DNA of 64,000 bases from Klebsormidium nitens (lineage: Eukaryota > Plantae > Klebsormidiophyceae), in the NCBI GenBank assembly GCA_000708835.1, contig DF237040.1, positions 148,611 to 212,610 of the forward strand. The letters are read 5' to 3'. The notes under the pieces are model-generated. The model saw only the letters and a list, made by a program, of their open reading frames with translations, ran no database searches and was not told the DNA's origin. Numbering within the stretch: the first letter of the stretch is position 1; each line of letters starts with the position of its first letter. Below are positions 1-64,000 of the stretch, piece after piece. The position numbers and the translations under genes were made by a program.

Positions 1-669
1 CCTGGGCATTCTCGCAGTGTATGAATCCACACCAAGGTCACCACCCAAATTCGTGCTGCTCCAGCGCGGACAAGTTTGGCAAAAACGTCTGTATATTTTT
101 CACGCATCTCCAACAGCATAATCCGGTCCTTACTTGCCCTCTAACACTCCAAGCCTCAAAAAGACAGCGGAGAGAAACAAAGAAGAAGCGAACGCACGGA
201 ACTACTCAGCAAAAGGCCTCTGCGTTCTCACGCAGAACGAAAAGCAGTTTCTATTCCCGGCCTTGCTTCCGCATGGAGTCAGCTGCCACAGTAAATGACG
301 TACTTAATAAATTCGTCTAGAGGCCAATCCAGTTCACATAAGCAACCCGTAAATGCCTCTCAGAACATAAATGGATCCGTAAAGCTGATGTAGCTCGAGC
401 GCCCAACAGCGAGCCACTTCGAATGACCGGTGCAGCCGGTCAAACGGTGGCTGGCAAGCTTTGTTTGTTGGCCCGCTTTCGTGAGAACAAAGAGAAGAAG
501 AATCACAGTGGCCCAGAGCTTTCCTGCAACAACCGTCGAGAGTACAATGATCGTTTGTCTTGCTGTGTCTCACGCTCAAAGCAAACATAATAGAGGGAGA
601 AAATGAAAGAAAAGCAAAACAGGCTTTTGCTACAAGTGATCGAATCCTCTATTTAGATTTGTCATTCAT

Positions 670-752
670 CGATGTAGGCGATCCAGCAGGGACAGCGGCG
701 GGAAGCGCGACGAGATGCCCTCCTCGCAGCGCTGTGCTTCGATCGAAGTTGT
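670..752 (-). repeat. Exon echo: decayed copy of the 3' end of VPS37 exon 1023-816
   Basis: gatccagcagggacagcggcgggaagcgcgacgagatgccctcctcgcagcgctg versus exon ggtcgagcagggactgcggcgagaagcgcgacgagatggccttctcgcggcgctg. Confidence 0.9.
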
Positions 753-815
753 AAGAATCAACCGAGAAGGACAGCGCCAGAGATCATAGAATTCCATAAA
801 CGTCTCACAACTTAC

Positions 816-2555
816 GATGTAATCGGTCGAGCAGGGACTGCGGCGAGAAGCGCGACGAGATGGCCTTCTCGCGGCGCTGCGCCTCGTCGAGCTGTTGCCG
901 CGCGGCGGCGACCTCCGTGGTGCGGATGATGTTGCACTGGTTGCGCAGCTCGCTCACCTCGTTCTCGCGCGCCAGGTTGCGGTGCGCGAGGTCGAGGTTG
1001 CTCGAGCGCAAATCGTCGCGCAACTGAGAAACCAGGAGAAGGCGCGTCAAGATCTTTAGTAAACCGAGCAGACGTGAAGCAGGGTTTGATTGGCAAGGAA
1101 TAGCGCGTCGAAGTGCGGCAGCAACGTCCCAATACTAGCGCGTAGGCCGCCGTGCGACTGGAAATAAACAGGGCAAGTGGAGGCTTCCGCACATATCTAC
1201 AAAGGGTGAATAGTCGGTCAGATGCTGTGTAGTAGCTCCGTGTTGCTAGGGCGGCAAATATCCCATCAGTGGCAAGTGAGGAATTTGACGATCTTCAGTT
1301 TGACGAATTGCGGAGGTAAAGAGCACATGACTACCCACCTTTTCTGCATGTTTGACGCTCTCGATGCTGCTGAGGAATGCCTTGTACGCGCTTGGGTCCG
1401 TCAGCAGCCGTTGCAACTCCTCCGCACTGCAACGAAGAAACCGGAAAAGTGGGCGTTAATACCAGCCCATTCTCACCGCAGATTGATAGCGGTGCTCACA
1501 GCGTTGCGTCTCCTGAGCGGACGTCCGCCGACTCTTTGAATCCAATCAACTGCGCAGCGTATGAAAGATTGGAAGAACCTGTCGAGACGGGTTTGTACAA
1601 GAAGCCGCATCTCGTCAAGGATTTTGGGCCGTTACGTGAACAAACAACCCTTCTGCAAATCATCTCCTGGCCCGTTCTGTAAGATACGTACTTTCAAAGA
1701 TCCGGGTCGGAGCCGTCATCAAGCGAGTCCATTATGTCACCTGAAAGTTTTCCACACGCAGAGTCTCGTGCAACAACGCACCCTCAAGAACTCTGGATCC
1801 GGATTCCTTGGAATCGAAAGGGCAGAAAGTTTTCCTACTTCTCAGGAATGATCCGCTCACCTCTTGTCTCTCAACGACGGAAAAGTTGTCGGTATCCCAG
1901 GCATGGGCGACGTGCTCCGGCCGCTGCTCCCTGCTGACCCAGGGGGGCTGCCGATTGGGCTATTGCCAGCTCGAGAGTACCCCCCCGAACCACTATACCC
2001 GGTATTCCTGGAAAACATGGTCACAGAAACGGGTAAAAAATGTCGAAAAGTGTGACGGGCACCTATTGGCCTTTGAAGGCGGCAACATGCACACGCGTCG
2101 ATGACCGCTTGCTAAGACGGATACGAAAGGGTCCTTCCAGACAGGGCATTCATGCAGAGTCTTTGAACCCAGTGCAGACTGGAAAGTAAAGCCCGCCTGA
2201 CCCCTGACGGGATGCAATGTCACCTTTGGATCCGGAAACCGCAAAGCTTTGCAGAAACGGAATAGTCGGTAGCCAACAGTCGTTCAGATCGACCGACCAA
2301 ACAGTAACAGGTTACGAACGTAGCAAAAGTTTCTTTGAAATCGTAAGTCCCACCTTCTGCAGCCCTGAAATTTCTGCAGACCGTGCACGTGATTGCTCTG
2401 GAATCAGCACCAAGCGGAGGATGCTTCTCCTCTTCCCCCTGCAGAATCTCCAAGTGTCTTTGCAAAGGAAAGCAGAAGAATTTTTCGGGTCGTAGAGTGG
2501 CTCTTGCGAAAAGTGGTGCAAGTGAGACTCACCCGTAGCCTCCTCTGTATGACAT
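816..2555 (-). CDS. VPS37: ESCRT-I subunit VPS37 (plant VPS37-1-like); 3' terminal exon not found in window
   Basis: Phase-consistent GT-AG exons 2555-2533, 2007-1861, 1426-1339 and 1023-816 splice to MSYRGGYGNTGYSG...IPTTFPSLRDKSAEELQRLLTDPSAYKAFLSSIESVKHAEKLRDDLRSSNLDLAHRNLARENEVSELRNQCNIIRTTEVAAARQQLDE...FSPQSLLDRLH. This matches the plant Mod(r)/VPS37 motif ELRNQCxIIRTTE. Confidence 0.85.
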
Positions 2556-4011
2556 CTTGTTGGCCACCAGCAGATCCACTAACGGCTTCTGCACAAAGAA
2601 TTGACAAGATTAGCAATGATGAAAAAGCCCTTCGCAAGGCTCACTCAAAACTTTCGAACCCACAAAAGCTGCTCTATTCGTGATATCCTTTGTCGAGTCC
2701 TCATCAGGAACTTGGATGTGGCAATCAGACGTTGTTCAAAATCCACTGGCCCGGGATACCAGAGCTGCAAGTCATCATCGCCACAGCTGGATCAGTCTAC
2801 GAACTTTGAAAAACGTCAAAATAAGACACAAAGTCATACTTCAGGTCCAGATGTTGGATTTTTGCCAACTGTCGTTCATTACTAGATCTTTTTGACACAT
2901 GGTGCCTTTGAGCTGCACGGATGCAGTAACCCCTGCTCTAGATCCCACTTCCTCCGGGCGTCTCAAGTCACGCACAAATGGCGCACCGCTTGAACGATCA
3001 AAGCACCACTTAAGGCAACGTGCTTCACGCCAACAAAAATACACCTCGCATTGCTTATCATTTGACGTCATGCAGATTTCTCTTCAAGTTACTCTCTTGC
3101 TGAAAAGTGGTGCGGGCGAAAGCAGGTGGAATCTCTGAAGGCACGGTCTGCAACAATACTAAACCCTTTCATGGCATCCTTGTTTAAAAGAACCTTTGCA
3201 TGTCCTTGGTGCGCCTGCTTCATTCGGGGCTGACAAGCACACGCCTAACCTTGTTCATCAGTCCGACCAATTCATTGAGAAGTGGGCCAGAACAAGGGGC
3301 ATAAGCGGGAAATACGATCATGTCTATGTTTGTGGGCAGGGGGTGGCCCCACTTGTTAAATGGCCAAGTTATCGTACGAACCGCTGCGATTGCAAATACA
3401 CGAAATAGGAGCAGCATTCTTCAAAATTTGAGTTTCAAAATAATCTAGGTATCAAGGGGGAGTGCACAATGAAGCTGCATGGTGCTATTCTCGCATCCAT
3501 TGGCGTCGAGTTACTTTCAAAGTTGTGGTGCGCTGCTGAGAGCCAATCGATATCGACTCCATGGAGTGCCATTGCTCAGCTCTGAGCCTCTGAAAGCCAC
3601 AAACAAGCAGAGGAAAGATTGGGCAGAATGAGAAAACTTCCGGCGTTCTTGATTGGTCGAAGCTGCACATCCCAGCTCTCATATTTGCACCACCGCAAGC
3701 TGAACTGGTATTTTACAGCATCCTCGGCAATCCATGACAGAGTAACGATCAAGGAGTCACAACCCACCAGCAAATTTGCAATGTAAATTTCTTGTCGCCT
3801 TGGCTCTGCCTTCTGCCCCACTCAGACTCGAGACTCTGCCCTCAGGGTCAGCCGCTCCAACTCTTGGAATTGTGCTTCTTTCCAAGCTGAAGATCGACCT
3901 TGAAAGCGCCTCCTCCAGCCGACTTTCCCCCCTGTAGAGCTGAACTTGCCATTGCCAGCAATTCTCGAAATTTTGACAAATTGTGAAGAGTTGCAAGACT
4001 CTCGCACTAGC

Positions 4012-4020
4012 AAACCCTAA
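4012..4020 (+). promoter_or_regulatory. Telo-box (AAACCCTAA) in the divergent VPS37/APC6 promoter
   Basis: Exact AAACCCTAA about 355 bp upstream of the APC6 ATG, between head-to-head genes. Confidence 0.5.
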
Positions 4021-4374
4021 TTCTCTGTTCCTGAGGCTGCTCGACAGCTTGAAACCTTGAGCATATGTTTTTAGGCGCTTGCAACAGTCTGAAAGTGCAC
4101 CAGCCCTGAGATTTAAAAGTTGACCAGTAAGTTTCTACAACACTGTCAACAGCACTCCTTCTGGCAATTCAGTCGTCTTAGAATCTGTAGGAGTGTCTGG
4201 TGGTTCTGGAAGCAGAACCTTGCATTGCAGTGCTTAGATCAATCGTTCACACCAAAACGGGTGTTCTTTCAACGCGTGACATTGGGCGGTAGGATTAGCT
4301 GCACACTCAGAATAGTGCGCTCCGTAGGAATTCTCAGCGGTGCGACTCTGCACCCATTGAACCAAAGTGCCACC

Positions 4375-7300
4375 ATGAATTTGGAGAAGCTGCGATCGGT
4401 GGTGCGCGACGCCCTTGGGAAGCACCTCTACTCATCGGCAATCTTCTTTGCTGACAAGCTGGTCACTGTCTCTGGGGCCGCTGCCTCGGACGTTTACCTT
4501 TTAGCTCAGGTGCACCGAACTTGCACCGGTTCTTTGTGAACACAGTGTGGTTGAGAGAGCGCATGTGTGTTGTAGGACCGCAGGATCACAAGTAGTAGTT
4601 TTGGAGCTCTCTTTGAGCCACGCTTATCAAATCTTGGTTGAAGCTTTGTTTGAAAGACCTCTTTGAAGTGGAGGCAAGGATTCCAAGAGGTAACTAAGCT
4701 GCCCTGGGTGTGGGCATGGGGCCTGATGACTGATTCTTGATGTGGCGCCTTGCACCGGCTGCCAAAGGTGGTTGGCACCGACGGCTGAATGCATTCCTGC
4801 TTAACCCGGCACATTGATAAGTCTCTCAAGCACTTATTCTGATCAATGATGGGGTCCCCTCACTCCCTTACGAGGCGCTTCTTGTTCCATCTCCTCAAGA
4901 GTCTGCTTTGGCAATCAATCACTGCCTTTCTATCGGAGGATGCCCTAATGAACCTTCTCACTAGTTGAGTCCTTTGATGTAGATCAGAGTGATGGCACTT
5001 TGAGCTCCACTGCCTTTTGCATTAGATTCCCTCCACCTACATGTTGCTCAATAAGATGCGAACCTGATCACAGGAGTGTTGCCAAAAAGCTTCAAACCTG
5101 GGACTAGATTACGAACAGTAGCCCCCGCAGTTGCAGCTTGCCTCCCATTGCATGCCACTTTGCCCTCCATTGTGGTGCAAGTTTACTTGGTCTAAGAGCT
5201 TTGCTCCATAAATTAGAAAGGATACACATGTTCCCAAACATGGCAGTGAAAACTTTCAAGAGACAATATCCTCCCAACCTGCCCAGGCGTACTACCTAAG
5301 CAAGCAGTACCAGCGGGCGCTACACTTGCTGCGGCAAGAGCACCTGCTGACGGCTGATGACCGCTTCAAGTACCTGGCTGCCCGATGCCTGGTGAGATTG
5401 CTTGTCTCTGTCTTCGTAAAGTTCAGGGACAGGCGAGAGCATCGAGCACTAATTAGGCCTTGCACCTGTGTTGCCTCGTTTTTGGCCTCCTAAGAAAGTG
5501 AAGCTGAGATTCGGGAAGAAGGCCACCCTGTTCAGACTCTTTGGTTGTGGTGACGGTACATATTTAGACGATGGCTTCAGATGGCTTTGTTTCACCAAGA
5601 ACTTCTGAGCTGGAGGAAGAAGGTAAAATTTTCTCATCTGGCTGGAACACTTCTGCGATGTTGAGTCCTCTGTGATGACGGATTCATCTTTTTCAGCTCC
5701 TGCAATGGTGACCGAAGGGAGGTCCAGCCTGATTGTCGATTTGTTTGATGTCATCAACGAAAGTGTTTCACGGCTCAAGAGCCTTCTTTCTCTATCCACT
5801 TGCACTCATTTTACACTGAAAAACCCCCCTGGGACACACGAGAATCCAGCATCACGTCATGGTATGTATCTCTCAGGCGGAGCTGAAAGAGTGGGACGAG
5901 TGCCTGGTGATGCTGGGGGATGACGAGAGCCTGGCCGAGCAAAGCGGCCAAGCCAGCGAGGGGGAAAGCATGGAGCTGAATGGGGAAGGCAGGGAGATCA
6001 ACGTAAGGGCTTCAATCAACCCAGTTTTTAAAGTTGAACCGGGTGGGGTTTGTTTGAGACAACATGGCAGTGTGCGGACTACCAAAGTTTGATCATTTAA
6101 GTCGCTGCCGTGCAGTTTGCTTTGGCGTACCCTACGTGCTTGAGTTACGAGCCTTCGAGATTGGGGAACCGTTTGACAGTTGTCCATTCAAGGGCCAACG
6201 CAAGAGCAAAAGCCCAATCCTTCTTTTGTACGCGGTGGCCTCGCCCTGCCAAATCCTTGCCAAATCAGTTTTGTTTGAGCTTGCGCTGTTTGAGTTTGCG
6301 CAAGGAATGCACGAAGATCGAGGTTGCTTGTCTTTCAAGATGCATCTTTACGCCTTGCAGATTGTTGCAGCGAACTGTCTCCTTCGAGGGCGGGCGTTTG
6401 AGGCGCTGGACAATCGGACAAAGGCCCTCTTCTGGTCAGTGTCCCAATCCTTTTCCTTGTGTTCGTCAAGACTCTTTTGTGATGGATACTTCGAACAGAA
6501 TACTCGCATGGTGGTTCTGATGTCTCGTAAGTGTAATTGATCTCCCCTGGAACAACTTCCCTCAAACAAAATCAAAGGACGCAAGCGACGGAGTCATGTG
6601 AAAGCCTGCCATGTTGTCCCCTTCTTCCACAATTCACTGGGCACGGTCGACATCGGTTGAATTGTCGCACGTTTGGCGAGATGTACCCACTTCTGTGAGC
6701 ATTACTGGTCTGGTTTCAAACCTGACCACATGCTAAATTCGAGCACTTAGCGAATGTAGCTCACAATCTTCGTTGATGCAAACCTTGACAGGAAGATTGT
6801 TGACGTCATACTGACGGATGTTTTCACCGACTGTGCAGGTACAAGGCGACACTCCGAGCGGATCCGTATTGCTACGAGGTGAGTTTACTGTGTGTTTCGA
6901 TAGGTGCCTTGTCGAGTCGTCAAATGGCTGCTCAACTTTCGGAAGCTGCCGTCGAAATCGAAACTTCGATTCTCGAAAGCTGATGAAGCTGACCCTGTTT
7001 CCAGTCAGGCCTGAGCTAGAACGGGTGACAACCGTGCATGCTGTGAAAGTGCTTGAATGTAGAAAGCTAGGACGGTCAGAAAGTCTCGAAAGATGGAACT
7101 CAATGTTCGTGTTCCTCCGCTCTCGCAGGCCTTCGAGCATTTGTTTGACAACCGCATGCTATCGGCGGATGCAGGTGAGACAAGGAACCTTGCATCCAGG
7201 ACCCCTCTCATTGTGTGGCTGATTTCCGCTGTGCAAATACCGTCTGCCTTCCATCACGAGCTCAGCTGTTCGCATAGCAATTGACTTGTCTAAGCAGTTA

Positions 7301-10300
7301 GACTGCGTTTCTACCGCGTTTGTTTATGTATCGATTTTCATGATCACTCGGTTTGCTGGATTTTGACGAGAAGCTCGTCCGATCATTGCAGAAGCGAAAC
7401 TCTTAGACTCGTTGAAGTTCCCGGCGGAAGACCGGTGGCTGGCGCTGCTTTACCAGTGCAAGAGCGTGAAGGTGTGCTTCGGAACCTCTCTCGGTTGGCT
7501 TCGACCTCGGTTCGACCTAGATCTGATGGGCCTTAGAGCAGCTGAGCCGCTGTCTCGGTTGATTGCGGTGCTCACCCAGAGCTATGTATGCGTTTCTTAG
7601 GACATTCGCCCTGGATCCTCTAGCATCAAATCGATTCGGCAACGAGCAGGCAAGGCAAAGGGTATAGTTCTGCGAAATCATATTGTTCTTTCGCGCACAG
7701 TTGTACATACTTTCTTTTGCTGCAAGGTCTTCATATTTCAATAAGCACGCTTCCTTTGGAAGCGCACTCCGTCTACAGCTGCAGCTGTTTGAGGAGCGCG
7801 CTGCAAGATGGTACAACCTCTTAACCGTGTCCGCTCGAAAGGACCCACCTGTCTTTCTTCATCTGGTCGTCTTTTTGAACAAGTTCTGGTTTCTGAAAAT
7901 TTCCTTTCAATCTCAAACTCCGGCCATTCAGCGGCTCGCAGCGGCCATTGAGGAGCGCGCTGCGGAGCTCCAGCGGTCGACACTTTCGACCCGATCTCAA
8001 CACTATTCGCGCTTAACGACTTCGCGATTTACATGTCTGTCCCCATTGTCGCCCTCATTTTACCTTTCCGCAGGAAAAGCGTTCCTTGATTACTTCGTTC
8101 CCTCTTAACAGTTCGGCCCGCCACTATCTGAAATGTTTCTCGTTCTTTCTGACAGTTTGGCCAGCGGCTGTTTGAGGAGCGCGCCGTGGAGTTGGAGCGG
8201 TCCGCCGATGACGCGCCTAGCACGAGCGGGAGCGACGGGTGGGGGCTGCGGGGCAACGGGGACCTTTTGGCCTGCCGCGCTGATAACCTGTACCACCGGG
8301 CGGAGTACCAGCAGTGCTACGACCTGACGAAAAGGTGACGATTGTCCGACGCCTGACTTACGAGCACCATTTGCACTGACTTCTAGTGTGCCTGAGGGCT
8401 GATACAAGAGCGCAACCAAGCCACTAAAAAGCAGGGGTCTAGTTACAGGTGCTTGAGAAGGCTCGGTCTTGGAAGCGGAGTGTCGGCCAAACGATATCCT
8501 TTTTCCGAGTGATGGTGCCATCTTCGCCATCCTCTTCGTTCGTTCGACAGAACTTCTCTCTGCCCGCTGGATTGCTTTGACCAGATGATTCAGTGGCCGG
8601 AACAGACTTTCTGGGCCAGGACCTTAGCATAGACATCACCACCTCACAAAGTCTCGAAGCGCCGGGCCCGCGACGGCATGAAGTGATTCTTCAGTCAGGA
8701 CCTTCTTCGTCGTCGTCAACGCCTGTGACTCTTCCTGGGGCGTTCGACTCGTACCGAGCGCTTCCGCTTTGGATATTTCCCTCCAAGTGTTTCTTCGAGG
8801 ACAGAAGACCTTTGATCTCATGACGTGCATCAGATGCTTTGTGCCAACGGCGAGGCGTAATTTCGAGTCACCCTCAACCCTGCAGCGTACTCGAACGGGA
8901 CCCGTATCACTTGGCGTGCATGCCCGTCCACGTGGCAGCCGCTCTGGAGCTGCGGCGCAAGAACGAGCTGTTTCTGCTCGCGCACAAGCTGGTGCAGGAG
9001 TACCCCCAGAAAGCCGTCGCGTGGTTTGCGGTCGGGGCCTACTACAGCTGCATACGGAACTACGACTCCGCGCGGCGATATTTCGCGTAAGTCGGGGTTA
9101 AGGTTTCAGCCTTTTGGGCTTTGAGATTGTACTGCTCTATGCTGCCGTGCTCGTTTATAGAGCGTGGTTCATTTTCCAAATCTGCAGCTATTGTATAGTC
9201 AAAAGCGGATCGACGATGAGGGGTTACAACCTTGGCCGCTGTGCCACTGGTTGGTTCTTTGGTACGTCCCCTGATGTCGCCGGCTGAGCCCGTCACCACA
9301 GCTCTCGCTTCAAATTTGATTTTCCGGTCCCGTCCTTAACTTGGTGTGTGTCGCTCTTCAAGCCCTTGTCAAGCTTGGTTTCCTAGTCGTCCATGTCCTC
9401 TCGAGAATTGTTGTCCAGGCTTCTTTGTTGTCGTTATCAATCCCGCTCACGGATCTCATAGCTCACTGTTCTTGCAACGTGGTCCGCTCTTTGATGGTGC
9501 ATACCCGTGTGAGCAAAGCCTGCCTTCTGATTGAATGGATACCCGCACCTTTCCTTATAATACCTCTTTATCGGCTGTTTCCTGAGGGCTCCATTCTGCA
9601 CTGATGGACGTTTCTGGGTTCACTCCACTGCGCTTGATGGGATTCACATTCCAACCACTCATCAGCTCTCCGAGACCCTGGGGATACGTCCTCCTCACTT
9701 CATTTTACGGTCGTACTTCCTTTGTTGCAAAAGCTTACAATGATGGCCTGGCAAAATAGGGTCACTTGGGGGCCATGGTGTGCATGTGCTTCGTGTGGCC
9801 GAATGAGCCAGTTGTGTTGTTGTTGGCACTGAACGCCCTCGCTCTGGTGGAAACCGAGCACTGAAGTGTGGGTTGAAGTAGGCAGTCGATGAGACTCCGC
9901 AACGACATGCAAACGTACGAATTCTGAGTCCTGAAGCCTAGATTTCTGAAGATCAAACTCCGTTTTATCTTGGTAAGGATGCCGGTAAGACTATCTTCGA
10001 TGCTAGCGGACGTGTCTGTTAACCACGCTCTGGTGCACGTGGATGTAGGCCGCAATAGGAGTGTGCCTGCGAACCTATTTGGACGGGTTTATTTTTATGC
10101 TTTTACTGCATCTTTCTGCATCTGATGAATCGATTCTACTTACTTCATTTCTGTCCACGTCCTTCGTGCTCAGCAGTCAGTCTAATCGTGTAGGCAAAAA
10201 TCCATTTCGAAGGGCATTGCTGATGTCGTTTCTTGCGACCTAGGCAACAAGTCTAAATGACAAAGGAGGATTTCCGGAAGGCAATGACCGACGGTCACTT

Positions 10301-13300
10301 TGATGGACCCAGTCACACACTTACACGGGTGTCTGTGTTGATTGCCCTCCAATCCTCGTGAATCCAATCAAACGGTCTCTCTAATCGGAGTTTCTTATGT
10401 TGCCCTCGATCCTTGTGGCACTCTCCGGGCCGCCTCGTTGAGCACCTAGTGATAAGTGCGTGCACCTTGATTTGTTCAAAATCTATAGCTTCTGTCAATT
10501 CCATCTAACCCAAAAGCTTTTGACGGGTCCTTTACACTGATGGTACATTGTGGTGCCATTAGGAGCAGTCTTTGTAATGGTTCTCAAGTTGCCCCTATTG
10601 TATGCGATTCTATCCTCTAACTTTGCTTCCGTTCTTTAGAACTGTGCTCGTCTATTATAATTGTGGTGCGTCGAGCTTCGGGCTTAAGACGATCACGACA
10701 AGTGCCCCTGGTCGTCCAAGGCCAGGAAATTCATCTCGCAACAACAATCACGGCGTCGATCTTATGACCTTCTTTAAAAAACCTCTGCTCTAGTCGACGG
10801 ATGTTTCGCTGTGATTGTCCCCATAGAGTGAATGCAGCATCGGAAGCAGGCAATTGTACAAGTGGCAGAAGTGCGAGCCAATCACTTGTCACGCTCGCGG
10901 CTCTAGTAGCACCTGCGGTGATTGTACTCGCCTGGCGGTATCGCCATCACAACCAAACAAGAGTCCTTGAAGTCGAAAAGGTGACACGTGTCAGTTGCTT
11001 CAACTAGTAAATATAGTAACCCGTCTCAAGCCATTTTGAAGGTTTGAAGGCGTCTGAAGGCGGCAAATTTTCGAGGGCCGTGAAGATGGTCTGGGCGACA
11101 CTGCCAGACAGCGTGTCCTCGAGTCCCTGTGTTCACTCTCGTCTTCAACCAACAGCAATGCGAGCCTGACCGTCTTTACAGATAGCAATCTCAGATGGAA
11201 CGCTGAGGGACGAACAGAACTAAGCCGTATTCTGGATTTGTACGCTCGCTCAAAGGAAATACTCGAGGCCTGCAAATATCAGAACGTCCCGGTCCCCTGT
11301 TTTACCTAGCACGGTCGATAGGGTTGTTGCCACTCTGTCTTATGCCTTGTCTTTTGTGTGCCGTCAGTCAATGCGTCTCCTCAGGGCCTGGCTGTTCAAA
11401 AGCAACAGACTTGGCTCCGTTGCCTTTCCTTTAGCAGTTTCTGTCAATTGGACAGTGAAGATGGTGCATGCTGGCGAGACAAGCCAAGCATGAGGCTGCA
11501 CTCCCTGATGCCCGCAGGCTTTGGTGCGCTTCTAGAAAACCAGTGCTGCTTCCAAAGACGCGACTTGGAAGCAGACTGCTTGGGGCGTTGATCGAAGGAA
11601 GAGACGACCGGTAAAGCCCCGTCGTTTGCACGATAAAAAAACTCGGTCTCTTTTGATTGTGCGTTTGCTGCCGGAAAATAAAGTCATGCCCAAGAGCTTG
11701 GCACTCGGGGCATCGTCAACCTTATGGGTCCTGGTTACGTACTTGAGGTTCTTGGTAAGAGGTACGTTCACGCGGGTCCCTATCGCCTCTCATTGGCCCA
11801 CTGATCGGCCCGCTTTGCTGAGGTTGAGACGTCAAACAAAGCAATTTGAGTCCTGCTTTTCGACCTCTAAAGCGCTTCTTGCGCTCTCGGCGTCGTGCCC
11901 TGAGTTATTCCCGTCATCGAGTCATCGCCGCATACTGCGGTCCCCACCAATAGGTTTCCTTCTTTTAATTTGGATCACTTTACAGCAGGAGCGGATTCAC
12001 AAGCTTCCAAGCAGATCTTTTGGTGGCATGATGTGCCCACAGTTTCTATCGACCCTGGCCATAATTGGCCAGCACCTCCTTTTCAACGAGCACTGAGGCC
12101 CCACACTTATGTTGGACAGCCCTCCAGTGATAGTCCTGCATTTGCTTGTTGGGACGCATGGAGGCTAAGCGTATCCAAGTTGGTTGACTTGTCACGCTCT
12201 CGCTTTGACAGCCTTTGGAGCACTGAACGCCGGGGCTTGTCACGTGCTTCGTTCTTCCGCAAGGCGTTCAGTGAAAGTCCATGTGCGGAAAGGCCGTCGG
12301 GACGCCAGGCAAAAGATGGCCAGCTGCTTAGCGTGAATCATTGCCAGCTCCGCCCATTGATCGCCCTTCTTTTCGAGGTCATAATCTATGACCTGAATGA
12401 CCATAGAGTCATTTCCGGCAGTGTGATTGCCTCTTGTTGCCTTGAAATCGAACTAGAGGCTCCCCTGATAAGGTGATATTGTTCCCCTCAATCGAGTCGA
12501 AAATTCTGGTCAGCCTCTTACACTTGTGCGACTATTGCATTTTCAAACGGTCTTTGGGATGTGAAATAGTAAGTGTCAGCCAGTATCCGCAGACAGGCCT
12601 TTCGTCTCCATACGAGGAGATAATTCCCGTTGTGACAACGTTGTGATTTTCAACACTATGATGCACAAATCACATTCTGTTGGGCACAGCCGAAGCGCTA
12701 ATCATTACTCGAACGAGGCCTGGAAAGGGAAGATGAAGCACGTCAGTTCGTGTCCAGGCAGCGTGTGTAAATGAAAGCTGGCAACTTTCGAAGATTGCCT
12801 ACATTGTGGCCGAGCCTTTGGGAGCAAGAGACGCTTGTATTATCGGGAACGCCACAAAAAACAAAGCGCTCTCTCGCTTTTCCGATTCAAAAAGACCTGT
12901 TGAAACGTTCTTGAAAGCGAGCTCGTCGCTCGGTCTTGCACTTTGTGTCAATCTACATGGAGTGGAGCCCCACAGCTTCAGCAGAAGCCTTTTCGGAAAT
13001 GCTAGTCTCACTTCCATCTCTTTTCGCTGAGGAAAGTGGTTTGTTTACTGTATGCGAGACTACTCTCTCCATTGTCGTTCTTGGTCTTTCGCCTCCGCGT
13101 AATACCACCGCGAATCTTTGTCCTGCTCGCTCTGGCTTATGAAAAGAGATCCTTTGTGAATTATTACTGACTGATTCTGGTCAGCGGTATTTTGATTAGC
13201 TTCAAGATGTCTTTTACGAGAATGGAAACATTCATCTTAGGCATCGCCGATATTTCTGCAAAATTCGATTTCCCAGGGCAATGACGATGTAGTTGCTCCA

Positions 13301-16300
13301 ACTAAAGGCTGGAGCGCTTGAACTGGCCTTTCATCTGACAGCCATTCTCCGGGACGTTCAGAAACAGTAAACCTGTAAAGGCCGTCCTTCATTATTGGCC
13401 TCCTATCAGCCAATTGGAAGGGCGTTCGGGCACGGACAAAGCTCTTCCACACAGGGTATCAGAACCTGTATCTAGCCAGGCTTGCGGTGCTTGCTCTTGT
13501 GAACCAAAGGAGTGACTTCCTGGTTGATGAGCAGGCAGCATCTGTGTGAGGGCAATAAAATTAGATAGTGTCGGCGAAAATGGCGAAAATGGTCATGCTC
13601 CACTTGTTCGTGAGTGCCCTTGTCTTTGGTCCAAGTTGCCTCCAAATCAGTATCTGCCTGTTCTCTGTGCTTGCTTGATCGACGTTTGATGCCCTCAACG
13701 ATTACCCTAGACATATAAACCTGTGCATTGTAGAAACGCTTCGAAAGGGTCGTTGGCCATTGATTACAGTTTCGTCCTTTGTTTGCTACGCTGTACTCCG
13801 TTTGCTCGACTTCGGCCACTTGTTTTTGATTGGATTCAAGAGAGCAACCCTTCTCCGTCATGCTGTTACGTGTTTGGAATCTCTTGACTGGACAAGCTTC
13901 TAGAGCCTTGTCACTGGACAGTGATGACAGGTATGTGCTGGTCAAAAAAGACCAAGGCGCCATCTTCCCGTCTAACGTTGCGGGCAGAGGAAAGGTTCAA
14001 AGGTGCCACCTGTCGCTTCATCTCTGTACGGAAACTACGTCCTTGGATTGGTGGAGGTTGCAGGTTTTGGAACCGGAGTCCAAGTGTCGTGTAGATTTCA
14101 CAATTTTGTGCTTTTTCCCGAACTAAATTTTGAAGGCTTCTTTTCAGCTCCGGTGAACGCCGTTGGGGTGCAACGCTTAGAAACTCGAGACCCACGTGGC
14201 CATCGGGCGGCATAAGAAGCTCGCTTCAAACCGCCTCCCTAGTGTCACGTTCTTGGCAATCGGTGTACTTGATGGTATTTCGGACGTCTTTCTGCGTGGA
14301 TATATTGGCTTCTCGCACTCGCTCATTTTACAAAGCGGCACTTTTATCTGTTCCTGACGCTTGGCCCCCCTTTCAAACAGGATCAACGAGCCTGGACAGT
14401 TCTTTTGCGCCTGCGTGGTTGAACATCTAGAAGCTGAAAGTCGTGTTTTCTAACCATCCGCTTTCCTCTCTCAAATAGGAAATCCACGAGTCTGGACAGC
14501 TCCTTCGCGCCGGCGTGGCTGGGTTTCGGGAACGCGTTCGCCGCTCAGGACGAAAGCGACCAGGCAATGGCGGCATACCGGACTGCAGCTCGGCTGTTTC
14601 CGGGGTAAGGGAGACCGGGCTTCCATTTTCCTTTCGTCTCTTACCCCAACGTGGGCCCAGGATGCGTAAGCTCGGTGACAAGCGTAGTTAATAGGTGCGT
14701 TCTTCGTTCGATTCCGGAACGCTCTTCCAAGTCCTGCAAAGCGCCGCAGAAGGATGGCAAAAGTATGAACAAGGGCTGAAGATGTGGAGGAACGAGCTCT
14801 CTTGAAGCAAGTTGCCTTGGCCAGAATGCATTTTCACCTCAACTCAGCGGGGCACGTTTCGTAAACTGAATGCTTCGGAACTTTCAACGAGTTGTAGAGT
14901 AGCACCGGCAAAGTTCTTTCAAATTCTAGTGCAGAATTGGGTTCTTTACCGAGCCGCATTGTTTCGTGTCATTATTAGGGATGATCTCAGATGTGACCGT
15001 CATGAGACTGCCCGTGTGCCCGTCGGTGTGCCCTATCGTTTGGCGAATCGAGCACTCGGCAGAGGTTAGAGAGCACTTGACCAGATTGCTCCACTCCCGT
15101 CAACCCCTCGAATCGTGCTTCCCAAGTCTGCTGAGTGTCACATATCCAGACTGTCGAGCGACGACTATCAATAGCTGAAGGCGCCCTGTACTTGTCGTCA
15201 GAACAATCTCGACATTTTTAGAATCTTTTAAGCATTGAGTGTCAATCGCCCAAGCAATTTCAGGTTATTGTCGCTTCCAGGTGCCACTGGCCGGGTTTGT
15301 GGAACGGCAACAATTACCAGAAGACGAACGTCCTGACGTCAGCCGAGCAGTTGCTGAAAGATGCCCAAATCCGGAATATTTCAAATCGCAAAAGCAAAAT
15401 CCGGTAGTTCGAAAGTCGAGCACGTTGAATGAAAACTCCTTCTCTAGGTGCCACATACCGAGTTTATGCATCGGCATCGAGTACCAGAAGACGAACAACC
15501 TGAACTTGGCGGAGCTCTGAAGGATGTGCAAACCCCGGCCCTTATTCAAATTGTCATTTCGAAGTTTTTTATGATGCGAGAACCTGAGTATTGGTTTTGA
15601 ACTCCTCCCTCCAGGTGCCACCTACCGAGTCTATGCATCGGCATCGAGTACCAAAAGACGAACAACCTGAACCTAGCGGAGCAGTTTCTGAAGGACGCCC
15701 AAAAGCTGTGCCCCCAGGATCCGCTCATCTACAACGAGCTCGGCGTGCTGTCGTACCGGAACAAGGACCACCGGAAAGCGGAAAGCTGGCTGCGGAAAGC
15801 GCTCTCGCTCGCGCCGGAACCGCTGACCGACGCCTGGGAGGCCACGTGCGTCAACCTGGGGCACGCGCTGCGCAAGCAACGGTGCGGAGTCGGTCTTGTT
15901 GCTTTCTTTTCGTTTCGTTTCGTTCCGTTCCTTTGTGTTCCGTTCCGTTTCTGTTCCGCTGTTTCCCTCGATCCGTTTTTCCTTTAGTTATGATGGTACC
16001 GGCGGATTTTATTTCCAAACGGGTTCCACATTGAAACGTTGAGAGCCCAGCAAGCATGATGACCAAGCTCTCCTTTCGTGATTTTGGCCTTTCCTTTTCA
16101 CTTTCTCTTGTCCTTCTTCGCCAAAGCAATCGACTCAGTACGACAAGGCCCACTTCTGTGGCCTCCGCCCAGAACAGCAGTCTAGTGGAAAAGGCAGCTC
16201 CACCGGGAAGAGCGCCCCGGTGCTTTCTACCGGGCGGAACCTCGTCTAAGAATCCGTCCCTACTTTTTCGCAGAAATTACGCTGAAGCGATCGACTGGTA

Positions 16301-17857
16301 TACGACAAGGCCCTCCCGCGCAACCTTGAGAGAGCTGTCGGGCCTGATTTGTCAGCAGAGAATCTGGTGGTAGTTTGTACCGGGCGTAAACATGACGTTA
16401 CATCGTTCCTTGCCTTTCCGCAGAAAGTACGCCGAAGCAGTCGACTGGTATACGACATGGCCCTCCCGGCGCAACCTCTAGAGGGCTGTTGATTTGTTTT
16501 TTGAGCAAACATTTTCTGATCTATTTCATACCACCAATATCTCGGGCGGCAGTTCCTACCGGCTGTATTACAACAAAACATCGTTCCTTCGTTTCTGCAG
16601 AAAGTATATTGTAGACGGGTATGCGACAAAACCTTCAAAAGGGCCGTTGTTCTTGCATTCTGAGCGGATATTCCGGGTAGTGATTCTGATGACAAAACAT
16701 TGTTCCTTCGTCTCCGCAGAAAATACGCCGAAGCAATTGACTGGTACGATAAGGCTCTGGGCCTGTGTCCCCGCTCCGCCAGCACCTATGCCGCGCTCGG
16801 CTACACGCACCACCTCATGGTGAGCCGTGACGTCACCTTGATGACGTCACGAGGCAGTCACGTGCTTGCATGACCTCAGAATTGGCCCCTGCAGCGGCCG
16901 CTGATTTGTGAGGCGAACGGCCCCACTCGGCGACACAAACGAAGTCAAGAACATGTCGCCGCCTTTTTGGCGGTCAGACCATAGTGTATGGCTGCTGAAC
17001 GGAGGCTCGGCTAAAGTCTTCTTTGGCCCGACAAGAGAAGACCACCGGGGTTTGGTAGGCGATTGACTGAATGACGAGTCTCACATTTGCGAAAAGAAGA
17101 AGGCTCTATTGCCTTCTTCTGTTCGCTTTATGGCACGCGGTTGCGTTATTCGCTTTCAAAAAACGATTGATAAAGCTGTCCGCTTCAAGCCGATGCAGAT
17201 GCAGGGACTATGCTTGCACTCTTGGCGAGCAAAGCAACAGGGGTTTGTCCGCTGGTTCGCATCTGACGGCCTCTTCAGATTTGCTGAACGATTGCAGTTC
17301 CTTATTCGTCACGCTTTGACGTCTCGAGAGCCGTTTATACCCGCCTGATGGAGCTGGCTGGATTTTTTTTGAAAGATCTTCTCATAACCTGAAAACGCTT
17401 CTCTACGCGTTGACCCCCTTCTGGTTTGGCAAGCTTTTTGGGAGTTTGGAATGGAGTTCCGCTGACATGGTTGACCAGCTGTTTGGAAACGTTCGAAAGC
17501 TCCCTTTTTTGACTGCTCTTGTTTTGAACGCAGAAGCGTGTGTGTTGAACGCGGACGCCTCTTGCTTTCGTCATCCTGACATCAGAGCTGCGGAGCTAGG
17601 AGCGTCGTAGTTCTAGTTTTATCTCTTTTTAACGGTTTGCTATGGCTCTAAATTTGAGTTCGTTGCTCCCCTTCTTGCGACCATAGTCACAGCTCCTCTT
17701 CTTTATTTTCCAGGATCAATTGACTCTTGCGATCGAGTACTACCACAAAGCTCTGGGGCTGAAAGCGGACGACACCTTCACCGCCGAGATGCTGACACGC
17801 GCGCTCGAGGACGAAGGCGCTCGATTCGGGATGGGCGGGGGAGAAGAATTTCTGTAG
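4375..17857 (+). CDS. APC6: Anaphase-promoting complex subunit 6 (CDC16), TPR protein, 13 exons
   Basis: Exons 4375-4509, 5287-5391, 5877-6002, 6361-6434, 6839-6878, 7129-7174, 7392-7471, 8156-8334, 8886-9086, 14479-14604, 15615-15881, 16720-16819 and 17714-17857, all GT-AG and in phase. Motifs: KHLYSSAIFFADK, LRRKNELFLLAHKLVQEYPQKAVAWFAVG, FAPAWLGFGNAFAAQDESDQAMAAYRTAARLFPGCHLP, DPLIYNELG, AIEYYHKAL. Confidence 0.95.
7772..8120 (+). repeat. Exon echoes of the start of APC6 exon 8
   Basis: gctgtttgaggagcgcgctgcaaga (about 7784) and cagcggccattgaggagcgcgctgcggagctccagcggtc (about 7938) versus exon cagcggctgtttgaggagcgcgccgtggagttggagcggtc (8162). Confidence 0.85.
14371..14421 (+). repeat. Exon echo of the APC6 exon 10 acceptor and start
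   Basis: tcaaacag|gatcaacgagcctggacagttcttttgcgcctgcgtggttg versus tcaaatag|gaaatccacgagtctggacagctccttcgcgccggcgtggctg. Confidence 0.9.
15270..15614 (+). repeat. Two 167-bp-period echoes of the APC6 exon 11 acceptor and start
   Basis: AG|GTGCCAC occurs at 15281, 15448 and the real exon start 15615. Confidence 0.95.
16110..16719 (+). repeat. Four echoes of the APC6 exon 12 acceptor and start
   Basis: Copies at about 16115, 16274, 16424 and 16601 of the exon start aaaatacgccgaagcaattgactggtacgataaggc (16720). The last three keep cag before the copy. Confidence 0.9.
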
Positions 17858-18969
17858 AACTCAGTTCCAAGCTTCGACACGTTTGCTCTTGATGGATCTT
17901 ACAGAGGAAGCAAGGTCGAAGACCCGCGGGTTATGCAGCGGCCACGCAGCATTTTGAAGTGCTTCCGGAAAAACGGTCTGTCAAACCGCGATCTTCTCTT
18001 CAGGAGTCGATCTCAAATCGGTCGAATCAATCGTCATCATCAACGGCCGGGTCCATCATTTTTGGGCCGAAATCCCGGCCGCCGGGAATGATCATTACAC
18101 TTCTGGCATTGTCTGCTAAGTCCGAAGTCGGTCCGACCCGGAAGTTGAAAGTTTGAAGTACCTACCGTGGTCCGTGCCTCCTTATACCGTAAGCACCAAC
18201 CTTAGTAGTACCGTACTAACATGCCGGTTGGTCATCAATTAATTCAACGGGCGTGTTGGTACGGTACGCAAGCAGCAAAGTGACGGACCAGATTAGAAGT
18301 GCAACACTCTGGGGCCCCACAGCCGTTGATGCGGGAATGGATAAGCACAACCCACATCCAGATCAGGGCCCAGGCACCTTTTGCCGCTTGCGGCTCCACA
18401 ACTTTTGCAATCATTTGCTCACGCGCTTTGCGGTACCCAGAGTCAGTAGCTTACGGTACTGTAGTACTGCACTTCAAGCGGTACTGCAGTACTGAATCCT
18501 GGTACCACTGACTCCTCCAAGCTCCAGTACTGAGCTACGGTACTTATACCGCGTTGAGCGCTCCCTATCTATGACTAGTTAAAGGTATATCTAGATAATA
18601 ATGTGCCAGCGTACGGACCGTATGTACAGTACCTAATACTACCTAGCACCTAGTACCTATTACCTGGTTCTACCAGGATACCTAGCAAGGTATTGCTGTG
18701 AATGTAATAACTAGCTAGGCACGTACGGTAGTGTGAGTCTGACTCTCAGATTGACACACCTACTGCAGTCAGTACAGGCTGACTTTAGGTACCTGTGACG
18801 AAGAGCTAGAACCTAGAGCAGGCTCGAGTTTCGACCTACTAGGTAGTACGTGAAAACAGATAAAAGCAAAACCTTCTCTTCACATCCTCAAAACCGCCTG
18901 TTTCCACTATTCGGGTACTCCGGTCTCGCCGCAATTCCGGGCAATTGCCAGTACCTCCAGCTTTGCGCC

Positions 18970-21136
18970 ATGGCGAGCGTCACGCGCAGTGCTGTGCTCC
19001 TCCTGGCGCTTGTCGCGATGGTCGTGAGCGCAACCGCTGCACGGATGGATCCTGTTCAGGTGAGCAAGGCATACCTTCAAAAGTATCTACTTTGAGAGGA
19101 TTGTGAAGTTTGACGGCGATGCGTGCGGTTTGAACCTTTGCCACATGACTGAATCTGGTCAGCCTTCAACGGAGGCCATTGAGCAGATGCTTTGATTTTG
19201 ATTGGCAGCAGACCGGTGCCTGAATCGGTTTTGTCAGTGCAAACACATTTCCTTGATTCGAGGGCGCGCAAAATCAGCTCCTCTCTGAATGCGTTTCGTG
19301 ACCAGATTGACTTATACAACCCGCCCTTACATCTGCATCGACCCCTTGTTACCTACTAACACGTACGAGTAGCCACATTCCCCTTTCTGGAATGAGTCTG
19401 ATTGCTGTACAATTGAGCCGAGTTGCATGTTCCTTTGCCAGAGAGTCTGATGACCAAGGATGTTACAGGCCAAACCTCCTCTGGTCAAGTTTGGATTGGA
19501 GATCATAGGGCTCTTGGTTCTGCTAAACTTGGCCACTAACTACATTCATCAGGCTTTGCATTGCTAGTCAAATGCACTGACTTGTTAACTTCTCAACGTC
19601 TTGAGAGCTTGCAGCGACCTTTGGTTGACCTAGTCAAATGCACTGACTTGTTAACTTCTCAATGTCTTGAGAGCTTGCAGCGACCTTGGTTGACCTAGAA
19701 ACTTATGTCAAAAGTGTCAAGGGATAGCATTCAAGAAGCTTCTATGCAGGATTAATACTTGCGCATACAGCAACTTCTGTGGATGCAAAAAGATTTCATG
19801 TTTGCTTGATTTTTTGCAGGACGTTGCTGCCTCGGAGGCCAGCCCTGACCTCGAGCAGGTGAGCCAACGATTCCAGGAATTTTTGACTCTGCCAAGAACA
19901 GGAGCTTGTGTTTTAGATGGACGCTTTCTTGGTTTAAAGAACAGGAAAAAGCCCTCTTTCGTACACGAGCCTAGCCCGAAACCTGGCGGTAGTCATAAGA
20001 TTCTCTGTTTGTTGAAGTTGGCCCTACCAGTCCTTCCTCCTATTCGTGTGGCTGCTTAGTCTGGTCTGATGATCTGCGTGACTTCCATCTGTTTGAAGCT
20101 TGCAGCACCCCGACCCCAAATCATGTCTATGCAAAAACGAAACTTATTTGGAAAGATGTTCGTTCGGCAGCTCCTTTTGAGCGCGTGTTGACTATCCAAT
20201 CGTTGGTTCTTTGCAGGATGCCTTGGAGCTTCCTGGCCGCTCGCAAATGTATGGCTGTCCGAAGATTGCTTCCAGTTGGTGCCAGGGCAGAACGGGTGTC
20301 TGCAACCCCAACGACACGTGAGTTATCCGGCTCGTCACAGGTTTTTTTTGGCGGTTGACCACAGTCGGTTACGGGCTGTTACAAAGCTGGTTGACTGTCT
20401 AATGACCAGACTCGAGCGGTAACCAGGTTTTAAACATGGCTATAACGCGGTTATTGGTCATTAAAGAACCGGAGGGAAGTTTGGTTATTGAACCTAATTA
20501 GCAGCCAAACCTTCCTGTGCGTGCAGTTTTGGGTCACATCTGGCTCCAAACGGTTCAGAGACTTCGGTCGCACAAGTTGTCACTAAGTCCAGTTTATTTC
20601 TGTAGGCTTTGGAAGATCCTGGGTACGTTCTCTGAGCGCGCCACAATGCTCTACGCACCGGAGTCCTTGCTAGGTTTCGGCTAGGAACTGCGAATGAGTT
20701 GCAGCTGTGCGTGAAGGTTCAACCGACTTGTACTGTCGTCACGCGCTTCCGTCTGACTCCGAGTGTCACTCGGAGTTGTTTTTTCGGTTACCAAAAAGCA
20801 GAAAATCTCGACTCTTGCCCAAACCGAGGCGAGTAAAGGAGTAGTGTACGGGAACGGAAGAGGTCCAATGAGCTACTTTACGGTCCATGCCAAACTTCGG
20901 CTTACATGACGTGAGGCATACTGACCATAGATACAGCCACTAACAACAGCATTCTGCCCGAAAGCGCTTCGTGGAAAGGAAATAACACAGGCCGTTGCCA
21001 TTTTTGCAGTGCGCAATGCAAATGCGGCTCGCCCCCCTGGGTCAAGAAGCCGTGGGAGTGGACCATGGGTCGTCTTTGCGACGCCGGGCTGAAGTGTCAG
21101 GTCAAAGGGCAGGATACAGTTTGTGTCCCTAAGTGA
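18970..21136 (+). CDS. Small secreted cysteine-rich peptide precursor (118 aa: signal peptide, acidic pro-region, 8-Cys domain)
   Basis: Exons 18970-19059, 19820-19858, 20217-20317 and 21010-21136 splice in phase to MASVTRSAVLLLALVAMVVSATAARMDPVQDVAASEASPDLEQDALELPGRSQMYGCPKIASSWCQGRTGVCNPNDTAQCKCGSPPWVKKPWEWTMGRLCDAGLKCQVKGQDTVCVPK*. Confidence 0.8.
19564..19698. repeat. Near-perfect 66-bp tandem duplication in intron 1 of the Cys-rich peptide gene
   Basis: ctagtcaaatgcactgacttgttaacttctcaaYgtcttgagagcttgcagcgacctt(t)ggttgac occurs at 19564 and 19630. Confidence 0.9.
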
Positions 21137-22000
21137 CTGATTCCAGAAATAAGTTAGGGCTGACGATGATCAGGGTTGACGGGCTCGGCTTATGATAGAC
21201 GGCCGGTTCGTGTCGGCTATTATACAGCGAGTGTTGACGTCGCTTCTGGTAGCATTTCGTCACAAGAGCCGTCAACTGTGCAAGCTTGGTTTGCCACGTG
21301 TGCGCCATGCAGTCAGTCAACCATGTTTGTTACGAAGTTAGGGGCTTTGTGTTTCATCCTTCGTCGTCCAGGGCCGTAAAAAATGACGTTATTAGCGCCA
21401 AGTCTAGCTCATGCGATTCACTACGACCGGACCACTTTAATCAAGTACAAGTGTTCGGCGGCAATGTCTTGATTGAATGTTGATTTGAGCGCCCTTTGCG
21501 TTTGTGACCCCTCAATCCAGATGTGTTTTTAATATGCAAGACTTCCTAACTCTCAAGTTGACGACAGCCTTTAATTACATGCGATTTGCCATGCGAGATA
21601 TCTTCAATCTCTCAGGCAAGAACACGCACCGAGCCTGGCCGTTTAGGATTGGAGGAGGTTTACGCAAGTGACTTGTATTTGACATGGAAACGCAAGATGG
21701 TCTGTAAACGGTGCCGTCTCGGGCCGGCGATATGTTCTTGCTTGATATCTGATATGTGTCGTGGAAAGTTCACGTACAGCTTGTCAAGTAGTCTCGAGAT
21801 CGATTCGGACAGCAGCGCATTCCAACATCACCGTCCATGCAAAGTTTCCCGGACGTCACCGGCTGCAGCTAGATGATCGCGACCTTCTTTGCGCATCTGT
21901 ATTCTGACACTCGAGTGTCATGTCTCGACATTAGAAAGAGTGGAAGGATATAGCGCTTGATTTTGCGTGTCAGAAAAAAGAACAAGAGAAACTGGATATA

Positions 22001-22265
22001 CCGTAGAGACATTGTCCATTCGCACTAACTTTAATTATTTTTAGGGCTTGCGAAAAAAGTTTTATTACTTTCGACGCAGGTGCGAAAATGCGGATCAAAA
22101 ATAATATCTGTAGAAGCTACAAAACCTGCAAAATGAGGCTAAAAATGGTCCAAATTTGGAAAAAGCGAAAATTCTAATAATATCGTCGATGCTGGTGCGA
22201 AATGACAAAACGTTCATAAATAGATATTCGCACCAAGGTGGTGCGAATGGACAATGTCTCTACGG
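22001..22265. mobile_element. MITE, Tc1/mariner-pogo type, non-autonomous
   Basis: Perfect 25-bp terminal inverted repeats: CCGTAGAGACATTGTCCATTCGCAC (22001-22025) and its reverse complement (22241-22265). TA flanks both ends (21999-22000, 22266-22267). The interior is AT-rich and non-coding. Confidence 0.9.
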
Positions 22266-25200
22266 TATTCGACTTCAATTATTGCGTTCAGATCTGCTTT
22301 GCCCGGCGCCCTTGGACAAAACACAATGAGCACCTGCGCGATGGTACGTTGGGAGGTGCCCACCTGCCGGCGAAGATCATCCACGGTTGATCAATAGAAA
22401 ACTGCTTTGTAATGTACCTTCTTAAGTCGCACAAGTGCTGAAACCCTCAGAATCGAATTTTTACGGAGTCGTTCTCGGATGACTCACCAATGCTTCCGCT
22501 CTGCAGTTGTGTAGTATCTGTAGAACATCTTCTTGCCCCCCATTGTCTCTTCCGAGACGCTTGCCCTCAACAAGCGTCAAGTTTTGGGCTTCGACCGTTG
22601 ACTTTCTTTTCCATTTCGCAACGGACCGACTGCACCAGCGCGAATCTTCGCCGTCGAGTTGCGAATTCCGAACAGTTTTCCTGACCGGAGGCAGGATTTT
22701 GGTCAGATCAAAGGAGCAAATAACTAGATAAGCAGCTCGATGTTTCGACGTCTCCGAGCAACTCTCCCCCGGCGGATCCCTCTGCCTTAATTAAGGCATC
22801 TGCTTAGTAAGCGCTGCAATATCCTGCTGCGCGCTCCGCCCACTTACGGCCTGCCACGTGTCACCCTGCCCCTGGGAGCTTGTCCGGGGGGCTTCTCCCC
22901 TGTCTTGGTCATTCCGTGGTACGCAAACAGCTGCCAAAGGCAGCTTAGAGCTTCATATGCGGATGGTGAAAGATGCTGGTATATCAAAGTTCTCGCTGTA
23001 CTCCTCTTTTCGAGACTTCCAGGTTCGACTTTGTGCGTGAGAAAAAGAATCGGCAAGGTGGTTGTGACGAAAGCAGAAACTCCGTTTGCCAGTAGTCGCT
23101 CTCTCGATCGCCGTTGTCAATGGAGTCCGCTCACATGAACGTTCCGGCGACTTCTGGCCATTCCGTTTCCGCACGTTTTCCCATTTTGCCTTGCCTATGT
23201 TCTCTCCTCTCAGAGCGTAGGGCCGAACACCGTTCCTTTCCGTGTCGTTCCGTCCTCTCAGACGGGGGACGGAACGGTCAAGTAGCGAGTGGCGCTTGAG
23301 ATTGTGGATCCGACACTTGCGAACCTCGTCTAAAATATCTGGTTCCGGTCAGCGCAAGGTATTTCGCCGTCTGGTTTTCTCCTCAGGACTAGCAAGTAAA
23401 ATTCTCCTGCCTCAATCGTAGTCGGCTCTCCGTCAGGCAGCCCTTCTTTCCGGCCTCCAAAACGCCCGTTTTGGAATTGATTTTTCTTAACCCTGTCGTA
23501 AAGCTTTCTAAGTTTGCAGCTTCTAATTTTCGCATGGCAATCGCCCGCAGTTTTCTCGTCCTCAGACTGCGACTACAAAGCAAAGAATGGCCTATGTAAC
23601 CCAGGCCCCAATATGTCGAGTCTCCTCTACAAAAGTTCAACTCTTGTATGAAAGCGTGGCTCTTTCTTTTTCAGCCACGTGTCCTGAGGACCCAAGCTGT
23701 ATTTCTTCCGAACTACTTCCGCCTCTGACTTCTGTTCTTAAGGAGGCCGTATCCGAAAGGAAAAATAGTTTCTAAGTGAATCGCAGTCGATGTCGAAAGG
23801 GCATCTGGTTCTTTACCGCGTACAGAAGCAATCTGGTCAAAAAAGCGCAACATTGATTGTCGAATGAGTGCGTTCCTTGAATAGCAACTGGCTGAAAGTC
23901 AAATCATTTTGAGGATGTAATTACAGCGATGTCTCTCCATTTCTATTGGTATTTCGACAGCAGAGTGATCACGCCAGGATTCTCAGCGACTGTCGGACTC
24001 GCCAGAGTTTTCAGCCCACCGTCGGGCTTCGGAGCGAGCGGCGTTCGGATCGAGGATGCACGTGGCAAGCAAGTTGCGGGGTTCGAGGATCAAGATCTTG
24101 AAGAACCGTTTGTATCGAGTCCAGGCAATTAGGACCTAACTTGTAGTCGTGATATTCGAGAAGAAGGAAGGGGATTACTCTCGACAGCTGGCCTGATTAA
24201 AACCCATGCACAGGGCAGCCAAAGAAGGAAGATGACCTAGTAAACGAGTATTCCCTGATACTTTGAAACATTTCTCTAGTAGATTGCGAACAAAAGTCAG
24301 CACGACAATATATCTCTGCTTTCAAAGACGGCACGGATTCCCCTGGGCGTCTGCGGAATCCTCGAACGGACCTCTTTCGTCGAGAAGTAACCTGGAATGT
24401 GGGCAAAGACCCACTGGTTGTCTGACGATCACTCACCTCAACAAGGGACTTCTAGACTTTTGGTTGCCAAGAAGCTCATTGGGTGAATTTTACCTTCCTC
24501 TTACCGTCTGAGAAAGGTCTGAGGCAATTAGTGTGTGAGACTACAGAACTTAAGCTGTTCCCTGTGCTAAGTGAATTGAGCGAAGTGTTGAGACTAGCTG
24601 GGCAGTTAGCCGACAATCTTGAGCATATCTTGCTCTGATGCATCTTTTCCGTAGGAAGATAAACGATTCTAGATTCCTAGATACAATCTTCCAACTTGAA
24701 CTCCGTCTGCGACCAAAGCTTCCGTTAAGGACAGGGGACATCATTGAAGGCCTTGGGGTTACATAAGTTCCAAACCAAAGTGTCGTTTAAAATGGTCAGA
24801 CGGAACGCAGGCAAGAGCATCTTGAAATGAGATCATCTTGCGAAGCTTCAATCATGCTTGGAGGAGAGTTCCCTAGAGACGCGGCAGCTAAGGTAGCAAG
24901 TCTTGCAGTTGTCTAATTTACCGCTTTCTTGCTGGCTTTATCCGGCTGAAACTTTGAAAATCCGTGTGAGCAAGAAGTGGCAGATATGTACGAAGTCTCT
25001 TGTCGCGATGAAGAACAAAGGTCCAGAGCTCTACGCGGAGAAGCAGTCCGCCCTGGCGCTCTTTTCTCTGAGGGGGTGCAAAGAACCCAAGAAGGAGAAG
25101 CGATAGATGAGGCAGGCGAACAGCCCATAGCACCGTTTTCTTCTCCAGCTAAAAGGAGCGAAGCGTAGCATATGATAAGTAAAACGTCGCTTTGGTCTGG

Positions 25201-25461
25201 AGCTTTGCACAGGTGGTTGATTGAAACTTTGGCCTGGCGAGGGGCAGTCCCTTAGAGGAATCAGATGGCCTTTGCTGCCCTTAAGAAAAAGTCCAGCCCA
25301 AACAGCCCCAATTTCGTCGAGGACAGAATGCAGTTGAAAACCTGAGCCTCAGGCCTGCGAGATCCGGCTGTACGTGGTCAAGCATGAGAAATGAGCCCCA
25401 ACCCCGCCCGCGGTAAAGCAAGGCAATACCCAACTTTTCTGGGCGTCTGAGCTTTTGTAAG

Positions 25462-28400
25462 ATGGGTCCTCCATCACACGGAGGATCTGTGAGTTTTCGG
25501 GTGTTCACACTCTGCCTTCTGGTGGGCTCTTGGCTGGTGGAAAGGGGGGCTGCGCAGTGCATTCCCACCACGGTTGAGGCGAAGGTCCCAGGTAAGAGGT
25601 GTGTCATTCCTTCGCCTTCTGAGATGCAATAGTTGCTTAAGAAAACATGATGTGCGTAAGAAACAGGTCTGCTTTCAAATTCTCAAACCTTGGTGGGAAA
25701 GAAAGTAGAAAATGATAGAAGGACATTCCTGTTGATGGGGGGCTCGTTTTACGGCGATTTTTGCTCACTCGTTCCCGCTTACCTGAGCCCGTGAAAGGGC
25801 CACCAGATCTCTTCTTTTGCCTAACGGAATTCAAAAGCGCACAGGGGTTTCTGCCCGCGAAAGTGAAAGTCGGTCTGTCTGTGAACTTTTCAGTTCCACT
25901 TCTCGCAAGATTGACCTTCCTTCTAGTGAAAGCAAAGTATATGCACCATAAATGTGCCAGAGGTTATTCCAAATCAATCAGCCATCCCGTTCCGGTTCCG
26001 CAGGCCTGGCGGTGCCGTACCTTTCCACGTGCCTGAACGGATCTTATTCGCTCAAGTTTGCTGACGGCGTCTCTTCCCACACCGTGGTCGTCACAATTCA
26101 AAGCCCCACCGGACAGACCGTCTCTATTACAGGTAAAGCTGGTTAGGCCTTCGCTGGACGAAAATCTTTCCTTTAGTCTTAGGGGCCTCTTATTACTGAG
26201 AGCAGCTAAATCGTACCCCTGCCAACGCAGTGAAATAATTCCAAATGGAACACGTGGCTTTATGTTGCTCTGCTTTCCGACCCGCAAGCGCGTCATGAAG
26301 GTTGCAGGTTCACGTAACTGTCTTGCCCCGCACGCGGAAAAAGTGTTGCCGATCTTACTAGAGTACTTTGATCCATCGAAACTCTTCCGCTAGTCCTCGT
26401 CTGACTTTCGTAGCCAGGAGCGTCAGGTCTTGTACGCGAAGATTTTGTTCTCGAATGCGCTCAGAACAAGTCGTCTTCACGAATGTCACCAGTGCGTATA
26501 GCATGAGCGAGCGGTGGGCACACGGTTGCAGCATCGAGAGTGTGGTTTCATCGGTCGCACCGTCTGGGATCTTCTTGCTTTTAAAAAATGATTATCGTCG
26601 AGACTTTGACCGGTGCCTTCGCATACTTGACCGAAACAAATGAAGGACAATAACAAGCTGCCAACCGAAACTGTCGCCATACACTGGTACCACTGAAATC
26701 TCTTCTGCAAGGTAATCTGAACAGCCAGATCACAACCCTAACGGTGGGCCAGCCCAACGGGCTCGCCAGCACGTGCCAGGGTTTGGGGATCTACGCGCGC
26801 TCCGAAACGGCGCCGCTGGCGGGCGCCGCGGCCGCGCTGGTTCTGAAGAGACCCTCCGGGGGTTTGCTCAAGCAGAGCGCGCTCACGGGCGACGGCGGCC
26901 GCACCGCGGTAGCCACGTGTCTTGGCTCGAGCAACCAGTACCAATTGCTTCTGAGTGGCGCAGGTGAGGGAGTTGGGTTATCTGGTCTTGTTTGTCCACT
27001 TTCCGTTTCTGTTCATGTAGTACCTGAACTGGATGAAGAAACAGTTTTCTGCTTGTCGAGATTCACTGAATGCCGAGCTACCCACGATCCCTCGAACGTG
27101 GAGTATTTTCCTAGGCGAATTCGGCTCAGTGCTCGCCTGTCTCATCGAGCTGCCAGGCCCCCTGACTCCTTCGCTTCGCTTCCACGCCCCCTTCGTTGTA
27201 GCCAGAATCGAAAGGCTGGCTTCAAATGAGAAAAACGGAAAGTGTACCCGATGAAAGTGAGCGCAGCGCAGCCGCAGCTCATGAAACAAAGCAACAAAGC
27301 GGTTTCCACGTTCACACCAACAAAATTGAGAGAAAAGCTGTGCGAATGCAGTCGAGGAAAAGAGCAGTCGTTAAGGGGTTCATGACCGGCAGGTTTGGAG
27401 AAAAATAAAACTCTTAGTATTGCTGTGCTCTCAGGATCCGTGTTTCGAGCGACCGTTTAATGATAAACCGCATCCACGAAGGCAACTCCGAAATCTTTGG
27501 TGGGTACGGCGAAAGCCCACCCTACTCTAGGTCTTCCAAAGAAACCCTCAGAACATTTCATCTAATTCAAGTGCACACCAAGCCTAAGCTATACATTGCC
27601 GTAAAGCTGACAAATTCCCGAAATTTCTCCAGATGCCCCTCTTCCCGGATCAATCTTTGTCCAAGCGTTCCTGACACCCACCGTTTGCACGGGCTTAATC
27701 TTCGACACGACCCCCGATATTCCGATATCCCTCGTCCCCGGTCAAGCAAGCGTCGTCAAACCCTCCTTTAACCCGCCTCCAAACCCGTCCGCTAGCGCGG
27801 TCAATCTAGGCCCCTCGGGGACGTTTACGGGTCCGGGGTTTACGATAACCCGGCCAATCCAAACCCAGAATCAAACTACGTCCCCAAATTTGCCCGGTGA
27901 ACCGACTGCAAACACCGCTAACCCGCCCACTAACCCGGTCATATACCAAAGCACGCCCGGGACGTTTCCCCCGGTCGTCGATCCCAGAACAGGACTAGTG
28001 ACCCCGGGCGGACCGATCCCTGTTGGCACTAACCCGGGCGGTAACCCAAGCAGGGTTACGGGCAGTTCACCAAACCCGGTTCCCGAGGGAAGTTCTGGTC
28101 CGCAAAGCGTTAGCGACTCAAAGGAGAGCAGGAAATGGGTCGCGATCGTGGTTCCGATGCTAGTTATCTGCGTGCTAACGAGCGTAGTCGGCGGGCTGGT
28201 CTTTTTTTTCGGGTTACGGAATGTGCGGAGGACGGTTACGGAGCAAATGGCGGAACTGCGGAACGCTCTGATCGGCCGCAGCCGAAGCGGCAGTCCGAGG
28301 GACTACCGCCAGTTCGCGGTTGCAGCAAACCAGGGAAGGGTTAACGGCGTCAGCTCTCGTTCAGAAAACTTAACCCGGGGCCGTGAGAGGGATCCCCCCC

Positions 28401-31400
28401 AAAACTTCAGCGGCGAATACGACGATCTACGTTGGGGCGCTGCTGACGTGGCAAACCCTGAACTGGGCCGAACCAGATCTGGGTTAAGTCGGAACCAGTC
28501 TGGGTTTGGTCCCGACCACTCCGGGTTCGGTCGAGATGAGAGCGGGTTAAGACAGAACGGATCGTCCTTAGTCCCGCCCAGAAGAGGGGTTCGACCCCCC
28601 AATCAAGAAACGGCTTTCCAAACGGACAGAGAAACCGGTCAGCATCGGAGGCTGGAACGGAACCCTAGCCAGTTGCCGGGAGTTGCGGGAGCGGGACACG
28701 TGGCAGACTCGCGGGGCTTACATGGTCAAGGGTCGGCCAGAACCGTGAGGTTAGACCCTAACGGGGACGGTCAGGTTAGGACGGGGGAAAGCAGGGGGCG
28801 TCTCAGAGAGGGTAGCGCGGAAATGAAGAGGACGCTGACGTTTCCCGCCGCAGAAGAAGGCACGTGTTCTTTGCTCGTTCGCTTCCTTCTTGTCAGCTTC
28901 CTTCAATCAACCCTGGTGTATTCATTTGTAAATGCCAAAGTTTTTGAAGATTTTTCTTGTTGGAAGGTATTTCGAAGCTTCTTATCATCTCGAACTTTCA
29001 AAAGGCAAAAGCTTCTCCTCACTTCGAACATTTGTAACGGCAGAAAAGGCTTAGGAGGGTTCGAAACGTGCTAGGCGGAAGTCCGAGCTGCAAGTCAAGC
29101 ATCCATAGGTATCGAAGCTGCGCAACCGCTCCGATTGAGTCGATCTGACTGTGTTCGTTCCCATATCGATCTCTATCAATCCTCCTTCCCTCTTTCTGGG
29201 CCTCGAATGATTCTCCGGCTTAAGATCCTCTCTTTGAAGAGTTTCCAAGTAAGTGGCGATTGCGCAGATTGGTTCAAACCACTATATTATCGCCTCAAGG
29301 CTGAACGGTCCCCGTCCGAGGGTTCCCGTGTAATGTTTTGGTGCGTCATGTTCCTTCGAACGGTCTGACCGACTTGAGGGCTGACCTTCGACTTCGATCC
29401 GTTCACCTTTCTGGTTCAAACGGTGAAAGATGGTTTGACGAAGTGTATGCTCTACGATGATGACTCTACACAAGTTTAGAGGGCTTTCAAAGACCCACGC
29501 TGAAGTACTCCGAAATTGGCCTTTTATTGAAGATGGTCTACTCAAAGAGATTGATATCATCCTCTGCGCGCTTCTGTCAAGAAGTTGTCGTATCGCTTTA
29601 CACGCTAGGACAGCGAAAACCAGAGTGTCTCAATCCGATTCAAATTGTCGTCGTTTTTACAATCCTCACTTCCCTTGCAGCCATCTCGAAGCTCTTCAGT
29701 TGGGCACGCACCAAACCCGCCGATGCTCCCGAAAGAAGCACAGCGCCGCTCCTCCCAAAAGCAAGAGACCCACTCAGAGTCGGACACGTGTACGTCCCCA
29801 GTCAACCCTCCTGGGGTCAGCGAACCAAACCCCGAACCTCAGCCGGCGACACCGCGGCCGCGGCCGCGGCTCCCAGCGCTGACGTTATGGGAGCGCGCGC
29901 GCAAGAGAACGATCTGGAAGCAGCGCGCCACAGTTTGAGCGACTTGGAAGAGGGGCCTTTGGGCGAGCATCATGGCGGGGGGCTGATCGGAGGAGCGCAT
30001 CTGCCCCCCCTTGGGAGAGAAAGGCCGACGTATGCTAATCAAGGGATGGAACGGACTTCCGCTGCCCTGGGCGGAGCGAGCGGAATGGTTGCTGGGCGAG
30101 GGCTGTTCCGGCCGAAGTCGGGGGTTCCGCTTGCCAACCAAGACACGCTCGGAAGAGCGAACAGAAGGGAGCCGGAACGGAGGGACGGAAGAGTCAGCGA
30201 TGCGGAGATGGAAGAGGAGCCATTGGGAGATCTGGACGAAGGAAGACAGGGAGTCGTCATACGAGGATTGGGACCGATTGAAGAATCTGGTTTGAGAAGC
30301 GCAGTTCTTGGACCAGGGAAAACCCCGAATAGATGGGAGAAACGTGGGGTGCCGGATAGGAGGAAAAGCGTCGACTCGCAGAGTTTGGGATCCACGGTGA
30401 CCAAACGCGTGTCTGACATCGGAAGACACGTGGGCGGCGAAAAGGGCGCCACGTTGCTGGATAAGGATTGGGCTGTCGCGAAGCAAGAGACCGGAGATGG
30501 GGCTCCCCAAACCAAGGGTGAGGGTTTACTTTTCGAAACGCAGCGTTTTCGAGAAAACGAGAAGGCTTTCGGCGTCGGATCACGACTGGAGAAAGAAGCC
30601 CGTGATGGAGAAAATAATCTGGGTCAAGCGGAAGGGGTTTCCGGGTTTGCGGAGGCGACCGCGGCCACCCGAGAGGGCTATCGCGTGGATGACGTCAGGA
30701 ATCCGGGTTTAGAAAGAACGTCAGGTCTGCAGTCCAGTGCTGAGGAAAGGAGCGGACGGCGGAATTCCGTTGCGCTGAGCGGGGAGCGTTTCCGCGGAGT
30801 CGTGTACGCTTCTCCGGACCCGGTGAAAGCGGAATCCTTCGACAAGGTGCGCGAGTGGTTCAGCAGGGGGGACCACGGTGAGAGCAATCCGGGCGGCGCG
30901 TTTACCGCGGCGGAATGTTTTGGAGCGGAACGGAACGGTGCGGAACGGACTGGTCTAGAGCGCGACGGAACGCAACGGGAGAAAATGGAGGCGGGGACCC
31001 GAATCAAAGAAGAGGAAAGCCGTTCGAAGCGGCAGGTGGCTTTCGAGAGCGGACGATCGGAGAGGAGAGGACATTCGGACAGGAGGGAGGTCCGAAACGG
31101 AAACGGAATAGGCCGGTACGTTCAGGCGGAACGGAGTCCGCTCGCGAGCAACCAGGACTATTGGGAGAAAGAGAGCCTGCTCTTCGGAAAGAGGCCCCCT
31201 CGGTGGGACGCTTCCCCTTCCAAAGCCGCGCACGTCGCGCAAGTTTCTGAAGGCAGGAACGAGACAATTGCGCGGGGCCCCCAACCCACTCGCGCAACGT
31301 TTCGGGACGACAAGGCATCCGAAAAGGTGGGCGCGAAATCCGGGGAGAGCGGCAGAGCGCGACCAAGTGACACGTGGCAAACAGGGAAGTTAACCAGAGG

Positions 31401-31560
31401 CGGCGGGGATGTGCTGCGCGCGCGGGAGAAGCTGGCGGAGGAACTAGAGGCGGGGGGATGGACCCCCGACCGGGCGGACGTGGAAATGGTCGACTGCCTG
31501 CTCTTTGATCTGCCCGAGATGGTGGCCTCGGTGCAACACCTCCGATCGCAGCTAGAATAG
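25462..31560 (+). CDS. Uncharacterised type I single-pass membrane protein with a long disordered cytoplasmic tail
   Basis: Exons 25462-25591 (signal peptide MGPPSHGGSVSFRVFTLCLLVGSWLVERGAAQ), 26004-26132, 26712-26963, 27633-28859 (Pro/Thr stalk, TM WVAIVVPMLVICVLTSVVGGLVFFFGL) and 29681-31560. All introns are phase 1. The last join needs a GC donor, so 29681-31560 could be a separate gene. Confidence 0.65.
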
Positions 31561-32825
31561 AGTACAACGCGCATGAATCGTAACACTTGCTACTCGCAAA
31601 TTTGACATTCAGTCCCTGTTTGGAACAACGTTGATTCTACAAAACTCCAGGCAATCTTGTTCGCTCTATACCGAGTATAACTGTTGCAAAGACGTTGGTG
31701 CTCTTGTCGTCTTCTAGTGCACGATGGATTGCAAAATCAAGGGCGTTGTTTGCCCACCTTACAACGTCTAGAAAGGTGAAACAGTGAGGTATATTGGGGT
31801 GTATTCTGAGCAACGTCTCGCCGGTGGAAAATTGAGAAGTGTTCGTTTCCAATACAGGACGACAAATTGACTGGTTACTTTAAGCGTATTTGCGTCAATA
31901 TGCTGGCTTCTCATTCCGGCTTCTGACTTTCCAGACCTTTCGCTGGTCCAGTGGGGTTACCAAAACAAGCTTGTACATCCCATCCAAACAGCTGCGTAAC
32001 GGCTTTGATTCGGACCATTTATGGCTGCCGACTGTCATGACTCAAGATCATCTGTCGTTTTCGTTCGATATTATAAAAGCAATGATTGGTGTTTGAAAGT
32101 AACGAGCGTCTATGGGCTCAGTTATCTCACCCTGTGTACATGTCGGCTTCCTGAACTCAATTTGAGAATCTTAACACGCACGTTCGATTTCAAAAGCATC
32201 TAGTAGCTTGCAGGAAGGACGATTCAGGCGCAAGAGGGCCCTGCACTAATCACGCTAGAGGCCTTGTGATCAAGTCAGATGAGCGCCGGGCCCCGGCCGG
32301 GCAGTCCCAAAACAAATGGCTGATGAGCGGAGTACGTACTATCGGATCGCCGTGTCGACTAGCAGGCCCTGTATTGATTGTATAAGCAGGGCGGTGTCTT
32401 TCAGATGCCTCGGAAGCGCCAAAATTGATATATTTTTGGATGTGCTGAATCGGGCTGAATCATTCATTCCCCATTCATTTATGACACATTTATGACCCCC
32501 GATCGACCACTTGTGATTTGTGTGCATAGATGGCATTCTTTTATCGGGAGCGGCGGCAATCAGGTGTCAAAAACACTTGGACCAAGAAGTACATGAAACA
32601 CTCGTTTGAATCGGCTGGCCAGCTGCTCGTTATCGGCCATTGAACGCCTGGATCCCGCTGGGATACAGTATGATGGCGGTCGTTTTGATTGATCTTGATT
32701 TTGTTTATTATACGTCTATAACTACCCTTCAGCTTCGATGTGTGACAGCCATTCGTGCAACGACCTCCATATGGGAAGCGGCCGACCCGTTTCCTTGCAC
32801 AAGCCTGATTCCGAAGGGCGAGCAA

Positions 32826-32857
32826 GTTCCGGCCTTGTTCCGGCCTTGTTCCGGCCT
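32826..32857. repeat. 11-bp tandem repeat (GTTCCGGCCTT) x3
   Basis: Directly visible in intergenic sequence. Confidence 0.85.
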
Positions 32858-33841
32858 GAGTCTTGCATTTGCATCCGCCGGAGCCACTGCAATCGATTGA
32901 ATACGTCTGGCCTCAAGCTTAGCGCGCGCGCTGGTGCAGTCCGTGACATCAGCAAAAAGCAACAGCTGTCCGTAGGCATATGTATTATGTACGAAATATC
33001 AGGGGGCAAGGAATATTCTGTTCGCACCGATGAGGCAACTGGTGGCCGGTGACCACCATGCACCAGAGGTACCGGTGACCAATCTCTACTGCTATATACT
33101 AGGTACTTATCAGCTAGATTAGCTAGCTCGATCCCCGGACTGGAGTGGTAGAGTGTCCGGCTTAGAAACGGTGTGTTCAGAATTTGGCACAAGAAGAATT
33201 TTATAGAAAGCGCGTTTGAGCCTTGCAAGTTGCAGTTGCCATTGGGGAGATTGAGCTCTGAGTCCTGCAACTCTGAGTCTAGGTACTACCGCGGTATAGG
33301 ATACGGTACCCTGGAATCTGGATAGGAAGAGACTGCTCGCCTGCATGGGCGTCAATAGGCTGAGGATGCTCGCAGCTCCACAAACAGAGCTCTGACCCTG
33401 TTTTGGGGCGCCCTTCTCTCTTGAGCTGCGCGTCACTCAGCTCCACTCAATTTCACGGCTTCTAAAAAGGGGCAGCGTCCTTAGGCTTTAAACCCGATTC
33501 TTAGGGGTCCCTTAAATAGCATCTACGACCGGCGAGCGGGGGTTTTGCCAGCTTTGTACAGCACTTGCTCTCATTGGGGTGTTTCTAGCATGTCATTGGC
33601 AAGGAACACCAGACGCTCTTGTCTGTCTGTCGCGGACAGGATCCTGGTCAGCCTGACAAGGGGGCTTCCCATTGAAGGGGCTGCTGAACAGGTTACTCTG
33701 CAGAAAGCTGACTTCAGCTGAAAAGTTAATTCATTCAAGTTAGCCTGAAAGTCTCGCCAGCTCCCTTGCAGTAATGCTGCAAACACCATGTAGCTGACCG
33801 CAACTAGGCGTGTCTCTGCTACAGTGCTAGTGAGAACAAGA

Positions 33842-36800
33842 ATGGGCCGGGGAGCTGCTTTGAGGAACAGTTCTGATAGGAAGATGCCTCGCTACCGAGG
33901 CTCTGGTCTTGCCGTCCTTCTTTTGGCAGTATGTTGTCTAACCGCTGCAGTATCTGGTCAGATTGATGATGGGGCGGCGAGCGAAAAAGTCAGTCTTCGA
34001 GGGGCGAGCAGCCTAACCCTAGAAAAGGACCACGGCCATAAACCAGAGCAACTAGGACAACAGGGAAATTCTCCAGAGTTCCTCACAGAGGCGCTGTCTG
34101 CGGAGGCTGCCTCTAGGGTCCCAAGCATCAACACTGCGAAGGCGCCCCCCCTGAAACCCCGAGTAGCGCCCGTGACGGTAGCCTTTCTGACGGTTCTCAT
34201 GGCTCTTGCAACTGGCCTGGGGTCTGTCCCCTTCTTCTTTCTAGACATGAAGGGGAAGGGTTACGCTGGCATATGCAATGGGATGGCCTGCGGAGTGATG
34301 CTGGCGGCTAGCTTTGGGCTATTGCACGAGGGGGAGGCTTATGGGGGGGCGGAGTGCGTGGTCCTTGGTGTGCTCTTGGGGGGACTGTTCATCCTTGCAA
34401 GCCAGAAGGTGGGGGAAACACCCTTTTCCTCAGTTTCTTATTCTGCTCAGCGACATTGTTCCGTCGTGTCAGAGGTGTCATTGATGTGCGTCATGCATGT
34501 AGAGGGCACACGGTCGTTCTCTGCCTTAAGGGGCCGAAATGGTGAATGCTGTTGCTGGCTCGGTTGATGGCTGGGGTCAATGGCAGACGCAGCTCATGCC
34601 AGGGAGTGAGGGGGCTTTCTTACTTGGTATGAGAAAGAAAGGCCGAAGTGAGCTAGGGGATCCCTTTCCAACCGCGTTGAGTTTGACCCAATTGCAAGTT
34701 ACTTGCAGCTGCATTGCATGCAGCTGAACGTCAAAATCAGCTCACGTCAGATTTGACTGTTTCCGCATTCAACCACATTCAGCAAGTGTTCAGTGTCGGA
34801 TCATTTTTTGAACGTCGGCAGCAGGCACCCCGCAGCAGGAACTTGCATTCGGCTTGCAGCTCTCTCTTGTAGAGGGTAATGGAGTCTTGGCCCCGGACCC
34901 TCTTAAATTCGATGTTTGTGGAAGCGATCACATTTAGTCCCACATCGTCTTTGGAGCCAGTTTTTCAAATGCGTCTCTATCATTGCTTGTGTTCAAAGCC
35001 TGCTTTCCCTAGGCAGGGCGATACTCTCTGGCTGACCTTCGTCAAGCACCTGACACATGTCCGTTCCTTGCAGTATATGGCCCAATTTGGTGAGGTTAAA
35101 CTGATGTCACTGGAGGGTGTCAATGCGCACAAGGCCGCCCTCATTGTAGCCATCATGACACTACATGCTTTTGGCGAGGGGGCTGGAGTGGGGGTTTCAT
35201 TTGCGGGGCCTCGAGGGCTTCCGCAAGGGCTGCTGGTGACGATCGCCATTGCGGTGAGTCGAAGACCCTTTGCCGACCAGCGGACGTCTGTCTGTGTGGC
35301 AGTGGATGTTCGCTAAAACGGGTTTGGGGAGCTTTTTCCGGTGCGCTCTTGACGTTCTCCACATGGTCATGTATTTCCAAAAGTTCCTTGTGGAACAATT
35401 CCTCTATCTTGAAATGGCTGAGGTCCAGATTCCAGCACGGAAAAGCTGAGGTAAAACACGTGGTTAGTTTGACTTAGTCCAAATACCGTCCTTTCTGGCT
35501 CCTCTTTTCCTTTTGGTAGGCAAGTCTCTCCAGCGCATTGCAGTCGGCATGTCAGATCAAATGTAGCGGTTTTTGTCCCAACTAGCTTACAATCTTTGAT
35601 CTTCTTCCATCAATTCCTTGGCCCATGCATATAACTTCCCAGCTTTCAAGGTGGTGCTCTTACAGTAAACACTTTTTGAGTTTCACCACTCTCTCAAACT
35701 TTGAACTGCATCAGGATCATTTGTCATTCTTCATTTATCTCACCGCGGCTCTCAGATCCGACCTTCAAAGATCACCAAAGTAAATTGCTGTTCAGCTATT
35801 TGAGTTTTGATGTGCCTCAACAGACTTCGACCTGTACTGTGACTCTTTTTCCTCGGCCCCTCGGTTATTTCTATTGTTAGGTCTGTCCAGCAGCCCTGGT
35901 GTGGGGGCGACTCGTTTCCCTTCCTAGTTCCTGCAACTTCCAACACAGAGAGAGCCTAGGTCAGCTCCCTGGCAGATGCAGAACTCTCACAAAAGACCTC
36001 TTGGCCAACGTAAATACTTCTGTTCTGTGGACCTGTAGTGCACCCTCCCTGTCCTCACGAGCCTACCTTAACCACGCTCATCACAGCGCAATCTTTGGAG
36101 AAGACCTCTTCCTGGTTTTTCCGAAAGTACACGTCTGGTTTGCGCGTGATTCTATCTACATAGGACGTCAGCGAACTTGAAACCAGTGACGTCGTTCCTG
36201 ATAGATCTTCCAGAAAGTTGTCGTTCTGAAGCCGGACCTCAACCACTGTCAACAAATCCGTAGGTGCACGAGTCTGCCGGCCAGCATGGTCCTTCTCTTC
36301 AGACGCCAACTTGAACTATTCAGTGGAGCCAAAATATTTTGCCCAAAAAGTCCACCCGCATGTAGTAAGTCTCAACAAACACGTCCAGGTACACAAGATC
36401 TTGGGGTGCCTGACGGTCAGCATGGTCCTCTCCTCGAATGGCTTTAGCAAACCCAATTCATTGGTTTATGACCCCACTAGACCCTTCAGCAGGTTGACCA
36501 CTGGAATCCAAATTATCAACCCTCAAGCAGCGTGTCTTCCTCCCGAACCCAAACCTTTACCACTCCCAACAAATCCGTCGCAGGTGCACAACATCCCCGA
36601 GGGTCTGGCGGTCAGCATGGTCCTCTCCTCGAAGGGCGTCAGCGCACGTCGCGCCATGCTCTGGAGCATCATCACTAGCTTACCGCAGCCGCTGGTTGCG
36701 GTTCCCGCCTACATGTTTGCCGAGACGTTCACCAAGTTCTTGCCGCTGTGCATGGGCTTTGCCGCGGGGTGCATGATATGGATGGTCTTTGCGGAGCTGC

Positions 36801-38687
36801 TGCCAGACAGCCTGGAGGTGGGGCGCCGTTTTCTTAACCCTTTCGAAACTTCAGTTGTGCAGCGTAACCCACCAAGGAACGCATGTTCCGAGTGACCGAT
36901 ATCATAGGATAATATCATACATTGGTAAATTGATCCAGCCCAAGCAACAATCGGTTTCTTTTGTTTATGTACTGGCGTTTTCTGAAAGAATAGAGCAGGG
37001 GGCGCTTGCTTCACCCCCTAGTTCCCCTGTTCGGCTTTTTCTGCGACGGGTTCCATTGTCTTCTGTGACGGGATCCCTTCGTTTACGTTCTGCGTGCTTA
37101 CGCTCGTCGCCTCTATCGCGTGTTGCTGCTTGCGCTGGCTTTGACGTCAACATCTGGCATCACTGAGCCGGGGAAGTATATCTGTTGGGAGAAGGCTCTG
37201 ACGGGTTCCCTTCGTTTGTGCTGGGGTCTTTCGCCGTTGTGTTGTAGCACAGAGGTGCGTGGCGGCTGATCCACGTGGATGGTTTGTGTTGCATATGTTT
37301 CATGAACGGTGCAAGTGCTCGTTCTCAAGGGCTCGACAACCGCAATTGACACCAGCGTAAATCTCGATGTCAAAGCCTGAAATTCTCTTGATTGAAAAGA
37401 TGCTCATATTGAGCAAAGGTTTTGGTCGCCCTTGCTTCGAGGGGTTTGACAGCAAGATTGCTGGGTCGAGCTGTTAATCACGTGTACAGGATCGTTCGAG
37501 CCAACTCCAGGATCTGCTGCTGATTCCTGCTTAAAAAGTTGTTCTCTTGTTGGAGCTTGTGCATATCTAACATAGGTAAGACGTCCTCAGCGCCTTACTG
37601 ATTCGTGGATCGTTCAGCCAATTACACCTTTATTCGTCGCTTCGTGGGAAGCCAACCCCATCGCCAAATCCGCCTCCTTATCATAGGACGCTTCGTGGAG
37701 CAACTCGACCATCGCTTATGGTCGCCCTGACCAGTGCTTATTCTCCTGCAGGAAGCCAGTCCCACGGCAATCGCCGCATCTGCCACCCTCTCCATCGCTT
37801 TCATGGAGGCTCTCAGCTGTTTCATGAAGACGTTGGAGCAAGGCCCTGGTTCTCAGAAGCGCTCCCCTTCCACCCCCCTCCTCTGGTCTCTTCTCTTTGG
37901 TCTCGGTCCCGCTTTCGGAGGTCTTTTGGCCGTTTTTGCGCAGCGCGTCGCAAAGTTTTCGCAAGCCGGGATGATGGGAGGAGCGGCGGGGCTCATGCTC
38001 GCGCTCGGCGCGGCTCGACCAGTACAATTGCTTTTGGGGGATCATCCGCCGTGGCTAAACATGGTTTTGTTTCTAGGGTTAGGCGCGGTTACGTTCGGGT
38101 TAGTGGGTCACTGGGCCGTCGGGCGGGGCGTGCATAAGAAGACGGACGAGGAAGAGGCGGTGCTCAAGAGTGACGGGAAATTGTTGGACACGCCGGTTTC
38201 TAAAGCGGCCATGTTAGCGGTGACGGCGATTTTGATCCACGCATGGGTTGAGGGTTTGGTGCTTGGGGTTGCGGCTCGGTTAGCGGAGGGCAACATCGGT
38301 TTGCACATGCTAGCCCCAGTCGTGCTGCATAGCTTGCCCCGGGGGGCGGCAGTGGCCGCCATAATCGGCGCTCTTAGCAAGAGTCCTCGGGGCGCGTTAC
38401 TGAGTTCGGCGTTGTCAGGGTTCGCGGGACCGGTTGGAGCCGTTGTGGCGTTAGCACTTGGGATCAGGCGGTTACAGCCGTTGGATGATGTGATGATGCT
38501 TGCGAGCGGAGCAATCATTCTGGGCGCGTGGAAGCACCTGCTGCCAAGGGCTTGGAGGTTAGATGGAAGAAGAACGCTGGCGGGGCTGTTTGTAGGAGCC
38601 GGTTTTGCTGCGATGAGTTTCTGTGGTACGCATCTGTTGTGCGCACACACATTCTTGTGCGTAGCTGCTCCTGATGCAGTGACTTGA
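33842..38687 (+). CDS. ZIP-family (GufA-type) metal transporter with two ZIP repeats, like plant putative zinc transporter At3g08650
   Basis: Exons 33842-34408, 35074-35253, 36584-36817 and 37752-38687. Motifs: MALATGLGSVPFF, MTLHAFGEGAGVGVSF, AIAVHNIPEGLAVSM, SLPQPLVAVPAY, second repeat HAWVEGLVLGV...LHSLPRG. The start could be 33884. Confidence 0.9.
36251..36445 (+). repeat. Two echoes of the ZIP exon 3 acceptor and start
   Basis: tag|gtgcac...cagcatggtccttctc (36264) and cag|gtacacaa...cggtcagcatggtcctctcctcgaatggc (36389) versus the real exon (36584). Confidence 0.9.
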
Positions 38688-40314
38688 CTTCGTTTCGGGT
38701 TACTAATAGTTGGTGTGGATAGTAATTTTCTTTTTAAATTCGTGAAAGCAAATTTTAACTCAACCTTCTTTTTGAAGTCACCCACCTTGCTTTGCACAAC
38801 GGGATTCAACGAAGCCTATGGCCCGATGAATTTTGTGCGATCATTGTGGCTCCGGCCTTCATAATTTCGAGTCTGGCTGCTTCGTTAGTTGCTGTTTGGG
38901 CATTAAGCGACTAGGCAGTATGCCAGGACGGCAGGCCTTGGAGTACCACTAGCGAGTCATTGTGCATTCGATCATGGAAGTGTTTTTCGATTGACCTATG
39001 ATTCGGTTTTGTTTGATCGCAGGCCGCTAGCTCGCGTTACGCCGCTATTCACAAATCTACCTCTGATTGACACGCCTCGCATTGAATACAATGTTATCTT
39101 AGCAAGCGCCTGGGTCGCGGCCGCCGGGGCGTATCAGTAATTTACTGAAACTTCTTCACACGCATGATAGGATGGAGCGCCCTTGACGGTGTGTAGCATA
39201 ACGTATCACACATATATCCGCGCAGCCGCATGGACATTTCTAGCTCAGCAGGCCCCTGTACCGGCGAGTGACCACGGTTGGGCTGACTGCAATAGGCACA
39301 ACCGTCAACGTCACCTTGTAATAATATATGGATGTCTGTCGCGGGCAACATGCGTGACCGTAGCTCAGCACACGGATGAGAGCTCTCGTCCTAGGACTCG
39401 GTGGCGTCAGCACAACACAACAGAAACAGATATCAGCGATGCGAGATGATCGGATGGTATCTAGCTCAAGTCTACTTATTGGTAAGCTGTTTCCATCATG
39501 TTTCTCTACCTAACTGAATCAAGGACACTACCCGTAAGCTTCATCGCTTTCTAGCTGGACTGGTGGTGGTTTTCTCGCCCATGAGAGGAGCTTCTCTCTT
39601 TGTCTTGGCCTGCTCATGAGTCATGGTCCTCCGCCTGTACCTGGGTTCTTCCACGGTTCTCGAGTCCTGCGCGTCGGTAGAAATTCTCATGGGAATACAG
39701 AACACGGTACCGTACCTACCAGCACCTACCAGTACGGTCCTGACTCCTGAGTACCTAGACTACGGCGATCTAGGTACCTATATTCAGGTGAAGAAAGGTT
39801 TCGTAGGTGGACCAGGATAGTCTGTGGCCAAATTGGGAGAAGTAGGTGCACAAAGACCGTTCCAAATCCTATTCGCTGCGCCCTGGCAAACATAATATTG
39901 GTAGGCTACTCCCAAATTCGGTCAGTGTGCGCATATAGCCACGCTCATCCCTGGCCTATACGCAGATACTTCAATCTGGGCATATTCCCTTGCCAGCTGT
40001 CCCTCAACTGCCAGCCTGGCTAAAGAAATCAGGTATCTAGAATTGAGCAAGCTAGAATTGTTCAATTGGGTGCTCTATTCGCCTCTCTTGGAAGAATTGG
40101 CGCCATGGCCTGTCCTCCCCATGCAGAGTTGCGAACTTGCGAAGCAGCGGAAGCTTTTCCCTCCTGCATCTGACACTGACATTATTATGAAGGTTCTCTT
40201 CAGGAAGGGTGGTTCGAGCTAGTAATAGTATTAATAGAACGTCCCTCTTGTGAAGCAATCCTTGCAGGACAGCTTCGTAGAGCCGCTCAGACGTTGGGAC
40301 TCGGGAGCCTCAGA

Positions 40315-43300
40315 ATGGAACCGCACTCGTATGTCCGAGTTTGTGTAGCGGCTCTCGCGCTTCGGGTCCCTCTTCACGCCCGCATAGGGGGTGGAGGACA
40401 GGTCCATTCAGCCTCCATTCCCGCTTATGCAGAGCTCTGCCTCGGGAAGCTGCCTATTCACACTGCACCTGTCCCCCTTGTGCCGCCTGGCTTAGCGGGC
40501 CCGGATGTCAACTCCTCTGCAATTGCTGCTACATTCTATCTGGATGAGCGGAGCCTCACCTCGCTCTTTAGCTCAAAGTCATCCGCTCTAGTTATCACCC
40601 TAAAGATGGCCTCACAACCGTCTTGTTGTGGGAGGGGGAGTGGGGTTGTGTTGGGACGTTTTGAGCTCCCTGTGGATAGGGATTGGGAGGCGAACGAGCC
40701 GTTCATTGCACATGGGGGTTGGGCATCCATAGGAAAGAGGGCCAAGAAGGGCTCTGCTGACGATGAGATGGAGTTGCATGCGGTTGTGCGGATAGAACCG
40801 GACCCGAGGTTGATGTTTGAGTTTGATGGGGCCACGACGCGAAGCCCGCAGATCCTCCAGGTCAATGGGGACAGCCAGCAGCCCCTCTTCTCCATAAAGT
40901 TTTGCACAGACAGAGGCTCTAGACCAAGGTGAGTGTCGAGTAGTTTGAGGCATTTCTGAGGCTGATCTGTTAACTGTATTCTGGCCACTCAATTCTTTGC
41001 TTCAGGAGCTGGTTGCATTTTGTCACTTCCAAAGACTCTGTGCAGCTTCAGCATCTTCCTTGTCACTTTCACTACATGGTCGATTACTATCTTGTGACAT
41101 GTATCATAATTACAAGTTTGTTGAGTTTTTCTTTCGCTTGACCATCAACAGTGCACTCAGAGCTCAGCCTGTAGCAATCCACCAAAATGCCTTGATGTAA
41201 GCATGTCTTTTGTAGCGTTCATTTGAGGAATTTCCCCTCCAATATCGCGCTGCAAATTTTGCGAGCACCTTTGCCACCAGCAACGTTCAGTGTCGGAGCT
41301 AGGGTTAAGCTCTTCTGATGTTGCCTGCGGCGACAAACTTCACTTTCAGACTGCTGGATCCCAACCGATATTTGCCTTTCTCATTTTTGTCCCAACAGAT
41401 CCTTGATCTCAAGAGGCCACAAATGCATGCCAGCGAGGAACTCATTGACATTGTGGTAGAATCTTCACCTGGGAGCGATTGGAGATTCAAGCGATGCATT
41501 GTAGGCGCCTCAATTCTCCTCATTTGGCCTACCATGTCTCCAGGATACTTTTTGCAGCTGTCATGGCAGCTACGATTCTTTCGCAAGCTGCATTTTGTTG
41601 GAACTAAAAACTTTGCAAGAAAGTCATCCTCATTTCCTCATTCCTCATCTGGCTCGCAAATGTGGCCAGTAGAAACATTTCAATTCTGGTGAAGTGCAAA
41701 ACCCTCTCAAGTGCTTATGGTTTAGTTGCAGCTTCTTCCTAGCTGCTGATGAGGTGACAGCATCTCCTCACCCGCTGCATTCGGGAGTTGGGGCAATGAT
41801 TGATTCAACCGGCAGACAAGCTCTTTGCCTCCCTCCCACACATTCAACACCTCTTCCGCACTTCAAACTTCTAGACAACTTGCTGCCATGTCTAGTCGGC
41901 TGTTACACTGCTCTCAAATCATCATGACACGTTCTAATGCAGTATGGGGACAAACGACACACTCAATAGGACCGGCTGGGATGCACTGCGAGCGTCGGTG
42001 CCGTTTGTAATGGGGGGCAGCCAGGGCCGAGAGCGGAAAGGGTGGCTGGCCATGATTCACGATCTGAACGGAACGCCCGTGGCTGCAGCGTCCATGGTGA
42101 GATTACACATCTAGGGTTTGGTTGTACTTTCGGTGTTTCTTTTCTTAGGCGGTGTTTTTTTCTCAGGAGATGTTTTAAAGTACCTACCCCCTTCAGGGTT
42201 GCCGCAGCCCCTGCAGGGTTCTGCCACACCCGCATTCTATTTGGACACTCAGCAATTTCTAGGGGAAGGACTTGTTGGCTTCCCATGCAGTATACCACTT
42301 TCCGCTCTTGAGGTGATGCGAGTGTGTTGTTGTGCAATATCATCGAAGTGATGCAAGCGGAAGACAGTCGAAGAACATTGCTAGTGCCTGTAAACTGAGA
42401 TGATTGAGATGATCAGAATGTATAATGAAGCAGTCGCTGCGGTGACGTAGTTTCGAGGCTTTATCGACTCGCAGCGCCTTATCAAGTCGAAGCAAGGCCA
42501 AAGCAACTGATGGTTTGATCTAACATAGTACAGAAAGGCTTGCTGACCGTGCATTCTGTGGGTTACTCAAATGACCAGGTCAGAGATTCTGCATTAAACA
42601 AACTCAACCTGCAATGGAGGTGGACATCCCTCATTTCGATTATCAGCACAAGCCTTCAGCTAAACAAACGTTCGAGTGGCATTTTTCTGCTGCTTGACTA
42701 GGTCACGGTTCCAGAGTTGTAGGCAATAAGGGTTTGTTGTGTCCACTGCTTTTGTTCACCTGCTGCACGAAGAACTATTACAGTGCTTGCATCTTTTTGG
42801 ATGCCCGAGTATGTTGCTTTTAAGGCGCTGGCTCCAAAGCGCCACCCGGACCTCTCACCTTTCTGTTGCGGGAACAGGATGTTTTCTTCCACCTGACCCT
42901 GTTCCTGCTTTGTAACAGCACACGGACCATTTCTAGGCACGAATCAAGTCACGCCCTCCATTGTGTCTATTTATAACATGGTGTCGTTCTTCTCTCCAGA
43001 TTACACCGTTTGTACCTTCCGCCGGTAGCGATGCGGTGTGCAAATCCAACCCGGGGGCCTGGTTGTTACTTCGGCCAGAGGTCGACCAATCTGGGAACGA
43101 CACCTGGCGGGCCTGGGGCAAACTAGAGGCGTGGAAGGAGAAGAAAGGGAGTAACATCATCCTGAGACTGTCGGTGGTGGATGGGGACGGGAGCAGCATG
43201 CCCGCTAGCCAGGTCAGCAGATCTTTTTGAAACTTTGTGCTTCAGGGTTTCAGTTGCATTTGAGAAATGGGGTTCCATTTGGATTAGAAGAGTCGTGCGA

Positions 43301-45359
43301 TATATGCTTCGGGGTTTTGGTTGCATCTCGGATCAAACGAGGTTCCATCTGGATCAAAGTTCCGTGCATGTGAGTAAAGCTGAGGGAGTGCCATGTACGT
43401 TCCAGTTGCTCAGAAGGCCTGTGGACATGTGAGCAAAGCTTCTGAGGGGTTGAGACAAGCATCTGCTCGGTTAAAGGGTTGGCGATTGGGTCGGGGTTGG
43501 GGTTGAAGTCGGCAGGGACCACCTCGGTCGCTTACCAGATTCGTAGGTTTCCCTTCCCGGTCTGCTTTTGTTGGGTGATGTTGTTCAGCGCTGGAGGGTT
43601 GAGTCGTTCAAGTCTGCTGTTGGTTCTTGCCCCTTGAACTTCTTCCGACTTAGTGTTCAGCGTTTAGTTCTTCAGGTCTTCCTTTGGTTCTTGCCCTCAA
43701 ACTTGTCCCGAGTCTGATTATGTTTGTTTCCAACCTTTGGAGCTTGAAGAAAAGAATTGCATCAACCGAAAAAGACGTTTCCTCTTTGACTAAAATCGTC
43801 GTGCTGTTCTATTATTCCCAGGTTGTCGTTGCTGAGGCGACCATCAACCCGAGCAAGGGCGGCGTCTTCCGCATCCAGGGGAAGCCTAAAGGTTCCCTCC
43901 GCATGCCCGTTCTGTACCCTGCCAACGCGAGCGGCAAGCCGTCCCCTGCGCTGACGCTGTCGCAGGCGTGGCTGAGCCCTCAGACGGGTTTCGTGATGAG
44001 CGCGTACATTCGAGGGGACCGCAACAAGAGCTGCCCGACAGTCAACGTCAGCATGCGGCAGGTGCGTTGTTCCGGGATATTGGCTGAACTCAACGCTCCA
44101 AAGTGGGGGGCGACAAAGTGACGTGTGCTCGTCAAACGTACTAATATCTACTGTGAACCCGATGTTCATCTATAAGCGATTAGTTTTTGGTTCGCACAGT
44201 GAGTGCGTTTCTTGTGACCTTCTCTGATTGGACGGATGCGCTCGTCTGGTTGGGCAGAGGACTGCAGGTTCGGTCAAACCTGGTCGCCTGACCTATGTCT
44301 GATCCGAACCGTTCGCAGAATCTGCCTGATGCACAGAACTCGGGCCGTTTGATGAATTTCCTTCGAGTCATCGAACAGCTCAGGTTCTGCGCATTGGGCA
44401 AGGTTCGGCGGTCAGTTCCGATCGGACTTGGGTCCGACGACCAGTTCCAGCGAATCTGCACTAAAACGGACGCGTTGGGTGGATTGGTCTTGGTCACTTT
44501 GTGCTATCTGCAGAGTTTCCCTCGGTCCATAGGGACGGCCTTTGTGTGGGTCAGATTCAGCTAATCGCTGGGCAGATATGGTGACCTTAGGATCTGAGCA
44601 TCTCGCTGCGTTCTCCACCTTGAGCTGGGTTGAATATGCGACTCTTCTACCAGAGAATATGATCGTCATCGTCTTGGAATGCTGCACGGAGGCCTCAATT
44701 CGGAAAGTAATGCCTTGTCTAACGTCATTGCGTTTCGACTGACGATTCTTGCCTGTTGGGCGCTAGTATGCATGAACTGGCAAATTGTTGCCTGTCTGAC
44801 ACCAGTACGTCCACAGCAGCGCTGCTGTCTTAAGGTTTTCGTCAGCCTGATGCTGGGGCACTGTGTTCGATTTGATACTGCTTTTGAAACGATAATCGTC
44901 TGCTCGTTTGTGCAAAAATGAGAAAGGAACGGTACGCTCGATCCCTTGCACCCCCTCCCCTGTTGAAGGAATCGAGACTGTAGAGAAGGACTCGAGACCT
45001 TAGAGCCTGTAGAGACTCTCTTGAAACGCCAAGCAATATCCTGCATTCGGGACGAAACCTTGAAACGCGCGACTTAGCTCCACATACCTCTGAACATGAA
45101 ACAGATCGTGGAGAAGCTGGTGTTTCTTTTACGTGACACGCCTGGCCAATTCCTTCAATGATTTCCTAATTGGTCGCCTTTCCCCAATCCTTTTCGGCTA
45201 AGCTTTTCCCGTTGGGTCCACTTAGACAGTGGCTTATTTCTGAAATCGTGGACACTTTGCCAGGTCGCTACCGTTGGGGACGCCGCCATGTTCATGGCGC
45301 TTGCAGCTGCAGTAGACCTTTGCATAGAGGCGTGCCTTCCTTTTCGTGGAAGTGGTTGA
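40315..45359 (+). CDS. DUF1005 family protein (plant-specific)
   Basis: Exons 40315-40928, 41970-42096, 43000-43212, 43822-44061 and 45264-45359. Motifs: EPDPRLMFEFDG..SPQILQVNG..QQPLFS, RERKGWLAMIHDLNGTPVAAASMITPFVPS.GSD.V.KSNPGAWLLLRP, WGKLEAWKE, DAAMFMALAAAVDLCIEAC.PF. Confidence 0.9.
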
Positions 45360-46866
45360 CCCTTAATTAGACCACTTAACTAGGGTTTGGGACCGTTACT
45401 AAGTGGTTTGTGGGCAGTCTAGCAAGGCAGCGCTAGTGGATCAGGATCGAAGTCCCGCTTCTCATGGTGGGCATCTTAGCAAGGGCCGAGCTATTGGATT
45501 GACAAAAACTGATACCTGTACAAAAGTTACGTTTGTAGGATAGACTGGATCTTTGACGGAAAAGCCGAACGAAAAAGGTTGAGATTACCGGCGCGGGAGG
45601 GAATTATCAAGTGCTTACGGACTGGACTGTGTGTTTGGGATGGGAGTGTCGTAGGTGACACTGGGATCCACGTATAGACTTCATGGATCATAAGATCACA
45701 AGCTTTTTAAGGTTTTGCGTTCGGGCTACTTGTCGGATGCATCTCAATGGAGCGCTATTGTCGACCAATACTGTTCAACCAGTGTAATTCTTTGTCAAAC
45801 ATGACTACAAGTGACGGATCTCTCGTCCTGCATGGTTGAATCATTACGGACCGCGCGGCTCATGATTCCATGCAATGGTGTTCATGATTTGCCTTATACT
45901 ACCAGGTTTGCATGGAGTCACTAGTAGTCTCATGAGACTAACACTGTAATGACGGTGATCCATGTATTACGGACGGTTGCTGTCGATCACATTTGGTGAA
46001 GCTATATTCTGTCGTATGCGGTATCATTATATATGCACTGTATCAGTGCACAATAATATATGCTGTAGAATTATTATGTGCACTAGCTATTATATGGTGC
46101 TTTGAGCAATAAGTTGATCCGAATATGCATGACTTATATAATAATAACACTGATCGACAAAAACAATTTAACTATCATGTAACACGATACTTTCGTTGGC
46201 CATGCAACCCAACTCAACGATCGGCTTTCAAGTTTCATATGAGGCTGTCATGTGCAATTGCCTCAGGCCGCGCGCCGGGATTGGACAGCCGACTAGCTAC
46301 TAAGACCATATCGGAGGCTGGCATTGGCACGTTGGTATCATGGCGTCGCGCCCTGCATGTTCCATAGCATGGACCGCAGGAGATCCGCGGTGACTCATGC
46401 AGTGCCATGTGTTACGTACACATGTATGCAGTGCGTGGCCCGCTCCAATCGGCTCAAGCTCGACAAAGGAGCATGAGTCGAGGCGCCATGCTTCAATGCA
46501 CTGCCGCCATCCGCGACTGATCTATGACAACAATAAGCGACAATTTTGAGTGACCAATTTGTAGGAGATTGGATCGGTAAAACAAAGGCGGACCTTCAAA
46601 GTAGCCGAAATGCACCTTGCCCTAGTGACCCTGGCGGCTTGCGCATGCTTACAAACGAGTGGCATTACCCTGGGCTACATAGCTATGCATTGCTCTCGTG
46701 TGCAACTTCTCCTATCGTGCAAGCCGCTGCTTGACATGACCTCTCACGAGGCAAGACGACCTATACTTGTAAACCTATGAATGTTACTACTTCAAGATTC
46801 TATAATGATCTGCAACCGTGTAGAGAGTAGACTTCCAGTGCGTGATTTACTACTCCAACGACATTT

Positions 46867-49800
46867 TCAAACTTGACTTGCTTCACCTCGGACTGCTTTC
46901 TGTATTGCGCTCTTGAACTTGAACTTTGCGGCAGCAGCAACATGTTGTCCATCATTGGCCGAAGCTTTCATCGTTGCTATCTCCTTGCCGGAGGCATCCC
47001 CGGATTCGACGTCAGTACCTTCAGCACTTTCTTCGGCTCTCTTGATGCCCCTCAAACTCTTAGCATTCCATTGTTCCATTACCTTGCTCGTCAGCTTATT
47101 CACGTACTTTCGCTTTGCTATCTGTCCATTGATAAGGGATATTGCAATGGCAAATACAATGGCTACGGCCAGCACGACCCAAAGCCCAAACACCTGCAAG
47201 TAAACGTAGCCGCCAAACTTTAGCATCATATCTGCTCGTCAACAGGTTTCACGATTCGCAAGTTTCTCAAGGTTGCTTTATTACAAACAAAAGAACGGAG
47301 TGGTGACATTGACTCCATCAACTCTGCAGCAGTATACTGTTTTGCAAGAAACGACCCGCGTTCTCAAACAAAAGCTTTCTCGAGCCAATCATGCACCAGC
47401 TCAACCAGGCGACTCATCGGTGCAGAAGTGAGTGGCAAGCAGAAGTTGTAGTCCACATCTCTTGCAACGACGTTAAGACCGCAAGAGGAAGGAGCCGGGG
47501 GGCTCGGGGGGGGCGGCAGCCCCCCTGATTTCCGGTGTAAATAAAGGCCCGGAGAATTGTAATGGGCAAAGCATCCTCTGAGAATTACCTGAGAGAACGT
47601 CACTGATTTTGTGGTTGCGGAATACACGGAGCAGGTCGCGCCTTGCGTGAAGTGCACTGTTTGCAGCCTGTCCAACTCCCCGGAAACCTCCATGTCCAGA
47701 ATTGCGGCGCTCAAATTGGCCACCAGTGCAGGATGCGCTCCGGGCCAGAACGCCGTTGCATAGTTCATGGAAGCAAACTGGTCTTGCTGCAAGGCAAGAA
47801 GGTAGAGCCGTTAAGGTTCGGTTCAGCCGTCGGAGTGCCAACACTTCGAGCCCCCCATCACAGCTTCTAGGTCAACTAAACCACTCGTCCGACATTCAAG
47901 GGCCCAATATCATGCTGGGAATGTAAGGTGGGCTAACTTCGTTCGACAACTTCCGCAGCTAGCAGGCAGCAATCAGGGAGAACTTGTGATTGACACACAG
48001 CGGAGTCGATTTCGGTGGTGCTTGTTGATGCTTGAAGAACGCCGTCAAAAAGTATCCAGTGGATGAAAGCGGAGGCACCGTTCCCCCTTCGATACCATAC
48101 AAACAGAACACAGCGGTACGGTTGCTTTCACATCGATCCAGGTTCTGAAGACGGCAATCACTTACAAGATGATAGTTGCAGTCCGTCGAGGATAAGTACT
48201 GCACCACAGCGATGTCAAGGACGAGCGCAACGATTTTCCCGCTCTGGAGATCGCCTAACATAATCTCGAAATCCTCGTCGTTGTTCCTGGAAAGCAAACG
48301 TAGCCAAATCTCAGCCGGCAACTTTTGACTCGACAAGGAGAATCGTATGCAGTCCGGAGCGCATGCGAGTAATGGACTTATTTTGTGCGAAACTGCGTTC
48401 GTCGACAGTCGTAGCTAGGCAAGAATCCGCTTGTTTGCGCAGTCGTGTTGATCAAGCGCATATCAGGCGTGCGCAGGCAAGCAACGACTTGAGGGGAGAC
48501 GACAACCTTGACCCTTGAGAGCCTTTGAGCAAGTTTATTTTCGTAGCCATTCGGGATCTGACGCTCACCAAGGATAGAGTGTGGGGAGAAGCCCAAAGTT
48601 GGTCAGTGTCCCAGCGTCCCCTTCCCAGGCGCCAAAACTTTTACCGCGTAAGTCGTATCTTGCTGCAAGTTAACGGTGAAAGAGTCCGAAGTTCAGCACC
48701 AAGACTCCGTTGCAAAACTGTCATCCATATTCTACAGAGGGGCAAATCCGAAGCTTCTACCTATGTTGTGATCGTTTCATGTAAGCTAAACCGTGCTGCT
48801 AGAAGAGCGAAATTGCGCCGCTCAAGAGTAGCAGTCCAGTGTTCGAAGACACTAAGTAGCCGAGCTACACCAGCGCTGCCGCATAGTTCAAGCCGTTAAC
48901 AAACGCAGCAAGCCTGCTAATAAAGCCCTCAAACTTGGGTATCTGGTCGGATTCTTCTTTGCAGAATCTTGCTGACTTTCCCACCCTAGGTTGAAGACTC
49001 ACTGTTGATGGTGGTTTTGAATTGTTGAATGGTCAACAGGGCCGCTGCGTTTCCGGTATACATGGTCAGAAGAAGTAGAATCATGAAGCACCACACAAGG
49101 ATGATGAGGCGGGAGGCCAGGGAGATCCCCGTCAAGGAAGCAGCTTGAACAATCTGGCCCAGTGCTGTTGCAAGAAACGGAGGCAATTGTCAGCCTTGTC
49201 AACTTCATATTAGACCATATCTCTAGCTTACGCCTTCCCAAATTAGACGAGGCTTTTGTTTTAGCATTTTTCATTTGCAGAGGTGAAAGTCCACATCCCC
49301 CGCTGCGAGAGGCAGCAGTGCAAAGAGCAGAGTAGTGAAGCGAGTGCTAACAGCTGAGTGCCTCACTCCAAAAGCCCAAAGGGATTGGGGGCTTTGCAAG
49401 CCGCCACCTCTCTTCGCGCCTAAAACAAGCAGCAAACCGTGGTGATAGTTGTTCGATCAGACATCCGTACTGTTTTTGGGTTGTGGACTCCTCAACCTGC
49501 CCTCTCAAAACGTAGAAAAGCGAAAGTTGACACTTACCCATCCACATGGACTCGAATAGACCATGTTCCCCCGTAAAAGACACTCCTGCTCTGACTTCCC
49601 GACTTGTGTGCTGCTTCGAAAGTACCTCGACCAAGTGGACCCCGAGACTTACTGCAAGGGCTGCAAGCAAGGCACAGAGTGTTTGAGTGCCGGAGAGTCC
49701 AGGCAGTGATATTTGTTGCCAAGGAAATGTAGCAAAGTACACCATTGACCAAACACCTCGGTCATTCAAAAGATTCCAACCAAAAGTTTCTCATGTCACA

Positions 49801-51363
49801 CATTGTTGTGGCTTTCAAGCTGCGCAACCAACCCTCGAAAACCAGAGTCATGCAAGCGCTCCGCTCGAGAAAAGTGCGGAAGTACAGCACTTGATTACAC
49901 CTCACGGAGTTTTGTTGATTTGGGACTTACCAGCCACAATGAGCATTCCCCAGACTTGCCATGCAAACGGCTTAGTGAAGATCCAGCCATCGGGCTGCTG
50001 TAGTTTGGCATAGACCATCACCGCCAGGTTGTTGTGGAAGTCTGGATATGCAAACTGAACGCCTTCGGCCAGGAAGTCGGGCCGGATCTGCGGTGCCGGG
50101 AAGAGCCTCATGAGACTCAGAGGGTCTTGGCTGGCATTTCTTACCAACCTCGATCAGCCCTGTTTTAGCAGCTAGGTCACTAGTAATCTCAGGAACAAGG
50201 AACCGTGCAAGCAAAGTTTCACATAGGATGGATGTCCACTCTTGTCAATGGCCCTGCCAATGGCTCTGCTGAAATGTGGGGTCTCATTTAGTCAAAGAGC
50301 CCTCTTGGGGAGCCGTTTGAGAAGATCAGGGTAAGAGCTTTAAGAGTCAGCTACAGAACACATCATGACTTGGTTAAGGTTTCTGGAGAAGTTCTGTAAC
50401 ACTAAGCAGGGGGTCAACAAGTCAACACTACAGGTTCGAAAAGGGACAGTTAGGACAGCTGAAAGCCCATGCTTTGCTTGATCACACCTGAACCTCTATG
50501 CAACTAGAATGTCTGCAACTGCATCAATGCCTAAAGTCAACAAAGAGGCTAGACCCCTACATGTTGACTTGTTCGGCAGCAGCATTTGCTCTTCCATGAC
50601 AATCTATGCCAGCCTGTGCTATGCAGGCCTCTGGTGATGTCTTACCTGCATATCTGCTGCTGTTACATCACACAAGGCATAGATCGAGGAGTTGAGGATG
50701 TCGCTTTGCAGTGGGTCATAGTCCAGGCATTCCCATGTATAGTCGTCCTTCGACCAACCTGCTTTTGATGCAGCCTCCTCGAATACCTTGACTGCATAAC
50801 CTGAATCATGGAGCGAGAATGCAGGTGTCAACTTTCAGCAGAATAAGTGCAAGCCGGGTGGAGATGGTAGCAAAGGGGCTGAACCAACGAGCATGTATAA
50901 GTGGCCCAATGTAAGGGCATTGTTATGGCTGTTATCAAGGCCACACCTTTACTGTTGAGCTCACACATGTGTGCCAAGGCATGAGCTCGCCGAGCAAGCT
51001 CTAGAGGACGGAACCCCGAGGACGAACTCTGGCACCTTTGCAGTGCACAGGTGACACCTATCAGCAATATTGAACTTGAGGTAGCAATGAGTCTGCAAAC
51101 AGTCACATCTTCAAGGAGCCACTTGGAGCCTGCCTAAACTGCACAATGGTCTTACCTCCATAGGTTGAGCTGTCTGTGGAGCCTAGGTCACAGGTGGAGT
51201 AGGGAATATTGTAGACCGTGCAGACCGTGTATGTCTCATTAGGCGCTTTAGGATAGTCTAAGACACGAGCCTGTGCACTTTGAAAGAGCTGCACAAGAAC
51301 AGCCATGACAAGGAGGGCACCGTGCTTGAAGCAGATGCATCGCATCCCGAGGGTCACCGCCAT
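46867..51363 (-). CDS. Ionotropic glutamate receptor-like channel lacking an amino-terminal domain (about 510 aa)
   Basis: Exons 51363-51156, 50800-50646, 50087-49931, 49651-49538, 49164-49003, 48662-48568, 48286-48166, 47786-47589 and 47193-46867. Order: signal peptide, S1 (GYAVKVFEEAA), pre-M1 WIFTKPFAWQVW, pore helix GLFESMW, M3 SRLIILVWCFMILLLLTMYTGNAAALLT, S2 (DLRGK; AAILDMEVSGELDRL), M4 VTFSQVFGLWVVLA. Confidence 0.85.
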
Positions 51364-52496
51364 GATCCCAGGATGATGGAGCTCCAGTACTCCAATCTAT
51401 TGACCGTCTCTCGTCTGTCTAGTCCTAAAGCTGGCGGCACGTCTGCTTTGGCTGCTCAGCAATATATCGAAGAGCCTGTAAGGGCAACCGCACAACTTAC
51501 TTAGCGGTATTGCCAGTTGTTCTGTCCAAAGCGATGTTGGTTGTCCGGCTTGTTGGTTGAATCGTTCAAAGAAGAACAACGCATTGAATCTGAACGCTTG
51601 TGGCAGCTTTACTACGCGTCAATTCTCAGCATGACACTCGATCTGCCTTGTGAGTTACTCCTCGCGGGCGTGCTCATCGGAACTTTAACCTGAATCCTTT
51701 TGGCAACTCCCTTGTCTCCCAATTAGGGGCTTGTCTCTTGAGATTCCCAGCCCCGCCCCGGGCACCTCAACCAAAACCCCTAACCCAAAAGCTTAGGCGC
51801 TCCCCACCCCTACCCACCCAACCACCAAACCAACCCTCTCCGCTGCAAACCTTAGGAAACAAGCCCCTAGCTTGGTACCAGCCTTGAATCGACCTGGGTA
51901 CTGCATGGGAACTCCTGACTCCTGAGGCTGTCATGGCGTCAGCTTCCATCTGACTCTGAGGCTTGAGCTCCACGGAGTCACCAAATTAATTTGTAATAAT
52001 TACCGTAACGCCGCCCTGAGTCGCTCCTGTCGATCGCTTTCGAATAAACGCTTGACGATACCTATTTCAGAGGATGTTCCACTCGGTGTAAGTCACCGGG
52101 CCTGCTTTCACACTCAAAATCAGGGGGGCAAACGCTCCCCCGAGCCCGCCCACTCTCTCGTCTCACGGCCTTGCATAAATTGGACGGTTAAACTGGTAGG
52201 TACTTGTCACCGGAATTGGCGGAAACTAAGTCCAACGGTACGTACCACGGTACCAACCAATAATTAATTCATCTGTGAGATGATACGGTAGATCCCTCAG
52301 CTCAGGCACAAGGTGATCATTAATGCCACGGTCCACCGGGGTCCGGTCGCACTTCCGTCATCAATGCCGCTGATGTAGGACTACACCGGTATTCGGATTG
52401 GTGCCGCTTGCGGCGGCTTGGTGGCCACATGATTCAATCGCGAGCCTGCGGCGAGACCCAAATTCCAAGGCCTCAGCCAGTCACAGTACCCGCCGC

Positions 52497-52585
52497 ACAA
52501 GCAGCGTTCCGTATGTTACAAGCAGCGTTCCGTACGTGGTCACGGGTTGACGGGTTGACGGGCAATGGTCACGGGTTGACGGGTG
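52497..52585. repeat. Short tandem duplications (ACAAGCAGCGTTCCGTA x2, period 21; GGTCACGGGTTGACGGG x2)
   Basis: Directly visible in intergenic DNA between the GLR-like gene start and the GT61 3' end. Confidence 0.75.
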
Positions 52586-53717
52586 GAAGAGGCCATTTTT
52601 TTGTGAACATGCAGTGCGGGCCTACCAAAAGCTACTTCGGTGTTATTACTTGTCAAACAGTTGTCAAACGTGTGTTAGACAGTGGCTCACCTAGGACTCT
52701 TTCATGGGTTTTCCCCCGGTTTTTCATCATCACTAGCAGGCGAGACTCAGGCCGAGCCCATCTTTCATCAGGTATTTCGAATCTTCCAATGAGAATGCAT
52801 GCGTAGAAAAGGCATTCCGGCAGGATCTATAGGAGATTTATACTAATAGCGCAGTGCTTAAGTTTGCAACATGAGGATCGGCACGTTTCCGTTCCGCCAA
52901 ACTACCTAGCTGCAGAGTCAAAAGTTGAAAATGACTAATATGTAGGTTGTGACTAGATATATTGCAATGCTGTCGTAGTGACTTGCAATACATGTCACGA
53001 TGCCATGATGCTCGATCATATAAGCCCGTCGGACCTTTGCAATTGCAACATTAGTCTGCACCTATAGTTTGTTCCGGAATCGGGGCATAACCGTTGCAAG
53101 CTTGCAAACCCTTACGACGGTTTGTCCGCTCTAGCTTCGCATGCGCGCTACTTCAACGCGATATAACTAGAGCTATTTGAAATTTGAAATGCTACCGAGT
53201 GTGACTTGCAATATGTCACAATGCGTGTGCAGTCATGTCTGAGTCGTGTGGCAATCAAGATTGAATGATCGTACCCAAGCCATGACAGCATCTGTTCAGC
53301 GATTCGAACAAATGTAACGTGACTCTGTCCGTGGCACTGATGCATAGAACTATACCATATAGAAGCAATCTGCCGCATAAGTATATTTGAAGCTAAAATC
53401 AACAACTTAGATATACCTTATAGGAAGGGCAAGCTTGAAAGAATTTAGGGCCGCTCGCGCTTAATCTAGCGGCTAGAGGTCCATATTTCACACATTCTAA
53501 TTACTTTAAAGCCGTAGCTGTGCCATGACCGATACGCGTGTATGAAGCATATTGACCATGGCAAGGACGGACACGATGTGAAACTGAGGCTGTATCCAAA
53601 AAATGCTCAGGCCAGACGCCCGTCACTAACAATATGCCGCTGCGCAGTCACCAACTTCCAGGTCTTTAGAACAGGCTGTGCTCTCGGCGACTGTGGGCTT
53701 CTTTCAACACGCTTTGC

Positions 53718-56700
53718 TTAATTTAAATTTGGGTCCATTTCACCCCATTCAAAATAGAAGTTTCCTCGTACATACTCGGGAACCGGTGGATCCTCCGCAG
53801 TTCCATTTGCTTTTTGCAGTAGGTACCGCTTCGCGCACCGCAATGCCAAAATTGCCTTGCTATTTTCAAGCCAAAGACTCTGACCCATGTAAATATCCCG
53901 CCATGCTAGATAACCTTGCTTTTGGTACACCGCATCCGGGTCCCTCCTCACGTCATCGTCAAATCGGTACGCTTTGGAGAGGGAGCTTTCCCACCAAGAC
54001 CCTTCGTACTCTATATACTTTAGCCCTTTGGCGACCGCGCCTTGCCCGTAGTGATGATCCGCATGCCAGTCTATGCTAAACGGCACGATTTGAAGCAGAA
54101 CCGACCCCGCTCGCATAAACAAAAAGTTTGCGAGCATCGAGTTGTGCACACCCGCGAAGACGTCCAACCCCTGCATCCACTGGAACAGCTCCTCAATTGA
54201 CGCGTACTCGGGGATCAGAACCACGTCGAACCCAATCGCTTTTGCGTAGTAAATGAACGCCTCTTCGTTTATGATCCGCCGCTCCGGGCCGCTCCGCAGA
54301 GCCAACCCCAGTTTCGGCCGGTTCCTATGAGTCCGAGGCTCTGGTCTCAACCGGGCACTTTTCACCACGGGAAGAAGCGCCTCGTCCTCCTCGGAGAACC
54401 CATACCCCGGGTGCACCAGCGCCTTCCACCGGTCACTAAACTGGGCGCCACTGACGAACGGCGGTAATATTGGATTAACCCGCAGGTTACCGTGCGTGGT
54501 TAAGCCGATCACCAGCTCGGGGAAGCAGTAAATGTTGCGGTCGTGAGTGTTTAACTCGGGCCAAACCTCCGCTTGGACAGCGGCCCGCCTCTCCTTGGCC
54601 CCCGGGATCGGGGCCCACTCCCAACTGCCACGTGTCCGCTTGCTGCCACGTGTCACGCTCTCGTCAACCGGAACGGTTCTCTGGCCCGCCCCCAACCCAC
54701 TCTCCGTCTTGTTTGCAGCGACGTCTTTCTTCTGCCATGTCCACAGCTGCAAAAGCTTCCGAAAGAAGGTTTTGTCTTCTCCCCTCCCGTCCTCTTCATC
54801 CTCTAGTTCCGAATCCTCCCACAGATTAACCCGCTCTAACCCCGCGCTCAGAGCCCTGTCTCGCTCTTCTAAACCCTGCCCTGGTTTCTCCAACCCCTGC
54901 CCTGATTTTTCCAAACCCGCGCCTAACCCCTCCGGCAACCCCTCCAACCCCAGAGCTTTCCGTCTCCTGGTTAGCAGCGGCAGCAGATCCGCCGGTTTCT
55001 CAAACACCGCCCGCGGATCGTCACCCCCGTGTTCCGCACCCTTAACCCCTTCCTCAACCCCAATATGACCAACTTCTTCGCCCTCAACGCTCGCTGAGCC
55101 ACTCCTAACCCAGTCCTTGACCCGGGCGTGCTCCTGGTCGCGCTCGGTTTCAACCCCGGGGCCGCCAATCAGAATGGGGGGGTACTTTGACAGCGTTTTG
55201 AGCACCCCCCGGAAGTGTTCTAGCCACCACTCGTGCCAGTCCAGCAGGAGGAAGACCACCTCGCGGTCGTACTTGAAGCTTGTCAGGATCAGCGGAACGA
55301 GCCTGGGCGGAAACGGATCAACCTTAGAGCGGAACGGGCTGGTCTAGGAGCACTTAACGAGAAGGAGGATGAGCCTGGGCGGAAACGGATCTGATCGAGA
55401 GGGGAACGGGGCGATTTGCAAGCAGATCACAACAGAGAAAGGCGGAACGAATTGGGGATAGAGAGCAACCAACGAGGGAAACCTGACGCAGAGAGTCCTG
55501 GCGTTATAGCATAAGCTGAAGCGAGTCAACGACAAGCGTGAAGCATCTTTTTGAGGATCGTTACAAAGTACGAAGTCAAGAACGATGCGTAGGATCACAA
55601 TGATAGGCTATCAAACAGGAGGTCTCGTATGTATTGGGGTAGCAGATACCAACAGCCCGTGGAAAGCTTAAGGCCTCAAGCAGAAGTGTCCACCCTTCTC
55701 CTTAGGACGCCGCAGAGAGAAGAAGAGCGGAACGCAACTGAAAGGATAAAAATCCATGATGACGCGATAGAGAAAACACGACGAAAAGGGAACAGATATC
55801 AGCACTCAGAAGTTGGAACTCGAAAACATACATTCGTCGAAAGAAGAACGTAGCAGACGAGAGGAACAAAACGGAGAAACGTGCTCACGTGTCTTCCAAA
55901 GCGTAATAGTAGTTGTCCGCTTTTCCCCCGATCGAGAACACGACTCCCGGTACTGACACGTTGCGGTTGCAGTTGGCCAGCTCACGTGCCACGTCAGCAT
56001 CAGTTTTGAGGCCGTAACTCGTCAGCTCCAGGGTGGTCGTACTGCCGGGCGCGACCTCGCCTTTGGCCTTTCGCGCGTACGGCGTGACGGAGAGAATGCC
56101 GGTCGGGGGGTTCTTCCCGGTCGCAAACATTTGGAAGGTCTTGGAGTCGGCGTATAGCTGCAAAAGCGAGGTGATCATGATTAAAACCCATTTTCTAAGT
56201 GCGCTTTGAACCCATATGAGATCTGGATTCGGCCTGCAGCGTAAAGAGATGGAAAGTTTGCCAGTTGGGGTGTTCGTCCCGAACGCAAACATCTGGAAGG
56301 TCTTGGAGTCAGCATATAGCTGCAAGGGGAAAGTAATCTTGATTCCAATTTGCGCTTTCTGCCCAGTTGAGATCGAACTCGGCCTTTGGCGCCAAGAAAC
56401 GAAGAGTTTGCCGGTCCGGGGACTCTTATCAACTGCGAACATCTGGAAGTTCTTGGAGTCGGCGATTTGCTGCTAGCGGAAAGAGATGGACACTTTGCTG
56501 ATCGGGGGGCCCCTCTTGGTCGCAAACATCTGGAAGTTCCTGGAGTCGGCATATGACTGCGAGCCGAGAGTGACAAAGCTTTCAGAAAAATTGGAAGGCC
56601 AGGGGCGCTTAACTGTTGCTCCGGTTGCACTCAAACAAGAACTGCCAAGCGTCGTGTAGGCCGGGGGACCTTTTCAGGGCGTCTTCACAAGCAAACAGAG

Positions 56701-59700
56701 ACTCCTTTCTGCTCCTCATCGTGAGAAAGTATCTTTCTTTACCTGGACATTCCCCCGCATGGTACAGACGTCGCTTCGGCGTTTGCTCCGGTTGCATTTA
56801 CAGATACAGACAAATCCTCTCGTCTCCCTGGCTTTGCTTAGATATAATCATTTTCTTGTAGCCAAGAGATCTTCGTCCTTACCTGGACATTCCCTCGCAC
56901 AGTGCAGACGTCGCTTCGGGGATTGCTCCGGTTGCACTCAAAGATGAACTGGCGGGGGTCGTCAAGCCCGGGTGAAACCACCGGGAACTCTGGCGGCTCG
57001 CCTTGCCACACTGGGGGGTCGTATCCGATGGAGACGCCCAACCGGATGCCCTCCCAGACCCCGTTTTTCTGGAGGAAAGAAGCGCAGCGACTTAGCTCAA
57101 AAATAACAAGAACAGCACTTTGACAGAAGTGAGAAAGGAGAACAGTGGCATGGTTTTGGGGCAGAGATTGTCTCAAGATCTGCCACCGTCGAAACTCGCC
57201 CAATGCCAGGTCAATTGGAGAAGAAAGGCGCAGGGAATCAGCCAGATGTAATAGAAAACAATGCAAACTGTTGGAACAGGGAAAAGGAGCGAGGTCATGG
57301 AGCATGGCGGCAGGGCTTTCCTTCATCGACACCAACGAACTTGCTAGTCGTTGGTGGCCTTTGCGGGAATGCGGGTAGCGATTTTGGCTTGACTTGCACA
57401 CCAAAGACACTGTGTTAGAAGCTTGATGGCGAGAAGAAAACAAACGGCCGAGGTGAGAGCGGGCCAAAGCGTGTGCATCCACGGTTTGAGATGGAGCGTG
57501 AAGCAGTTCTGACGCAATCCTTCAAAGAACAGAATCGAAAGCGTTGTGGGCAGACATCAGTGGAGGAATGCAGAAAGGAAACAAGCAGAGGGAATGGAAA
57601 CCACGCGAAGGGAACGGAAACACGCAGAGGGCTCCTAAATACAAAACCGTATGGAGAGCCTCTGAAGGCCCGGTCAGCGTCCGACTTTCTTGGACATATG
57701 AGAGAGTCATTGGTCTTTGCAGACCTGGCTGAAAGCAAGACGCGTCATCAGATACGGCCTCAGGTTTAGAGACTTCATGAAAACAGCTTTGAGCGTGAAC
57801 GCTCATCTGTGATTTATCATTGCCGTCTGACGACCCAAGTGTTGAACAAGCGGCGAAGCTAGGCAGCTAGGAGCTTCCAGAATATGATCCAATCCGAATG
57901 CATCGCTTTCGAGTGGTCCGACTGGCGTTGCAGGGTCTCGCCTCCACTCGCTTTAGAGAAGACTTTGTGGATTTTTCAAACTTCCAATGAAGATGAGTGC
58001 ACGGACAAAACCCATGAAATTGGGCGGAGTCGAAAGTTTTCTGTGCACGACAGGCGACGTCTTCAAACTCCAGGCTCTCCTGGGCTCGCAAGCTCACTTC
58101 CCGTTAAGACAATGATCAGAGCTACATTTGGAAGGAAACGACTTGAGTCCCGACAGAAAATGGTGATTGAGAGCTCACGACCAGTCCTTACAAACGACAC
58201 GATCGAGCTCAACACTATAGAAGCTGAAGAGGCTTCCGAGGAATCGACCTGGGAAAGCCCGAGTCCATCCTTACTTGAACAATGGAGTTTGAGGGCCGGA
58301 CGTATCGCTTTCACAAATAATGCAGCAAAGACACAACGCCACCAGACCATTCTCTTTGGCCTCCTAATGAAATCAGAGAAGATTGAGCGGAATTTAAGGA
58401 AACGACTTTGGAACTCATCTAGAGAAGTATGTGACCAGATAAAAGCTTTGGGTACACGTTCGTCAGTGCCTTTGTTGCATAGTCAGTATTTTGGAAAGAG
58501 GGGAAGAGATATTTCAAGGATCAGACGGCGACCTGAGGACAGTGACAAAGAGCGCCCAAAATCCAATGACTTTCATATCACTTTTCCTTTACTCGTCAGA
58601 ATCCAACTCTCAGACGGTGAAGTATATAGAGCCTCTGCCCTAAACGGAGGCAAAGTCCCGGAAAATATAAAGGGGTGCTGAAGAAAATCTGTCACTTGCG
58701 ATGCATAGACGTGGCTTGGTAACTGCCAAGCTTAATCAGGCAGATGGTAAAAAACGCTGGCGGACGTGACCAGCCGAATGCATCACACTAACGTAAAGTC
58801 CAGTGGGTATCTCCTAACTGATTAGAGCTAGAGCTCAAGCTTACACCCGAAGCGCTCTAAGCAAATCTCAAACTTGATCAGAATGTCAATCTTGCACAAC
58901 AGACGATGTCATGCACAGCAATGACTTGGCAAGGCAATCAAAAAAAGGTGGTCATTATGCGAATCGTTTGTGACCGCGGAAAGGCTGTCAGGAAACATAC
59001 GCGAGTGAAAACACACGAGAGCGACGGTCAATGTTTGGGCCGTTCAAATGACGGCCATGGCTTATGCAGCAAATTCCAGTGACGGGCTGTATGCAGTTTG
59101 AAACGAAGCTGGATGTTTGAAACGTTGAATGGGGTCAGCGGGGTATTCTCCTGCGAGCCTGGGCGCAAGTGCCCAGCTCGAAACTGCCGAGATACCTGAG
59201 AAGTGCGGTGCAGAAGACGAGGAGCGTAATGCAGAACTCTCTGTGGGACACTTTTTGCAAAGGTCCTATCCCTTTCCGATTACGACCTTTATGCAAGGAC
59301 GAAGAATTAGGCGCTCTTCCAGCACAACGGTCAACGACGGTTGCTCGCGGAGAGAACAGACTGCAAGGATGAACAGCTTCTGTGATGGCAGTTGGTTTGC
59401 AGTCAAGAAGCGGCAATGAGCGGGTAAGCTGATCCTCGCCGTCAAAAGATGACAAACTCGTGATGTAGTATCTTTACTGCAGACCGGATTCAAGATGGCA
59501 ATCCCCGGGAGTCAGACTTAGCAAGGAAGAACTAAAACAAGCCCAGTACGAGTTTCAGCACATGGACGCATTGTTCATGAACAGGAAATCCTTGCAGCGT
59601 TGTAGCAGGCAGATATCATACGGTTTCTGGACGGAAGAGAAAATGCTTCTTGAAAGAAAGGTCGTGCGAAGCTTTCAAAGCCCTGAAAATGGCAGACAGT

Positions 59701-62700
59701 TCGGAACGCAAAAGCAAATATTTGATACCTGCAGATCTGGCGGTTGAAAAGCAAAACGAGCAACAAACACGGCTTCAGATGCAGATAGCGCTGAGCGAAG
59801 GAGCTTGTCCGAACAATGTCACAGCCGTCTGAAAAGCCCCCACGACAGAGGAAACGGCGACCAGGAGGTTGAAACTGTGCAGAACACAAACACCCAATCA
59901 GTGCTCCGCTTTTGAGGCTTTGAAACAGCGTTGCAGAGAGTCCGTTTGGTCTGAAACAACATCAAACTTGTTGAGCGTCAAGACCTCCCCGGGGCTCCCG
60001 TCGCCGCTCAACAGACACAGTAAAGTGACAAGGATAAAGTCTCTGATTTGGAGATACGAAGTGCGCAGAAGACGAGAGCTGAAAGCCTGCCGGAAGAAGA
60101 GTCGTACGAGACACGGGGTTGTAGCGACTTACGATCCCTGGTAATTGTCCGACTTTTTGAGCAAGGCACGCTATGGTTCGAATTGGCTAACAAAGAGGAG
60201 CCGGCTTCAGCCCTGGCACAAAAGCGTTTTGAGCGTGACAGCTCGTCTCGAGGATCGTCACTGCCGGCTCGGGTCAGTAGATGGGGCAATCGAGCGACTT
60301 TGACAACAGGGAACGAACATTTGCACATAGAAGCGCATCCACCTTCACGTTCTTCTTTCAGATTGATTTGGACATCTCAACAGCACCCTTGCGCGTCTAG
60401 TGCCCTTAGCGGTTCTGGAACAGCAACCTTACGGGAGAAGGGACTAAGGGACTAAGGACATCAAGATTGGCGGCGGTATGATGGTAATTGCATGGGGCAA
60501 AAGCAACAAGCGGCTCGGAGTCCTGGTACGACCAGTCCATTGAGCTTCAAAGCTCAGGCGAAGATGCAATCATTGCCGCTGCCTGAATTACAACAGGGCT
60601 GGGTCCAACGAAAAGAAATCCAGGCTTCCGTAACCAAGCGGCGACACCCACCAATGCGGAGCTTTCCTGGCAATTGATTTTAAGAAAAAAGTTTAGAAGC
60701 AATCGATCCAGCAGCTCTCTTGCACATTCCAAAGAAGCTCCAGAGTCTGTCCAAGTTGCATATAACATCAGGCAGGAATGAGATTGTCACGCGTTTGGAA
60801 CACCTGGGCCTCAAACCGACCCAAACCCTGCCTCCGATGCAAAGACCTCAGCATAATTCGCGAGGAAAGTTCTCGGTCAAATGAGTGAACGTGGAGTGCT
60901 GTTCAACCGCAGGCTCTCTTTCACCAGCTAATATTGCTGACAGTACAACGGATGGATAGGACCTCGTCCTTGGTTGGTTGCATGTGCGAAGACCCTGGCT
61001 TTGGGCGGCATCAGAAAACTTGACCGAACCCGTTTTGAGCAAACGCTCATGTGGAAGCATATTCACTGCCAGCCCAGCTCTGTTGAGAATTGCCACTCAG
61101 AAGGTCACAAAAGGATGCGACCTTGGTAAGTGATTGCAGCTCAGAAAGTGTCCTTTTCGATGCTGAAGAGCGTGTGCGTACAAGAGAATTTCAGATAACC
61201 GAGGCTGAAGTCTCCGAAACAAAAGAGCAAAGAAGAAACCGCTGAGAATCGGTTTGTGGACTGCGCCACAGCGACAAGAGATTCACGACAGTGAAAGCGA
61301 GGAGATGTTTAGGCCTGTGCGCGCGTCATCCTAATGGAAAAACGGCCTTCGTATCGCGCAGCGCCGCCCATCAATCAGTAGCGTGCCCGCAAACGGCTTT
61401 GCTTCAGGACTATCGTCAGCAATCATGCAGAAGATCAAGCGCTTGCCTTAAAGCCAAGCAAAGCCTTCAAAATCCATAAGATGTCAGGGTTGGAAGCTGA
61501 TTCAGCAAAAGGGCCATGAAAGCATCTTTTCACTATCCCGAGATGGTACCCTGTCACAGTACGCGTCCTTGAACTACTGACTGACTCTTTGAATAATAAA
61601 AGTGTCAAATCTCACGGGAGCCTCTATCGAGCCTCCCAATGAATCACTTGAACAACAATTATCAGTGCCTCAGAAGCAGCCAGGCATCAAGAATGTGTCC
61701 CGAAGATGTCATGAGCAGATTATGCTCGTGCGAAAACGCCTCATTGCCGTGCCCCACTTCCAATGATCACCACATGAAGAGCAGGCTTGATATGGGCGGC
61801 CAACAAATCAACGCAGAGAGCCTTGTCTAAGTTAACGTTTTGGAAAGGTCAAGAAAATAGAAAAGAGAAAAGGGATGCCCTGAGGGCAAAAAGTCCGGAA
61901 CACTCCGCGAAAGACCAGGAAAGAATCGAAGTTGAGTATCTGCGATGAAGGGGCCAAGATGACCAGTTTGTGAGAAAAGCACACAGGATATGCGTGGCAG
62001 TATGATCACGCGAGCAGTTAACACTTGCAATGAAGGAACAAAGGTCAGCCAACTCTCACGCTTGCATCAGCTGGTGCCATTTGCTCAGCTTTTTCTCGCT
62101 GCCAAAGAACGGGAACACTTCCAGAAGCGACCAGAAAAATGGTGATGTAATCAAGCCTGACGCGGTTGAAAGGTGGTCGAGCAATTGCACCCGTTCCATC
62201 TTCAGAGAAAAAAGCTCCGCGCCAGACCTACCTCCAACAGCATCCTGTCCGACGGCGTCAGCGGATCTTCCTCCTGCACCGGGGGCGGCTTCTGCGGTTC
62301 TTCCTCCTTCCCCCTCCCTATTTCCGCCCCAGCATGATTCCCCCTCGGCCGCCTCTTTACTTCCGCTCTCTTCCCCCCAACTGACAGCTTGTATCGCTTT
62401 TGCAGCTTGACAGAGGTCCCCTCCTGAGCGCCCCCGGTGTCAGTGCCCCGAGACTGCGGCTGAGAGCTGCTGGGGTTGACACGGATTTGGGGTTCGCTGC
62501 GCTGGGGGAGAGTCGCCTGGCCGCTGGCGACCAGTTCCTCGGGAGTGGCGCGACGAGCTGTTTGTTGGACGGTCGGCAGAAGCGCCGAGATCTACGGTGG
62601 GGGGAAGATGATCAGACAACGCTTTCAGAAAATAGTGATAGCACCTCCAGCATCTGCTTGGAAAGGAATGAAGCCATCAAGCCCCGAAGGCCATAGGCTT

Positions 62701-63751
62701 GACTATTCGTCCCCAGTACTCCCAAAGACGCATCCTGGAGTTGTGCAGATTTGCTTTTACTCAAAATGGGCAAGTTTGAAAACAGCTGGACAAATCTACT
62801 TGAATCTTTGAACATCTTGAATCGTTTTGTATCTAACAAAACGACGGCAATAGCCAAACTAATGCAAGTGATGCACGATGTGCAAGAGTCACTTGAAGCG
62901 CTGCTTCAGAAGATCCTCATAAGGTGCTCGAAAGGGCATTCTGACATGGCAGTGGAATGGTGGACATCTTTGAAAGGCTTTTTGAGTGGGGCACTAGCAG
63001 TCAAAGGCAGTCCTCCAAATGGCGACACATCTCACAAGGTTAAAAACTGGGTGAAGTAGGTAGCCGAAAGCCAACCGTTGCAGCATTCAACAAAGTTTCG
63101 AAATTCAGTCAAGAATGGCTGGTGCCCCTTTCTCACAACTTTGCGGAAGGGGCAAAGGCAAAGCAGACGGTCCGGTTTGAAACCTCGTCCCATACCTCTT
63201 GGGCCAAGAAATGTTGGTCACGTCAAGGCAGCCATGAGTAGGAGAACAGCTTATAAGCGAGTGTCACCAAAGACTGGACCCACATTTCGGGGTTTCCATT
63301 GAAGAGCTCAAGTTCTCATGTTGCCATCCGTCACACTTGTCGGCCTGTTTCGACCTCCCATATGACACGGGTGGTGACAGGGTGGTGACAGAGGCGTTGA
63401 CCACGCCCTGCTTGCAATCATTCCTGCCAGTGTAAACAAAGTGCATATTGCTTCATAAGTCTTTGTCAAGGCTGAAAAGGCAGTTTCAAACCGCACGTGC
63501 ATGCGTCTGAATGTGAGACGTGAAACTTGACTGTTCCTCAAATCAGGGAGTAAAGCAAAATCTAAACGTAGAAGGCGTGGGAACGGCCACCTCACCTCAA
63601 TGCTGTAGGCAGTCCACTCGTCCTCATCGTCGAGGGGCGCGAGAGGACCCAGACCATAGAGTCCGGTTAGTCCTATGTAAATGAGTAGCGAAAGAGTGAC
63701 CACCAACACGTACACCACTCCACGCCCTTTCAGAAACCCCGGGAGTTCCAT
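53718..63751 (-). CDS. Glycosyltransferase family 61 (DUF563) type II membrane protein
   Basis: Exons 63751-63596 (TM VVYVLVVTLSLLIYIGLTGL), 62591-62232, 57068-56883, 56157-55889 and 55302-53718, all in phase. Motifs: CNRSNPRSDVC..RGNV, LVPLILTS..YDREVVFL, CFPELVIGL, RRIINE, DVFAGVHNSMLANFLFMRAGSVLLQIVPF, GLKYIEYE..ESSL. Linking the first two exons across the 5.2-kb intron is inferred from phase and topology. Confidence 0.85.
56158..56882 (-). repeat. GT61 intron made largely of three acceptor echoes and two donor-side echoes
   Basis: The motif gactccaagaccttccagatgtttgcg recurs on the minus strand in about 56250-56325, 56400-56475 and 56480-56560. The motif tgcaaccggagcaa recurs in about 56615-56685 and 56740-56798. 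Confidence 0.95.
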
Positions 63752-64000
63752 GTTTTGATGCACCGCAAGCTAGCTTCCCACTCATCAGCACGTCAGCATG
63801 AGTTTGGAGCTCAGCTCCGTAAGGTTCTACGCTTGAGGTACATGACAGTTAAGATATGTACAGCAGATCTGAGCATTTCCACCGCCAAGGAGTCCAACGA
63901 CCATCATCCAGCACAAAGATCTTCTCAAACCTTTACAGCGCCCCTGCTGTTGCACAATTGAAAGAAAGGTGTGCACATTGACAATGAAGAGCAAGTGACA

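Follow-up and report, generated by a model that had tools for sequence, protein, structure and literature searches.

Decayed copies of exon junctions in introns of the streptophyte alga Klebsormidium nitens are mirage-type repeats

Results

Junction copies in four genes

The sequence analysed here, a 64,000-nucleotide stretch of Klebsormidium nitens contig DF237040.1 referred to as the window, holds eight genes, with a median intron length of 609 nt and few signs of transposons. Nineteen of the 41 introns were seen as joints in RNA contigs, and the others were predicted from their GT-AG ends and the open reading frames. Nine of the 83 exon junctions are accompanied in the adjoining intron by 18 decayed copies, here called echoes; one of these junctions belongs to VPS37, four to APC6, one to the ZIP gene and three to GT61. 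Each copy is made up of an intron end and the adjacent part of the exon, and lies beside the real junction. Metagenome matches of APC6 exon 11 (55 loci, 28-52% identity) were rejected as orthologues and judged to be generic TPR proteins, and none entered the comparison. The echoes and their source exons are as follows.

670..746, minus strand: echo of the VPS37 donor at period 145; exon end 85% identical over 75 nt; GT lost (GA)
816..1023, minus strand: VPS37 exon (Pfam Mod_r), real donor 815; RNA contigs of four runs diverge from the window sequence here (loose end 814)
7781..7801, plus strand: outer echo of APC6 acceptor 8155; offset 383; AG lost
7939..7978, plus strand: inner echo of APC6 acceptor 8155; offset 223; homologous AG lost
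8156..8334, plus strand: APC6 exon 8, source; RNA joint in 4/4 runs
14367..14421, plus strand: echo of APC6 acceptor 14478; period 98; AG kept; site score 6.1 vs 1.1 for the real site
14479..14604, plus strand: APC6 exon 10, source; RNA joint in 4/4 runs
15276..15532, plus strand: APC6 acceptor 15614, two echoes at offsets 334 (exon part 75%) and 167 (91%); AG present in each; common outer breakpoint
15615..15881, plus strand: APC6 exon 11, source; RNA joint in 4/4 runs
16119..16606, plus strand: APC6 acceptor 16719, four echoes at offsets 607, 446, 297 and 119; array is 72% of the intron
16720..16819, plus strand: APC6 exon 12, source; RNA joint in 4/4 runs
36228..36448, plus strand: two echoes of ZIP acceptor 36583; offsets 317 and 194; AG kept in both
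36584..36817, plus strand: ZIP exon 3, source; predicted exon
55344..55410, minus strand: echo of GT61 acceptor 55303; period 72; mainly intron part; AG kept
55889..56157, minus strand: GT61 exon, source of the acceptor-56158 series; RNA joint in 3/3 runs
56248..56573, minus strand: three echoes of GT61 acceptor 56158; offsets 162, 312 and 399; AG kept in all
56616..56805, minus strand: two echoes of the GT61 exon end at donor 56882; offsets 307 and 138; GT in the inner one
56883..57068, minus strand: GT61 exon, source of the donor series; RNA joints in 3/3 runs

With queries spanning the junction, nine of the 83 junctions scored 21-46, followed by a gap down to 12, and the maximum of 2,870 controls was 17. 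With exon-only queries, eight of the 83 scored 23-52 and the maximum of 5,740 controls was 19. Both queries gave a clear excess over controls; the copies noticed in the preliminary description are real, but it had counted too many. Weak candidates at 7128, 16820, 1860 and 57069/57243 were rejected because their scores lay inside the control range, and the claimed total of at least 12 boundaries, for which 7128 and 57069/57243 no longer stand, comes down to nine. The remaining 74 junctions were indistinguishable from controls (p=0.27); reverse-complement queries gave background scores, and the copies are in direct orientation. Nor are the copies window-wide, as had been stated: none of the 36 junctions in the other four genes (a small secreted gene, the gene at 26-31.5 kb, a DUF1005 gene and a receptor-like gene) carries one, and the deep parts of two 5-kb introns held no more copies (four of four at background).

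Copies occur on the acceptor side at 7 of 41 junctions and on the donor side at 2 of 42, an excess that is not significant (p=0.09). There are one to four per junction, at periods of 72-223 bp (median 155; 11 of 18 within 138-178 bp), which is broadly the range of about 70-200 bp given before, if slightly wider. The aligned exon-derived part measures 6-89 nt per copy, with one splice site at most and a whole exon in none. The AG or GT is retained in 13 of 18 copies: 12 of the 15 acceptor copies have AG, and GT is lost or absent in two of the three donor copies (both donor series together). Alignment scores drop outward in five of the six multi-copy series. On all these points the preliminary description, which spoke of one to four partial copies on either side that often keep AG or GT and decay with distance, was accurate. 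It was also right that the copies share no sequence between loci: the best score in 36 pairs of different junctions was 12, within the control range, and on this ground an introner or transposon family was rejected. Introners, which are repeated intron-linked sequences in algae, form dispersed families that create introns, unlike the copies here, which are local and unrelated between loci. Tandem Repeats Finder detected none of the arrays. The arrays constitute 2-97% of host intron length and 7% of all intron DNA in the window, in line with the earlier idea that introns grow by duplication; in a GT61 intron of 725 nt, the donor and acceptor series occupy 706 nt (97%).

Splicing at junctions with copies

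None of the listed runs is recorded as RNA, but their contigs skip GT-AG introns, and they were treated as RNA on that ground. Run X16 is labelled DNA, yet has spliced joints and at least two genotypes, and was used for conserved junction positions only. In the RNA contigs the exon-nearest site is used at all eight junctions tested (VPS37, APC6 and GT61), as had been supposed of the innermost site, and at the covered junctions of these genes one intron spans each array, with no new intron between copies. No joint to an echo was present among the joints listed, which were the best 15 of 26 in the set that covers VPS37 and APC6 and all six in the GT61 set.

For six acceptor echoes the site score is either higher than that of the real site or no more than 1.5 bits below it. 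At acceptor 16719, for example, three echoes have AG and site scores of 11.2, 10.2 and 12.0 vs 10.4 for the real site. The first echo of GT61 acceptor 56158 is in frame and stop-free, with an acceptor score of 9.2 vs 10.4, so that message decay could not hide its use; none of the six GT61 joints listed leads to it, and the same list does show unrelated minor joints at depth 4-7 beside main joints of 56-253. Low-level use of echo sites may occur, since contigs drop rare forms and an early stop is predicted from 10 of 13 echo acceptors if used; the first ZIP echo and two GT61 echoes remain in frame. In the RNA contigs splicing passes over the copies, which are probably leftovers of short DNA duplications that do no harm.

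Decay and probable duplication history of the copies

Differences between exon and copy at codon positions 1, 2 and 3 amount to 15.4, 14.4 and 27.2% (n=325, 320 and 324; chi-square p=2e-5), indicating that the copy decays at all positions and that the exon contributes change at third positions only. This pattern is the one predicted by neutral decay beside a constrained exon, and the copies, which also hold frameshifts, indels and deletions, are without coding constraint. Homology extends over the whole period at three of nine junctions (p 0.010-0.020; combined p=0.001), and the spacers of the other six are at background, with no detectable homology to the flank expected to be duplicated. Runs of 248-267 nt at 71-72% identity cross two periods. 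Exon-derived parts are much better preserved than spacers (seven junctions; combined p=9e-8 vs equal-rate decay, p=4e-4 if spacers evolve 1.5 times faster and 0.02 at twice the rate), a hint that the exon may have converted its copies. Echo-versus-echo spacer identities were set aside because the unit phase on which they depend is not assured.

The copies are clustered (variance 0.48 vs mean 0.22, p=7e-10). At 16719, a 2-nt insertion absent from the exon is common to three copies; at 56158, three copies share changes absent from the exon; and at 15614 the echoes have the same breakpoint and the same period (167/167). These derived states shared among echoes suggest past amplification and do not support a fresh junction duplication for every copy. 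Of the repeated segment duplication proposed earlier, an origin in short local duplication is thus supported, by the whole-period homology at three of nine junctions, but a separate junction event for each copy is not. The highest copy-exon identity, about 91%, gives no sign of present activity at junctions. The likely branch point lies within the homology at 55303, 56158 and 16719; because the homology runs past it at these three loci, an origin from lariat-derived cDNA was rejected, also as the template of a junction-targeted process.

Short local duplications are found off-junction as well, at four purely intronic, three intergenic and two exonic loci (29-222 bp, one 97% identical). In unmasked non-coding DNA, similarity is slightly more frequent between neighbouring than between distant sequences (score at least 11: 46 vs 22 of 1,242 overlapping windows). 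Nine of 13 intronic loci lie on junctions, against 15-31% expected (p 0.005 or less without bias; for units of 100-160 bp, p=0.06-0.29 if survival or detection is biased 3-fold). In simulations, detection was 95-100% vs 97-100% at the apparent copy age, i.e. no bias, and 12-28% vs 40-100% for old duplicates with 0.3 substitutions per lineage, a bias of such kind. A CG-deamination signature was absent, with 29 of 168 CG sites and 134 of 723 other sites mutated in copies (p=0.74), and CG was slightly richer in echo-bearing exon ends (6.1 vs 4.5 per 60 nt, p=0.05); both counts cover 15 of the 18 copies, those other than at offsets 98, 119 and 72.

Discussion

The preliminary description knew of no named system of this kind. 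Such repeats have, however, been named 'mirages' in amphioxus, in Adh3, the globins BflGb6 and BflGb9, troponin C and PGBD5 (PMC3087553, PMC3902484). The arrays in the window are mirage-type repeats: they are junction-spanning direct copies on both sides, with AG or GT in 13 of 18 and undisturbed splicing in RNA contigs. As far as the amphioxus accounts describe them, mirages are likewise boundary-spanning tandem copies on the 5' and 3' sides, with AG or GT in many but not all, normal mRNA, turnover within clusters and a globin unit of 150-160 bp. Unlike those accounts, the host here is a streptophyte alga, periods vary within an array, spacers are often unalignable and the arrays are missed by Tandem Repeats Finder. 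The copies are also older than those reported for BflGb6, being mostly 74-91% identical to the exon and 62-89% to each other, vs 81-100% in BflGb6. Since the type is already named in lancelets, this is not a new system; what is new is the streptophyte host, an intron of which copies make up 97%, and the much stronger preservation of exon-derived parts than of spacers.

Internal gene duplication is reportedly a route of intron gain, a view associated with Gao and Lynch in 2009. In the published account of the potato RdRp gene, an intron was gained by tandem duplication of intron-exon structure (PMC4974935); there too a local duplication in a plant copied branch point, pyrimidine tract, AG and exon start, but a cryptic donor then yielded a new exon and intron, whereas here the exon structure is unchanged and no copy is spliced in. 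The first unit of a 37-bp VNTR in human F7 intron 7 is described as spanning the exon-intron boundary, and its downstream donor copies as functional yet silent, the first site being taken (PMC1557585); that is one locus with short near-identical units on the donor side only, whereas seven of nine junctions here are acceptors. Tandem repeats are commoner near intron ends in chlorophyte algae (PMC3887541), a likeness in junction proximity within algal introns, but these are mainly short motifs such as GT/AC, and the accessible portion of that report describes no copies of exon sequence. Our searches of open-access papers turned up no account of such copies in Klebsormidium or in any other alga, nor of exon-to-copy conversion.

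We propose, with a probability of roughly 0.65, that the decayed junction copies are short head-to-tail duplications (about 70-220 bp) that were multiplied by unequal exchange, are tolerated by splicing and have no function. Short tandem duplications would arise across non-coding and coding DNA, the exonic ones being mostly purged. One that straddles a junction would leave an intact intron end and the whole exon on its inner side, and the mRNA would be unaltered if the exon-nearest site wins, through exon definition at acceptors and first-site choice at donors. Misalignment would then amplify the seed pair into clustered arrays. Selection would hold the exon copy and the exon would probably rewrite its neighbour copy occasionally by gene conversion, so exon-derived parts could still be identified when spacers and duplicates lying wholly within introns had long faded, and the arrays would resemble 'partial copies' and a junction-specific process. 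The conversion step is invoked because the spacers are too diverged for a single neutral duplication dated by its exon part. Codon-position decay, whole-period homology at three of nine junctions, off-junction duplications, clustering and shared derived states support the proposal, as do the use of the inner site at eight of eight junctions and an anatomy and silence like those of amphioxus mirages and human F7 intron 7. Counting against it are the six of nine spacers without homology, the over-divergence of spacers, the nine of 13 loci on junctions together with a simulated bias of nil, the several echo acceptors still as strong as the real site, and the top exon identity of about 91%.

The junction surplus could instead reflect a mutational process targeted to junctions, in which breaks or nicks favour exon edges and repair copies about one nucleosome of DNA; we consider this rather unlikely. 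Nucleosome borders, splicing-coupled R-loops or repair of methylated CG-rich exons could be its cause, and its product could be a tandem copy or a templated insertion that lands in the intron not far from the junction. It would account for the nine of 13 loci, for the spacer homology missing at six of nine junctions and for the differing size of three of the four purely intronic duplicates (64-67 bp), and the 11 of 18 periods at 138-178 bp are like the 150-160 and 157 bp given for globin mirages (PMC3087553). The 18 periods are non-independent because arrays re-amplify, however; short units may be selected against, the inner copy needing its own branch point, and the enrichment fades under a 3-fold bias such as old duplicates give. 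The CG-richer exon ends and the CG gene-body methylation reported in Klebsormidium nitens (PMC5890265) would fit such a process, but CG sites in copies are mutated no more often than others.

It is improbable that the copies are selected as splicing elements that adjust splicing or the amount of mRNA, whether by serving as decoy ('poison') acceptors or by keeping exonic enhancers in reserve within the intron. The AG of 12 of 15 acceptor copies, the six competitive site scores, the outlasting of spacers by exon-derived parts and the early stops from 10 of 13 would suit such a role, but the joints listed include none to an echo, the 80% AG retention is near what 75-85% identity and alignment anchoring would give, frameshifts and deletions lie inside copies, two of three donor copies have no GT, and 74 of 83 junctions manage without copies. 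Remnants of whole-exon duplications, i.e. former alternative exons trimmed later, would explain up to 89 nt of exon plus a splice site per copy and the in-frame ZIP and GT61 echoes; they are very improbable, because most periods are too short to hold a source exon (100-1,247 nt) with its flanks, both exon ends occur together in no copy, and coding constraint is absent at positions 1 and 2. An assembly artefact is a negligible prospect: X1, the only DNA run compared, may be the source sample, but one DNA contig spans 55096-62422, including the GT61 arrays, without a single difference or gap, the 56376-56722 bin is covered by an RNA run from a separate study with no difference listed, and the copies differ from the exon by about 5-26%.

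Tentatively, and with the odds against it, the long introns of this alga might be built largely by nucleosome-sized local duplications, with exons as master copies whose sequence is repeatedly imposed on the adjacent intronic copies through short-range gene conversion, or with duplications aimed at exon edges. If this were true, exon definition would make splicing pass over decoy acceptors by the thousand, strong ones and even some in frame, transposon-free intron expansion would be common to lancelets and to algae related to land plants, and the genome would offer a natural experiment on 3' splice-site choice. With the window, mirages are known beyond animals, in an alga of the plant lineage, and this suggests that short duplication yields them as a general by-product. 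Its pairs of real and decoy acceptors, in some of which the decoy is in frame and as strong as the real site, are material for tests of 3' splice-site choice, with thousands of test cases if nine of 83, extrapolated from this one window, held genome-wide. The GT61 intron, 706 of 725 nt, is a direct record of transposon-free intron growth by copies of the flanking exons.

Copies of splice junctions lie in introns of four genes

Self-alignment of the window yielded about 20 direct repeats with a spacing of 64-446 bp. When the terminal 60 exon bases at each junction were searched against the adjoining intron, to a limit of 600 bases, eight of the 83 junctions scored 23-52, against a maximum of 19 in cross-gene controls (n = 5,740). 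A query spanning the junction scored 21-46 at nine junctions, against a maximum of 17 in controls of the same type (n = 2,870), and the other 74 junctions were indistinguishable from controls with this query (p = 0.27). The nine junctions, named by the window position of the real donor or acceptor, are:

donor 815, VPS37
acceptors 8155, 14478, 15614 and 16719, APC6
acceptor 36583, ZIP transporter
acceptors 55303 and 56158, GT61
donor 56882, GT61

These counts refer to a single window, in which eight gene models built by hand contain 41 complete introns and one cut intron. Between them the nine junctions have 18 copies; the period ranges from 72 to 223 bp, with a median of 155 and 11 of the 18 between 138 and 178. 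The excess of exon-flank similarity over controls confirms the anatomy given in the preliminary description, namely partial copies of junctions on the intron side. Its decay with distance was also recovered, since scores fall outward in five of six multi-copy series, as was the lack of shared sequence, no relation between copies of different junctions being found in a cross-locus comparison. Its statement that AG or GT is often kept also holds, with AG in 12/15 acceptor copies and GT in 1/3 donor copies. Its "at least 12" boundaries shrink to nine, and "window-wide" is too broad, as four of the eight genes have no copies.

A single DNA contig spans 55096-62422 with no differences and no gaps, although the DNA run may be the source sample. 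The copies differ from their own exon by 5-26%, a divergence that mis-assembly would not create.

The preliminary description knew of no named system with this density; the phenomenon does have a name. In PMC3087553, amphioxus "mirages" are described as tandemly duplicated segments that join an intron's 3' end to the 5' part of the exon, or that span the other boundary, with unit lengths of 150-160 bp, 157 bp and 10-72 bp; many keep AG or GT, splicing is undisturbed, length is unstable and the mechanism is described as unclear. The Klebsormidium nitens arrays share four features with mirages as described there: direct copies spanning the junction, occurrence at both boundaries, frequent retention of AG or GT and undisturbed splicing. 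Three further sources report imperfect mirages of 60 and 108 bp (PMC3902484), human F7 donor copies that are functional yet silent (PMC1557585) and a potato junction copy of the same sort that became a new intron (PMC4974935). A literature search covering a minority of subscription journals found no report of such copies in algae. The phenomenon is real, well controlled and already named; the lineage is new.

RNA contigs are joined at the site nearest the exon

In RNA contigs, each of the four APC6 echo junctions was joined at its innermost site (four runs from four studies; 15 of 26 joints listed), as was each of the three in GT61 (three runs from two studies; 6/6 joints listed), and VPS37 contigs departed from the window sequence at the inner donor (four runs from four studies). 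The claim that splicing picks the innermost site is supported at the eight junctions of VPS37, APC6 and GT61 that this comparison covered. Two minor GT61 joints, 57391 (one run) and an alternative acceptor at about 63422 (62929-63422; runs of two studies), are not echo sites.

With a site matrix built from the window's own 41 acceptors, the 16719 copies score 12.0, 10.2 and 11.2 against 10.4 for the real acceptor, and the 14478 copy scores 6.1 against 1.1. Splicing to a copy would introduce a premature stop codon in 10 of the 13 cases, and such transcripts could thereby escape detection. The first copy at GT61 acceptor 56158 is in frame, has no stop and scores 9.2 against 10.4 for the real site; no joint to it was found among the 6/6 GT61 joints listed, and unrelated minor joints at depth 4-7 were recovered beside main joints at 56-253. 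Because contigs drop rare variants, this sets a loose bound on echo-site use and does not establish zero use.

Exon parts and spacers of the copies differ in apparent age

Exon and copy differ by 15.4, 14.4 and 27.2% at codon positions 1, 2 and 3, as expected if the copy drifts neutrally while its exon can change at third positions only, and not as expected of a second coding exon. We read the copies as neutral duplication debris tolerated by splicing (probability about 0.65); that they are functional appears very improbable.

The copies are strongly clustered over junctions. The proposed repeated duplication of junctions holds in part: three copies at 16719 share a 2-nt insertion and three at 56158 share substitutions, all absent from the exon, and both copies at 15614 have one breakpoint and one period. 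It follows from these shared states that arrays grew partly from earlier copies, in a minisatellite-like manner, and not every copy is a fresh junction hit.

Among first copies, pooled identity drops from 77-87% in the exon part (first 75 bases) to 63-72% over the 30 intron bases beside the junction and 40-67% further out, the last being close to the random level for alignments of this kind. Three of the nine junctions show detectable homology in the spacer. Spacers thus look much older than exon parts, though a single tandem duplication predicts equal age. A decay simulation, which omits large spacer indels, rejected equal rates (seven junctions, combined p = 9e-8) and gave p = 0.02 with spacers decaying at twice the rate. 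Our favoured candidate is exon-to-copy conversion, clearest at 15614, where the inner copy is 91% and the outer 75% identical with the same breakpoint and spacers near background. Large spacer indels, ascertainment of well-kept copies, templated insertion rather than tandem duplication, and selection are possible explanations too.

Age also bears on whether mutation is aimed at junctions. In an unbiased duplication scan, 172 of 6,334 windows reached threshold against none in displaced controls, giving nine junction, four purely intronic, three intergenic and two exonic loci. Junctions thus hold 9 of 13 intron-touching loci, against 15-31% expected under uniform placement (p<=0.005), and in simulation, with the copies as old as they appear, intronic duplicates are as detectable as junction ones. 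Should the spacers give the true age, however, detection falls to 12-28% for intronic against 40-100% for junction duplicates, and a 3-fold bias brings the enrichment to p = 0.06-0.29 when units measure 100-160 bp and to 0.011 when they measure 70 bp. We regard junction-targeted mutation as rather unlikely. The view that introns grow is upheld, arrays making up 2,662 nt of the 36,103 nt of intron in total and reaching 72% in one intron of APC6 and 97% in one of GT61; introns hosting echo junctions are longer (median 815 versus 579, p = 0.02), partly because arrays add length.

Genes and other repeats in the window

G+C is 47-60% and introns are of the GT-AG type. Pfam matches (8 of 10 scanned stretches) comprise VPS37 (Mod_r), ZIP transporter, glycosyltransferase 61, DUF1005, TPR repeats and a weak ANAPC3. 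The APC6 model has 13 exons, a clean frame and 540 residues; exon 11 matches a Sphagnum protein at 69% identity, a Mesostigma one at 63% and one named APC subunit 6 at 52%. VPS37, with a 1,179-nt intron upstream of its likely start codon, and APC6 lie head to head (3768-4510), and unstranded RNA contigs run over the 5' ends of both. Named ZIP relatives are land-plant At3g08650-type proteins (about 40% identity), which together with the APC6 matches puts the organism in the streptophytes. The last ZIP exon is 75% identical to protein P0010, whose label names the mite Oppiella nova, against only about 40% for land plants. P0010 probably stems from algal DNA within the mite assembly and may offer another species in which to compare the ZIP array.

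A small gene at 18970-21133 encodes a secreted-looking cysteine-rich protein, and an RNA loose end links 20317 to 21010. The minus-strand gene at 46867-51363 (nine exons, short introns, 511 residues) encodes a membrane protein that we take to be glutamate-receptor-like; its single scanned exon gave no Pfam match, and 0 of its 16 junctions have echoes.

A young, entirely intronic 66-bp tandem duplication (97%) at 19564-19698 is the sole near-perfect local one of such size in the window. In the 5-kb introns 9087-14478 and 57069-62231, RNA contigs give low-level cover and fragments of dispersed repeats occur, with loose ends at 11515 and 57502-57631. An inverted repeat lies at 44240-44400 within the last DUF1005 intron, and a 107-bp repeat has two inverted copies (70%), at 47475-47581 and 52067-52172, one of them intronic, within the receptor-like gene, the other intergenic. 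At 21998-22268, 34-bp terminal inverted repeats (94%) flank an AT-rich core in an intergenic element that looks like a miniature inverted-repeat element.
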